From assembly GCF_006345805.1 (NCBI RefSeq), contig NC_043005.1:20584001-20648000 (forward strand): DNA of 64,000 nt. The letters are read 5' to 3'. Within the stretch, counting starts at the first letter, position 1. Each line of letters starts with the position of its first letter. Shown in pieces: positions 1 to 64,000 of the stretch. The position numbers were made by a program, and so were the translations under genes. The stretch is from Octopus sinensis (lineage: Eukaryota). The notes beneath the pieces were generated by a model, which was not told where the DNA came from, did not search any database, and saw only the letters and a list, made by a program, of their open reading frames with translations.

Positions 1-133
1 TCCAATGAATTATTTGTTTGTAATAGATTGTCCATTTAAAATGAATTATGCACCAGATGCTATATAATATTTAATGTGTGTGTGTGTGTGTAAGTATGAA
101 ATGTATTTCTTGTTTTCTTTCTTTTCTTTCTAG

Positions 134-364
134 CTGAAGGTGTTTTAATATTTAAAAAAGCTTCGATACCAGGTTATGATACATTTGGTCAGCTGAAAAA
201 TGTGAGCTTAAAGGAGTGTGAGCATACTTGTTATCAAACTCCAGGATGTAACTCTTATGAGTATCAAGAAAGTTCTAAAATTTGTGATCTGAGTAATGTG
301 ACCCACTTGATTCGTAACCTCGAACCTAATGCTGAAGATTGGGATACTTATGTCATTAACCCAG
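134..364 (+). CDS. Exon B1, PAN/apple domain type B
   Basis: ctttctag|CTGAAG...AACCCAG|gtcagt, 231 nt; [76 protein letters not shown]; PAN core CxxxC-x5-C-x11-C. Missed by the ORF track (no ATG). Confidence 0.9.
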
Positions 365-1223
365 GTCAGTAGAGTGTTTTCACTTTATTTTATATGCGTG
401 TGTATGCATGTGTGTTTGTTTGTATTTACACATATGTACATGTGTGTGTGTGTGTTTAAGCTAATAAAACTGGGAATGTTAAAAGCCAAAGAGTTCTAAT
501 GTTTCTGTTGAGTTTTCAGCAGTTTCCTAATCCACTCAGTTACATCATGAAATTCAATACAGATATGTATATATGTGTGTGTGTGTCTTTTATCTTTTGC
601 TTCTTTCAGTCATTTGACTGCTGCCTTGCTGAGGCCTTGAAGGGTTTTAGCTGAAGAAATTAACCCCAGGACTTATATTTTTAAAAGCCTGGTACTTATT
701 TATTAGTGCCTTTTGCTGAACTGTTAAGTTACGGGGATGTAAGCACCAGTTATCAAGCAGTGGTGGTGGTACACACACAGACTCAAAGACACACACATAG
801 ATATATACATATATATATGATGGGCTTCTTTTAGTTTCCGTCTACCAAATCCATTCATAAGGTTTTGGTCAGCCCAAGGCTATAGAAAACACTTGCTCAA
901 GGTGTCAAGCAGTTGGACTGAACCCAGGACCATTTGGTTGGCCAGCAAGGATAGTGATGTAAAAACACCAACACTGGTTGTCAAATGGTGGTACAAATGC
1001 AGATACTAAGACACATACATATAGACATATATATATTTATATATATACACATATATATACATACATATCATCATCATCATCATCATCATCATTTAACGTT
1101 GCTTTCCATGCTAGCATGGGTTGGACGGTTCAACTGGGGTCTGGCAAGCCCGAAGGCTGCACCAGGCCAGTCAGATCTGGCAGTGTTTCTACAGCTGGAT
1201 GCCCTTCCTAACGCCAACCACTC

Positions 1224-1291
<68 letters not shown>

Positions 1292-4200
1292 GTATATATA
1301 CATATGTATATGTATACATACATACATACATACATACATACATACATACATACATACATACATACATACATACATACAGGGTGCGATGGGTAAATTGTCA
1401 CCATTTTATATTTAATTTCATGTATGTGCATTGTATAGTATAGTAGGATCAACTGGGCACTGTCTGTGAAAAAAACAGCACCATGGCACAATTCACTCTG
1501 CCAGAAATTGGGAAATGACATGCTGTACTGCTTGGCATTTGCACCGGAAGCTCCGATGCAAACATTTTGGAGTGTTTAGGTGTCAATCTGAGGACAGAGC
1601 AGAGAGGATTCGGAAAGAGTTGGATGAGTCAAGGTGATTATGAAGGTATGGCAGCTCAGAAAACTCCCTCTGATTGTTCTGAGAAAAGAAAAGAACTCTT
1701 AAATTTGTTGGTGAGATCCAGGCTATGATTGATGATGGTCAATCTCCAAGTCAATCAGGTCCATCACCAGGGACATGGCAGTGTCTGAATTTCTTATTAA
1801 GCAGCTAGTACATGAAGAGATTCGATATTCTTCACATAAGATGAGAAAGGGCTTATCTTAATCCCAGGCCATCAAGGACAAGACAGAAAACCACACTATG
1901 AAGCTTTTGAACAAACTCAAGCATCACCTCCAACTGAACATGCTTTGATTTTTCTCAGATGAGAAAATTTCTGCCAGGATCAGATGATGAACACACAGAA
2001 CAGCCATTGGCTTGCTCTGTCCCAAAACATGTACTGAGAGTGATAAAAACCAAACATCCAATCAACATCCTGGTGTTTGCAGTAATTGCTAGTGATGGCA
2101 ACGTTATGCCTCCATTCATCTTCCCACATGTCCTCAGACTCATCATGGTGTCAACATTAAGTACCAGGAGGAGGTACTGCTGCCCTGGGTCAAGAGAGTG
2201 GCTGCTAGAAGACCCTATGTCTGGCAAGAGGAATATGCACCATGCCACACAAGCAGCAGAAACCAGTTATGGCTGTCAGACAATTTCTGCGATCACATCA
2301 CCCCTAGCATCTGACCACCTAACTTCCCTGATACAATCCCTTTGATTATCATGTGAGGTGCACAGTTGAGTGAGAAACCAACAAAACTGCTTATAACACC
2401 AAAGATGAACTGAAAGCAAGGATTATGGCAACTTAGGGAAATTGTCCAGGAGAGTTGCAGGATATTTGGAAGTTGTCTGGAGGCCATGATTGAAGCCAAT
2501 GGCGATTTTATTGAAAAGAATTTTCACCTTAGCATTTCATGATATTTTTATGTAATTTTGGTAAATATATTTATTTTCATTTTTGTGTAATTTTGACAAC
2601 AATTTATTCACCACACCCTGTATATATATCATCAACATCATCATCGTTTTTAACGTCCGTTTTCCATGTTGGCATGGGTTGGATGGTTCAATTGGGGTCT
2701 GGGAAGCCAGGAGGCTGCACCAGGCTCCAATCTGATCTGGCAGTGTTTCTACAGCTGGATGCTCTTCCTAATGCCAACTACTCCGAGAGTGTAGTGGGTG
2801 CTTTTTACATGTCACCAGCACAGGGGTCAGAGGAGGCTGGCATCGACCATGTTTGGATAGTGCTTTTACATGCCACCAGTACAGGAGCCAGAGGGGGCTG
2901 GCATCATATATATATATATACATGCACAAAGTGGTATCAAAAGGTTCTCAGACTAGATATGGTTAATAAAAAATAACCTATTTACCTACCTTTTAACATT
3001 CTCCTTTGAAATAGTTACCCTGTGCAGCAATACACTAGTCCCAGCATTCCTGCCACTTTCAGAATCTAGCTTGGAAGTTGTTTCGGTAAGTGAACCAAGG
3101 ACCTTTTTGATTCACTCTGGATCTTGACAGTGTTAAAATGGCAACCTTTGAGCTGCATTTTCATCTTGCAGAAGAGATGGAAGTCGGCAGAAGCTAAATC
3201 TGGCAAATAGGGCAAGTGCGGAATCAATACCCCGTTGCTTTTGACAAGAAATTCTGTTTCTAATTCTACTATCAGGTCATCCCATAAGTTTTGTCTGAAT
3301 TTTGAATAAAGAAAACAAGTGATCAAATGCTATATTGAAATTTAATCATTAGTGTACTTTCCTTGATTATCTATGACTTCCTTCCATCTATTTACAAGCT
3401 TATTAATCCCATCAATGTAAAATCTTTTGGTTTCAAAGCAAAGAACTCTGAAATGTCAGTATCGACCTCCTCCTGGCTTGTGAAAGTTATGTCCCCCAAA
3501 TGATTCTGTAAACTACAAAACAAATGGTAGTCTGAAGGAGCAAGGTTGGGAGAATAAGGTGGATGAGGAATTTTTTCCCAACCAAGCTCTTCGATCTTTT
3601 GTGATGTGATCTTTGCAGTGTGGGGTTGCACATTGTGCTGATGAAACATCACTCCCTTGCAGTTCACTAGAGCAGGTCTTTTTTTCTTCAAAGCTTGGTT
3701 CAAATGCTCTAATTGTTGACAGTAGACTTGAGCATTGATTGTTGCACTAGATGGGAACAATTCAAAGTGAATTACTCCTTTGCAATCCCACCAGATAGAG
3801 AGAAGAACCTTTTCCCAATGAAGTTCCCTTCTTGGTTGTGGTTGAGCTTTTTCCCTTTTACCAAGCCACTGTTTGTGATGTTTAACATTTCAATAGAAGA
3901 TCCATTTTTTGTCACCAATCACAAGTTTATCCAAAAAGGGTGAAATGAGTTCACGAGAATGGAGAGAAGAGCAAATGTCAGCTTGGGATTTGCAGTTGCT
4001 TTTGAACAATTCATGAGGCACACATTTTCCAAGTTTAGGAACCTTTCCAAGTTGTTGAAGATGATGATGAACAGTTGTATGGTTTGAACTAAGCTTTATT
4101 GCCAGTTCTTCAACTGATAATGCAGAATTTTATTCAAGTAATGCCTAAAGGAGCTTATCATCAAACTCAACTGGATGTCCTGTTTGATCTTCGTTTTCAA

Positions 4201-7200
4201 GACTGAAATATCCACTTCTGAATTTTGTAAACCATCTTCTGCAAGTTCTTTCATTCAAGCATTCTTTCCCATAAACTGAGTGTATGTTTCGAGTTGCTTC
4301 GGCTGCAGAATTTCCTTTTTCGTACTCATAAAACATTATGAGCCTCAAATGCCCTTTGGATACTTCCATGTTAGAAAGGGTTTTAATCAAAGAAAATTTA
4401 ATTCTATTATTATAATAATATTTAATTAGCTTAGATGTACACAAATGCATAAAAATAATTTTTAATTCCATTAGACATTTTAGAATACTATTAAATTTCA
4501 TTCAATTTTAAAATAAGGTAAAATCGGACAGAACTTACGGGATGACCTGATCTATATTTATATTACATTCATATATATATATGTACACATGCATATATAT
4601 ATATATATGCACACACACACACATATGTACAAATAAATGCATGCATGCATACATACACACACACATGCATACATACATATTTGCATGTACTTATATTTGT
4701 GTGAAAATGTCTTCCATTTGCTTCACTCAATATCATCTATTCTAAATTAGTCATTTTTACTTCATTGTCTTCCACTGCATGACATGCAAGCAATCTTGTT
4801 ATCAAGTTCTCTTTTCAATTTCAGTTACACTGACCATTGACTGTGGACCGCCAAAAGATGTTGCTGGTGCATCAAAGGTTTACAAAAACACAGCCTATAA
4901 ATCTGAAGTGACCTATAGCTGTCGAGATGGACCAAGCAAAAAGTCAGTATGTGGAAAGAACAGTAAATGGACTCCAGTTGCGCTTATTTGTAATGGTAAT
5001 GTAGATAACTTCTTTATTATTGTTTCTTTCTTGGTGATCTCTATATTATAATTCTGAAATGCGAAAAGTTTGTTTGTTTGTCTGGTTTTGGAATTGAGAA
5101 CGGGTTAAAGGCCACTAGATCTCGTCGAATTGACTCCAAAATTTACAGGGACATGTAAAATGAGGTGAGGATGCGAGTGGGCTAGGATAGAAATCCCCAT
5201 CTTAAAAGGTGTCGTTGCTTGGGCCAAAAACGCACTTTGACAAGTCTCCTCTCATTCTTTTATGTATCTGTCTTCCTCCATCACTCTCTTTCCTCCCTTT
5301 CCATCACATTCTATCTATAACGTCGTTTCACAGCGTCTATTATCTTACCCTCGCCGCCATCGCATTCTATTGTCTGCTTGTCTTCCTCCATCTCTCTCTC
5401 TCTCTCTCTCTTTCTCTCCTCCCTTCCTTTCACTTTCTCTCTATAACGTCATTTGATAGCGTCTATTATATTTCCTTCGCCAGCACTGTCACTCTCTCTC
5501 TCTCTACGTCTGTCTGCATTCATAAAGAGAATTATCATCGCCAGCACCACCACACAATCATGATAATCTTTCTCTTAAAACAAATCATCTTTAGGTTTCA
5601 AAATATTTCATTTTTCAGTCCTCTCTTTCATATATCACCTTTTCTTCCTCGATCTCTCTCTTTCCCTCTTCTCTCCATTTTCTCTCTCTCTATAACGACG
5701 TTTGGCACCTCCGCCGTCTCTCTTTCTTCTCCAACGCGTCTCTCAATGACAGCCGCAAAAGTTTAAATATACCTACCACAGGTCTTTCAGAAAGGTAACA
5801 GATATTATTTATTTTTGCGTGGATAAAAAGAATTTATTTGTATGCTCAAGCCGACCGTCGTTAACAAAAATTTTTCTGTAAATTTGAAAAATTTTCCAGT
5901 TTTGAAATATTTAGGAATTCTCTGTTACATCAAGCTAAAAAATTTGCGCCAGCCTTTTAAATCGTCAATGTGTTGCCGTCCATGATGAAGAAGTTTTGAA
6001 TGCTTGCCATGGTGAGTCTACTGTCGTGAGAAAGAATCACTTCAAAACTTGGTGTTAAGGAATTTTCTTTTACATCAAGTTCAAAATTTTATGCCAACCG
6101 TTAAACTGCCACTACGTTGCTGTCTGTCGTTAAGAAATGACGGCCATGGTGACTCTACTATCCTCAGATTCCGTCCCTTCAAACTTTGGTTTCCAATATT
6201 TTTTTTTTCAACTCGCAAATTTGTCTGTCCCTTTTAAATGTTAGTGTTTTGCTGTCTGCCTTGAAGCAGACCTTTCCGTTGTCACTGCCTGATATTTATG
6301 ATTGATCTTTCAAACTACTTTCTTTCTCAACTTACTCAAGATCTTTTGTTGTTTATAAATGGGAGATAGATAGATAAAGATAGAGAGTAAGAGAAAGCGA
6401 GGGAGAGTCCGAGAGAAAGGAAGAGTAACAGAGTGGGAAAGGGAGAGAGAAACAAAGAGGGAGAATCATCATCACCCTCATCATCATCATCATCGTTTAA
6501 CGTCCGTTTTCCGTGCTAGCACGGGTTGGACGGTTTGATCGGGGTCTGGGAAGCCAGGAGACTGCACCAGGCTCCAGTCTGATCTGGCAGTGTTTCTACA
6601 GCTGGATACCCTTCCTAACGCCAACCACTCCGTGATTGTAGTGGGTACTTTTTTCGTCCCAGGGGGGGAGGGGTGCTGACAGCGGCCACGATCGGTTGGT
6701 GCTTTTTACGTGCCACCGGCACAGAAGCCAGTCAAGGCGGCACTGCTATCAGCCACGTTCGGATGGTGCTTTTTACGTGCCGAAACGATGCAACAGAAAA
6801 TAACAATCACACTCTTACCCGTGCGTAGAGTGGGTCACCTTAAGCTAGTTAATATTTATAAATATGAAATGCGAAAAGTTTGTTTGTTTGTCTGGTTTTG
6901 GCATTGGAACGGGTTAAAGGCTACTAGATCCCATCAGATTGACTCCAAAATTTACAGGGACATGTATAATGAGATGAGGACGTGAGTGGGCTACATTAGA
7001 AATTCCTGTCTTAAAAGGTGTGGTTACTAGGGAAAAAGCGCACACTTTGACAAGTCTTCTCTCATTCTGTTATCTGTCTGTCTTCTGTCCATACTCTTTC
7101 CTCCCTTCGTTTCACTTTCTCTCTATAATGTCGTTTGACAGTGTCTTCTATCTTTCCCCCCGCCGCCTTCACTCTTTCTCCCACATTCTCTCTCTCTCTA

Positions 7201-10200
7201 CGTCTGTCTGCATTCATAGAGAGAATTATTATCGCTACAAACCACAAAATCATGAGAACAAATACTTATGAATCAGATAGCCTTAAGGTGACCCACTCTA
7301 CGCACATCTCCCTCTTTGTTCTCTCTCCTTTCGCTCTTACTTTCCAACTCTCTTACCTCCCTTTCTATCGGACCAAAGTTTGAAGGGATAGAACCTGAGG
7401 ATAGTAGAGTCACCATGGCTGGCATTTCTTAACGACGGACAGCAACGTAGTGGCAGTTTAACGGCTGGCGTAAAATTTTGAATTTAATGTAAAAGAAAAT
7501 TCCTAAACACCAAGTTCTGAAGTGATTCTTTCTCATGACAGTAGACTCACCATGGCAAGCATTCAAAATTTCTTCATCACGGACAGCAACACATTGAAGA
7601 TTTAAAGGCTGGCGCAAATTTTTTAGCTTGATGTAACAGAAAATTCCTAAACACCCGCTCCTGTAAATTTTAATCCCCTTCCAGGCCCATTTAGACCCCT
7701 TTTCACATTTTGGTTAATATAACCCGATTTCATTCGGGTCTACACGGGCCACATTTTATAAGATGAGAAATTTTGTCCTAGAGGTCACGCCTTTCATTTG
7801 AGGAAAAAAATAGTTGCCATGCAAACTCGCCAGCACTCTTAACATAGGTGTACATATTTTCAGCTCAACCGACCACTTGGTGTTTAGGAATTTTCTTTTA
7901 CATCAAGTTCAAAATGTTACGCCAGCCGTTAAACTGCCACTACGTTGCTGTCCATCGTTAAGAAATGCCAGCCATTGTGACACTACTCTCCTCAGATTCT
8001 ATCCCTTCAAACTTTGGTTTCCAATATTTTTTATTTTTATTCAGCTCACAAGTTCGTCTGTCCCTTTTAAATGTTAGTGTTTTGCTGTCTGCCTTGAAGC
8101 AGAATTTTCTGTTGTCACTGCCTGATATTTATGATTGATCTTTCAAACTACTTTCTTTCTCAACTTATCAAGATCTTTTGTTGTTTATAAATGGGAGAGA
8201 GATAGATAGAGAAAGATAGAGAGTAAGAGAAAGTGAGGGAAAGTCCGAGAGAAAGGGAGGGTAAGAGAGTGGGAAAGTAAGAGAGAAAGGAGAGAGAAAC
8301 AAAGAGGGAGAATGTGATGATAAAAAACAGAAAGGAAGCAAGAAAAAGTAACAACCACACTCTTACCCGTGCGTAGAGTGGGTCACCTTAATGTAGTTTT
8401 GTTATATTTTTTTGTTGTCTTTGTGAGAGAAATTCTGTAAAACCCAGACTCGAATATCAAAGTTTAAAAGGTTTTAATCGACTAAAAATACAGTAATATA
8501 CATAACAAACAAAGATTGCTAAATTGTAAGGAAAACCAAACTTCAATGCAATAACATTTTTATGCATTCTACACTAACTAAAATCAAACTGAACATGTCT
8601 GCAAACAGAACAGAATTCCGCGCAGTCGCACTGCAGGCATATAACAGCAATCGAGACAATCAAAATCATGTGATCAAAACAAAAATCACATTTTCCCTTC
8701 TAAAGAAAAAAAAAGAACAATTAACCAACAAAATGTAAAATACAAACATAAACATGGGCCAATCACAACAATGTAATAATGAGGCTTTTCATAAGCGTAA
8801 CACATGATCAATCATAAATTTAAACTATCAGGAACATTTTTTGTTCTGGATGAACGCCAGTGCAAAGTAGTTTGAGTTTCTGATTCTTGTGCTGGTGTAG
8901 GTGGGACAGAATCGATCATGGTATTTGAAAAATCACCACGGTTTTCATGCACTTGAGTAGAATCAGTGTCAGCAACATTAGTTTGATCCTTACTTAACTG
9001 ATACTCCTCAGTCATGTTCCCAGTAGGAGCGAAATCTCTAATGGACACAGTACTTTCACGTCCATCTGGGTACTGTACCCTCCCGTGGTTAGGGTTAATT
9101 TGTACCAATTGGGCTTCATCTACTAACAGATCATGCTTATTGCATACATGTCATTTAACAAATACTTTGTCAGGTCCTTGCATTAACCAAGTAGGAACAG
9201 AAACACCACACATAGAACATCTAGGAAATTTAAAGAATCTCTCATGCAGTGTCTCATTAGTTGCCTGCATAATAATGAATGTTGCGAATGTAAAACTTCT
9301 GGAAGCACGACTTCCCATTGAGAAACTGGTATATTTCTGCTATGTAAGGCCAATTTAATGGAATTCCATATTACTCCATTATACCTTTCACATTGAGCAT
9401 TCACACGAGGATTGTACACAGTAGAATGAGTAATCGCTATACCCCTATCATGCAGAAATTGTTTAAGTTCTTTGGATACAAAACATTTAGCATTATCACT
9501 ATGAATAACAGCAAGAAATCCGAAAAGATTAAACAAAACCTTCAAATTACTAATAACGGAATGAGCACTAGTATCAGTGCAGGGAAAAATAAACGAAAAA
9601 CATGAATACTCATCCACAACAGTTAAAAAATAATGGTTCTTTGACACTGAAGGTAGGGGTCCTTTAAAATCAACACTCAATCTTTCAAAAGCTTGAGTAG
9701 ATTTAATTACTGACGAAACAGAGGTTTTAGTAAAGCAAGGCTTCACCTCACAACATATTACACAATTTTTAGTTATACGCTTTACATCATCTACAGAGTA
9801 AGATAGATTCTTAACTTTAATATAATGAAACAATCGTGTGATTCCAGGATGACACAGCGCTGCATGAATACAATACAGTTCATTATCAGTCGTAGCTGTG
9901 CAATAAGTATGCGATAAAGTATTAGATGCAGCATTAAACTTGCCTTGGCGGTAAATGATATCAAATTTATACTGGGCTAGTTCGATTCGCCAACGCATTA
10001 TCTTTATGTTTTTAGGTTTACTGCGCTTTTGACAATTAAACATAAAAGCCACACTGTTTTGACCAGTTATTAGTGTGAAGTTACGTCCAAGAAGAAAATG
10101 AGACCATTTTCTCACAGATTCCACAATTGCCATTGCCTCTTTTTAAATACAAGAATAACGACACTCATTTGGGATGAGGGTTCTTGAATAAAATGCAACT

Positions 10201-12433
10201 GGCTTTCCGTTTTGGTGTAAAATGCCAGCTATAGCTACTTCTGATGCATCTGATTCTATTGAGAAAGGAAGGATTTCATCAATCACTTTTAAAATAGCGT
10301 TTGCTAAACCATCTCGTAAAGTTTTTAAACTTGACTAGGCTAGTTCACTCAAAAGAAAATATTTAGTATCAACCAACGGTTTTATCTTGTCAGAGAATTT
10401 GGGAATCCATTTAGAATAATACGCAAATAGACCAACAATTCGACTCAATGCTTTGTGGGTACTAGGAATAGGTAGTTCTAGTAAGGGTTTTACCCGGTCA
10501 GGGTTAGGTTTCAAGTTACCATTTTGAATTTCATAGCCAAGCAATCGAATCCGTGTAGTGCTGTAAATGCATTTGGTATCATTAAAAGTTAAATTACAGA
10601 CCTTAGCAACTTGAAGAAAATGTTTTAACTTTCGATCATGTTCTTCCTTCGATTTACCGCACACAGTTATGTTGTCGATATATGCAAAATTAGCTCTACA
10701 ATTATGGCTTTCGATTATATTATCGATCACTCTCTGGAAACAGGGTACTACATTTGTAAGTCCAAAAGCAATACATTTGCTTTGATACAATTTTCCCTGC
10801 GCTTTGAAAGCCGTCTAAGGTTGATCTTCGACTGGAATCTCACCTTGATGATATACACTTTTGAGATCTAGTGTGCTAAAATAATTTAATTGAGCTATTT
10901 TTGTGACCATATCATGCATATTTGGCAGTGGATATCCATCTAATTGCGTAAACCTATTTATAGTCTCACTATAATCAATACACAGTCTCTTGCGATGATT
11001 TTCTCCTGATATTACCAATACCTGGGCCCGCCAGGGAGAAACACTGGGTTCAATTAGCCCTTCTGCCAGATCTTGGCTTATAGTATCAGCAATAAATTTT
11101 TCATTATTGGCGGACTGTCTTCTCGATTTCGTAACTATGGGTTTACAGTCAGTGTTTAAATTTTCAAACAACCTCAGTGTAATGTCATGTTAGAGCTCTC
11201 AAATGTAACAGGTGCTTATTACCGTCAAAGGTAATTTGTACATGTTGATGCTGTTTTAAGAAATTTTGTCCTAAAATTATATCTACAAACAAATTATCAA
11301 GTACCACCAGGTTTACTTTCTCATAATTTCTTCCATGAAGTTCAATTGAACTCATACTATAACCGTTGCTTTGGGAATGATTTCCATTGACAGCCATGTT
11401 AATTTCATTCTTTTCAGACTTCACCACCAATTTGTTTTTCTTTGCAAAGTCTTTGCTAATATGATTCATAGTAGAGCCGGTATCAATCAAAGCAAATGCT
11501 TTCACACCATCGACTTTTATTGTATAATTAACTTTAGTAGCAGCTCCAACTTGACATAAAGCCATGGCGAAGTTGCCATCATCAAGAGCTGCTGATGTCT
11601 TACCAAAATTTTTAGTTACTTGACTGGCATTCTTTAGCAAAATGACCAAAATATTCACATTTGTAACACTTGCTCCACCTAGCAGGACACTTAAACCTCG
11701 GATGAAAATCATTAGGTCTGCAAAAAGTGCAGGATTTTTGAGTTCGTTTTGTCACTGAACAACCTGTATTTCCACCAGGAATTGAGATTTTGTCTTCTTC
11801 ACGTGGAATAAACGTTGACAAACAGCTTCCCTGGCTGTTTATAGCAGACTGACTGCTATTATACACTTTGAAATTCCTTTGAGCAACTTCCAGCGGACGG
11901 GCTTGGTTAAATATCGCTTCTAAAGTTATCGCCGCATCTTGAATATTTTCTAAAAGTCTAAGGCGAGTTGAAGATGACGTTAATCCCGAGATAAATGCGT
12001 CAAGAACAGCTTCATTTTTGTGAGTCTCAGCGTCCACAGCTCTGTACCCGCAATCTTTAGCTAGTCGTTTCAATTTCTATAAATAGTCGTCAACTGATTG
12101 ACCTGGTTCTTGTTTGCATGTCATTAAAAGGTATCTCGCAAAAATAATGTTCAATGGTTTCACGTACATTCTCTCCAGAGTTTCAATTGCTTCTGAGTAA
12201 TTCTCACATTCACATATGAGTTCGTAAGTGTCTTTATCTATGTGTGCTATTAAACACCTAAGTTTACTTTCATCCATGATAGGCGGTTCAGCAGGAAATG
12301 ATACTAAAAAATTTTTTAAAGTTCTGAACCAATATTTCCATTCTTTTGAAGCTTGATTTGAACTTCAATCAGTGATACACACACACACACACACATGCAC
12401 ACACACACACATGCATGCACACACACACACATG

Positions 12434-12491
<58 letters not shown>

Positions 12492-15400
12492 CATACATAC
12501 ATGTAAGTATGCATGTACTTATATTTGTGTGAAAATGTCTTCCATTTGCTTCACTCAATATCATCTATTCTAAATTAGTCATTTTTACTTCATTGTCTTC
12601 CACTTCATGACATGCAAGCAATCTTGGTATCAAGTTCTCTTTTCAATTTCAGGCACAATGACCATTGACTGTGGACCGCCAAAAGATGTTGCTGGTGCAT
12701 CAAAGGTTTACAATACCACAGCCTATAAATCTGAAGTGACCTATAGCTGTCCAAGTGGAGTAAACCAAAAGTCAGTATGTGGAAAGAATAATAAATGGAC
12801 TCCAGTTGTGCCTATTTGTAAAGGTAATGCAGATAACTTCTTTATTATTGTTTCTTTCTTGGTAATTTTGTTACGTTTTTCTGTTGTCTTTGTGAGAGAA
12901 ATTCTGTACAATATAAAGTTTGAATCCTTCCTTACTAAAACTCAGCAACCCTCTGAAACATATCTCTGATGCTCTTGTTTTCTTCCAGTCCACCACCATT
13001 AATTATGATAATGCTACTAATAATAATGATGACTGATTTTTGCTAAAATCTAACAGTTTTTGATGGGGGGCTGCTTAATCAATATTGTCAATACTACTCT
13101 TTAGTTGGTACTTTGCTATTCACCCATGCAAGTATGGAAAAAAAAGTTGGATTTGAACTGAGAACATGAAGAAGTTGGATACATAGTGTAAACTATTTTT
13201 TTATAAAGCTCTAATTAGTATACCTGTATATATTAAAAACAAAGATGATAATGATGTTGATAATCATTTTGAATGTAAAAGGGTCTCTATCTGAGACCAA
13301 TTGAAGAACCCCACCATTGAAGATTACCATGAAGTCTATGGACAAGCATCCTCTGCAATTTTCATTCCTTGTCCTACAGTTTCATGCACTGTTGTTCCCA
13401 TCTACTCCTATCATTTTTGCCACATTCACCTCTCTTTCAATAATTTCCATTGAGGACAGTTCCATCCTCACCTTCCTTACAAGTGAAACTTTAAAACTGC
13501 AGACGAAGGATTGACCAAAGTGAAATGCTACTGTCATCCAATCTTTAACCTCTTCCTCAATGCAACTTCTTTTGCAACAATAACCAAACAGAGGAAAATT
13601 TCCTTCTCTGCCAAATTAAATGAAGGTGTGAGGTAATCACCATGATGGACTTGGCTTGCACAAATATGCATTCTGCACATAACAGCAACTCTTTGACATA
13701 ACTCCTGTGTTTGGTTGAAGAATGGGCCAAAATCTTTCTTGCACATTCCCACATTCTTCCTCAGCAGTGTCTCCAGACTCTGAACAATAGTACTAAGAAT
13801 TCTCCTGCTATTATGGTAGATGTCTGCCAAAAGGCTGCCAAACAAATCTGGCATGAACTCAGAGAATTCATAGGGTAGACCATCCAAACCAGACAATTTC
13901 TGACCTGTTTCTAACCTGTGCAATCACTCATCACTCCTGTATTTCAGTGGCTGTCATTTGTCTTTTGCAGAACCTTGCATCTGTTGTAGAATCACAGCAG
14001 GCTGTCCAGGTACAAACTAAAGTCCATCTGTTCAGAACCAAGTAGCATGTGCTACTGTTTGTTTTGGTTTGGTTTGGTTTCTATGGCTAGATGCCTTTCC
14101 TAGCACCAATCCCACTGCAGAGTGTACTGGGTGCTATTTATGTGGCACAATCACCAATGATTTTTACATGGCTCCTGCACCAATGCTTTTTACATTGTAC
14201 CTCAGTTTTAGGATCTCCATTCTGTTGTGATGGGCAGGTCTTCTCAAGTGCAGCAATGTGCCACATATCTCAGTCCTCTGTCATCCCCTTCGTAAGGTTC
14301 ACATAGAAGTTAATGCATGCTCTGTAGTGAATTAACTATCCTCTGGTCAGTCAAAACTTATGAAATATGGCCAACAACAGACGATATAAAACTAAATTCT
14401 AATGAGAAAGAATGATGAGCTTTAGAGCAAGATGTTTTTATAGTTTTTCAAATAACAGTATTAAGATTTAAAATTTTACTAATATAGTGAAGCAGAGTAA
14501 TATTATAGATAACGTCCTTGATTTTTGCTTCATAGTTAATACCGTTTACTTCTTAACATAAAATGAATGAGTAATTTTGTTTTAATTGAAATATTTTTAT
14601 AACAAATAAGAGAATAGAAAATGAAAATGAGAGAGAACAAAATAAACTGTAAACATATAGCTGAACATTACAACATTGGTGACATGAATATGCTCCATAT
14701 TCATTGTGAAGCTCTTAGATTTCTAAATGATCCTCTGAACAGCTACCACATGAGGAATGTTATGCTCCCTAAATTACAGCCTTATCCTGAAGAACTGAAG
14801 GGATTTTTAATAAAAATAATGTAGAATTGATCTCTTTCCATAAAACTTTTAGGAACTGCCTTTTCCTATGCTTCATTTGGGATGAAAATAAATACACCTG
14901 AAGGACAGGGATCTAATTGTTTCAAAGTTCAGGGACAAACTTATACAATTTCTACTCTTCACCCTGAAAGCCAAAGCCCACAGTAGAGTCAATTATCTAT
15001 ATTGGATCATCCCATAAATAATGTGTTGTTTTTTTAATTGCATGAACTAAAAACCAGAAGGGAGTGGAATAAACTATCTGCATCACTTTGCTATAAAAGC
15101 AGGTAGTAATTTTACCTTTTTTCTTATTCTTAGTGTAAACTTTGAAGAGTGCAGTTCTATTTTAAAAGTTATTTTTTCAAAGCTATAATTCCTTTCGAGT
15201 GCTGAGCCTCACAGAGGCAAAGTGGCTCAGTTCTTTTTGAGTGTTGGGCCTCATGGAAGCAGTGACTGAGACCTTTGGCATTATGTCGTGCTTGAGAAGA
15301 AAACCTATCAAGCCAAGCAAAATCGCAGTCATTGTAGATACTGGTTTCATGCAAATTGTTACCTATGCTGGTGGCATGTAAAAGCACCTATTACACTTTC

Positions 15401-18400
15401 AGAGTGGTTGGCATTTGGAAGGACATCCAGCCATAGAAAACCATGCCAAATCAGACTACAGTCTAGTGCAGCCTTCCAGTGTATCAATCTGGTCAAGCCT
15501 TCCAACCATGCCAGTCTGGACAAGGGACATTAAATGATGATGAGGATGATGATAATGGAAGTAACAAAGGAGTATATTTGGCATATTTTGCTTTATGAAT
15601 TCAATAAAGGCAACTATGCAATGGAAAGTGTGAGGAATATTAATGCAGTTTATGGGGATCTGAAATGGACAATAAATGTAAACCAGTGTCAACGGTGGTT
15701 CCAGAAATTCTGAGCTAGAAACTACAGCCTAGAAAATACCCCTTGTCCTGAAAGATCTGTAGAGCTTGACAAGGAATACTGCAAATCCTGGTGGAAGAAA
15801 ATCCCATCATAACTGTTGAGGAACTAGCAGAGAAGCTTTGATTTGGTCATTCAACCATTTATCAACACTTGCGTGCCATCGGAAAAGTCAGCAAATTGGA
15901 TCAATGGCCTCCTCACAAACTTCCTGAGTTTAATCACATGCAAAGAGTGAATGTGTGCTCTTCTTTGCTGTCACGTCTCATGAATGAACCTTATTTGGAC
16001 CAAATAGTGACTGGTTACAAGAAATGATCTCTCTATAAAAATTTCAAGCACTGAAGACAGTGGCTAGGGAAAAGAGAAACACTGGCACCACATGCTAAAG
16101 AAAGTCTTCACTCACATAAAATGTTTTTTATCTGTTTGGTGGGCTATGTAAGGTTTAGTCCACTTTGAACTTATAAACCCAAACCAAACGATAACAAAGT
16201 AGATCTACTGCGAGCAGCTTGAGCAGCTTATGTCAACACTAGAAAAAAGATTACCATCTTCAGTTTGAAGATGAAAGGTGTTCTTCCATCAGGATAATGT
16301 TCGGCCACATACAGCGAGGATGACCTTCCAAAGGATAGAGCAGTTTGAATGAGAAACGATGCTCCACACACCATATTTGCTGGACATTGCCTCATCTGAT
16401 TATCTTTTATTCCACAGTCTTCAAAATCATTTGGATGGAAAAAATATGAATTCTGTAGATGAGGTCAGAATAGTACTGGAGGAGTATCATGGACAAGTGA
16501 ATTTTGGAAGTGGGTCCTTGCAAGTCTACCAGATAGATAGAAGAGCGTTGTAGAAAATGAAGGAGAGTATATTTTAGATTAAAAAAGAACTTTATCTTAA
16601 TTTTGAAAAATAAAAGAGGCATAAAAATAGCCAAATTATTTATGGGATGACCCAATAAATGAAACAAAGGAAGCACCAGATGGAAGCTCCTCAAAATTCT
16701 CAATGTTTAGCTAACATAATGAATATCATTCAAAATGTTATTCATTGCTATAATTCTTATGTTTAGTTACATAAAAAGATGCAGTCAGTGTAATTAGAAG
16801 AAGCACATCATTCCAAAACAATGTTCCTATTTGTAAAGTGGAACTTCATTTCAGGTGAGGTGTAGACATTAAGTAGCATTCTTTTCCAAGTAGTGAAATT
16901 ACAGCTGTATTTATTGGTGAAAATGAAGCACCTCTTGAGAATAGGGCTGTTTTAATTAATCTCAGAATTGTTCTTTTCCAAAGAAATTCTTATTTGTCAT
17001 GTCATCTAGATCCAATGTGCTATCCACGTCTGTTTTCTCATAGTGAATTTGAGTGGCACAAAGAAATCCAGCACCACGAAGCTTATAGAACACCTGTTCA
17101 TTCTATGGTCACCATGCAACAAATTTATAATTTTGTGATATGTCCTGCATTATGATGACATAACTTCGTCTGTGTGACTGGCCCAAACAGCATACCTAGC
17201 TGACTGGCACTACTTACTGTGTCTGTCCGCTATTTATTATTAGTGGACCAGCCCACTTCTCAGCTGGGAGTGTCTGCCACAACACCTCCCTCCTTTGAGA
17301 ATTTTCCTTTTCGTATAATACAACATTACATTCATTTAATTTTTTCCTTTCTTTTTTTTTCTAACCAGAATTATATTTCTCTTCTTATTTAGATTCTTAC
17401 TTGTTCCACATAGAATTACATTTTTTTTTTCAACACCACATTATTTTTTTTTCATTTCTTTTTCTTCTAACCAATTATTTTTCTCTTCATATTTAGATTT
17501 TTTCTTGTTCCAGACAGAATTATATATTTTTTTCAAAATTCTGCAGGTAGTACAGTCTTCATTGTTTACTGGTAGCACAAATTAACATATAGTGACCTGA
17601 CTTAAATCTTTTTTTGCTCCACCCAGAACCATATATTTTCCAAAATGCCGCAGGTAGTACCAGTCTACATTGTTTACCGGAAGTGCTATCAACATATAAC
17701 GACCTGACATAAATCCGTCAAACAGATTTATATTATTTTTCTCTTCAGTTCTGTGTTTGAGTTCCAGTTTTATCAGACATTTTTTCTTCAGAATCTTTTT
17801 TAATATATTTTTCACTGTGTTCATACACTGTGTGTTGTTCAGTTCTGTGTTAGAGTTCCAATTTTATCAGACATTTTTTCTTCAGAATTTTTTTTTTAAT
17901 ATTTTCCCTGTGTGAAGTTCAATTCCGTGCTAGAGCTCCAGTTTTATCTGACATTTTCTCTTCAGAATCTTTTTTTTTTATATACTTTTCACTGTGTGTA
18001 TATTACTTTTCACCGTGTGAAGTTCAAATCCCACCTTGGGATTTTTAACACTTTTCTGCAGCGTGAGCTCTGAATCCTTGTCGCCACTGATATATCCTAC
18101 ATTATGACAACGTAACTTCATCATCTGTGAGACTGGCTTGAAAAGTGTACCTTGTTACTGAGTCTGTCCACTATTTATTAGTAGTGGACCAGCCCTCTTC
18201 TCACCTGGGGGCGTCTGCCACAACATTTTGTTTGGCTGTTAGACATGGTTTTAGTGTTATCCATAGAGCAGAATAACATGTAAAGATTGAGGGATGCCAT
18301 TCACAATTTATTAGGAACAATCATTCTCGATTTCATGTTGAAGAGTACAGAGGGCTAAAGGGCCATCTCAATGCAGAAGAAGAAAGCAGTTTTGAGCTGG

Positions 18401-20625
18401 GAGTTCTAGTTATACTTCTTTCTTCATTTCAAGGAAGTTCACAGAACATGCATCACTCTTAAAATTGCAATGGCAATAGTAGCAAGATACTGTAAAGCAG
18501 ATCTTTTTTTAACTGGCACATGTAGTCTGAAAATCCCAGAAATCTTCAAATACCTTGAGTCAAACTAACACCCAGTGAATCAAATTTACTTTTCACATTA
18601 CAAAGAACTCAGTTTCCTTTTACATTAGCTTATTCAATGACAATGAAGCACAAGGTCAGACATTCAATAAGATAGGGATTTGCCTACCCTAACCACTATT
18701 TAGTCATGGACAGTTGTATGTTGTATTTTTTAGGATCAGGAAACTAAATGATATTGTTGTTAAAGTAGTGAATACCAACAGGCAAGGAAAACAAAGAGGG
18801 AAAAGTATCACTAAAATCATTGTATATAAGGAAGTATTAAATTAATGGTATTCTGATAATGATAATTAATGGATTCAAGATTTAAATGATACAATGATGT
18901 AATAATTATACAACAGTAAAATTATTGCAATGTAATCAATTATTGATTTTTATTGATATATTTCTTTTGCAACTCATATTCACTATATAAATTGCATGTC
19001 TATGCTTATTTAAATGTAAATAAAATAATGTGTATTTTAAAATATAATCATTATTCCTTATCTAAGAAACCATGGATGAGAATTACTTCCAAAAATAATG
19101 TTTGAACACAAGTTATCTACTGTCTTAGTTTTAATGACTGTAAAGTTATCATGGGTCCAGTTACAACATACTGAGATTTGTAAATGTGGTATCTAGATAG
19201 TCAAACCATAACAGAATAATATTATGGATAATGGTTTTAATTTCATTTTGGAGTAATCATTGTTTAAAGCATTTACTCTATACATAACTCTCTCAAAAGA
19301 TTTTCAATAATTTCGATCATATTGATGAAAATTGAAAAACTGTGGACCAGTATTTATTCATACAGTTTGCTGCTACAATGGCATCTTTAGTATTACCTAT
19401 GTGAACATTACAAAATCTCAAAATCACAAGAAATACTATTTCAAAAGAGCTTATATATTTCCTATTCTTCAAAAGCTTGCAAAATACCTGCAGATTTTTT
19501 CAAATTACTATATTAATATTTGTTAAAATCCTACAAAAAACAGTACCAAAATAATATAATCTCTTTAATTTTGTTACATACTTAAGGGCGTTTACTTCTT
19601 GATGTTAAGCAAGAGAATAAACTATAACAATTCGCTATGTAGAAGACTTAACAAATGTATAACAAAGACTATAACCTTCAGAGATGTTTTTGTTTCTTAA
19701 GACTGTATTTTCAATACTACAACATGGATCCTTACATGATCTCAAAAATGAAATGTTTTTTAAAAATATACAATTTCAAAAGAAACATTAATTTTTATGG
19801 TTCAGTATAAACTTCCAACTAGATAAAAAATTTCGTATTTATTATGGAATTCCTATGGGTACTGCTAGTTATAATTATTTTTGTTGTTAAGAGTTTAGGA
19901 TAGAGAAAATCATAAAAGCATCAGACAAAATTATCATCATCATTGTTTAGCATCTGCTTTCCATGCAGGCATGGGTTGGATGGTTTGACAGGAGCCAACC
20001 GATTAGAAGACTACCCCAGGTTGCTGATTCTGTTTTGGCAGTGTCTTTACATTTGGATGCCCTTCCTAACACCAACCACTCTGCCGAGCAGACTGAGTGC
20101 TTTTTATGTGGTACCAGCACAGGCATGGTCAGTTTTGGCATGGTTTTTGCAGCTGGATGCCCTTCCAAATGCCAACCACTTTACAGTGTGGACTAGATGC
20201 TTTTCATGTGACATCAGCACCAGCCAGGTCACCAAGTAACTTGCAAGACAAGGAATTTTGAGAGGAGAGAAAGTATTGGAGGAGGGGGATCTTGTGTCAG
20301 ATAATGAAAGGTTAGAGTGTGATGGAGAACAGAGATGGGTGTCTTGCTATAGAGGGGCATTGGAAAAAGAGACCTTGTGTCAGATGATAAAAGGTTAGAG
20401 TGTGACAGATAAACAGAGAGGCAGAACCAGGTGCCTTGCCATAGAGAAGGTACAGGGTTACCCAGCTAGAGCGAGAGAGAGAGAGAGAGGAGAGAAAAGA
20501 AAAGAGAGGAAACAGGGAGAGGAAGAAAGGGAAAGAGAGAGGGAGAGGGAGAGGTAACAAGAAAGAGGACAGAAACAGATGTGTTGATATAAAGGAGGTA
20601 CTTGGTCACCTAGTCAGTGGGAAAG

Positions 20626-20689
<64 letters not shown>

Positions 20690-23600
20690 TGTGTGTGTGT
20701 GTGTGATCAAGAATGCGGGCAGAAACAGGTGTGCTTCTGTAGAGGATATACATGGCTACCCAGCCAGAGGAAAGAACAAGGGATATTTGTTCAGGCTTTT
20801 TAATTCATGAGTTCAAATTCTGCTGATGTTAACTTTGCCTCTCTGGAGTCAATAAATTAAAATTCCAGTGAAGTGCAGGGATCAATTTAATTGATAAACT
20901 CCTACCTCAGAATTTTGACTAAATTTCTATGTTAGAAATGATTATTATTGATGTTGTTATTATTTTTCATTGGTCTAAATTTCAATCTAATTCTAGATAC
21001 TCGCATCAAATTTGTAAAAATAAAAAACGCAATGCTGAATGTAGCTGGGAAAACATTGGTGGATAAAAAAAAAGTAACAGTTGATGCCTGTGCAGAACAC
21101 TGTTTGGCTCATACAAATTGCTTGTCATTTGAAATAACTAAAAAAAGTGGTCTCTGTTACTTATCAAAGCAAACTGCAGCTTCCTCCACGAAAATACAAA
21201 CAGACAAAAGCAGGGATTATTACCAACGAGTGAAATGTAATTATTATTTGCATTTTATTACTGAAGTCTATTTTCCTCTTTTTCTCAAAATTTGTGACTA
21301 CATATGTATATTTTATAATATATAAAGACATTGATGTAAACACATTCCCAAAATAATCAACTTAAGGAATTGTAAATACTGTAAATTCTCATACAGCATT
21401 TATTCACATTGAATATTTTATGCTTGTTTTCAATAATTTCCTTCTTTTTGTTAAGAAAACTTCCTTTTCTCTTATGCTCCATCAGAAATTAAGATAATTC
21501 TATTCTTGTTTTCCTTAAACCTGAGTAGTATTAGTAATAGTGGCAGCAACAGCAGCAGGAGTAGTAGTTGTAAAAGCAATTTTCTCTTCATTTGTCCATT
21601 TTGGTATGTATTAGATACTGCTATTACAACACAGTATTTTAACACTAGTTACTATCCTTCATAATTTGATATACAAAAATAACAGAAAAAGTAATCGTAA
21701 CCTATGAAGTTGTGTTTTGCTTATATTTTGTCATGTTTGCTATGGCTGGATACTCTTCCTATCATAATATGAAGAGAGAATCCTCTCAACTTAAATAAGT
21801 TTCTATTTAGTATAGTTCTATGGATTTAAAAACAACACATCCATTCACTTTGATCTCAAAGATTTTGTTTTTTCTTGTTGAAATCCTTCCTTCAAAAAAA
21901 AATGTTGGATATCAAGGGAAATTCACTAAGTTTAGCGATCTCAGTAGTACAAAGTGGTGTCAAAAACTTCCTGTACTAGTTCTGTAGTGCATCACCAAAT
22001 AGCAGCACACAGTTACATGCATAGTAAGAGCTAGCAGTGACCATTATGAAGCAGTGTGCAAAGGGACATTGTTGTGTTTAATTTGCAAGTTGTGAAATTT
22101 GTATTTGTGTGATCATGCATATGCTGTAGTCTGTGATTGTTGTCATGGAGAGGAAGTTGGAACAAAGAGCCAACATCAAATTTAGTGTTAAACTTGGGAA
22201 GTCTGCTACAGAAACGTTGAGCATGCTCTGGCAAGCTTTCAGTGATAAGTCAGTGGGCTGTATGCAATGTTTTGAGTGGCACAAGCACTTCAAAAGTTGA
22301 AGAACATTCCTGGAAGAGGAGGAGAAATCTGGAAGATCTACGACAAGTGTCACCCTCAGAAATGTAGAGAAATTCATCATCTTGTGCATGAAGAATGTCA
22401 GAGAACAACCAACGACATTGCTGTTGTATGGCTCTGTGCAGGCAATCCAAACGTTCATGAAGAATTGGATTCTTCACGATGATAGTGCACCATATCATTG
22501 AGTTTTTCTCACTTGTGAGTTTCTTGCCTAAAACAACATGGTGTGGTTTCCACACCCACTCTATTTGCCAGATTTAGCACCTGCACTCTTCCATATCTTC
22601 TCCAAGATGAAAATGCAGCTCAGAGGTCACTGTTTTAACATTGTTGTTGAGATTCTGAGTGAATTGCAGAAGGCCCTTCTTATTTTGTTCTTTTCCTTTT
22701 TCCTACTATTAATTCCACTCATCTCTGACTGCCATTAACAACGCTACTTCACTTTGGATTAGATAGCTCAGCAAGTTCCCATGTTCAGTATGCATAGTCT
22801 TCCATTATAATAATAATAAATATTATTATTTTTCAGTAGTCTTATTTTTGTAACGTACTTTCACTGCACTACTGAGCACAGCTGTGTGCCTTGGGTATGT
22901 GCTGTGGTTTGTTGTGGGGCTCTTATTTTTACTGTATTGAAAGTGTTTTACGTAGGATGTGTGCGATGCCCAGTAGTGCTGTTTTCTGTATGTTATATAT
23001 ACTTGTTAGTTTTGATGTTTTTGTTATGTATTTGTTTGAATAAATTTTTATCATACCTAATGCACCTACTATGATAGGAATTGTTTCTGTTTTTAGACTC
23101 CACATTTGAGTTACCTCTATTTCCAGGTTTTTGTATTTTGAAATTTTCTCCATTTCTTTTAGAGAAACATTGTTGTATGTTGGTATTGATACATCAATTA
23201 GAAAGCAAGAGAGCAGTGCATGCCATCAAAGTGACACTGGGGTAAAATATACAAAGCACCATATCCCCATCATAAACCCCCATCCGATAAGGGTACACTA
23301 AGCACAAGCATCACTATCATATGTGCATGACATGATGATCTCTGTGCCATCTACTGGATCTATCTGCAATGCATGCAAAGTGACAAAACTGTTCTGCATG
23401 CACATGTCCAGTTCTCAAGCCTTGCTGATGTGTGGATTAATTTCAAACACCTACTTTCACTTGTAAGTTGGATTTGGTTATCAGCTGAATCCATTATGAA
23501 GATCATGCCATTGCCTTCCTTTGATTGGGAAAAACAGGCAATTTCTAGCTGTTTGATGGCTTTGGTGAAAGATTTTGTGTGGTAGATGAACTCAGAAAAG

Positions 23601-26600
23601 GTGAAGATGAGATGCCTTTCTCATTAGTCAAGACCCCATTAACTTTTTCAAGTTTTACTTAAAATGGGAGTTAAGTGTAGAGAGAGAAACAAGTGCTGCC
23701 TCCCAACAAATTTGTTGACACATGAATGTGAGTAGTGAATATGGTTCAAATGAACAGAACAGCTTTGAGCATATGCCTGTTGATTGAAGACAGACTATTG
23801 AGAGGGATCACTTGGCTCAGTGGCCAGGGTTTCCCCAAGTAACTCTTGAAGGTCTCCTATGCTTTGAGGCAATTTTTTCCTTTGAAATCATTGATTCTGT
23901 ATTATTTTACATACTCAATTACTTAATCTTAATTTTATCTTCATGTGCCATCCTCATTATCCTGTCTACCATTAGTGATTAATAAGTAAAATATTGTTTT
24001 ATAGATGTTTTTAAATATTAGATAATTGTATTGAAGTACCAATATTTGAATGAGATATGAGAACGACATCTGGTGCATTATTTTAAAGATAGTATATATC
24101 ATAAAAACACACATTCCATCTATAAAATTATTTTTCAGTGTAAGACACCTTTCTCAGAATTAATGTGACTTCTAGTACATCATGACACATATACAAAAGC
24201 TCATCTGAATATTTCAGTTGTAGACAATCCATTTGTGCATCACTCTTTGATGGTTTGGTTTGTTTTTGTTTAAAGATTGAATGGCCATAACAACACTTAA
24301 TGTATTGGTTGGCTACCTGATTAATGCAATATTGACCCTGCAAGCAAATTCTGCTGAGGTCGGCTTTTCCTTTCATCCTTTCGGGGTTGATGGATTAAGT
24401 ACCAGTTGCGTACAAGGGTCGATCTAATCTACTGGCCCCCTCCCCCAAAATTTCAGGCCTTGTGCCTAAAGTAGAAAAGAATATTGATCCTGCAAAATTA
24501 CCCAATTAGAAAAGAGATGTACAAACATATTGTCTGCAGCTCAAATATTTGAGACAAGGTTTCAAATAAGTCTGAAGATGTTCTACTACTCACATGAATT
24601 CTGATTAGGTGTCATTTTGTGGAGCAGTTATTTACTTATAATAAATTATCCATTTACAATTTATGCACCTGATACTTTAAAATATTTGATATATGCTAGA
24701 AAATATGTGAGTGGTGCTTGTGTGTCTGTGTTTGGATGAGTATAAAAGGTATTTCTTGTTTTCTTTTTCTTTTTCCAGCTAATGAGCACCCTATTACATT
24801 TAAAAGAGTTACCATACCAAATCGAGATAATATTGGAAGGCTTAAAAACATGAACTTAGCGATCTGTAAGGAAGCTTGCCGTGCATATCCAGATTGCAGA
24901 GTTTATGAGTACAATGAAAAATATAAATTCTGCGACCTAAGCAATGTGACTCACTTGACTGATGATCTTAAACCAAATGATGGAAACTGGGATGTGTACA
25001 TAATTAATACAGGTCAGCAGAGCATTTCCATGTTATTTGTAGTGTGCACATCAGTGTGTTTTTAAATTTACATATATGTATGTTGTTTTATATATATATA
25101 ATCCCTCCACCACCATTTAAATTTAAATGTATATGAATTACTTCCCTGGCAACTCATGTACTCCTCCTGTTGTGTGGGTAGGGATATATATTTCGCTTAC
25201 TCCCTTCTTTATAGCATATACTTGTATACATGCATCTTTATGAGTGCAGTATATATCTAAGTATATGCTTATGTGGACTGCATATATAAATATTTAAACA
25301 TGATATTTTAACCTTGTTGTGCAACCACCCTATCCTCTCTTCTTGTTCAACCTACATGTCCAACATTCATACCTTCTTCATCTTTCTCTTTGTTGGCCCT
25401 TGTGCTTGATGTTGTATAGAATTGAGGAGATTGTTATTCATTGAATAAATTACGTACCAAAGCTCTATGTTAGCTGGTAAGTGTTTGCACATATCTACTT
25501 TTCAAGTGCTGACAAAAGTTCCATGAATGCCTTCCTAATGTCACTCCCAAGCATACAATTTCAAGGCTGCTACCATCAAAGTTGGTACAACAGCAGGAAG
25601 TACTGGTGAGATTGTTGAATGGTTGGAGCAATGCCATGTTGTCATGTTTGGTGTGCAAGAAGTAAGATGGAAGGGAACCTCAGCTAGATTTCTCACAGGT
25701 AAGAAACAGAGGTTCAAATTCTTCTGGGTAGGTAGGAGTGATAGAGTGGGTGATGTAGGCATACTTTTAGCTGAAAAGGGGGTAGAAAAGGTAATTGAGG
25801 TAGTTAGTGTTTGTGATAGGGTAATTAAGCTGAGACTTATAGATAAATTAACAGTTACATTTATCTCTGTTTATACTTCAAATCCGAACTGGTTGATGAC
25901 CAGGACAAATTTTATGAGGTCCTTTTGCAGACTACCTTAACAACAAATGACAAGGGCTTGGTTATTGTGCTTGTGACTTCAAAAGACATGTTGGGCAGCA
26001 TCTTCTAGGATTCTATGGTGTGCATGGTGGTTGTAGCTTTGGTCCTAGGAATGAGGAGGGAACAAGGCTGCTGGAATTATGTGATGCAAAGATCTCATTA
26101 TCTATACACTAACTTCAGAGAAACAGCCAGCCACCTAAGCACTTAACAGTCTGGTGGGCACATAAGCCAGATTGATTACCTCCTCACCAGGCAATGAAAT
26201 AGACAGATGTTTGCAAATGCAAAGTCGTTTCTAGTTGAAGAGTGTACTACCCAAAATACGTTACAGGTTACTAGTTAATGATTTCAGAATTAGAGCTACA
26301 ATGACTCAGAATTGGAAGTTCCTGTGGGACATTCTGCTGAGAGCTATAGACCAAATCTGTGGCTAGTGCAAAGTCCCACCTAGGCTGAGGTTGACATGGT
26401 GGTGGAACAAGGATGTAGACAAGGCTATAAAAGCAAAGAGATTGGTCTGAACAGACTGAAAAATTGGTGAAAATAGAAAATTATATCAGGTAGCTGGAAA
26501 AGAAGCTAGGCAACAGGTTTACATAGCAAAAGGAATAACAGAAGATGAGAAATTTGCCAATGTTCTACAGCATGGGGATCAGAGATGTGAGATGTTCAGG

Positions 26601-29600
26601 ATGCAAAACAATGTATCAGTGAGACTAGAGATATGGTAGGTGAGAAATGTGTGTGAATGGATAATTGTATGCTTGAATTTAGGGACTCAGAGAAGAAAGG
26701 TGCATGAAAGTGCCACTATGAAAGGCTACTAAATGTTGGAAAATGCATGGGTAAAGGTGAGTCTTTCAAATATTAAACAAACTGAGGGACCACCCATCAG
26801 AGTTGACAGCAGTATAATAGAAAAGGCAATTAAGGATATAAAGTTAAGGAAAGCTCCTGGACCATCAGGTAATTAAAATGGCTGTTGGTGTGGGTTAAAG
26901 CTTAGTTACTTCTATAGTAAATCAGGTTATTCAGAAAGGCATCATCCCCAATCATTGGTGTAGTAATATTATAGTTAGTCGCTACAAGTGTAAAGGTGAT
27001 ATCTTAAGATAGAAACAACTACAGAGGTATCAAACTGTTGGACCAGGTCATGGAAGTTATAGAGGCGGTTATAAACTCAAATGGTTAAGAATACAATTAG
27101 ACTTGATGCAGTGCAGTTTGGTTTTGTACCTGGGAAGAGTACCACAGATGCCATCTTCCTAGTGAGACAGCAGCAGGAAAAGTATCCAGCTAAAAGCAAG
27201 CCATCTAGTGAAAGCTTTGAACAGAGTCCCTCTGTCTATTATCTGGTGTCTCTAAGGAAGTTAGGAGTAGATGAGTGGTTTGTTGGAATTCTATAAACCA
27301 TTTAGAGTGGTGCTGTTAGTAGGGTGAGAGTAGGCCATGAATACAGTGATGAATTTAGCATACAAGTAGGGGTTCATCAGGACTAAGTTCTCAGTCCACT
27401 CTTATTCATCATAGTCCTCCAAGTCATAGGAGTTCAAAACTGGATGCCCATGGGAAGTCTTCATATGTGGCAGATGTGCAGGAACAGTATGTACTAAGGA
27501 CACACGGAAATTAGACTCCTTCAAATGCCCAGGAGGGTCTCTTGAGGTTGTAGATAGTTTCTGTTACCTAGGTGACTAAATTAGTAATGGGGGAGGATGT
27601 TCTGAAAGTATTGTTTCTTCAATAAGGATAAGACGGAGAAAGTTCAGAGAGCTATTGCCTCTGGTGGCAACAAAATGAGCATTGAACTTGCCAGGTACTA
27701 CAGCTTTTCTGAATTATGTCTTCTGAAAGTAAACTATCTATTTCGTTCTTAATAATCTGCATTTCTCGGATTGCAGCTTGAAGTAGTTGAAATTGGTTTG
27801 AGCTTAGAGATCTTTATGCCAGGAAGTAGTTCGTATATGGTACATTTTAGGCTTGATATGAACATGCAGAATGACACGGATTTGAGCATGCCCTTGAAGA
27901 CAATTGTAACCACCAAGTGTTGACTGAGGATATCAATTCCGATGATGACTGGAGCTACAAAGTGATCGGCCACAAGGAAATTAGTGTTATATGCGTTATT
28001 TCCCAGTTGCAATTTACTACTGAATTTGCCTTTAATCTCCAGTGCTGTGTTGTTGGCCAAGTTAACTTATTCTGGAAGGTATGATTGTATTGTAATCCCC
28101 AGACTGCAAGAAGATTTGCTTCTATAAATGTCCTGTCAGAACCCATGTCAAGAAGGGCTTGTGTATTGTTGTCCTTAATTTTAATGGGTACTAGCTGTCC
28201 TATACCATTTGTTGCTGCTAAAATGATGGATAATAAGGCTCCATCACCATTTTTCTCTGAATTGCTTTCTGGCTTTGTGAAGTTTCGTTTGTTTCTTGAT
28301 GGCTTTTTGGGGAAGCAGACTTTCTCCCAGTGGCCTTTCTTCTGACATCTTTTGCGAGTGGACTTTCTTGCCGGGTATTGATTTTTTTTTATGAATGTCT
28401 CCATCGCACCAAAAGCATTTAGCAGCTGCAAGATGGAGTGGTTGATTGATACAAGTTGAACCTTGCGATAGGTTGTGAGTGTCTTCTATGGCCACCCCTA
28501 TGGTTTGAGGAGGTTTATAGAATGTTTCTATGCTGTCATGTGATGACTTGAGAAGCCTTTGTCTGATTGATGGTGATTGGAGCCCAACCACAAAGGCATC
28601 ACCAATTAGAATTTCTCGGTAATAGTCTGCCATTAGGATTTGGATTTTACACTTCTTGGCTAGCACCTGTAGGCTTGACATAAATTGTTCTATAGACTTG
28701 TTTTCCTTTTGTTTTTGAGTACATAGCATATGGAGCATCATTATGTTTGAATCTTTCTTTATGAACTTTGAGTCCAGGTGTTCTATTGCTGCCTCGAAGG
28801 CTTTGGATTCTTCAATGATGGAGTAGGTCCTTGCTCTGCAGAAGACTAAGAGTACTTCCAGTTTAGATTTATCTGGAACTTTTGCTATGTAGATGTGTGG
28901 CATCCATTTCAAGGAAATGTAATCTTCCTCAGTTGGGTTGTCTGGCAGGGTTTTTTAAAACACTTTGGCATCCATTTAGAATGAAGTTTGAATAAAATTT
29001 GTCATAAACCATTTCAAAGAAGGCTTTCATTCAAACTTTATTTTGCTTGCCGTCTAATCTGTTAATCACTGTCTGCTGTCCAACAATTAAGACATCATCA
29101 TCATCATCATCGTTTAATGTTCGCTTTCCATGCTAGCATGGGTTGAACGATTTGACTGAGGGCTGGCGAACCAGATGGCTGCACCAGGCTCCAATCTTGA
29201 TCTGGCAGAGTTTCTACAGCTGGATGCCCTTCCTAACGCCAACCACTCTGAGAGTGTAGTGGGTGCTTTTACGTGCCACTGGCATGGGGGCCAGTCAGGC
29301 GGTACTGGCAATGACCTCGCTTGAATCTTTTTACACATGCCACCGGCACAGGTGCCAGTAAGGCGATGCTAGAAGTTGTTTTATGTTAAACAAAGACAGT
29401 ATCCATCTATCAATGTCATTTGACACTATGCTGCATTTTCATACTCAATACAAAATAAGATATCTATATTTTAAGTGGGAGACCTAGGTAGATATGGGGT
29501 GAAGATGTTATGGCTGATCACAAGATATTTTGAACTTCATGGAGATGACAAAGATAGATCCATTCATCCATCCATCAACCACTCAATCAACCACCCACCC

Positions 29601-32600
29601 AATCAATCAATTAATCAATCAATCAATCAATCAATCAGTCAGTCAAAGAGATCTCCTGCATCATGGGTGTATACTAGAGAGGACAACCTGTTCTTGAAAG
29701 CCATCAAATTTGCCATTCTTAATCTCACATTGTGATATTTAAAAATAGTAATTTCGACCTATTCCTAGTTTGAAATTTTTTCGTCCATTATCCTGCTGTA
29801 TTGTTTTGTGTCTCAGCATCCTATTTGTTGGTACTGATGTTACTCTTTGTATATCTCTACAATTTGCATGAGATATTTGTTGGTATGTCCTGTCATTTGA
29901 TGATTATTTATCAGCTGGAACCTGAATATTCACAAACTGAAAGCTGGCTTAGTGTTTGTTTTGCAGATAGCCTAGCTAGTCTGCCTGTTTAAGAGAAACA
30001 AAATTATATTCTCCATGCCTGTCTTCAGACAGTTGTTTCAGTCATCTTGACTTGTTTTTCTTAGATTCAGTTGCACTTCTCACTCCCTTTGTTGTTGTGC
30101 CCTTTTTTGCCAGCTGTTCTGTTGCTATCACAAACCTTTTTGGACGATCCATTTTGAATTGAAAAATTCAAATGTAGAAACAAATAAAGGAGTAGGTATA
30201 TTGTAGGCATAGAAAATAACCCAAAGATTTCATTATCAAAGGGATATTTATGTTTAATGGAATGACATTTGCAATGAAAAATTTCTAGATAAAATTTTTC
30301 ACAAATATTCTCAAAGTTTCTCAAAGCAAAATATTGTAATCACTTATTTTTAATGAAAACAGTTGAATAGAGAGGAAGAGAGAGATAGCATTGTAAGAAA
30401 AGAAAATGAGCCACAGGATGTGTGGGGAAGGACAAAATGTGTTTTATGAAATAACTGGGGAAGGAATCCAAATGAAGTGTGTGAGAGAGAAGTGACAGAG
30501 AAAGAAGGAATTAAGACATTAAAAAATTGCTGACTACATCACAGCAAATAATGTAGCCAAAATTTCCAATAATAAAAGAAACTTGAAAACTTTCATAAAA
30601 ATTTATCAAAATTGAAATTTTTATGATTCATAGATGGTGTAAACTTTCATAACTGCTTTCTTTTAGCAAAGCTTATTTACTCAAAACTAATTAATAAACA
30701 AATTCCTTTATTATAGTACAGATGCATCATCTTCATCATCATCATCATTCAATGTCCATGTTACTTGCTGGTATGGATGGGATGGTTTGATAGGGTCTTG
30801 TGGGCCCAATGACTGCATCATGCTCCAGTGTTTGCTTTGGCATGGTTCCTATGTTTGGATGCTCTCCCTAATGTCAACCACTCGACAACATGTACTGGGT
30901 GTTTTTTTTCTTCATGTCACCAGCACTAGTGATGGTTGCTGTGTGACTCATAGGACTACATACCCAGATGAAGTGGGGATCATTTTCAAGCTAGGGGACA
31001 AGGAATTAAAGTGGTGGTTGTGGTGATGATATATACATACATACATGTGTTTTTACTTGTGTGCAAATTTCTTTGCTGTTTCAGTTAATACTTTTTATTC
31101 TAAATTTGTCTGTTCATTTTCATCTTCTCCTAACATATACTCACTTTTAATATCAGTTTCTCTTATCAATTTCAGTTTTCACAGAAATTAACTGTGGAGC
31201 ACCAAGAGACATTGCTGGTGCATCGAAGTTCTATAATAATACCATCTATAAATCTGAAGTGATTTATACTTGTCCAGGAGGAGAAAAACAAAAGTCAATT
31301 TGTGAAAAGAATAACTTATGGACTCGAGTAGAGCTTATCTGTGAAGGTAACATAAATAATTTCTCTCTTTTGTTTTTGTCTAATAAATTTTGTCATACTT
31401 TTCTGCTAAATATATTTCTAAGTTGAAGAATTCATGTGTCCATGATAATTTCTGTTGTGTTTATGCCTGGTGGAATGGAGAAAGGAAGCTATCCTCAGAC
31501 CAGAGACCATCCAAATGCTTACAACACAGCTAACTCTATTGATTCTACCCAAGGACCAGGTAGTGCTATTAAATTGAGTGGATTAAGTCTGTCAAGCAAG
31601 AGATGGGAGTGTAGAAACTAGTTGTCTCCAACAGGCTTCCGCATTGTTTTCATCCACCAGATTTCATCCACAAGGTTTAGCTTTGAAACAAATTCTTCAC
31701 CACATAAACAAAATTCTACCAGAAACCATATTGCTGTTAAGTAAACATATAATCTCCACAGTCATATCTCATCTCATCTTGATAGATTTTTCTCTTAATT
31801 TCTAACTTGGCTTTTCTACCACTTTGTGTCATCATCCAAACTCTTTATAATATAATGCTCCCAGTCTTTCTTTATTAAAGCTTGACAATCCTCTGAAACA
31901 GACTCCTGATACTCCTATGATCTTCTGTTCTACCATCCTAATTTATAACTATCCTTTCTATAATAGGCACATAGCCTGGAATTTTGGGGTAGGGACTGGT
32001 TAATTACATTGACCATAATACTCAACCGGTACTTATTTTATCAACCCTTAAAGGAAGAAAGGCAAAGTTAATCTAGGTGGAATTTGAATTTAGAACATAA
32101 AGATGGACAAAATGTTGCTACACATTTTGTTTAGTGCACTTATGATTCAGCCAAGCTCACCACATCCTAAATTATAATAATGCCAATAATAATAATAATA
32201 ATGTTTTCTGATTTGGCAAAAACTCAACAATTTTTGAGAGAAAATTTTTAGTCATCAATTACAGTACTTATCAACTCCAGTACTTATTTTATGTTATTAA
32301 CCCTTGTAAGGCTGAATGGTAACAGTGTCATTGACTGTTTTTGAACTGAAAACATGAAGAGCCTGAATTACATGCCATAAAGCATTTCTTGCAATGCTCT
32401 GCTTAGCATACATGTAAAAAAGAAGACACAGGTGTTGATGCAATCCTCCTGAATATAGAAGAACTGCTATCTAGGCCCAATGGAAGAATTCCACCCTGAC
32501 CTTCAAGAACACATGTCCTCTCACTTAGTGTTCTCTTACCTATAAGTCTATGCACTGTTTTTCCTATCTATTCTTGATCTTTTTTTACCACTTTCACTTT

Positions 32601-34007
32601 GACTTCAATCATTTCCTTTGAAGACAGTTCCTTAATTTCCATCCTCACCTTGTTTAAAAATGTGAGTGAGGTAAAACAGTCTCTGTAATCAGTCCTTACA
32701 ACATTATCTATTTCACAACCTTTTTTGATATAGCTACCAGAGGAAACTACTTTCTCTGCCAGGTTTATGGGGAGTCTGGGACAACCATCATGCTGGATTC
32801 AGCTGACAGCCAAATATCCATCCCACACACAACAGTAGCTGTTTGACATGATTCCACAAGTTAGTTATGTCAAATGGCTATGCAATAAATGAGTGCATAC
32901 ATAACGATATTGTTATACTACACACATTTTGGATTGGCCTGTTTGATGGCTCTTTCATGATTGTAGAGTTTATCTTGTACTAGCTGATCCCTTTGGTGTA
33001 GCCCTACTGGGCCAAGGACCTCAGAATGTTGTCCAAAGTGTTCTCTAGCCAAAAATCGTTCAAAACAAACTTTAAAGTTTGTTTTTATCAATGCAACTCT
33101 TTAGAATGTTCCTCCACAAACCCACAATAGTTTATTAGAGTGGAACACCCACCAATCCCATTGCCTAGGTCAGGTTTGATCCAGCATATTATATCTTCTA
33201 AAATCCTTAGGATTACATTAGATAATGTGATTTAAACTCTTATGTCATGGTTGCATGTGATGCAAGGACACTTTAACAATATTTCTATCATGTCGGGCAT
33301 CCACACAGGGGATTCCACTGTAGCTAGTACACAATGAATGTTTAACTTACTGCAAGTTAACAAATCTGACAAAGCTTGTCCTCTAATCTATTGCCTGATT
33401 CAGCTTAACACCTAACCCTCCTGGTGGTCATGGCAATAGTGATGGCCAATACTTGGTCAATGTTGATATGTTCATAACAATAATAAACCCTCACATTGAC
33501 CTACAAATGCTCAGGTTGGGTATGGACCTCATTAGTCTGTTAGGTGTAGGGGAAAGTGCTGCCCTGGAATTTCATGGCCTTACCATTTCCACCATGTGTA
33601 ATGGTGTAAAAAATCAAAATTGAAAATATCACTTCATTCTAATAAATTACGTATTTATTATTTAAAGACATGGCCAAACATAGTTAAAGAAAGCAATGCA
33701 ATTGTATGATATTCATGTTTTTCTCAAGGGTACCAACTGTCTAAGTAAAATGAACTGACTAAAAGTCAAACACATATCATTGACCTACATCATCATCATT
33801 TTAGCATCCACTTTTCCATGCCCGGATAGAGCTTATTGGAGCAGATTTTCTACTGCCAGATACAATTTCTGTCACTAAATCTCACCTGATTGTCAGTAAG
33901 GTCATATTTCCTCATGGCATGACATTTTCTCACAATATTAGACATGAGTGACGCAGCATGTTTGACAGGAACATTTTATTACTGTCAAAGCAAAGGGATA
34001 CAAACAG

Positions 34008-34041
<34 letters not shown>

Positions 34042-37000
34042 ACACACATGCATACACACATACCTACTTATGTATACATACATACATACATACACACATA
34101 TATGTAAAATGGGCTTCTTTCTTTTTTTTTTCTATCAAATCCATTCACAAGGCTTTGGTCAGTCGCAGGTTTTAGTAGATGACACTTGCCCTAGGTGCAA
34201 CTCAGTTGGACTGAACCTAGAACCTTGTGGTTAGGAAGTAAACATGTTACCACTGGCTATGAACAAAGAACAATGAGGGTTGGGGTAGGGTCACTTTGTT
34301 CATGGAAAGCAATTAGTAAAGTTGCTAATTATTGAACAAGGATTTATGATTAATAAACTTGTATTAACGTAAGATACAGAAATAATTTTTTTATTTTTAA
34401 ATGCTAATAAAATAGTGATAATGTTAATAAAATAGTGTGAACAGGATAAATTATCCATACATTGCAGAAAAATACATTACCGGCCAGCTATTTACCACTC
34501 AATGGGTGGCAAAATTATGCTAATGACTTATTCCAGTTATGACATTCAGAAGAAGCATCCTTGTCAAAAATAATCACTTTCCTTTTGTATCTCACTAATA
34601 GTATTTTTTTTTTTGATGAATGAAATTCCTTAGCTTGGTGACGTAAGTTATGAGTGTCAACATTTACTACATATTTATATATTAAATGATGATGAAAGTG
34701 GAATTTACTTCTCCAAAGCAAAACTTGCAAAATAGTGAAGTGATTGAGTCTTGTCATGACTGCTCATATTTAGTTGCATCTTTTTACATATTGGGTTCAA
34801 ATGCCACCTGGATGTACTTCATCTTTCTCATTTCTGAGGTTGATAAAATAAGCATTAGTCATGGCTGTGATTGATTTATTCATATGCATTCTCATCACAG
34901 AATGTGTGGCTTTCTGTTTAATTTAGAAACTATTATAATAATTGTTGGTAAATCGACGATAATTGTAATTATTATTGTTGTTAAGGGTGATGGATTGACA
35001 GACTCATTAGAGCATCGGACAAAATGTACTGTGATATTTTCCCAGCTTTTTAACTTTAGTTCCAATCCTGTTGATGTTAATTTTGCCTTTCCAGAGCCAA
35101 TAAATTAAAATGCCAGTCAATGCCAATCAATTTTATCAACCTACTTCAAAGTTTTTGTTCTTATTATTTGTTATAAAAATATTATTCTTACTATTTTTCA
35201 TTGCTCTAAATTTTATTTAGTTCCAGAAATTAAGAATGAATTTGTGAAAATAACAGCTGCAGTACTGGATGTGTTAGGGAAAACACTGTTCAGAAAAAAA
35301 AATGTAACTGCAGATGCTTGTGCAGAACAATGTTTGTCTGATGAAAATTGTTTATCATTTGAAATAACTAAAGAAGGTGGAAAATGCTACTTATCAAAGA
35401 AAAGTGCAGCTGCCTCTAAGAAAATAAAATCAGACAAAAGCAGAGATTACTACCAACGAGTAAAACGTGATTATCTTTTGTAGCTTATTTTTGAACTTTT
35501 TCCTTTTTTTCTGAAATTTGTGATTCCATTTGTACTTCATAATATATAAACAACCATTTCTGTAAAGACATTGGCAGGGTTACCTATAAGGGCAGACATA
35601 AACAAGTTTCAGCAATAAGGAATATTAGCAACTGTAAATATTGTTAGGGCATTAGAGCATTCTCATATAGCATTTGTTCACCTTAAACCTATTTGTGCAT
35701 ATTTTCAGTTTTTCTTCTCTTTATTTACGAAAGGAAATTCTGGTTTTTCTTAAACCTGAATAGCAGCAGCAGCAGCATCTTTCTCTTCATTTGTTGAAGC
35801 TATTATGGCTTAAATAGTGCTTTTACAACAGTGTCTGAGCACTAGATGTTGTCCTTAATATAATACACAGAATAATTATATATCTTTGATGTTTTAGTAT
35901 TGCTATTATAGCAAGATGCCCTTCTTCCTATCACCAACCATTTTATCACAGGAAGAGTGGACATTTTCCCATACACTGGAATTTGAGAAGTTCTCTACTG
36001 GAACTAAAGAATCCTCTCTACTTGAAATAAGTTTCTATTCAGTATAGTCCAAGGACAGAATCAACTGCAAGTACCTTCTTTGGCATGGTTATTACAGCTA
36101 ATTACCATGCCTAACACCAACCACTTTACACAAGATATAAAACTCTATTGAGGTTACATATATATCGTTGGTAAAGCATAAATCCAAAAAAGAAGCTCAC
36201 TCTAGGTTATAGGGCAGTATATGTTATAATTAAAGTTAAATAGAGCTGGTTTAAGGGATTACCCTGGATTTCAGATCTCTAAAGCATTTAGCTTAACAGT
36301 ATATCTTCAGATCCCAAAACCTGTTGGCTTAAAGCCTTTGTAGTAAGTGGTCTTTCTAATGAGTGGCTTCTCTAGAATATGGAGAATATCTGAAAGGAGA
36401 TACGTTATATTATTAGCCAGCTATGTATGGCAGCTGAAAGATGATGGGATTCCATACACAGTATCATGAAGAATACTAGGAAATCCAGGCCCCCACACAA
36501 ACAGGATCAAGTGCTGTAAACTATGCATAGCTGAATAGGCAAGGATTCTAAAGGACTCCTTCAACCTAGAAACATCCTTAACTCCAGAATGGAGATCTTT
36601 GGACTGTGTTTGCATTTCAGGAAATTCCTACTGGCCTATTGGAACCCACAGGATAACAAGGGTCACTGGCAATCGGTAGTCAAAAGGAGACAATCGCTGT
36701 TGTTGACATTGAGTAATGAGGTTCTTTCCTCCTCTATAAATATATATATATATTGTCATCATCATCATCATCATTTAATGTCCATTGTCCATGCTGGCAT
36801 GGGTTGTACAGTTTGACCAGGGCTGGTAAGCTGGAAGGCTGCACCATACTCCAGTCTGATTTGGCATGATTTTCTACAGCTCGATGCCCTTCTTAATGCC
36901 AACCTCTCCAAGAGTATAATGGGTGTGTTTATGTGCCACCAGCATAGGTGCCACTTGCATGACACAAGTGTCTGCCATGACCGTGATTTTGCTTGACTTG

Positions 37001-38239
37001 ATGTGTCATCTTCTCAAGCACAAATGCCAAAAGTTTCAGTCATTCATCATTGCCTCTGTGAGGCCCAATGCTCAAAAGGAACTCAGCCACTTTGCCTCCA
37101 TAATAAATGCACAAACAAATGGGTATCAGACTCGAGAAGGCTAACTAGGAGAGAATACTTACCTTAGTGGTAAGGGTGGCTATGGTTTTGTTGGATTTCC
37201 AAGAGTAACCATTTGAGGTCTCCCATCCAGAGGAGAATTAATATTCTTTGTTTAAAATTTTGGTATTTTTCTTTTTTATTGTATAGTTTACATGCACTTT
37301 TATGTCATTCCTTGTTATATCCATGTGTGGACAGGATGCCGGATGCACTTTTACTGAAAGACAAGAAGCCGAACAGACACAATGCCAAACGGACATAAAG
37401 ATGAATGGACACAATGCCAAATGGACATATAGCTGAATGGACACAATAATAATAAAAAAATTCTTACCTATATAGTTTAATGACCAATTCACCAATTTGG
37501 CACTTAAGATTTAATAAGATTAAATTTGTCATTCTGGCATCTTGTCTGTTTGGCATTGTGTCCATTCAGCTTCTCATCCTTTGGCAAAAGTGCATTTGAT
37601 ATCCTGTCTGTATACTGTTATATCTTGCTCTATTGTCCCCAAAGTTCTCGACTACTGTTAGCGATTTATAAAAAGCTTTGTTTTTGTTATTTTATGGGTA
37701 TTTTAAGAATATATCATTATGTAGAGGTACCATGTAAATGAAATTTTGAATAAAATATGAGAAAGACATCTGATGCATTGTTATCAAAATGGATGATTTA
37801 TTATAATAGCATGATCAATCCACAAAATAATCTTTCAACATAAGACATCCTTCTCAGAATTACATCATAAGACATACTCAAAACTTTGCCTAAATATTTC
37901 AGTTTTTGATAATCCATACAGCCATTCTTCTGATGATACACTTTTGTTTAAAATTGCATGGCCATAACAATAGACATCTTGGTTGACCACAGGTTAAGGA
38001 GAGCTTTCACCTTACAAAAACACACTATCAAGTTAAGTATGTACAAATGGATTATCTGCAGATATAGATAGTCTGAAAGTATAGTCTGAAAGTAAACCTC
38101 AATATGTTCTACAACTCATAAATTCTAACTAGGATATCAGTTTATGAAATAGTTATTTGTGGTATTATTCAGTGTCCTTTTACAAAACCATGCAACACAA
38201 GCTTTATAACATTTATTGTGTGTGTGTCTGTGTGCATGC

Positions 38240-38277
<38 letters not shown>

Positions 38278-40170
38278 ATGCTTGTGTATGCGTGTGTGTG
38301 TGTGTGTGTGCATGCATGCATGCGTCTGATTTTAAAATACATTTCACGTCTTTTTTTTGTTTTGCAGCCAATGATAAACATTTAATGTTGAAAAAGGTTA
38401 GCATACCAAAGCAGGATGTTTATGAACAGCTTAAGAATGTTGATGTAAATAAATGCAATAAAACTTGCCTTCTATCTCTAGAATGTAATTCTTACCAGTA
38501 CAATGAAAAAGCTAAATCATGTTTTCTGAGTAATGTAACTCATTTCACTGGTAAACTTGAACCCAACAATGGAGAATCGGATGTATACATAATTAATCCA
38601 GGTCAGTAGAATGTTTCTACCGTATTTATTGTGTGCATCCCTTTGTGTATTTATAAATGTATGTATGTATGTGTGTGTGTGTGTGTGTAAGGACTTCAAT
38701 GCTGCATAGTAGTAAGACATGGGCCTTGAATGTAGTGGGTATGATAAGACTGGAAAGAAATGAAACGAGCATGCTCTGTTGAACTTGTAATGTAAGTGAG
38801 CAGGAACAGCATTGTATATCTAAGTAAAAAACTGGGCATAAGAGAAACCAAATGTTGTGTGCAAGAGAGAACACTGGTATAGTTGTGCAATGCATTTAGA
38901 TGAGGACAGTTGTATAGAGAAGTGCTGATCACTAAATGTAGCAGAAGCTTGTAGGTGAGGAACACATAGGAAGATGTGGGAGGCTAACTTCAGGACCCTG
39001 AACCTTACTACACAGGATAAAACAAAGGTCTGGGATGTTTGGCCATATGTGCTTCTTGAGAACACGTGGCCCATTACAGCAAAACTGACCTTTGGAAGCA
39101 CAGTGTATGTAGATACCATTGTCCAAAAAATCTTTTTCAACCATGGCCTAAAAGTGGTTAACTCCTTGGACCTTAATAAGGACCTTAAAACAGGGTTATT
39201 TTCTTCATACCATAAACAATGAATAACCGCACTAGATCAATAGATCCTCCTGTCACCCTAAATCTATTAAATCTAGTAAAAATATGATTTTGAATCACAT
39301 GGCCAAAGAACAGATCTTCCCTAAATAATATCCAATTTCGCAGTGAGGTCCTGGCTAGTAGTGGTTTCAGGAAAGGATCATGTATTACATGAATATCCCC
39401 CAAAAAGCCTCTATTCAGGACCCCTCTCCAACAATAACTTCACCGAGCTGTATCTTGTAACACCATTTCATGCTGGATATAGATATACACTCCATTGATG
39501 AGAGACACAGGGAATTACTAACTGTCAGGGCATGTGACTCAATGGACATTCCATCTACCAGTCTTGATGGATATGTAGACAGACATCCCAGGAATGACAT
39601 CAACTGATAAGCATGCTGGTATTAAAGCTACTGCTTGATGGGAGGACAGAGTTGTCTAATACAAGGCCAGTCACTACAGTATATATGCTGATGGCTATTG
39701 TAGCAGCAGTTTAACTGAAAATCAGATTATCAGGCCACCTGTTCTTATGCAATCAATTACCAATGCTGGTGGTAACCCAGTAACATTTTTTGTCCAATCC
39801 ATCCAGTATCACCTTTGTCCAGTACCCCAACTATCCCTTCTAGGACTAGGACTAGTAAAAAAAGGATGGTTTTTTTGGTATAACTTCTTATTGAGTTGCT
39901 TTGTATCCAACTAGAACCCTAAGTATTGCAGTGAGATCTCTGACCATTATGGTATTCATGGCATCATCCCCTGCTAACTATAATAAACCCTCTACTGATG
40001 ACTCACCCTTAATATATGTTATCCTACTGGGCCACCCTTAATATATGCTATCCTACCACCAACCATTACTTGGGACCACAAAAGAGCTGAAGTCAATCCA
40101 CACTCCACTGACTTGAATGAAAGCATAGCACTGAAATTAGTTGTTTTTTAATAAAATATGTATATGTACA

Positions 40171-40249
<79 letters not shown>

Positions 40250-40264
40250 ATATAAAGATATCAT

Positions 40265-40321
<57 letters not shown>

Positions 40322-41905
40322 GTGACCAGCAAGCATAAAAGCCAAAATGGTAAATTTATAAATTTATAATCTAGGGTACAAGAGAGTACCAGTGTTTCTA
40401 GAAATAAGAGTCGAAAAATACTCAAATAAGCCACAATATCACTAAAAAGTCAACAAGCTGACGAAATTGAGGAGTGAATAGAAAAGCCAAGATACTATTG
40501 AATTATATGGATAATGCCATACTAAATTCTGGTGCCTTTAACTTAAGTACCATATTCATCTGAATCTAAATTTTACTAAACTTATATATATACACACACA
40601 TATATATAACGTAAAAGACTTTTTCTGTTTCTATTCCTGAGCACTATACTAATACATTTGTTTGTTTGCACTCCACCTGCCTTCGTCTTTTGTTTATTTT
40701 CGTAAACCTTCCCGTTATATATATATATATATATATACATACATATATATATAGACATACATGGATGATGGCTCCTTTGCATTGAATGAGGCTGCAAAGA
40801 GAAAAGTTTGGATACGCCAGTATAAAATATTAAAGAATTTAATATTATTATTGTATATATCAATTTAATCGATAAACTTAATAGCGTTGTTTGTTTATCA
40901 ATATCATTTGGATCTTGTATTATACTGAGTTTGATTGTTGTTGTTAATATTATTATTGTTATTGACTGATTGGTAGTGGACTGTCGGTTGTAGTTGAATG
41001 TCTTCATAGTGCATTGTTCATTTTTTCTAATATTTTTGCACCTTTCTTTAATTTATGGGGCTTAGATGTTTTTCTTACTTTTCATTAGTAAATAATTTTT
41101 GCCATTATATCATATTATATATATTGATAGTTATAAGTTATGATAGTTATTAATTATTATATCTATTTATTTAGAATGATTTATTATTATTTTTATAAAG
41201 GGATCTAATGTACTACATTTATCTAATTTGAGAATTAATTTTGTTAGACAATATATCATTTAATAATTAGGTGGTATATTTATTAAGTAGTATTAAATTT
41301 AAGTAAATTTGGTTTTATATTAATTGATATTTTGGTCAACTATATTATCGAGTGATATATTAAATCTATAGGAACTTGTTAGTTTATTTAATGAGTGTGT
41401 CGATATTTGAACCATTTCTTATTTTGATTCCAGTATTAATGGCTTGTACTAGCATTGTGTATATTAATTAATTTTAATGTTTTAGTATTAATTGCTTAAT
41501 GGGTATTAGACTGTATTTGGATGTTTATTAAAAAAACATATTAATTAATAATCTGATTTAACAATACCTTAATGTTCTTAACATTCAAATCAACATCTCT
41601 GTCTATATATCTACCCTCTTTATAATGTTATTAATTAACATGAAAATAAGTATATGTATTGATGGAAAACCTCTATAAATGGCTGATGATTGCTCAACAT
41701 TTTAAAACTGTTGTAATATTTACAATGTTTAATAAAATGGTGTAGCGTGAAACAATCATACCAAATTACCGAAGATATTCTTGTTGCTTATTTTGATTAC
41801 AATCACTCCATGGATTTATATGGAAAACACCGTACAAAATTCGGGTGCATCCAATTTAAGTACCACATTCATTTGAATCTATATGTATATATATATGTAT
41901 ATATA

Positions 41906-42000
<95 letters not shown>

Positions 42001-45000
42001 TTCTTCAATTTGTTTCACTCAATAATCTTTATTATAACATTGTCATTATCTACTCATTCTCAGTCTCCTTCTAAATTAGACACATCATCAATATCAATAT
42101 CAATATCTTATCAATTCCAGTTTACACAGAAATCGACTGTGGAACTCCAAAAGACATTTCTGGTACATTTAAGGTGTACAAAAGTACTGCCTATAAAGCT
42201 GAAGTGACCTATATTTGCCCTGATGGAGAGTTTCTAAAGTCAGTATGTGAAAAGGATGACAAATGGACTTTTGTAGCATCCACATGTGAAGGTAACATAA
42301 ATAGATTTCCTCTTATTGTTTCTGTCTATGTATTTTTATTTTATTTTTGTTCTAAATGCCTTTGTTAGAGGAAGACTGGCTAACTCCATGACAATTTCCG
42401 TGGTGCTTGTGGCTGGATGGAGTAGAGAGGAAAATATTGTCAGACCACAATCCTCTGCAAATGCAGACAGAGTGGACATCATTAATTCTAGCCAAGAGCC
42501 AGATATTAAATTGGGTGATGGATTAAGTCTAACAACTAAGAATTTGAACTGTGGAAGCTTGTTTCTTCCAGTAGGTTTCTGCATAGTCTAATTATTTTTC
42601 CAATCTTCCTTTCTTAAATACTACTACTACTGCTACTAAATGATGATGATGATGATGGTGGTGGTGGTTTCTAATTTATTCACAAGAGCAGGAATTTTTC
42701 ATGAGTGGGGTTTAAGTCTTTACCATAGACTTCAGTACTTGAATGGTACTTCATTTTATTGACCTCAGAATGGATAAAATGCAAAGTTGACTTTACTGGA
42801 TTTTAACTCAGAACATAAAGAGCCTAAATACATAATGCAAAGGATTTCTTTTAAAATTCTAATGATTCTTTGAGTCAACAGTCCTTAATTATAAAAATAA
42901 TAATGATGTCTTTATTATTATTTTGGCTGCTTGTGTTTGCAATTGTTCCCAACATTCATGAGCTTAGGTGAGGACAAGCATGATACCCAATTTAAAGGTA
43001 GCTTGTTAGCTTTTTTGCCAACATCCACCAACCACTTCTCTTCTGCAGATTGAATGCTGGAACTGGCCTATTACTACGCCAGTATCACCAATTCTAGCAT
43101 CGAATTCAACCTCCTGCTTCCAATCATTTGTGAATATGGACTCACTTGTCTCAGTAATGTTTCACTAACCTGCAGAATGCTGTGGGAAGACTTTCACAAG
43201 GAGTCTTTGCAACACTAATTCTCATCCCTGTTTTGCAACATTCAGCAGTGAACCCATTCAGTGCATGCTGGAGATTGCCTTCTGATGAACCAAATAGTAC
43301 AAAGTTGTCTGTAAATATCTGCCAACCAATCCTTTACTTACCAATTGTGATACCACTTCCACAGTGGCTGCACATGTCAGTCCACTTCATAAGAATTATA
43401 AAAAGTACAGATGACAATATGCTCTACTGCTGGAGTTCAGTACTCACAGTGTAAGATTTTGACTCAACACTATTTACCTAAACACAGATATGAGGTGTTA
43501 TCAAAATGTTCCTGGACTAGTTCTGTAGCATGTCAACAGATGGCAGCACACAGTTGCATGTGTAGTGAGAGATAGCAGTGAACATCATGAGGCAGTGTAT
43601 TGAGTGACGTTGCTGTGTTTATTTCACAAGTTGTGAAATTTGTGTTTTTATGATCATGTGTATGCTGTAGTCTCTGATTTCATCATGGACAGGAAGATGG
43701 AACAAAGAGCCAATGTGAAATTTTGCATTAAACTTAGGAAGTCTTCTACAGAGACATTGAGCATGCTTCAGAAAGTTTATGGCAATGAGGCAATGGGTTG
43801 TACACAATGTTTCAAGTGGCACAGGCACTTCAAAGCAGAAGAACATTCCTGGAAGATGATGAGTGATCTGGAAGACCTGCCATGAGCAACACCCTTAGAA
43901 ATGTGGAAAAAATTCATCAGCTTGTGCATAAGGATCGTCAGAAGACAATTAACGATATTGCTGATATTACTGGTCTGTTATATGGGTCCGTGCCAGCAAT
44001 CCTAATGTCTGGATTGAACATGCAGTGTACCTCCACCAAGTTTGTCCCCCACCTGCTGACAAACTGGGCAGAAAGAACAATGTGTCGAAGTATGTCAAAA
44101 TCTCCATCTGCCACTCTCTACACATCCTAGGAATATTAGAACCAGTGTATTGCTGTGACTATTTCAAAGAAGATGATGTTTATACTGTGGTGGAAGGAAA
44201 ACTGGAAGCAACAAGAGATGATATCAAGTCAGCAAGTGAGAAGAAAAGTTTTTACCTGCTTGCGGTTTTTTGCTATGTGCCCAGGGTGGCCACATTGGAA
44301 CACACCACCATTGGCTTCAGTTCTGTGCACTCCCTGACTATGTGTGAACCTTGACATTTGAAAGACGGTCCCTTGGTCATTTGCCTTGCCAGACTCTTGC
44401 TGTAATTGTTTGCTACCTGTCTCATCATCCCACTTGTAGCTGTCATCACTGTTGCCACTACATCTTGAGTGTTGCCTTGCATCAACACATATGATTTATC
44501 AATTGTCTCTCCTACAGATATCGTTGCGATATCTGGCATCTGCTGTAGATGTACAGAGATATTGTCAGGGAAGCTAGTTTCAAAAGTCAGCTTCACTATC
44601 TGCTCCATTGCTGCTCCAATAAACCCTGCTACGCTCACCAATCTCCTAATCTCGCTCACATAATTATCTATCTGCTTGTTGGTCCATCTAACCTTTCTGA
44701 ACTTGCTGTAGGCTTTAAAAGTACCCTCTGTGTACACATCCTTCAGCCACTCTTAAATTTTTTCTGCTTTCTTTTTGTCTGCCTCATCCATCTCCAGGTA
44801 GAAACTCAGTGTGTTGCCTTCTAAATACAATAGTATGAGGCTTGTCACATCTTTTATTCCTTGTAGCTTCACCACTAATCTCACCTTCTTGATCCAGGCC
44901 ACCACATCACCTTCCCCAGTGAATGATCTCAACACATCATTTCCAATTCTGAATTTTGTGGCCATTACAAATAAAGGGCATGAACAACAAAATTTATTAA

Positions 45001-48000
45001 AAAATCTACTTCTTGGATGTATCCTCACAACTGGTAAAAATATGCTGAAATAGCTTGTAGTTTGAAGGCACATAAATAAAATTGTTCTTGCCTCAACTTG
45101 CAATCAAGTACTCCCAGCAGATTGATCACTTCTTCACCTGAGTTCACACAATCTCTCTCTGTCTACAACTGGTGTCTGTCACTACCCATGTTCCATGGAA
45201 AAACCAAATGCAGGGAAAAACTTTTCTTTTCACTTGCTGATGTGACATAATCTCTCATTGCTTCCAGTTTTCCTTCTACCCTTGGTGCACAGTGCAGTGG
45301 GAAAAATGGAAAGGTGACTGCAATCAGTACTTTGAATAATGTATCAATGGATAGAATGCTGTGTCATGTCCTAGATATTTGTAGGGTGTCCTAGATATTT
45401 GTAGCTTTTCCAGTGACGAAGGGGAGGGGGAAGGCGACCCCAAGACCTTATGGAGATCTCTAAGGGAATGTCATCCTCCCAGGTGGATGGATGATTATGA
45501 GACAGAACAGGGGAGCAGTGATCTTTAGATCAGTGGGATGTATGGTGGAAGGAAGACTGGAAGAGACCAGAGATGAAGTCATGTCAGTGAGTGAGAAGAA
45601 AAGTTTTTTCCTGTGTTTGGTTTTTCCTGGGGACACGAGCAGTGACAGATGCCAGTTGTGGACAGAAAAAGGTTGTGCTGACATGGGTGAAGAATTGATC
45701 AATTTCCTGGTGGTACCTGATTGCAAACCATAAAAAGTTAAGTAAATAAGTAAATAAATCACAAAAACTTAAGTAAATAAGTTATTTTTTTTATTATACA
45801 TAACTAGTCCTGGAACGTTTTGATAAAACCTCATATTTGGGCATTCATATAGGAACTTCATGACAACCAGAAGTTACACATTTATCCCAGACTCTTGCAC
45901 AACCTTCCACAGCATATCCCATGTCATGTAGTTTTAGCCCTTTCCATAGCCTATGAAGCAAATATATGTCTCTTGGAAGTATCCTACGATTTCTTAAAGA
46001 CCTTTCATAGAGTGGATATTTGGTCAGTTGTACTGCATCTAACATGGAAGCTACACTGTTCTTTAGCTAGCCTGTGCTCATCAATTTCTCTATATCTCTT
46101 TTCTAGACACCTAGTGTAGTCTTTACTGAGAAGGAGATTCCTCTATGATTAGGGCACTCTCATTTGTATCTATTTTTAAAAATTGGGATTAACACCTTGG
46201 ATTTCCAAATGTTTTGTATCTTTCCAGAGGTCTAGGTCCCCTGACATACATGAGTCAGCCAGAGAATACTTACTATATTTAGGGATTTTAACATCTCTGG
46301 CTGAATTTCATCCTCTCCAGCAGCCTTGAAACAATCGAGCACTTTAATTGCCTCTATGACTTCAGTCTTTGTGTGAGTTTAATTTGCTCCTAAATGCATC
46401 GTGACCATTGGAAGATTTTATTGTGATTGGATTTAGGAGATCACCAAAGTATTCTTTTCACCTTCCAATGATGCTTTTCTCTTAGATTGAAAAACCCCAG
46501 CTGATTTCTTAATGTCAAGTGTGGAAAAGATCTTCTTGTCACGAAGTCAATGGTTGGTCTATCAGAACACTTTATTAACCAGTTTAAAGAAAAGTCCATC
46601 TTAACTCTGAAGCCCTCCCATGATTTAACCATCTGTTTTTACTGTTTCAGCAGCATGTTTATGTACCTCAGAGTACTGCATATGTAAATGGGTTTTGTAA
46701 GCCTCCTGTTTTGCTGGTTAAACCAGGAGGTTCTTTTACTCCCTGGTACTACACCGAGTCACTTTCACCTGCTACATTGTACCGTCAAAGAAGAACCTGC
46801 CAAACAAAACATTCTCCACTCTGCTTCAATATTCACAGTTTCTTCAGGAAAGTGTCTGAATCTGGATGCATTTGTATTTTTCATATTTGTTTCCAATTCC
46901 ATCATCCACCAGGGCTTCCCATTTTACCCTATAAGTCATCTTGGACGTATCAGATTTGTGAGTTATGTCTGCTGTACATTGTCTAAGATTGCAGACAACT
47001 AGGTAGTTATTAGTTGATAACTCAGCCACTTTCTTTACAGGAATGTCCACCATGGAATAAAAAAGGTTTATGATGACAACAAAACTTGTCAGTGACCTCT
47101 ATCCAAAATTATCATGATATCAGTTATACTTATGGATATTCCTGTGTTGGAAGAAGGTGTTCATATTAGAAGCCCTTTTCCTGCACAGAAGTGTAGTAAG
47201 GACACTCCATCATTCACATTCAATTCAGGGTCACTATTTCTCCTAATCGCATGTTTAACATCCAATGATCATTGCCAACATGTGCATTGCAGTCTCTTTG
47301 TAGGACAAATGTCTCAGACTTTACTACATCTAAAGCTTCCGTAACTTTGTCAAGGAAGGATTTGTACTTGGCACATATACTTACAACACCACAACAATCT
47401 GTTCTTCAGCCTAAGCTTTGGGAGGAAACCCTTCCACTTAGTGGTATCCACACTATAACAAAATCCTAGAGCCAGGTGCTTGTGTATATCCCCACACTTG
47501 AGTAGTGGAATTTCCAAATATACTGTACCAGAAGCACAGAACCAGGTAGAGGAGACACTGGCTATATCTAGTTGGTTTCTGGGTTTGAAAATGAATAAAA
47601 TTATAGTTTTTCTCTCTATTTCCTCAATAATCTAATGACAGTGTTTTTAACATAAAAGTAAAGAACTCCAATAGATTTAACACAATATTTATAGAAACAT
47701 GCCTCTCGTATAGAAACATGTTTTCATCATGTTGAGTGGTGTTTGTGGCAGAATTAACATACCAGGTACTGGTAAAACTTACTTAATGTAAATTTAAATG
47801 TGATGAATTTGTCAAGATTGGTGAGGATTTCAAGCTGAAATAAGCTGTTCAGGTGAGCATTAGGCCTATTGTATGTTTTGACCTACCCATAAATCAAATG
47901 TAACCTTATTTCTTTATCCAAAGTTACCCTATATACATAAAATTTGATTTAAATTTAGTGCTCCATCCCGGTTTGTAATGAGTTTGTTACAATTTGTGAG

Positions 48001-51000
48001 GACTTCAAGCTGACCACAAGGCCTATTGCATGTTTTGACCTACCCATAAATCAAACCTAACCTTATTTCTGCATGTAAAATTACCATACATAAACAGTAT
48101 TTGATTCAAATTTAGTGCTCCATCCTGGTTTATGATGAATTCTTTACAATTAGTGAAGATTTCAAGCTGAAATATGGCTAAATATCAGTAAATATTACTT
48201 GGTTTTAGGCAGTTTTAACTATTTTTTCCAATTATTACCTTTTAAATTGGGATGTGTCTAATGTATCAGACCATCTTATAAGCCACAAAATATGGTATAT
48301 ATTTGTGCATATATATATATGTATGTTTATATTTATGTCTGTGTGCTGACTTCTTCACTTTTTTTCATTCTGTATACTTTATTGTTTGTTTGTCTTTGTC
48401 TTCTTATTCTCCTCCTCCTCCTAGTATTGATGAACTTTTGGTATCACACTGGAATCAATTTTTGTTTTCATTTTCAGCTTATGAAAAAATTAACTGTGGT
48501 ATTCCAAAGGATGTTGTTGGAGCTATGATGTCCTATGAAAACACCATCTATAAATCTGAAGTGACCTATATTTGCCCAAAGGGAGTAAAATTAAAGTCAG
48601 CATGTGGAAAGGACAAAAAATGGACTCCAGTGGCTTCTACTTGTAAAGGTAATGTGAATAGCTTCTGTCTTCTTGATTCTGTTCCAATAAATTTGTTTTA
48701 ATTTGTGATAAATGTCTTTGCTAGAGGATAATTTCTATGGCTTTTGTGGCTGATAGGAGGGAGAGTGGAAGGTATTTTCATTCAGGGACCTATCTAAATG
48801 CTTACAACTTGTCTCCAATTGGTTTCCACCAAATTTCATCAACAGGGCTTAGCTGTGAAGCAAATTCCTAAGCAACACAAAAAAAAGCTCCATAACTCCA
48901 TCTGAAATCACATTATTGTTAAGTAAACTTATTGCATCCACAGCTCATCTGGGTAGCTTTTCTGTTAATTTCTAATTTAACCATTCTCATTTGAACGTTG
49001 TGTCATTCTCCAAAATTCTGTACAATATAATGTCTGTGTCCTTCTTTATAAATACTCAGTAATCCTCCGAAACAGACATCTGATGCTCTTGCTGCCTTCC
49101 AATCCATTACCCATAATAATAATAATGATGACTAATATTATTATTCATTTATTCACTTACCATCTCCTAATTTAGCTATTATCATGTTTCAGCTTCATTC
49201 CCCAGCATAGAGATGCAACACTTTTCTAAACACAGGGGTATTCCATGTATTTCTGCCAACTGAATACTTCCTATGAAGTTTGGTATTTGCAACTTTTGAT
49301 GCCAGAATATTGCCCTCTTTAAGTTGGCCCCAAGTGCAGGGATCACAATAGGTACCACACTCACTTTTGTGACTCTATAGGCTTGTTTCATTTTCAATGC
49401 TAAGTTTTTGTTCTTCTAACTTTCTCATTCTCTGGCTTCACAACATTCTGGTCTGCAGGTGTAGCTATGTCAACAAAGGTCCATCCTTTGGACTCCTTCA
49501 GTAGAAGAGTGATATCTGGTCAGTTATCCCTTGTGAGTTTCTTCTGACCATCCCCTGCTACTGGCAAATGTTGGTGTTCATACCACTTGTTCAAGTGTTC
49601 TAGCCCTTCTTGCAAAACTCCCAGTGTATTCACACAACCACTTTATTATAGAGGTTTTGTACTCCTTTTGGGTCAGTTTTGAGCATCCACTAACTACATC
49701 TCTGACTGTATCAGATGATTTTTCACATAGTCTACACAAAGGTGGTATTGATGTTGTATTAATGATACACTTGATTGAACTGGTTTGTAAATCTTGTTCT
49801 TGAACAACAAAAATCCATCCTTCTGTCTCCTTAAAAAAAAACTCTTAACCCTCTCCAGGATTCTTCATCAATTTCATCTAATGTTTTTGGAAAAACTCTC
49901 CTTGTAGGACTTCCTCTTTCCAGTTGATGATCTTTTCTCTATTATTGCTCATATTGTACACACCATTGTCACTGATCACCTTCTCACTCACTACAGAATG
50001 CAACATTCTTTTAATATTATTCCTCAGATAGGCATTCAAGGACTTGGTCTCTTTCACAACACTATCTCCTATTCCAACTAGTCCTCTTCCACCTTCTTTT
50101 CTAGGTAAGCAAAGCCTTGCTATGTTACTTCTAGTTTAAAAGCACCCATGCATAGCCATTACATTCCTAGCTTTTCTATCCATGTTGACTAATACCTCCT
50201 TTGTCCATTCCACAACTCCTGCATAATAATGTATCACACCTAAAGCCCAAATGTTGATACCTCTAATCAGATCCATCTATTCAACTTCATAGCTTTTTAG
50301 CTCTTCTGATATATTCAGAAGAAATTTTCTCCTTCATCTTCATGTTCACCATCTGGCCAAATTATAAAACAGCAAGGTAGTTTTAATCCTCTCTATTCAC
50401 TTCTCTTATGCACTCATCATCTGGAAGTTGTACTCTACTGCTAATTATTATTATGTGTGCAAAGCAATGAAACTCTTTTGCATGCACTCATGCAGTGTCT
50501 AAGTATTACTGATTTGTGGAGTTATGTCAAATAGCTGTGATCATGTCTGGGACAAGTCCAACTATTGGCTGAATCCACTACCTACCTTTAATGGGGTATG
50601 GCAGGCAGTGTTCCTCTGTCTAGTGGCTAAGGCAAAAGAAATTGTGTGAAAGGACTGAGTCAAGAGCTTATTGGCATTTTAAGTTCTACTTGGAAAAGAA
50701 AGTTAGAGTGAAAAATTAAGTGTTACCTCCCAGTGAATTTATGAAAAGATGTATGATTCTGGCAAAAATGGTTAGAGTGAGTGGCCCTACTCAAAATATG
50801 TGCCTGTAGATTGGAGAGATTGTCAAAATGAGGCTGAAGTATGTGCAGATTCTGATGCTAGTTCCGTTCTCTTAAATGATTTCATCAGCTATGTAATACC
50901 ATGTATACATTGAAAATAAAGATAAGGATGACGATGCAATCCTCTTGAGTGTACAAGGATCTCTATCAATGATCCCTGTAAACTCTATGGCCAAGTGTCC

Positions 51001-54000
51001 TCTCTAGTTATTGTTCTCTGACCTGCAGGTTTATTTATTTTGGTCTCTTGTCAACTTTTGCCACTTTCAACTTACTTCTCTTGAGGAAAGTGCCTTCCTC
51101 TCCATCCTCACCATCTTTACCAGTGAAACTTTAAAAATGTTGATGAGGTATCGACCAAAGAGGAAAGTCAGTGTCAACAGACCTAGTATCATCCTCCATG
51201 CAACCACTTTTTGCTGTAACAACCAGAGAAGAAAACTATCTTCTCTGCCTGGTTAATGGAGGGTGTGTTGCAATCATCATGATTCCCATCGCTGGCGAGT
51301 AGATCCATCTCTTTACAAAAACAGCAGCTGTTTGACACTCTACATGTCAATTATGCTTGGATAATGAAAGAGTGTATGCAACATGATTTTGTTTTACTGC
51401 ATGCATCTTACATAGGCCTGCCTGACCCCTAACCAAGCTAAGATTAAACCACTGTATTTGGCATTTATTGATCTGGAGAAAGCCTTTGACAGAGCCCTTT
51501 AGTCTGTGATATGGAGGTCTCTGAGAAAGCTTGTGAAAGCTGTACAAGCCATGCTCATGAGTGCTATTGGAAAGGTGAAAATTAGTCATGAATACAGTGA
51601 CAAATTTAGTGTGTATGTAGGTTTTTAGTCTCCTCCTTATTCATCATTGTCTTCCAGGCCTTAACAGAGGAACTTAAGATTGGCTTCTCTTTGGAACAAC
51701 TATATGCTGATTGTCTCACTCTCATAGTGGAATCTGTAACAGAATTAGAAAAGAAATTACTACTGTGAAAATGAAACCTGTAATCAAATGGTCTAAGTTA
51801 ACTTAGTAAAGACTAAGGATATGGTAAGCAAGAAAGCAGATAGGACCCTACATACTCAAGTAAATGGCCTTGCTCAATATTTAGAAATAATGTAGGCAGT
51901 CATTTCATACAGTGTACATAGTGCAAGCTATGAACACACCAGAGATACAGTGGAATTACAGGAAGGTTAATGGAGAAAGTTTTTGTAAGTGGAAGATGTA
52001 CTGGTACCATAAAGTCTGAGGTCACATGTGAAATTGAATTTCTCAAATGCCTAGGAGGCTCCCTAGAGGCAGTAGATAGTTTGTTACCTAGGTGACCTAA
52101 TTAGCAGTGAAGGAGGATGTTCTGAAAGAGTAGTCTCTGGAATGAGAATAGGACAGGGAAAGTTCAGAGAACTGTTACCTTTGTTGGTAACTAATTGTCT
52201 CTATCTCAAGTAAAAGGCTGATCATATGATGTTTGTATACATACAGCAATGTTACATGGTAGTGAAATTTGACTCCTGAATGCAGAGTACATGTAAGGAC
52301 TAATGAAGAATGAAGTCAGTATGCTCTGCTGGATTTGCAATACTTGTGTGCATGTACAACAAAGTGCGAATGTATTGAGAGAAAAGTTAGGCATAAGAGG
52401 ACTCAGATGTAGCATACAAGAGAGAAAACTGCTCTGGGTTGATCATGTGATGCATAAGGATAAGGACAGTTATATAAAGAAGTGCCGGTTTCTTAAAGTC
52501 AATGGAACTTGATTGGAAAATATAGGATGAAGTATTGAAGGCTGATCTCAAGATGCTGAGCCTTACTGAGAAGATAGCAAAAGACAGATTATTAACATTT
52601 TTCTGTGCTTATAATGACATTCTCTCTAACATGTCAAGTATTCTCCACTCATGCAGTATTATGTGGCTGCTGTACTCACCTGAGAGCAGTATCAGCACAT
52701 ATTACATCTCATCTCCTTCAAAACAATCCCCCCTCCCCATTGGAACTACTTTCATTTCTCATCATCCCTACCCAAACTATTTCAACCAATCACTACCTTT
52801 CAGTACCTTCAGCCACTGCTCTCTCTATCCTCTTCTATATTCCATTCTAAACACCTCTTTTATCTGCTATTATTGTCAATAATCATTATGATCCACCTAC
52901 TAAAGCCCCTTATGTATTCCTATATCTCATTTCTGCTCTGACACGTTACCCATCATTCTTTCTTTTCTTCCCTCCTTCTTGAACACTCAGATATCTTCCA
53001 CTTTAATTCCTCTGTATACTGGTATTTCCTATCATCAGTTCCACCACCCTTGTTCATCACTCATCACATTAACCTCTATTGCCACCTGTTTACTCTCCAC
53101 TCACACTCTTATGAAGGGATCCACTATCACATCTCCTCCCATGATTTTCCATTTGTATTTTATACTCACCTTCTTGTTGCTTGAGAGCTTGCTCTAGCAA
53201 CACTTCACTGTCTTCCTTGTACTGTTTTTAGCCATGAATCTCCTCTAGAGAAAGAGACCTGTACTTGTCCTATATCACAAATTAGCTTTTCAACACTTGA
53301 CATACAGCCATACACTTACACCTTCCCCTCCTGAATATTTCCTCTTGGTAGGGAGCTTTTCCCAAATCCTTTTCTCTTTGTTACATAGCACCCTCAATAG
53401 TACCAGTTGCTCAAAAAGGGTACCCTGTACACTTTGTAAAGTGGTTGGCATTAGGAAGAGCATCCAACTGTAGAAACCATGCCAAAGATGACGCTGGAGC
53501 TTGATGCAATCCTGCAGCTCCCCGCTTACCTCTCTAACTTTCATAACCATGCTAGCATGGAAAGCATATGATGATGATGATAACGATTATGATGATGATG
53601 CTATTATGGACCACGTTAATCTCATAAGAGTAGACCTAAGAATTTCAAGACATAGCTGTTTCTACTTGACTAACTTAACAAAATATAAAAATACCTCCTC
53701 ATCCTAAAAAATTATGCATTTATTATTTAGAAACATGGCCAAATATAATCAGAAAAAAGGAGAAATCAATGAGATTGTGTGATATTCATGTTCTCTTTAC
53801 TGTCTATGTAAAGTGAACTGACTTAGACTGAGTATCAAACCCAAATCATTGACTTCTCAATCAACACTTATATTAAAAGAATGAGGGCAAAAATACTCAG
53901 GATAATTCCCTGCATGGAAAACAAATAGTAAAGTGGCTACTAATTGAAGCAAGATATAATTGATTAAAATTTCACCCTCAGAGTGTGGTAAGATAACCTC

Positions 54001-54860
54001 ATAAAGATAGACACTTTTTTTTAACATTACTAACCACGTAACTAACCATATAAGTTAAATCCTTTTATGTTCTATGTTCCAATCCCAACAGGTTGTATTT
54101 TGCCTCACATATTTCTGAAGGCTATTAAAAAAGCACTAATCAAATACTGAGGTTCATTTATTTTTATCTATCCTTACTGCAGATTCTGTGGCCCTGTGCT
54201 TAATTTAGGAACCATTATCATTAATGTTGGTAACATCGACAATAATTATAATTAATCTTGTCATTAAGGATGATGGATTGACAGAACCTTCAGAGCATGA
54301 GACAAAATATGTTGAGATATTTGTTCTTATTTATATTCTAAGTTCAAATCCTGCTGATGTCAACTTTGTTGTTCCAGGGCTGTTAAAATACAATGCCAGT
54401 CAAGTGTAGGGGCCAATTTATTTGACCAATTCCTAACTTAAAGTTTTGGCCTTATTACTATGTTAGAAATTAATATTATTATTGTTATTTTTCATTGGCC
54501 TAAATTTTACATTAACTTTTAGATCCTCAGATCCATTTTGTGAAAGTAAAAGATTCGGTTCTGGATGTATCTGGAAAAATATTGTGGAAGAAGAAAAATG
54601 TAACAACAGAAGCCTGTGCAGAAAAATGTTTGACTGACAAAACTTGTTTATCATTTGAAATAAATCGCAAAAGTGGAAAATGTTACTTATCAAAGAAAAC
54701 TGCAGCTTCTGTCAAGAAATTAAAGTTAGCTGAAAGTAAAGATTACCACCAACGAGTAAAATGTAATTATTCTTTGTATTATATTATTGTTCTTTACCTC
54801 ACATTCTGAAATTTGTATTTCCATTTCTACTGAAACAAGCCAGTAAGAATCTGATATGCA

Positions 54861-54892
<32 letters not shown>

Positions 54893-56203
54893 AATTATGT
54901 AGATATTTAGCTCACTCTGGTTCATGTTAACATCCAGAAACTTGAAAAGCAATTTGAGTGCAGAGAGAATGGTGCTACATCTCAGCAAATTTGTTGATAC
55001 AGAAATGAGTTGTGAGCATGGTGCAAATGAATTTGAAAATTCTTGGTATACGCCTGAAAACTGGAGACAGGTTACTGAGAGAGAAAACTTGTCTTAGTGT
55101 TCAAGGTGACTGTAGTCAAGTAATCCTAGGCGATTTCCCATTCTTTGGGGAAATTTTCCTTGTTTGAAATTTTAGTTTCTTTGTCATTTTACTTTTTGCA
55201 TGATCTTTTATGTCATTTTACTCTGTATCTTTATCTTGCATCCCCATCTTTATTGTCTCACCTTAATAATTAATAAAGATATTAATTAATAATTAATATC
55301 TATTTCATAGATATTTAAAAAATATTAGGTAATTATGTATAAGTACCTGCAACTGAAATTCTGAATAAAATATTTAAAAACCATCTTGTACTTTTTTTAA
55401 ATGATAATTTTGTATACAAAATTATTTTTCAGCTTAAATCACTCTACTCAGAATTAATGTGAATTCTATTACATCATGAGACATGTAGTTTTGTCTCAGA
55501 GCTTAGGTTGTAGATAATCCATTTGTACAATGCCCTTCCCATGGAGTCCTTTTGTTTAAGATTGAATGGCCATAGCAATACTTGATATGTTGGTTGACTA
55601 CCTGTTTAAGAGAGTATTGGCCCTACAAAATTGTACCACTAGAAGAAATATGTACAATTGTATTGTCTGCAACCTATATGTTGAGACAAGGTTTCATATA
55701 TGTCTGAATATGTTCTAAAATTCACATGAATTCTGATTAGGGTGTCATTTGGTGAAACAATTATTTGTCCATTTACAAAACCACATGTACTACATACTTT
55801 GAAATATTTATGTGTGTGTGTGTCTGTGTGTGTTTAGATGGGTGGATGAGTATATATACTCGTATAGATTTCTCATTTTCTTTTTCTTTTTGCAGCTGGT
55901 GAGCCTTTGAAACTTAAAAAAGTTAGCATACCAGTCCATGATGTTTTAAGACAGTTTAAGAATAAAAACTTGAAGGAGTGTAATGAAAATTGTTATCAAT
56001 ACGCAGAATGCAATTCTTATGGTTACAATGAGGAAGCTAAGATATGTGTACTTAGTAATGTGACTCAACTGACTCATGAGCTTAAACCTGTCACAGGAAG
56101 CTGGGATATATACATCATTCACCCCGGTCAGTACAATATTTCCATTTTATTTATGTGTGCATATGTCTGTGTGTATTTAAATATATGTATATGTGGACAT
56201 ATA

Positions 56204-56260
<57 letters not shown>

Positions 56261-56262
56261 CA

Positions 56263-56297
<35 letters not shown>

Positions 56298-59200
56298 TTC
56301 TTCCTCTTCCTCCTCCTCCTCATCCTCCTCCTCATCCTCCTCCTCATCCTCCTCATCCTCATCATCAGTGTCATCATTTAATGTTTGTTTTCCATGCTGG
56401 CATGGGTTGAATAGCTTAACAGAAGCTGTCCCATATCTTCCTGAGTCTCTCACTTCCACAATTTTCACCTACTGTAAGTGATCGGTACTTTTTTTATGCA
56501 ATTGTCCTCATCCATAAGCATCAAATGACCAAACCAGTGCAGTCTTTTCTGTTGCATACTGTATCTACTTTCTTTTATGCCTAATTTTTCTCTAATACAC
56601 CAATGCTCAGTCACATATGTACACTGAAATTGGACATCCAACAAAGTATACCAGCTTCATTCTTCTATATCTTCACATATTCTCTGCATTTAGGGCCTAC
56701 ACCTCACAACGATATAGCAATGCAGTTCATATATATGCATCATACAATTTTCCTTTTCCTCAAGGAGAGAGACCTTTGGTTGTCAACAGATGTTAAAATC
56801 TCCTTGAACTTTCACCATCCTATTCTTATTCTAGCAATTACATTTTGGTACATCCTCCTCCACTGCTAATTAAGACACCTCAGTAGCAAAAATCATCTAT
56901 TACTTTCAAGGAGCCTCCAGGACATTTGAAGAATTCAGTTTCCTTTGTATCTGTAGTCTTTGTACCTCCTGTACATCTTCTATATAGGAATACTACTTTT
57001 TCTGTTAATCTTTCTTCTATTCCACTGCATCTCTTGTGTATCCATAGCTTGCACTGGATACACCGAGTAAAATTTCTGCCTACACTCTTCCTACATATTC
57101 AGCAAAGCCATTTACCTGAAGGAGGTAGGTTCCTGTCTGATTTCTTGCTTACTTGGATCCTGGTCTTTGCTAAGTGAACTTTAGGACCCTTTGATTCCAG
57201 GTTTTCTTTCTTAAACAAGAATGTTACTGACAGTAACTTTGATGTTTCAACCAGTTAACTTTTTGTTCAATGATAGATTAACTGGCCAAATTTTGAAGTC
57301 ACAGTCAATAATATTCTTCTTTAAGAATAAAAACTTTGTACTCTACAAAAGTATTTAGTAACCTATCAAATTAATATAAAATTGTTTTTATTATAGCTGA
57401 ACATAAAAACAAACACACACACATACATGATGGCTATCCACTCATGACCAAGGAAGACCATTGCTGACCTTCAGGAACATTGTGTGCTCTAGGAGTAGGA
57501 CTAACTTATATTTTGCATTTGCGGCTCCATTGGTGGCTAATGAGACCTGTTCTTGACAAGCATACATGACTGCAAACATTGCAAACCAAGCTTTCTCCAT
57601 TCACTACACCAGCAGTGTGCTTTCAAGCAGCATGCTTAAATTCTTCATGCAGAATACATGCTCTCTCAAAGATGTAGACCTCTTCCTTAACCTGCTTCCT
57701 TCATCTGTGGCGATGACAGGCATTGTGCCCCCAGTCAGTCTCCTGCATATCACAGGCCTTTAATGAGGACTTGACACAGTGTATACATACGTACATACAT
57801 ACATACATCTATGTATCTATGTTTCTGGCTGGCTGTATATATGTATGTGTGTGTGTATCTATATATATATATATATATCGTCAGTGGATCATATATCTAA
57901 AAAAAAAGCACACTTCTAAAGCATAGAGCAGTAATGTATTTACATGCAGTTAAATATATGCCCAGTCATAGAGTGACCAATGATTTCGCATTCATAAAGT
58001 GCTTAGCTTTATGGACAACCTGTAGAAAACCAATATGGTCAGTTAATTTGTAAACAACGAATAAAATACTGCTTGAGGTTTAGCCAGGATGTGTTATCTG
58101 CCTTAGACCAGTTTAGTTTTCAAATCTTATGGATTTAGTGGGTGAACAGGGAATCCCCACCCTTAAGCTCTTTCCAGTCTGCGAGGACTTTTTCTGGCTC
58201 TAATTGATGAAAGGGGAATTCCATGCTTGCAGCAGGTAGCGTTTGAAATAATTTCCCCTACATTTACTCTGTATATCATAACTGGTATTACTACAAAGTA
58301 TGGTAGTAACCAAACGTCTATATTGGAAGTAGACTAGATGTTGATAATCTATGAGGGGTGGCTGAAAAGTTCATAGTTTGACCAAAATAGTCTCATGGAA
58401 TGTGACCAAACGAGGTTTATTTTTCAACATAGTCTCCCTTGCAGTCCACACACTTCTTCCATCAGTGTTACAGTACTTGAATCCCATTGGTGAAGAAGCT
58501 TTCATCCTGTTAGTCAAAAAAGTCATCAGCTGCAGATATGATGTTATCCCTGTGATACTTGTTCTCAGCCAAGTGTCTTTTCATGTTGGGGAACAGATGA
58601 TTGGGTCAAATTAGGGTAATAGGGAGGGTGATTAACCAATTCAAAGTCACATTCATGCACAACAGCCTTTGAAACCAAGGGTTTGTGTGCTTGAGCATTG
58701 TCCTGCTGAAACAAGATCCCTTTCATGAGTTTTCCTTGCTGTTTGATTTTGATAACCTTTTGTAACTGCCTCAGCAAGTTGGCATGGCACTCTCCATTGA
58801 TAATGTGGCCTTTTTTGAAGATAGTCAAGAAATGCAATGCCTTTTGCATTCCAAAAAAACTGAATCCATCACCTTCTCTGCAGATGAAATGACATTGGCT
58901 TTTTTTGGAGCAGGCAAGGAGGAGTGTTTCTGCTGCATGGATTATCTCTTTGTCACTGGCTCAAAGTGATGAACCCAACACTCATCCTTGATTAGGAAAC
59001 ATTCAAGGAAACCAGCTGAAACTGCCTCACAAAATGTCAGATTTTCCCATGATGAGATCAGCCTGGTGTGCTTTTTTGATCAGGTTCACTGTACAGGATA
59101 TTCTCAGTTCTCTCATGGGACATGTTAATAGCCTTGACTATTTGATTTATAGTCAAATGCCTGTCATCCATCCACATGTAATGATCCTGAGAAATGTTTT

Positions 59201-59683
59201 CCTCAATGGTGGCAGTTGCGGGGGCGTCCAGACCTCTGGTCATCCTCAAGACTTTCTTTTACATTCCTAAATTCAGCTGCTCACTTTGCACTGTTGCTAA
59301 AGCTGGTGCATCATCACTTAATGGAGCAACCATGTTAGTATGAATGTCCTTGAGTGCTAAACCCTTTTATTGCAGGTACTTGATAATAGTATGATACCAA
59401 TTTTTGTCCATTTTCAAGAGAATTCACTACTAGTTACTTTTGAAATCTTTAAACATCCAGATGTCAGTTTACTTATTAATAACTGCATTGTTTCTTTCAA
59501 GGTAGAGTTGAAATTAATGCATGCAAGATTTCGCAGCTTTGGCATCACTCTTTCATAATCAGCCTATGAACATTTCAGCCCACCCTCATATGTGAAACTC
59601 TAAACACAACAGTGGCAGTCATCCATCTAACTGTACTCACAAAATATACTCCATACATGCATGCATACATATATACATACATA

Positions 59684-59741
<58 letters not shown>

Positions 59742-62700
59742 TACATACATACATACATACATGCACACATGTTTATATTTATATTTATATCTGTGTGCAA
59801 ATGTCTTCACTTTGTTTCAGTCAGTATCTTCTATTCTAAATTCATCATTATCCCCTTCGTTTTCATCCTCTTCCTAGTATATATTCACCATTAATATTAA
59901 TTTCTCTGTTCACTTCCAGTATTCGCAATAATTGACTGTGGACCTCCAAAAGATATTATTGGTGCATCAAAAGCTTACAATACCACCACCTATAAATCTG
60001 AAGTTATTTATACTTGCCCAGGAAAACATAAGCTTAAGTCGATATGTAAAGAGAACAATAAATGGACTGCTGTAGTGTCCCATTGTAAAGGTAATGTAAA
60101 TAGGTTCTCTCTTGTTCTGTCCATGTAATTTTATTTCTGTTTTTTTGTTAAGAGTCTTTGTTAGAGAAATAATGGTTGTGTCCTTGATAGTTTCTTTTAT
60201 GTTTCTTACTGGTAGAAGGGAGAGATGAGGCTATCCTTTGTCCATAGACCTCCCAAATTCTTGCAACATTGAACTTCATTAAAGCTATCGAATGGCCAGG
60301 CAATGGTATTAATTCAGGTAATGGATTAAGTCTACCACCCAAGAACTGGAAGTGTGGAAGCTTGTTTTCTCCAGCAGGATTCTACTAAATTTCATCCAGG
60401 AGGCTTAGCTACGAAGTAAACTTTTAGTCATACCATCAAAAGTTCACACAATACTACATTCTTCTTAGGTAAATTTATTACCTCCACATGTATATCTGAG
60501 CTCATCTTGATAATTTTCTTCTCAATTTCTAACTTGATCTTTCTCATGCATACTTTGTGTCATCATCTGAAACTCTGTATACTAAAATGCCCTGAGTCCT
60601 TCTTTACTAAAACTCAACAATCATCGGAAATCTCCAATGCTATAGTAATTTTCCATTCCACCATCAAAAATTATAATAATACAAATTAATATTAATGACT
60701 TCTGAAGGGTTTAGTCAATACATCAACTCTAGTACATGACAGTTATTTTATGCTATTCGCTCTCACAAGAATGAAAGGCAAAGTTGATAATGACTGGATA
60801 ATAAACTGTAAACATGAAGAGCCTGAATATATACCATAAAGCATATCTTCCAGTCCTCTAATTAGTATACATGTATACATCTAAAATAAGGATAGGGACA
60901 AGGATACAATGCTCTTTAATGTAGTGTGATTGCTATAAGAACCATTTGAAAAACTCCACCATGAAAGATCATCCCAAACTCCAAGGGCAGATGTCTTCTT
61001 CAATTATTGTTCTTTGACCTACAAATTTATGTACAGTGGGCCTCATTTGCTCTTGCCATTTTTGCCACTTCCACTTCATTTTCAGTAACATCCTTTCCAT
61101 CTTCACTTTCATTAGAAGTGAGATATTGACCAAAATGTAAAGTCTCCATTGCCAGAACTTTCAACCGCAACCACCTCACAACCTCTTTTACTATAGCTAT
61201 CAGACAGAGAAAAACTACCTTCTTTACTTAAGTTAAAGGAGAATGTGGGACGATCATCATGATGGACTTGACTAATAGCCAGATCTACCTCACACATGCA
61301 ATAGCTGCTGTTTGATATAACCCTTCAAATCAGCAATGCATGGACAATGACTGAGTGCATGTAAAATGATTTTGTTGCACTGTGCACATCTTGGACAGCT
61401 CTGTCTGATGGCTATTCCATGACTGTAGATTTTATCTTGGACCAGTAGACTTTCTTCTAAGAACTCCAGAAAGTTGTCCATAATATTCCCTGATCAAAAG
61501 ATATTTGAAACAAACTTGCCATTTTATACTCATCAATGCCCAGAGCAGCCTTGAGAATGTCAGTGCTCTTTCCCCTCCACTAATATTCTATAAATTGCTA
61601 CAGTGTAACACCTGTCAATTCCATTACCTAGGTCAGGTTTGATCCAATATACTTAGGATTACATTAGATAATTTGGCCTCTCATTTTTAAGATAGTGGAG
61701 TATGATTGTGTCAAATTTTGTTGATATTTCTAACATGGACATCCAATAAAGGGTATTTTCACAATGGCTGGTCTTAGTAAATTTTGAACTTAATAATACA
61801 AGCTAAGAAATTAGTTACAGCTTATCCTCTGATATAATCTGTTACCTAATTCAACACTATCACCATGCCCTTCAGGTGGTCATGGTGTTGATGGTTGACA
61901 ATACTTGTTCCAATTGTATATTTATTACAATAATAAACACTCACATTGACCCACAAATACTCAGGCTTGGCATAGACTACGTCTATCTCCGAAGTGTAGA
62001 AGTGAGAATGGCCTGAAATTTTCATGACATATCTGTTTCTGTTGCGATTAACCTAATAAAAAATGAAGTTACCACCACATTGTAATCAATTCTTTATTCG
62101 TTGTTAAGACACAAGGTCAAGCTCAATTAGAGAAAGCAGTGAGATTGTTTGATATTTATATCTTTCTCAAGAGCATTAAATGTCTATGTAAAGTGAACTG
62201 AATCAAACTGAGTATCAAACCTCAATCGTTGGCTCACACCATTCTGTCAATATTTACACTAAAAGAGGAACTGGGGAAAAATAGTCAGGATCACTTCCTA
62301 CATGGAAAACAAATAACAAAGTAACTACTTATTGAAGATATTATGATTAACTAAAATTTCACCCGTGTTGGATAGTAAAATCATTATGTTATTGACTTGT
62401 TAAAATATGTACAGCAAATGTTTAGATACACACCACAAAGTAGTGTAGCTTAGTGAATGAAATCACGAAAACAGCTATGTTGTCTTATTTCTCAGTCTTT
62501 GGGCACTCATATTTTACCATGTCTTATTGCAAACCACATTCATGAATAAAGCATCCACTATGTAAAGTAAACACCATCAAATTGTATTCATAAATTTAGA
62601 TAACATTGTTTTCACTGTACTGTATTAAAAAATAAAAATTGTTTGTAAGCTTAAAATAGGTTTTTATTAACCATGCATTATTGAAAATGCATTGGTAAAT

Positions 62701-63128
62701 AAAGTACAGAACTGGGAATGGTTATTATCGGTTTAGCCTAGAGACAAGTAAATTTGGTGAGCCTAGTCTAGAGACAAGTTAATTCGACTTCAGTTGTGTC
62801 TCCTGGAACCAACTAATGACGCAGGGTGAGGTATCCTGTCTTATTGTTGTTGTTGTTTTCATTGGTCTAAATTTTACTTTAATTTCAGCTTCTCAAATCC
62901 ATTTTGTGAAAATTAAAGATGCAGCTTTGAAAGTCTTTGGAAAAACATTGTTGGACAAGGAAAATGTAACAACAGAAGTTTGTGCACGAAAATGTTTGTC
63001 TGACGAAAATTGTTTATCATTTGAAATAACTAAAAAAAGAGGAAAATGTTATTTATCAAAAGAAGCTGCAGATTTCTCCAGGAAAATAAGTAAAGACAAA
63101 AGCAGAATTTATTACCAACGAGTAAAAT
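134..63128 (+). CDS. Multi-exon gene (internal part only) encoding a large extracellular protein of tandem PAN/apple and Sushi/CCP modules, order B-S-S-A-B-S-A-B-S-S-A-B-S-A
   Basis: 14 exons, each with a polypyrimidine-AG acceptor and GT donor, length divisible by 3, phase 1-1, no stops and 4 conserved Cys. Consecutive splicing gives one open frame of 972 codons. No start or stop exon was found in the window. Confidence 0.9.
587..950 (-). mobile_element. Two adjacent SINE fragments (tRNA-derived types)
   Basis: 587-770 carries ccccaggactta...cctggtactta...ctaagttacgggga. 818-950 carries tttccgtctaccaaatcc...acacttgctcaaggtg...ggactgaaccc, the reverse of a pol III B-box-like head; a homologue lies at about 34100-34250. 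Boundaries approximate. Confidence 0.55.
1068..1225 (-). mobile_element. SINE 3' portion with (GAT)n tail
   Basis: (cat)n-ttaacgt...ctagcatgggttggacgg...ctggatgcccttcctaacgccaaccactc; the same family recurs more than 10 times in the window. Confidence 0.7.
1226..1376. repeat. (TA)n/(TACA)n microsatellite
   Basis: Direct reading; source of the spurious YIYI/HTYI ORFs. Confidence 0.95.
1377..2620 (+). mobile_element. Degenerate Tc1/mariner-superfamily DNA transposon (DD37D maT-like)
   Basis: TA-flanked imperfect TIRs cagggtgcgatgggtaaattg / caatttattcaccacaccctg; broken transposase ([18 protein letters not shown] and downstream catalytic-domain remnants). Confidence 0.7.
2630..2905 (-). mobile_element. 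SINE, (GAT)n-tailed family
   Basis: Same sequence family as 1068-1225. Confidence 0.7.
2925..3269 (-). mobile_element. Mariner fragment (TIR plus transposase C-terminus)
   Basis: TIR-like caaagtggtatcaaaaggttctcagactag (also at 21948 and 43491); [26 protein letters not shown]. Confidence 0.7.
3272..4550 (-). mobile_element. Full-length degenerate mariner (DD34D) transposon
   Basis: TIRs tcaggtcatcccataagt / acttacgggatgacctga; [32 protein letters not shown] and catalytic [16 protein letters not shown] in broken frames. Confidence 0.85.
4825..4995 (+). CDS. Exon S1, Sushi/CCP domain
   Basis: tttcag|TTACAC...TGTAATG|gtaatg, 171 nt; [56 protein letters not shown]; CxxP...C...C...W...C pattern. 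Confidence 0.9.
5038..8396 (+). mobile_element. Head-to-tail dimer of a non-autonomous Helitron (5038-6848 and 6849-8396)
   Basis: 5' TC start with tgaaatgcgaaaagtttgtttgtttg (repeated near 6865); 3' hairpin acccgtgcgtagagtgggt followed by CTAG (6848) or GTAG (8396). Inserted between A5037 and T8397 with no TSD; the empty site is visible in the paralogous intron (ttggta|attttgtta, near 12865). Unit 1 contains a SINE at about 6470-6800. Confidence 0.75.
8436..8690 (-). mobile_element. 3' LTR of Ty3/gypsy element
   Basis: Minus strand reads TGTGA...TTACA, immediately preceded by polypurine tract GAAGGGAAAA (8691-8700). Confidence 0.75.
8691..12376 (-). mobile_element. Ty3/gypsy internal region gag-PR-RT-RH-INT, frameshifted, 5' LTR missing
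   Basis: gag with CCHC knuckle ([14 protein letters not shown]), protease ALIDTGS, RT ([16 protein letters not shown]), RNase H, integrase ([15 protein letters not shown]) in gypsy order across several frames. Confidence 0.92.
12653..12823 (+). CDS. Exon S2, Sushi/CCP domain (recent duplicate of S1)
   Basis: tttcag|GCACAA...TGTAAAG|gtaatg, 171 nt; [56 protein letters not shown]. Confidence 0.9.
13300..13990 (-). mobile_element. Fossil Tx1/L1-like LINE RT fragment, shared with paralogous introns
   Basis: [10 protein letters not shown]...[13 protein letters not shown]; homologous remnants at about 32460-33240, 50990-51345 and 60900-61680. Confidence 0.6.
15002..16655 (+). mobile_element. Degenerate mariner transposon nested in the Helitron, itself containing a SINE (about 15170-15545)
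   Basis: TA-flanked TIRs ttggatcatcccataaataat / attatttatgggatgacccaa; [23 protein letters not shown]. Confidence 0.85.
17136..18225 (-). mobile_element. TRIM-like miniature non-autonomous LTR retrotransposon
   Basis: Direct repeats 17136-17284 and 18088-18225 (TGTTG...ATATCA on minus), 5-bp TSD TTTTG on both sides, PBS-like TGGCGACAAGGA after the 5' LTR, polypurine tract GGAGGGAGG before the 3' LTR. Confidence 0.85.
19935..20250 (-). mobile_element. SINE, (GAT)n-tailed family, with internally duplicated segment
   Basis: ggatgcccttcc-aa-ccaaccact motif occurs twice (about 20055 and 20156). Confidence 0.65.
20628..20705. repeat. (GA)n(GT)n microsatellite
   Basis: Direct reading. Confidence 0.95.
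20997..21236 (+). CDS. Exon A1, PAN/apple domain type A
   Basis: ttctag|ATACTC...GTGAAAT|gtaatt, 240 nt; [79 protein letters not shown]. Confidence 0.9.
21948..22680 (+). mobile_element. Internally deleted mariner
   Basis: Left TIR caaagtggtgtcaaaaacttcc; HTH remnants ([19 protein letters not shown]) and [26 protein letters not shown]. Confidence 0.75.
22830..23190 (-). mobile_element. R4/Dong-like (REL-endonuclease) LINE 3' fragment
   Basis: [32 protein letters not shown]...[18 protein letters not shown] followed by a short 3' UTR and (TAA)n. Confidence 0.75.
24330..24482 (+). mobile_element. tRNA-derived SINE fragment
   Basis: ctttcatcctttcggggttgat-attaagtaccag core; minus-strand relatives at about 31970-32165 and 42690-42890. 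Confidence 0.65.
24779..25012 (+). CDS. Exon B2, PAN/apple domain type B
   Basis: ttccag|CTAATG...AATACAG|gtcagc, 234 nt; [77 protein letters not shown]. Confidence 0.9.
25470..27690 (+). mobile_element. Degenerate RTE-clade LINE (APE endonuclease plus RT)
   Basis: GVQEVRWKG...GVGILLAEK-like EN motifs; [24 protein letters not shown]; many stops and deletions. Confidence 0.85.
27720..29095 (-). mobile_element. Ty3/gypsy gag-protease fragment
   Basis: gag (KLEVLL...[25 protein letters not shown]), CCHC remnant ([11 protein letters not shown]), protease ALLDMGSD. Confidence 0.8.
29097..29370 (-). mobile_element. SINE, (GAT)n-tailed family
   Basis: Near-consensus copy of the family at 1068, 2630 and 6470. 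Confidence 0.75.
31176..31346 (+). CDS. Exon S3, Sushi/CCP domain
   Basis: tttcag|TTTTCA...TGTGAAG|gtaaca, 171 nt; [56 protein letters not shown]. Missed by the ORF track. Confidence 0.9.
31970..32165 (-). mobile_element. tRNA-derived SINE
   Basis: ggtacttattttatcaaccc...aaaggcaaagt...ggtggaatttgaatt; reverse complement of the 24330 family. Confidence 0.65.
32460..33240 (-). mobile_element. Fossil Tx1/L1-like LINE fragment (paralogue of 60900-61680)
   Basis: Shared ttccatt-cctaggtcaggtttgatcca...cttaggattacattagataat block. Confidence 0.6.
35227..35466 (+). CDS. Exon A2, PAN/apple domain type A
   Basis: ttccag|AAATTA...GTAAAAC|gtgatt, 240 nt; [79 protein letters not shown]. Confidence 0.9.
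36757..36990 (-). mobile_element. SINE, (GAT)n-tailed family
   Basis: Family motif gatgcccttcttaatgccaacc with (cat)n tail. Confidence 0.65.
37214..37740. repeat. Foldback/MITE-like element with internal inverted subrepeats
   Basis: ggacacaatgccaaa arrays (about 37370-37445) versus tttggcattgtgtcc (about 37548-37563). Confidence 0.45.
38368..38601 (+). CDS. Exon B3, PAN/apple domain type B
   Basis: ttgcag|CCAATG...AATCCAG|gtcagt, 234 nt; [77 protein letters not shown]. Confidence 0.9.
40175..40320. repeat. (TA)n and (TAA)n microsatellites
   Basis: Direct reading. Confidence 0.95.
42121..42291 (+). CDS. Exon S4, Sushi/CCP domain
   Basis: ttccag|TTTACA...TGTGAAG|gtaaca, 171 nt; [56 protein letters not shown]. 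Confidence 0.9.
43491..45833 (+). mobile_element. Mariner-TIR-bounded composite: HTH remnant plus internal gag-bearing segment
   Basis: TA-flanked TIRs tgaggtgttatcaaaatgttcctggactag / ctagtcctggaacgttttgataaaacctca; [24 protein letters not shown]; catalytic domain absent. Confidence 0.8.
44273..44965 (-). mobile_element. LTR-retrotransposon (Ty3/gypsy-type) gag remnant
   Basis: [36 protein letters not shown]..., EIRRL, and a CGHPGHIAK knuckle remnant; frameshifted. Confidence 0.7.
45990..47520 (-). mobile_element. Degenerate RTE-clade LINE (EN/RT fragment)
   Basis: [15 protein letters not shown] and GVLIPIFK...CPNHRGIS remnants. Confidence 0.65.
47790..48180. repeat. Degenerate tandem repeat, unit about 165 bp, about 2.5 copies
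   Basis: aggcctattg-atgttttgacctacccataaatcaaa and aaatttagtgctccatcc each occur twice; ttcaagctga three times. Confidence 0.75.
48478..48648 (+). CDS. Exon S5, Sushi/CCP domain
   Basis: tttcag|CTTATG...TGTAAAG|gtaatg, 171 nt; [56 protein letters not shown]. Confidence 0.9.
49110..50420 (-). mobile_element. Degenerate R4/Dong-like LINE 3' half
   Basis: VQEQDLQT...PLCRLCEK...IHWEFC and [10 protein letters not shown] remnants. Confidence 0.65.
51350..52560 (+). mobile_element. Degenerate RTE-clade LINE RT 3' part
   Basis: [15 protein letters not shown] and YLGDLIS remnants; same family as 25470-27690. Confidence 0.8.
53400..53610 (+). mobile_element. SINE, (GAT)n-tailed family, plus orientation
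   Basis: gtggttggcattaggaagagcatcc...ccatgctagcatggaaa...(gat)n. Confidence 0.7.
54523..54762 (+). CDS. Exon A3, PAN/apple domain type A
   Basis: ttttag|ATCCTC...GTAAAAT|gtaatt, 240 nt; [79 protein letters not shown]. Confidence 0.9.
55896..56126 (+). CDS. Exon B4, PAN/apple domain type B
   Basis: ttgcag|CTGGTG...CACCCCG|gtcagt, 231 nt; [76 protein letters not shown]. Confidence 0.9.
56205..56370. repeat. (TA)n/(TACA)n/(CCT,CAT)n compound microsatellite
   Basis: Direct reading; source of the poly-S, poly-E and poly-P ORFs. Confidence 0.95.
56480..57260 (-). mobile_element. RTE-clade LINE RT C-terminal fragment
   Basis: GPKVHLAKT...[14 protein letters not shown]; same family as 51350-52560. 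Confidence 0.7.
58352..59588 (-). mobile_element. Full-length degenerate mariner transposon
   Basis: TA-flanked TIRs tgaggggtggctgaaaagttcatag / ctatgaacatttcagccacc-cctca; [12 protein letters not shown]...[12 protein letters not shown]. Confidence 0.88.
59920..60090 (+). CDS. Exon S6, Sushi/CCP domain
   Basis: ttccag|TATTCG...TGTAAAG|gtaatg, 171 nt; [56 protein letters not shown]. Missed by the ORF track. Confidence 0.9.
60900..61680 (-). mobile_element. Fossil Tx1/L1-like LINE fragment
   Basis: [15 protein letters not shown] and RT remnants; paralogous to 13300, 32460 and 50990. Confidence 0.6.
62889..63128 (+). CDS. Exon A4, PAN/apple domain type A
   Basis: tttcag|CTTCTC...GTAAAAT|gtaatt, 240 nt; [79 protein letters not shown]. 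Confidence 0.9.
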
Positions 63129-64000
63129 GTAATTATTCTTTGTATTTTATTATTGGATTCTCATAACCATTTTTTCTGAAATTTATATTTCCATTTGTAT
63201 TTCATAGAATATAGACATCAACAAATTTACCTGTAAGGATAGACATAAACATACTTTAGAAATAAGGCATGTTAAGCACTGTAAATACTGTTAGAGGATT
63301 CTCATACACCTTGAACACTATTATGTATGCTTGCAATCGTGTTTTGTCTCTTATAAGAAAGAAATCCCTTGTCCTTTTTCTTAAATCCAAACAGTAGTAG
63401 TGGTGGTGGTGATATCAATCCCAAAAAGGCGAAAGGCAAAGTTGACACCAGCAGTGTCTCAGCTTAGAATGTAATGAGTTTGAAGAGATACCATTATGTG
63501 GCATAGCTTATGCACATCATCTTGCCATCATGTCCTTCATAATCTGATATGCAAAATAAGAGAAAAAGTAATACCAATCTATGTAGTTGTGTATCTCCTA
63601 TATTTTGTTATGATTATTAGGGATGGATGCCCTTCCTATCACCAACCATTATACGACATGTAGAGATCCTTTTACCCATTCAACTGGAATTTTAAAAATT
63701 TGTCTGCCTGTAGTGAAGAATCCTCTCAACATAACATAGGTACCTATTCAGAATAGTTCCATGAATTTAAAAGCAAAACATCCAGCAATTTCACTCACTT
63801 TGATATAAAGGGATTTTGTCCTTTTCTATCAAAATCTTGAAACCACGAACAACAAGGAAAATTCACTAGATTTAATGATCTCAGTATTAGAATACTAGGA
63901 TATCAGTGCTGTTATGATGAATTTTTCTAGGTTGAAAAAAGGTGTGCCAAGCTAAATTCAGAACTTACTGCAATATTTTTCCTGGGCACCCTCAATAAAT

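Follow-up and report, generated by a model that had tools for sequence, protein, structure and literature searches.

The stretch of Octopus sinensis DNA analysed here, 64,000 nucleotides in length (contig NC_043005.1, positions 20,584,001 to 20,648,000; hereafter the window), probably represents 63 kb from the interior of a very large gene confined to Octopus, which would encode a secreted protein of PAN, PAN and Sushi domains arranged like beads on a string. The evidence comes from the anatomy of 14 exons, the identity of the domains they encode, their orthologues in a second species, the continuity of the array outside the window and the pattern of constraint and substitution in the exons, and from it we infer a single transcript, a secreted and ligand-binding product and a likely biological setting.

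Exon anatomy of the window

When one exon of each type was searched against the window with tblastn, exactly 14 copies of the three types were recovered, all on the forward strand and in the order B-S-S-A-B-S-A-B-S-S-A-B-S-A, where A and B are two types of PAN domain and S is a Sushi (CCP) domain. All exon lengths are divisible by three (231 or 234 nt for B, 171 nt for S and 240 nt for A). Each of the 14 exons is preceded by a polypyrimidine tract and AG, is followed by GT and is in phase 1 at both ends, the donor sequences being GTAAT, GTCAG, GTAAC or GTGAT. Splicing the exons in silico gives 971 codons free of stops, with four cysteines in every module and 56 over the 14 modules. The exons are as follows, with orthologue coordinates referring to a merged O. 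bimaculoides locus that is described below.

134..364, + strand: exon 1, PAN type B, 231 nt, phase 1-1, AG/GT, four cysteines; the orthologue lies outside the fetched O. bimaculoides stretch
4825..4995, + strand: exon 2, Sushi/CCP, 171 nt; recent duplicate of exon 3
12653..12823, + strand: exon 3, Sushi/CCP, 171 nt; O. bimaculoides counterpart at 192-362 of the merged locus
20997..21236, + strand: exon 4, PAN type A, 240 nt; orthologue at 3251-3490 with equal length, AG/GT and four cysteines
24779..25012, + strand: exon 5, PAN type B, 234 nt; O. bimaculoides orthologue at 3758-3991 of the merged locus
31176..31346, + strand: exon 6, Sushi/CCP, 171 nt; second in-phase acceptor AG 9 nt downstream, at 31185; orthologue at 5419-5589
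35227..35466, + strand: exon 7, PAN type A, 240 nt, GTGA donor; orthologue at 8171-8410
38368..38601, + strand: exon 8, PAN type B, 234 nt; orthologue at 9984-10217, where LOC128248837 begins in mid-domain
42121..42291, + strand: exon 9, Sushi/CCP, first of an S-S pair, 171 nt; second acceptor at 42130
48478..48648, + strand: exon 10, Sushi/CCP, second of the S-S pair, 171 nt; orthologue at 13535-13705
54523..54762, + strand: exon 11, PAN type A, 240 nt; orthologue at 14983-15222, truncated in the public gene model
55896..56126, + strand: exon 12, PAN type B, 231 nt; orthologue at 16351-16581
59920..60090, + strand: exon 13, Sushi/CCP, 171 nt; orthologue at 18624-18794
62889..63128, + strand: exon 14, PAN type A, 240 nt; orthologue at 19743-19982, downstream of which the array goes on in O. 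bimaculoides

The sequence-only reading of this DNA had described 14 exons of three types in this order, with 56 cysteines and intact splice sites, and this description held in the tblastn search, in the reading of the exon flanks and in comparison with the O. bimaculoides orthologues. Since a second species keeps these exons with identical lengths and splice sites, the pattern is far beyond chance. The assignment of the O. bimaculoides counterpart to exon 3 rather than exon 2 is ambiguous because of an N gap. In exons 6 and 9 the tandem in-phase acceptor AGs are 9 nt apart, and the upstream one gives the usual 171 nt; for exon 9 the O. bimaculoides model takes the upstream acceptor ('VYTEIDCG'). 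A scan of the window for exons resembling a signal peptide, the N-terminus of a gene model or a GON domain found none beyond the modules themselves, and the window holds no signal peptide, transmembrane or GPI exon. The sequence-only reading had taken the exons for parts of one protein, and neither start-like nor GON-like exons were found between the cassettes of the window. Scans of the window for tRNA genes and with Rfam gave no match.

Domain identity and predicted structure of the modules

Pfam analysis of the spliced product identified eight PAN and six Sushi modules (PAN_1, E 3.9e-60 over eight stretches; Sushi, E 1.1e-12), in agreement with the PAN, PAN and Sushi identities first proposed from the exons. 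Single exons also scored above the gathering threshold (3e-11 for A, 3.2e-7 for B and 2.8e-5 for S). The A and B exons match the PAN/apple superfamily profile (PF00024 clan), and in AlphaFold models (pLDDT 84-89) each of these modules has the PAN fold, with one helix plus strands. Four cysteines are invariant in all aligned units, and in the S modules, which match Sushi/CCP/SCR (PF00084), C84, C110, C120, C133 and W126 are invariant. Each A and B module has exactly four cysteines and lacks the third disulfide of the apple subtype. The apple domains of factor XI and prekallikrein carry this third disulfide and six cysteines, so strictly speaking the octopus PAN modules fall outside the apple type. 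Their four-cysteine core is like that of the N-terminal PAN domains of plasminogen and HGF, which share the same fold (1.6-3.5 A over 75-88 columns): Foldseek superposed single modules on plasminogen PAN with an rmsd of 1.6-1.8 A over 75-77 columns and on the HGF N domain with an rmsd of 2.5-3.5 A. At the sequence level the S module profile recovers complement-regulator CCPs (DAF, CR2, MCP and CR1); for the B module the sequence matches are MIC4 and SML-2.

We modelled two arrangements of neighbouring modules. In a B-S-A unit from the window the single domains were good and their mutual orientation was loose (pLDDT 84, pTM 0.43), whereas an A-B pair from O. bimaculoides, made up of the exon 14 orthologue and the next B module, formed one compact body (pLDDT 89, pTM 0.82). 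The natural unit is on this evidence [A-B] plus one or two Sushi spacers, because A-B is compact and B-S-A only loosely oriented, and the PAN-PAN-CCP unit of the sequence-only reading can be kept in this form. A and B are predicted to pack as a rigid PAN pair, one that no solved tandem matches: against the two-PAN arrangements of factor XI/prekallikrein, MIC4, SML-2 and AMA1 the A-B pair gave no superposition (rmsd about 10-14 A).

The 971-residue product contains 5.8% Cys and 13.7% Lys and has a pI of 9.0; the A modules are basic (pI 9.4-9.7) and the B modules acidic to near neutral (4.7-7.8). Of its 13 N-x-S/T sequons, 11 recur at a fixed position for their module type, and 11 of the 14 modules have one there. 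This composition and the recurrent sequons fit a secreted glycoprotein.

The array extends far beyond the window in Octopus genomes

A protein search with the window product found relatives in Octopus only, namely LOC128248837, LOC128248838, LOC128248840 and LOC106869402 in O. bimaculoides, LOC118764741 and LOC118764742 in O. sinensis, and two models in O. vulgaris, one of them labelled 'SVEP1-like'. The O. bimaculoides models lie on one strand of CM046610.1 at 88.248-88.816 Mb, with further PAN/Sushi models of 1865 and 4083 aa between them, and the distance between the first module read and the stop that follows the GON domain is 567,673 bp. We read 27% of this 568-kb span, at a density of about one module per 1.9 kb.

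Two overlapping loci around LOC128248837 and LOC128248838 were merged into a 79.6-kb O. bimaculoides stretch, which contains 39 modules following the grammar (B S{1,2} A)n. Exons 3-14 of the window have collinear one-to-one orthologues at positions 192-19982 of this stretch. LOC128248837 starts only after the orthologues of exons 3-7, which fall in DNA without a gene call, and exons 8-14 share 76-88% protein identity, at the level of genomic exons, with the LOC128248837 stretch from its start. No public protein was found that matches the window exons above 88% identity. With one module per phase 1-1 exon, the same module order and collinear orthologues, the window belongs to the Octopus (B S{1,2} A)n array family, as we define it here.

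The grammar is likewise unbroken in the 21 modules around LOC128248840 and the 17 around LOC106869402, and the 8 kb annotated as intergenic between LOC128248837 and the next model holds three more intact modules. A gap-free 95-kb stretch of O. vulgaris has 19 modules that run across three neighbouring models (of 861, 857 and 3597 aa), and one of these models stops 542 bp before the next begins, without an assembly gap. The public models lack a signal peptide; their starts fall within a domain, and at their ends they run on into the intron after a module. Only the last O. bimaculoides model (P0003) closes differently, with four exons that encode a GON domain (E 1e-33), after which comes an unrelated CACHD1-like gene. 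Neither a signal-peptide exon nor a 5' end of the array turned up in the sequence read. Over the five stretches read in the three genomes, 105 of 110 modules are intact, with in-phase AG/GT, an open frame and four cysteines; of the other five, three touch N gaps and two are an atypical B module and its orthologue, at which the boundary finder failed. The sequence-only reading understated the structure in one respect, in that the array is far larger than the window and covers at least 568 kb in O. bimaculoides.

The same observations bear on whether the modules belong to one gene or to a tandem cluster of separate genes of about 10-60 modules each, as annotated, in which case the window would hold parts of one or two of them. 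This is an unlikely reading, though one with real points in its favour: in each of O. bimaculoides, O. sinensis and O. vulgaris the locus is annotated as several neighbouring models (380-4083 aa), small relatives exist (356 aa in Argonauta hians, with a signal peptide of its own, and 359 aa in Sepia pharaonis), and breaks could lie in the part of the O. bimaculoides span outside the 27% inspected. The boundaries of the annotated models argue against it, however, as they fall inside domains at one end and in read-through introns at the other and, in O. vulgaris, only 542 bp of gap-free sequence separates two of them. Moreover, intact unannotated modules fill the supposed intergenic gaps, the B-S-A grammar and the strand are unbroken wherever the array was read, and the window shows neither a start-like nor a GON-like exon. 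We consequently favour the reading of the window as an internal piece of one very large gene.

Carried to its full extent, this reading would make the whole array a single transcription unit of at least 568 kb in O. bimaculoides and, judged by module spacing, well over 1 Mb in O. sinensis. Such a gene would be specific to octopus and would have 150-300 modules (10,000-20,000 residues), a GON end and diversifying selection on each PAN pair. We hold this extended form only tentatively and consider it somewhat doubtful. Extrapolating the module density over the O. bimaculoides span gives about 290 modules, or about 20,000 residues, which is arithmetic rather than a result. A contiguous B-S-A-B entry labelled 'MetaClust' (P0010) was considered as transcript evidence and was not counted, as it is only a UniParc entry of unknown origin.

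As all the exons are in phase 1-1, any run of them stays in frame. It is therefore conceivable that the cassettes are alternative exons, subsets of which are spliced into many isoforms, so that the locus would generate diversity through splicing. The symmetry of all 14 window exons and of about 105 of the 110 modules elsewhere is what in-frame skipping would need; one O. vulgaris model (P0004) does skip some modules, and exons 6 and 9 have tandem acceptors. Phase 1-1 symmetry is, however, a general rule for shuffled extracellular domain exons, and the skipping of modules in an automatic model is weak evidence, so that we regard such a splicing-based generator as very unlikely.

Insertions in the introns and growth of the array

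The introns of the window carry transposon remains, as the sequence-only reading had said of them. Where intron DNA is orthologous between the window and O. bimaculoides its identity is about 94%. From exon 3 to exon 14 the window measures 50 kb and O. bimaculoides 20 kb, and the difference consists of nine blocks of 1.3-5.1 kb each that are present only in the window. At seven of the nine the two sides abut in O. bimaculoides, give or take a few bases, and the other two adjoin microsatellite runs, with 67 and 304 bp unaligned; several of the blocks bear transposon reading frames. The window introns are thus about 2.5 times longer than those of O. bimaculoides because of lineage-specific insertions. 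Spacing per module is about 4.5 kb in the window and 4.7 kb in O. vulgaris.

Paralogues of one type within the window share 47-67% protein identity (63-78% at the nucleotide level) and are about equally distant from one another, with the exception of exons 2 and 3, at 79% protein and 90% nucleotide identity. These two lie within a duplicated segment of 460 bp (4585-5038 and 12407-12866), which is 88.9% identical over its length. We looked for a seven-exon super-repeat in the window and rejected it, as the similarity between exons 1-7 and exons 8-14 does not exceed that to other copies. Downstream of the window orthologue in O. bimaculoides, the best paralogue is exactly 13 modules away for 16 of 37 modules, with up to 93% identity; this higher-order repeat is a duplicated BSSA-BSA-BSA-BSA block of about 26 kb. 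The duplicates at exons 2 and 3 and the 13-module block together imply that both single exons and multi-exon blocks have been duplicated. Serial duplication of exon blocks, put forward from the window alone, accordingly stands for the O. bimaculoides block and not for the window, where only exons 2 and 3 are recent copies. The block structure over the window is older than the split of the two species.

The scaffold is constrained and variable positions change rapidly

To compare rates we used the 12 orthologous exon pairs between the window and O. bimaculoides (2514 nt, 215 substitutions). These pairs show no indels and no stops, and all 48 cysteines and all 24 splice dinucleotides are kept. 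From the intron rate of 11.8 gap openings per kb, about 30 indels would be expected in the exons. Simulation of 215 random substitutions in 5000 runs gave a mean of 9.1 stops, zero never being reached, and a mean of 9.4 lost cysteines, with none lost in 0.02% of runs; about four splice sites would be expected to be lost, against none seen. The absence of stops, indels and lost cysteines therefore implies strong constraint on the exon frame and the scaffold. Pooled over the 12 pairs, dN is 0.091 and dS 0.084, an omega of 1.08, which taken alone could be read as the neutrality of a decaying, non-functional relic. Such decay is effectively refuted by the lack of disabling changes where about 9 stops, 30 indels, 9 lost cysteines and 4 lost splice sites were expected, by the low omega of conserved codons given below and by the intactness of 105 of 110 modules in three genomes.

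The exons are more diverged than the introns (8.55% vs 5.9% over 10.8 kb; two-proportion z about 4.8), the first 150 bp of the exon flanks are 6.1-6.3% diverged, and dS in the window is slightly higher than the intron rate. We classed codons by their conservation among paralogous modules of other proteins of the family. In the window, omega was 0.17 for conserved codons and 1.24 for intermediate ones, and for variable codons dN was 0.161, compared with a dS of 0.085 and an intron rate of 0.062 (nd/sd 92/13). Leaving out the exon 3 pair, whose orthologue is ambiguous, left 11 pairs with 195 substitutions over 2343 nt and an omega of about 1.07, and the result was unchanged. Exons 2 and 3 differ from each other by 14 nonsynonymous changes and one synonymous change.

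As a replicate we analysed five exon pairs between O. vulgaris and O. bimaculoides, about 170 kb further along the array. Here omega was 0.73 overall and the exons, at 7.3%, were not faster than the flanks, at 7.9%; the variable class nevertheless showed 22.5 nonsynonymous vs 1.5 synonymous changes. Given the replicate, faster-than-neutral change is local and rests on the class of variable sites. When the variable classes of both data sets were pooled, there were 114.5 nonsynonymous and 14.5 synonymous changes, compared with 102.5 and 26.5 expected (z about 2.6). Strong surface divergence between copies, claimed from the window, is thus supported and extends to orthologues. Overall, the substitution pattern fits purifying selection on the scaffold together with diversifying selection on a subset of exposed positions.

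The main caveat to diversifying selection is gene conversion among the repeats, which could raise the divergence of the exons, although that of the flanks is not raised. The excess divergence of the exons would then stem from non-allelic conversion, or else from relaxed constraint, rather than from positive selection. At least 14 exon repeats whose nucleotide identity is 63-78%, rising to 90% between exons 2 and 3, and whose flanks are paralogous too, offer a good substrate for conversion, and both the modest overall omega values (about 1.08 for the region of the window, 0.73 for the replicate) and a dS a little above the intron rate agree with such an origin. We nonetheless judge it distinctly unlikely. 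Flanks within 150 bp, which are part of the duplicated unit, are not raised (6.1-6.3% vs 8.55%), in both data sets nonsynonymous changes in the variable class make up the excess (92/13 and 22.5/1.5), and orthology is clean and one-to-one for 11-12 of the exons. Diversifying selection on part of the surface thus remains our preferred explanation of the rate pattern.

Proposed function of the array

PAN domains bind glycans or proteins, as in the binding of heparin by the HGF N domain, of galactose by SML-2 and of host glycans by MIC4, and CCPs act as spacers and protein-binding modules. In the array each exon supplies one disulfide-locked module and the repeat unit is PAN-A, PAN-B and one or two Sushi/CCP domains, the A-B pair being predicted as a rigid body and the Sushi domains as flexible spacers. 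Growth proceeded by tandem duplication of single exons and of multi-exon blocks, in an array whose last annotated model ends in GON. Selection holds the frame, the splice sites, the cysteines, the core residues and, for the most part, one sequon per module type. Exposed positions change as fast as, or faster than, neutral DNA. The product, we propose, would be a multivalent extracellular binding or recognition protein that presents many different PAN-pair surfaces to glycans or proteins. It may act at an interface under the pressure of an arms race or of mate recognition, for instance at an immune or mucosal barrier or on the coat of egg or sperm; the sequence-only reading had likewise put forward immune, gamete or egg-coat and mucus roles as conjectures.

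Because the modules are of binding type, the exposed positions are fast and the roles of PAN and CCP domains elsewhere are known, a secreted, multivalent recognition or adhesion scaffold is the best-supported mechanism for the product. Proteins of pathogen recognition or fertilisation often combine a frozen scaffold with fast surface change, and by analogy the rapid, apparently adaptive change seen here is compatible with a host-pathogen or gamete-recognition interface. The combination of a frozen scaffold with a fast and partly adaptive surface makes the array a candidate for a part in octopus innate immunity, barrier biology or gamete recognition, fields that have had almost no molecular handles in these animals. 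If the array is indeed one gene, its product would be among the largest animal proteins and would in effect carry a germline-encoded library of binding surfaces along a single chain, which in-frame skipping of cassettes might vary further. A few large, lineage-specific gene expansions are a well-known trait of cephalopod genomes, and a single huge extracellular PAN/Sushi repeat gene would add one of a different kind. For binding studies the PAN-PAN pair, predicted to be rigid, offers a construct that is small and can be expressed.

Taxonomic distribution and relation to named proteins

When a B-S-A profile was compared with 1.84 billion representative proteins, full-length matches came from Octopus models only, all other matches covering the Sushi part alone or a single PAN. 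Complete B-S-A units within this set were thus restricted to Octopus, in line with the proposal that the protein is lineage-specific. Among other cephalopods, a relative in Sepia pharaonis (359 aa) combines one PAN-B with two Sushi domains and a GON domain, the last a homologue of the octopus GON, and one in Argonauta hians (356 aa) has a signal peptide and four PAN domains in the order A-B-A-B, and no Sushi. The building blocks would on this evidence be older and the huge array an expansion of the Octopus lineage.

The sequence-only reading had recognised no named protein with an iterated PAN-PAN-CCP unit, and the orthologues are indeed represented only by automatic models called 'uncharacterized LOC' or 'SVEP1-like'. 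A full-text search of the octopus and cephalopod literature found no work on this PAN-Sushi family. On our reading the family is public only in the form of fragmentary models of this sort, its domains being known and its architecture, scale and rate pattern, for a mosaic extracellular repeat protein, new.

SVEP1 is likewise a large secreted protein with many Sushi/CCP repeats; it has no PAN domains, however, and neither the window product nor any model of the family contains VWA, EGF, HYR or pentraxin domains, for which reason identity with SVEP1 was rejected; PAN, Sushi and, in a single model, GON are the sole domain families detected in them. The name 'SVEP1-like' is thus a mislabel driven by the Sushi domains. 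The C-terminal GON domain of the O. bimaculoides array is shared with ADAMTS9, ADAMTS20 and C. elegans GON-1. Identity with ADAMTS9/20/GON-1 was also rejected, as the sampled 27% of the span holds no metalloprotease, disintegrin or thrombospondin repeats and only PAN and Sushi modules lie upstream of GON.

Tandem PAN domains serve extracellular glycan or host binding in Toxoplasma MIC4 and Sarcocystis SML-2, which are the best PAN sequence matches of the octopus modules and are also among their best fold matches. Both differ from the octopus array in having no Sushi spacers and few modules and in belonging to an unrelated lineage, and their tandems are about 10-13 A off the A-B pair. In vertebrate PAN/apple proteins, unlike the octopus array, one or four copies are joined to a protease or kringles. 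Abalone VERL is a large extracellular repeat array that diverges quickly under selection; its repeats are ZP-N rather than PAN/Sushi, and the likeness to the octopus array, in repeat organisation and fast divergence, is an analogy only. The current annotations of the three Octopus genomes split the locus into arbitrary pieces, some of which carry the SVEP1-like label.

Duplications within the array

Exons 2 and 3 of the window arose by a recent duplication of 460 bp (4585-5038 versus 12407-12866, 88.9% identity), and their coding sequences differ by 14 nonsynonymous changes and a single synonymous one. A counterpart of each copy seems to exist in O. bimaculoides, the second being cut by an N gap (positions 546-555 of the merged locus, in which two overlapping loci around LOC128248837 and LOC128248838 are joined). 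Thirteen modules of the merged locus, BSSA-BSA-BSA-BSA, also form a higher-order repeat unit, where A and B are the two PAN types and S is Sushi. This unit spans approximately 26 kb, and its copies comprise the modules at about 21.8-48.8 kb and 44.0-75.4 kb. Identity between modules at an offset of 13 reaches 82-93%, far above that of any paralogous pair in the window other than exons 2 and 3.

Insertions and repeats in the introns

Introns in the window are 2.5-fold longer than those of O. bimaculoides because of nine blocks, each of 1.3-5.1 kb, that are missing from the orthologous introns of that species.

Blocks present in window introns and absent from the O. bimaculoides introns
21347-24631
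25784-30893
32601-33906
35776-37128
40353-41963
42851-46914
49259-53861
57269-59242
60563-62411

The nine blocks look like lineage-specific insertions. At seven of the nine, the O. bimaculoides DNA is unbroken at the junction, give or take a few bases, and six of these seven junctions show overlaps of 2-7 bp, possibly target-site duplications. The remaining two blocks lie beside runs of microsatellite, where 67 and 304 bp stay unaligned.

Transposon remains are also found in the introns. Pfam matches identify an LTR retrotransposon remnant between exons 2 and 3, with gag-like, aspartyl protease, reverse transcriptase, RNase H and integrase pieces spread across several disrupted frames, and Mos1/mariner-type transposase remnants are distributed over several introns of the window, two of them with HTH_48 and Transposase_1 matches. 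On the text of their open reading frames, 22078-22738 and 58565-58849 are probably further members of this type.

Transposon remnants and SINE-like copies in the window
3066-4501, minus strand, Mos1/mariner-type transposase remnant
9183-12277, minus strand, LTR retrotransposon remnant
43640-44130, plus strand, Mos1/mariner-type transposase remnant
1062-1226, 2621-2786, 6471-6632, 15399-15557, SINE-like copies
19930-20180, 29093-29251, 36735-36909, 53440-53599, SINE-like copies

The window has eight or nine copies of the SINE-like element, which is about 160 bp long; they lie in both orientations, at 72-88% identity, and often adjoin CAT or TA microsatellites. No match to the element came from tRNA and Rfam scans of the window. 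GC content falls to 24% at 40001-42000, in the intron preceding exon 9, where a long TA/TATG-type microsatellite and low-complexity DNA are located.

Gene models and the limit of the array

Public gene models are faulty at the array loci of both O. bimaculoides (CM046610.1:88248156-88294128) and O. vulgaris (OX597823.1:24091157-24186146). The start of LOC128248837 falls mid-domain and its exon 11 orthologue is shortened through an internal donor, modules are left out of the O. vulgaris model P0004, and intact modules without annotation lie between the models at these loci. Some array models carry a SVEP1-like name despite having no VWA, EGF or pentraxin domain. A word-indexed protein search with a peptide from modules inside the 4083-aa O. 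bimaculoides model returned no candidate; this model and the 1865-aa model seem to be absent from the searched index, and the family is therefore larger than protein match lists suggest. Immediately 3′ of the GON domain that closes the array, a gene for a CACHD1-like dCache protein of 1431 aa (37416-41495 of the O. bimaculoides locus L003) marks its 3′ limit in this species.

Within the window, the acceptor regions of exon 6 (31167-31185) and exon 9 (42112-42130) each contain a pair of in-phase AGs separated by 9 nt. Use of the downstream acceptor would remove three residues, V/F-T-E and V-Y-T, and alternative 3′ splice-site use is possible at both exons.

Small relatives outside Octopus

Two small relatives may illustrate what the ancestor was like before the expansion and what a separate PAN-pair gene looks like. 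The first, P0048 from the cuttlefish Sepia (Acanthosepion) pharaonis, consists of PAN-B, Sushi, Sushi and GON in 359 aa. The second, P0053 from the argonaut Argonauta hians (356 aa), has a signal peptide followed by A-B-A-B, without Sushi.

Follow-up and report, generated by a model that had tools for sequence, protein, structure and literature searches.

Vertebrate complement regulators, including DAF/CD55, CR1, CR2, MCP, and MASP-2, carry Sushi (CCP) modules, with each module encoded by one phase 1-1 exon. We examined modules of this type in a 64,000-nt stretch of Octopus sinensis DNA (GCF_006345805.1, NC_043005.1:20584001-20648000), referred to here as the window, and in particular two neighboring copies of a duplicated Sushi exon, S1 and S2. 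Similar to the vertebrate modules, the octopus modules hold four cysteines and a tryptophan in the expected order, and each is a single symmetric exon, so in-frame duplication is possible. A profile built from the six Sushi exons of the window matched the solved structures of DAF, CR1, MASP-2, and CR2 (E=5e-5 to 1e-3), as well as that of MCP. Compared with DAF, however, the octopus module is shorter (56 aa) and lacks the 7-9 residues that DAF has in the loop aligned to residues 20-22. The octopus Sushi is also embedded in a Sushi-PAN-PAN repeat, an arrangement that to our knowledge is not known in complement regulators.

Two other systems bear on how the two copies can be read. In the primate red/green opsin genes, conversion homogenizes introns and selection preserves exon differences. 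S1 and S2 are similar in that the exon has diverged more (9.9%) than the intron (3.5%) and few residues are changed, but here the duplication is of a 0.5-kb exon unit within one gene, the copies adjoin once transposable elements (TEs) are set aside, and there are no known functional tuning sites. Multi-nucleotide mutations reportedly produce false positive-selection signals in branch-site tests, a result attributed to Venkat, Hahn and Thornton in 2018. The changes between S1 and S2 resemble that case, as some are adjacent or nearly so and they are significantly clustered (P=0.004).

The only relatives found for the window protein are uncharacterized octopus proteins, with a best identity of about 60%. 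Family matches run at 50-62% identity over 350-970 aa with agreeing S-A-B architecture strings, while no related locus exceeds 82% identity at the DNA level. These relatives include LOC118764742 (2643 aa) and LOC118764741 in O. sinensis; LOC106869402, LOC128248838, LOC128248840, and LOC106869390 in O. bimaculoides; CAI9728792.1 in O. vulgaris; and 'GON-Abd-1' in Abdopus aculeatus. They share with the window protein the order of modules, the motifs DCGPPKD, YKSEV, NCLSFEI, DYYQR, and LSNVTH, and the presence of Sushi-Sushi doublets, and in each species their genes form tandem clusters on a single chromosome. There are dozens of similar exons per genome, and the proteins reach 2643-4470 aa. Some family proteins end in a GON domain, which was found in two of the relatives (P0152 and P0003); in contrast, the window sequence holds no GON domain, and its gene runs past both window ends. 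The searchable literature yielded no function for the octopus (Sushi-PAN-PAN)n-GON family.

The host gene is very large and lies on the + strand, with 14 exons in the window arranged as Sushi-PAN-PAN modules and a reading frame open for 971 aa. The predicted protein, with S1, S2, and S3 included, matches Pfam Sushi (PF00084) at 35.9 bits (cut-off 20.7), and the A and B exons are PAN/Apple modules (PAN_1, 84.2 bits against a cut-off of 21.4; PAN_4, 41.1 bits against a cut-off of 27). Residues C6, C32, C42, C55, and W48 are invariant across all six Sushi copies. The exons are as follows.

134..364, + strand: B0, PAN-type exon that precedes S1 and supplies the G of its split codon
4825..4995, + strand: S1, upstream copy of the duplicated Sushi (CCP) exon, 171 nt, phase 1-1, identified from sequence, splice sites, frame, and Pfam Sushi
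12653..12823, + strand: S2, downstream copy of the duplicated Sushi exon, 171 nt, phase 1-1, nearer the other paralogues than S1 is
20997..21236, + strand: A1, PAN-type exon, next after S2
24779..25012, + strand: B1, PAN-type exon
31176..31346, + strand: S3, older Sushi exon, the nearest relative of S1 and S2 in the window
35227..35466, + strand: A2, PAN-type exon
38368-38601: B2, B-type exon
42121..42291, + strand: S4, older Sushi exon, member one of an old S-S doublet
48478..48648, + strand: S5, older Sushi exon, member two of that doublet
54523-54762: A3, A2-like PAN-type exon
55896-56126: B3, B-type exon
59920..60090, + strand: S6, older Sushi exon
62889-63128: A4, A2-like PAN-type exon

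S1 and S2 arose by tandem duplication of about 0.5 kb, and TEs later drove the copies apart. The parts of this arrangement are listed below.

4585..5037, + strand: left part of copy 1, comprising a microsatellite, 142 nt of upstream intron, S1, and 42 nt of downstream intron (blastn, 4585-5038 against 12407-12866)
5038..8396, + strand: insert in copy 1 only, outside the duplication, made of two tandem Helitron-like elements (5038-6850 and 6851-8396)
8397..8442, + strand: right part of copy 1, where homology to 12866-12911 picks up after the insert and stops at 8442
8443..12406, - strand: spacer between the copies, a broken LTR-retroelement remnant with ORFs in three frames (Pfam zf-CCHC, gag-asp_proteas, RVT_1, RT_RNaseH, and rve)
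12407..12911, + strand: copy 2, uninterrupted, comprising a microsatellite, intron, S2, and 88 nt of intron, with the empty site of the insert at GGTAA/TTTTG (break after GGTAA)

Ungapped homology between the copies begins at 4683 in copy 1. The insert has the hallmarks of a Helitron-like element, with a 5'-TC start (TCTCTA), an A/T insertion point, no target-site duplication, and 3' ends of CTAG in the first element and GTAG in the second, each after a hairpin (CACTCT..AGAGTG). The two elements are 84-93% identical to each other. The largest ORF tested for a Rep/helicase (5206-5763) has no Pfam match, which fits a non-autonomous element. The remnant in the spacer retains a gag zinc knuckle, aspartyl protease, reverse transcriptase, RNase H, and integrase. 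With both TEs set aside, copy 1 and copy 2 adjoin directly, which fits a simple tandem duplication and not an old doublet homogenized later. Both copies share a 4-nt deletion relative to S3-S6, located in copy 1 within 8397-8442.

A reading of this DNA made from the sequence alone had described S1 and S2 as the youngest Sushi pair, with 17 mismatches over 171 nt, and our recount agrees: every other pair among the six Sushi exons differs at 44 or more sites. Both copies have AG/GT splice sites. The mismatches fall at exon positions (0-based) 0, 1, 5, 61, 63, 99, 101, 102, 107, 108, 111, 113, 136, 138, 156, 159, and 169, replacing 12 of the 56 whole codons and altering one further codon only silently (AAC/AAT at position 136). 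The reported split of 16 replacements to one silent change holds as an excess of replacements but not in its exact numbers. Positions 0 and 1 belong to a split codon (GTT/GGC) that takes its first G from the exon before it, so position 1 is a synonymous-type change, and path counting gives approximately 15 replacement and 2 silent changes. The intron counts stand, with 2 of 142 nt differing upstream, 2 of 43 downstream before the 3.36-kb insert, and 4 of 45 past it (8397-8442 against 12866-12911), after which homology stops. In total, 8 of 230 nt of flanking intron differ, and the ratio of exon to intron divergence is 2.8, close to the threefold excess originally described.

The replaced loops also read as first reported, RDGPSKK/PSGVNQK between C2 and C3 and VALICN/VVPICK before C4, with every cysteine and tryptophan retained in both copies. 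When mapped onto an AlphaFold model (pLDDT 88, three strands), most replaced residues lie outside the strands; a Foldseek search of the Sushi model against the PDB returned nothing below E=0.6. Codons 3-19 contain no S1/S2 replacement, although the family changes there at a rate like that elsewhere (P about 0.005-0.01), a gap that speaks against the selection reading.

The sequence-only reading had proposed positive selection right after duplication, to be checked by dN/dS with the introns as neutral reference, and this claim fares differently with the yardstick used. On the exon alone, the ratio is not significantly above 1, whether estimated by NG86 (dN=0.116, dS=0.027, omega=4.3, Fisher P=0.10) or by maximum likelihood under MG94xHKY (omega=2.8, likelihood-ratio P=0.14), an outcome that the reading itself had named as refuting the claim. 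Against the introns, it gains support. The exon/intron contrast in differences gives P=0.008-0.012, and a joint codon/intron likelihood with the intron as neutral reference gives omega 2.3-4.9 and P=0.0005-0.05, a range set by the choice of intron: omega is 3.5 (P=0.0024) for 230 nt, 4.9 (P=0.0005) for 185 nt, and 2.25 (P=0.0495) when the first 94 nt of intron are dropped. Comparison with the family points the same way. The ratio of nonsynonymous to synonymous changes is 14:1 for S1/S2 versus 327:153 in the family (P=0.027, or P=0.06 if counted as 15:2), and the ratio of exon to intron differences is 17:4 versus roughly 1:1 in old paralogues (P=0.004). In those old paralogues, however, the intron flank is conserved like the exon and has diverged less than synonymous sites; it looks constrained and may therefore understate the neutral rate. 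Omega is about 0.6 for the rest of the family and about 0.7 over the 12 replaced codons, and no standing arms-race signature or pervasive omega above 1 was found across the rest of the Sushi exon family. We regard the case for positive selection on S1/S2 as suggestive, not proven.

The changes are distributed unevenly between the two copies. When polarized with outgroups that are about 70% identical, about 10-12 changes fall on S1, all of them replacements, and 5-6 fall on S2, although this difference between the copies (about 10 versus 5) does not reach significance. The dN of S1 exceeds that of S2 to every outgroup, the S1 branch is about 3.5 times the length of the S2 side, and states unique among eight Sushi exons number five in S1 and two in S2. 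Intron differences, once polarized, are roughly even between the copies, so the excess appears specific to the S1 exon. The CRDG motif of S1 is also present in an O. sinensis relative, and all but one of the 12 replaced residues are at positions that vary in the family, which places S1 within the family repertoire.

Our tentative first choice among the explanations, though short of an even chance, is that S1 has undergone asymmetric, probably adaptive divergence. The duplication is recent and took in about 0.5 kb, copying one phase 1-1 Sushi/CCP exon together with a microsatellite and short intron flanks, and the Helitron-like pair and the LTR retroelement later separated S1 from S2. Either copy, or both, can be spliced with the frame intact. 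Most of the changes since then are on S1, grouped into five or six tight clusters within predicted loops: at the position aligned to the loop where complement CCP modules are prone to insertions, in the C2-C3 loop, and in the segment before C4. As a redundant extra module, S1 may have diverged under selection for an altered binding surface, with some of its changes probably being multi-nucleotide events. The data show the duplication with its anatomy, the difference counts, and the asymmetry; we infer that selection, and not conversion or clustered mutation, underlies the replacement excess, and that the module may be linked to immunity, venom, or recognition. A more specific version, which we consider doubtful, is that S1 is a newborn Sushi module in which a burst of replacements in the loops is creating a new binding specificity, in an octopus-restricted, tandemly expanding (Sushi-PAN-PAN)n-GON family. 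If the family is secreted and meets prey or pathogens, this could represent an arms race at the level of exons, with single modules duplicated and retuned inside giant genes.

Clustered, exon-centered differences could also mimic a dN/dS above 1 if the pattern is a patchwork of segments of different age or of templated changes and positive selection played no part, an explanation that we consider somewhat unlikely. The copies may have diverged by about 7-12% before conversion re-homogenized the upstream intron and some 60 nt at the start of the exon; the 3' two-thirds of S1 may have received short tracts from an unseen paralogous Sushi exon; or several of the changes may be multi-nucleotide mutations. 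Clustering of the differences fits any of these. Nine of the 16 gaps between differences are 3 nt or less, seven differences are packed into 15 nt, and some changes are adjacent or nearly so within or between neighboring codons (GAT/AGT, CCA/GTA, and AAAAAC/AATACC, for example), compared with just one adjacent pair in the intron. When neighbors are merged, the exon has 8 events and the intron 7 (P=0.28). A model with one positional change-point outperforms an exon/intron split (AIC 179.3 versus 184.2), with 5 differences in the 5' 203 nt and 20 in the 3' 198 nt, and with the change-point included, the exon/intron term is no longer significant (P=0.16-0.39). The downstream intron is more diverged than the upstream (6 of 88 versus 2 of 142). 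Support from the intron reference is therefore fragile, given the clustering, the change-point fit, the uneven introns, the conserved flanks, and the family omega. Templates would be plentiful among the many similar exons of each genome, both states occur among paralogues at 8 of the 17 variable sites, and CRDG is found in a relative; by eye, three of the four S1-derived changes at nt 107-113 also approach a quasi-repeat that lies earlier in this exon, at nt 20-32. The check for gene conversion that accompanied the original claim nonetheless favors it, as neither the window nor three related loci (L001-L003, 193 kb) yielded a donor for either variant segment, with 16% mismatch allowed. Imported or old sequence would also be expected to show the family ratio of ~2:1, whereas the 3' part has 13 replacements to 1 silent change (P about 0.03, hand binomial), and the derived intron states are not focused on S1.

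Alternatively, relaxed constraint combined with sampling noise may have let a redundant, rarely used, or skipped copy drift, which we judge unlikely. Since there are just 17 differences and some 38 silent sites, chance could produce both the 15:2 split and a stretch of intron with low divergence, as the within-exon P values would allow. Eleven of the 12 replaced residues occupy positions that vary freely in the family, omega at the replaced codons is below 1 family-wide, and S1 has lost a proline kept by the other five window copies. Drift, however, cannot exceed the neutral rate, and dN is 2-5 times the intron divergence. The exon-to-intron ratio is likewise unlike that of old paralogues, and S1 retains its open frame, splice sites, four cysteines, and tryptophan. 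It is highly improbable that the two copies are alleles of one exon set in tandem, through an assembly artefact or as uncollapsed haplotypes. Young tandem repeats beside microsatellites are error-prone in assemblies, and nothing more specific favors this reading, which had been raised as a possible objection and is ruled out by the anatomy of the copies. Homology is limited to about 0.5 kb and everything beyond differs, the Helitron-like insert in one copy faces a clean empty site in the other, and the 4-kb retroelement remnant separates the two. The window contains no N runs, and the sequence upstream of S1, like that downstream of S2, matches the equivalent introns in other modules.

As neighboring homologous exons of equal length and phase, S1 and S2 also have the structure of a mutually exclusive pair. 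Their use as alternative cassette exons is a less likely possibility; no unusual RNA structure was found around S1 or S2, the predicted proteins of relatives contain Sushi-Sushi doublets, and inclusion of both exons preserves the frame.

The window DNA is eukaryotic, with introns, microsatellites and transposable elements, and it carries 14 forward-strand exons of a gene that extends past both window ends. Every exon is in phase 1-1, is bounded by AG/GT splice sites and has a length divisible by three, and joining all 14 yields an open frame of 971 amino acids. The exons follow the order B0 / S1 S2 A1 B1 / S3 A2 B2 / S4 S5 A3 B3 / S6 A4 and are of these types:

S exon, 171 nt, forward strand: Sushi/CCP domain
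A exon, 240 nt, forward strand: PAN domain
B exon, 231-234 nt, forward strand: PAN domain

In Pfam searches, the predicted protein scored 84 bits for PAN_1 and 36 bits for Sushi, both exceeding the cut-offs. A profile built from the six S exons matched CCP modules in solved structures of DAF, CR1, MASP-2, CR2 and MCP; a Foldseek search of the PDB with a single-domain model gave no significant match.

Word-indexed protein searches and a full HMMER scan identified relatives among octopus proteins only, with an identical S-A-B module order and identities of at most 62%, the closest relative being about 60% identical to the window protein. These relatives reach 2643 aa, a neighbouring gene model in the O. 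vulgaris locus reaches 4470 aa, and some members end in a GON domain. They are annotated as "uncharacterized" or "SVEP1-like", with a member from Abdopus aculeatus named "GON-Abd-1". The window array, B/SSAB/SAB/SSAB/SA, shows the same ABS/ABSS alternation as its octopus relatives, Sushi-Sushi doublets are frequent in the family, and each species carries a single chromosomal cluster. The Sushi-PAN-PAN family appears to be restricted to octopuses, and its domain make-up is unlike that of the decapodiform cephalotoxin family; literature on GON, octopus, venom and Sushi yielded no published function for it. The DNA of three related loci, one each from O. sinensis, O. bimaculoides and O. vulgaris, matches the window at 82% identity at most, and these best matches are transposable element copies. 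Neither these loci nor the protein searches revealed an orthologue of S1 or S2, which cluster together beside S3 and are lineage-specific.

S1 (4825-4995) and S2 (12653-12823) lie in units homologous over about 0.5 kb, comprising a (CA)n/(CATA)n microsatellite, 142 nt of intron, the exon and 88 nt of intron. In the downstream intron, both lack the same 4 nt by comparison with S3-S6, which indicates that the flanks were part of the same duplication as the exon. Two kinds of transposable element lie between the exons:

5038-6850 and 6851-8396: tandem pair of Helitron-like elements in the intron after S1, in the S1 copy only, 84-93% identical to each other
8443-12406, reverse strand: broken LTR retroelement with zinc-knuckle gag, aspartyl protease, reverse transcriptase, RNase H and integrase, in three frames

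The label "Helitron", applied to the first of these in the sequence-only reading, is supported by the structure of the insert (5038-8396), which starts with 5'-TC, ends in a 6-bp hairpin followed by CTAG or GTAG, and lies between the A and T of the empty site GGTAA/TTTTG, kept in S2, with no target duplication. The Helitron-like pair yielded no Rep/helicase ORF, nor was an LTR pair detected for the retroelement, a remnant occupying the spacer between the duplicated units. With both elements set aside, the units stand head to tail, consistent with a straightforward tandem duplication in which an intron of 0.23 kb was subsequently enlarged to 7.7 kb. Uncollapsed haplotypes and a duplication created falsely by the assembly are excluded by this layout and by the lack of N runs, and we consider an assembly artefact extremely improbable. 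The array SSAB-SAB-SSAB-SA contains an old doublet, S4-S5, each member of which is more closely related to an exon of another species than to the adjacent one, and this raised the reading that S1 and S2 are likewise an old Sushi-Sushi doublet homogenised by conversion. We reject this as the main explanation because S1 and S2 group with S3 rather than with either member of the S4-S5 pair, no homology links the introns of S1-S2 and S4-S5, and the units abut once the transposable elements are removed.

Microsatellites of the (CA)n/(CATA)n type recur between a B exon and the next S exon (4550-4682, 12407-12510, 38200-38330, 41865-42000, 56130-56400 and 59650-59780); one was co-duplicated with S2, and they may have been mediators of the unequal exchange. 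Remnants of Mariner/Mos1-type transposases (HTH_48, Transposase_1) are present in several introns (3069-4501, reverse strand; 15534-16550, 22130-22297 and 43637-43882, forward strand), one of them immediately upstream of S1.

As counted in the sequence-only reading, S1 and S2 differ at 17 of 171 nt. The split of these differences had been given as 16 replacements to one silent change; path counting gives about 15:2, because positions 0 and 1 of the exon (0-based) sit in the split codon GTT/GGC and position 1 is a synonymous-type change. Among whole codons, 12 of 56 are replaced and one is silently changed, and the four Cys and the Trp are all retained in both copies, as claimed. The upstream intron does carry 2 differences in 142 nt. 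Downstream, the two reported differences were confirmed over 43 nt instead of 42, and beyond the insert, where about three in 40 nt had been reported, four were found in the 45 nt compared (8398-8442). Homology past the 3.36-kb insert spans 46 nt (8397-8442 versus 12866-12911) and then ends.

The same reading took these figures as a sign of positive selection. For the exon, NG86 gives dN=0.116, dS=0.027 and omega=4.3. On the coding sequence alone, with about 38 silent sites, a dN/dS above 1 is not significant (Fisher P=0.10), and neither is the excess in a pairwise MG94xHKY likelihood model (omega=2.8, P=0.14). Tying the neutral rate to the intron within the same likelihood model gave the following values:

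Intron-referenced estimates of omega for S1 versus S2
All 230 nt of intron: omega 3.5, P=0.0024
Proximal 185 nt: omega 4.9, P=0.0005
First 94 nt (no differences) omitted: omega 2.25, P=0.0495

The old paralogues have an omega of 0.27-0.61 and a replacement-to-silent ratio of about 2:1, from which S1/S2 departs with P=0.027 if counted as 14:1 and P=0.06 if counted as 15:2. Exon and intron flank are near-equal in divergence among these paralogues, at about 0.3 each, and the exon-to-intron count of 17:4 for S1/S2 is unusual against them (P=0.004). Both family-baseline comparisons support an excess in S1/S2.

The S1/S2 differences are, however, clustered: 9 of 16 gaps are 3 nt or shorter (P=0.004), and a single 15-nt stretch contains seven differences. 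When neighbouring differences are merged into events, the exon has 8 and the intron 7, with no contrast between them (P=0.28). Divergence is patchy along the unit irrespective of coding status, with no differences in the first 94 nt, five in the 5' 203 nt and 20 in the 3' 198 nt, and with the downstream intron (6/88) exceeding the upstream intron (2/142). A single change-point describes the unit better than an exon/intron split (AIC 179.3 versus 184.2), and once it is allowed, the exon/intron term is not significant (P=0.16-0.39). Codons 3-19 carry no replacement, in a stretch where the family varies as often as elsewhere (P ~0.005-0.01). The intron flank is also a doubtful neutral yardstick, because its divergence among the old paralogues (p=0.26-0.37) falls below that of synonymous sites (pS=0.40-0.57); upstream of Sushi exons, it may be under constraint. 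The intron-referenced and family-baseline excess speaks for positive selection, and the within-exon tests, the clustering and the change-point speak against it. The case is statistically weaker than the sequence-only reading implied, and the evidence is insufficient.

A conserved upstream flank of about 140 nt precedes each S exon (e.g., 4683-4824, 31034-31175, 41979-42120 and 59778-59919). A conserved RNA fold (an editing duplex or splice selector, for instance) was rejected as the reason for the 94 invariant intron bases (fold z of +0.5 and +0.9 for the S1 and S2 units). Nor was there support for pervasive diversifying selection, family-wide, on the sites that differ between S1 and S2: a crude parsimony count, covering 20 S exons of four genomes with synonymous sites near saturation, puts omega at about 0.6 for the whole exon and about 0.7 for the 12 replaced codons.

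Against every outgroup, dN is higher for S1 than for S2; among eight S exons, five states occur in S1 alone and two in S2 alone, and the S1 branch is about 3.5 times longer. Parsimony places about 10-12 changes on S1, all replacements, and about 5-6 on S2, including both silent-type changes. The asymmetry itself falls short of significance, and the outgroups used are about 70% identical. Polarisable intron differences are divided roughly evenly between the copies; the replacement excess is therefore specific to the S1 exon, which argues against mutagenesis by Helitron insertion and against a large foreign tract over exon and intron. Error-prone repair at the Helitron insertion was not supported, with only one S1-derived intron change adjoining the site and downstream changes equally often S2-derived. 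In an AlphaFold model of S1 (pLDDT 88; strands 15-21, 26-32 and 38-42), the replaced residues (2, 20-21, 33-38, 46, 52-53 and 56) are mostly off the strands or at strand ends, and residues 20-21 align with the DAF site of a 7-9-residue loop insertion. Read directly from the sequence, S2 has an N-T-T glycosylation sequon absent from S1.

Our tentative explanation, held at somewhat less than an even chance, is that the extra module S1 diverged asymmetrically under selection, in part through multi-nucleotide events. Duplication of one symmetric exon would have been followed by fast retuning of its loops, producing a new binding module. A mosaic formed without selection, whether through partial conversion, the import of short tracts or clustered mutation, seems less likely. 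The check for gene conversion found no paralogue donor in the window or the three octopus loci, but the family offers dozens of similar exons per genome. We give still less credence to relaxed constraint combined with sampling noise. Other copies vary at all but one of the 12 replaced residues, and the exception, P33R, creates a CRDG motif present also in an O. sinensis relative; these features place S1 inside the family repertoire, and it does not look degenerate.

Young duplicates are well known to diverge fast and asymmetrically; the present case adds an example on the scale of one exon, in an octopus-restricted family. If selection did act, the pair would be a clean, very young case of a modular extracellular protein gaining a binding module. 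A link to immune or gamete-recognition arms races, as proposed in the sequence-only reading, is purely conjectural. If selection did not act, the pair cautions that clustered differences and patchy divergence in tandem-repeat genes can mimic dN/dS >1 and that flanking introns are unsafe as a neutral yardstick. S1 and S2, 12 residues apart, provide a concrete handle on an uncharacterised family.

Within S1, nt 104-118 (GGACCAAGCAAAAAG, 4929-4943) resemble nt 20-32 (GGACCGCCAAAAG, 4845-4857), and three of the four S1-derived changes there shift towards this quasi-repeat, which hints at a possible templated multi-nucleotide mutation within the exon. In the O. bimaculoides locus (L002), a Sushi-Sushi doublet (11282-11452 and 12277-12447) has exons 85% identical and flanking introns 50-60% identical, the reverse of the pattern in S1/S2. 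The similarity within this doublet is about double that of its counterpart in the window, S4/S5, which may reflect exon-limited homogenisation.
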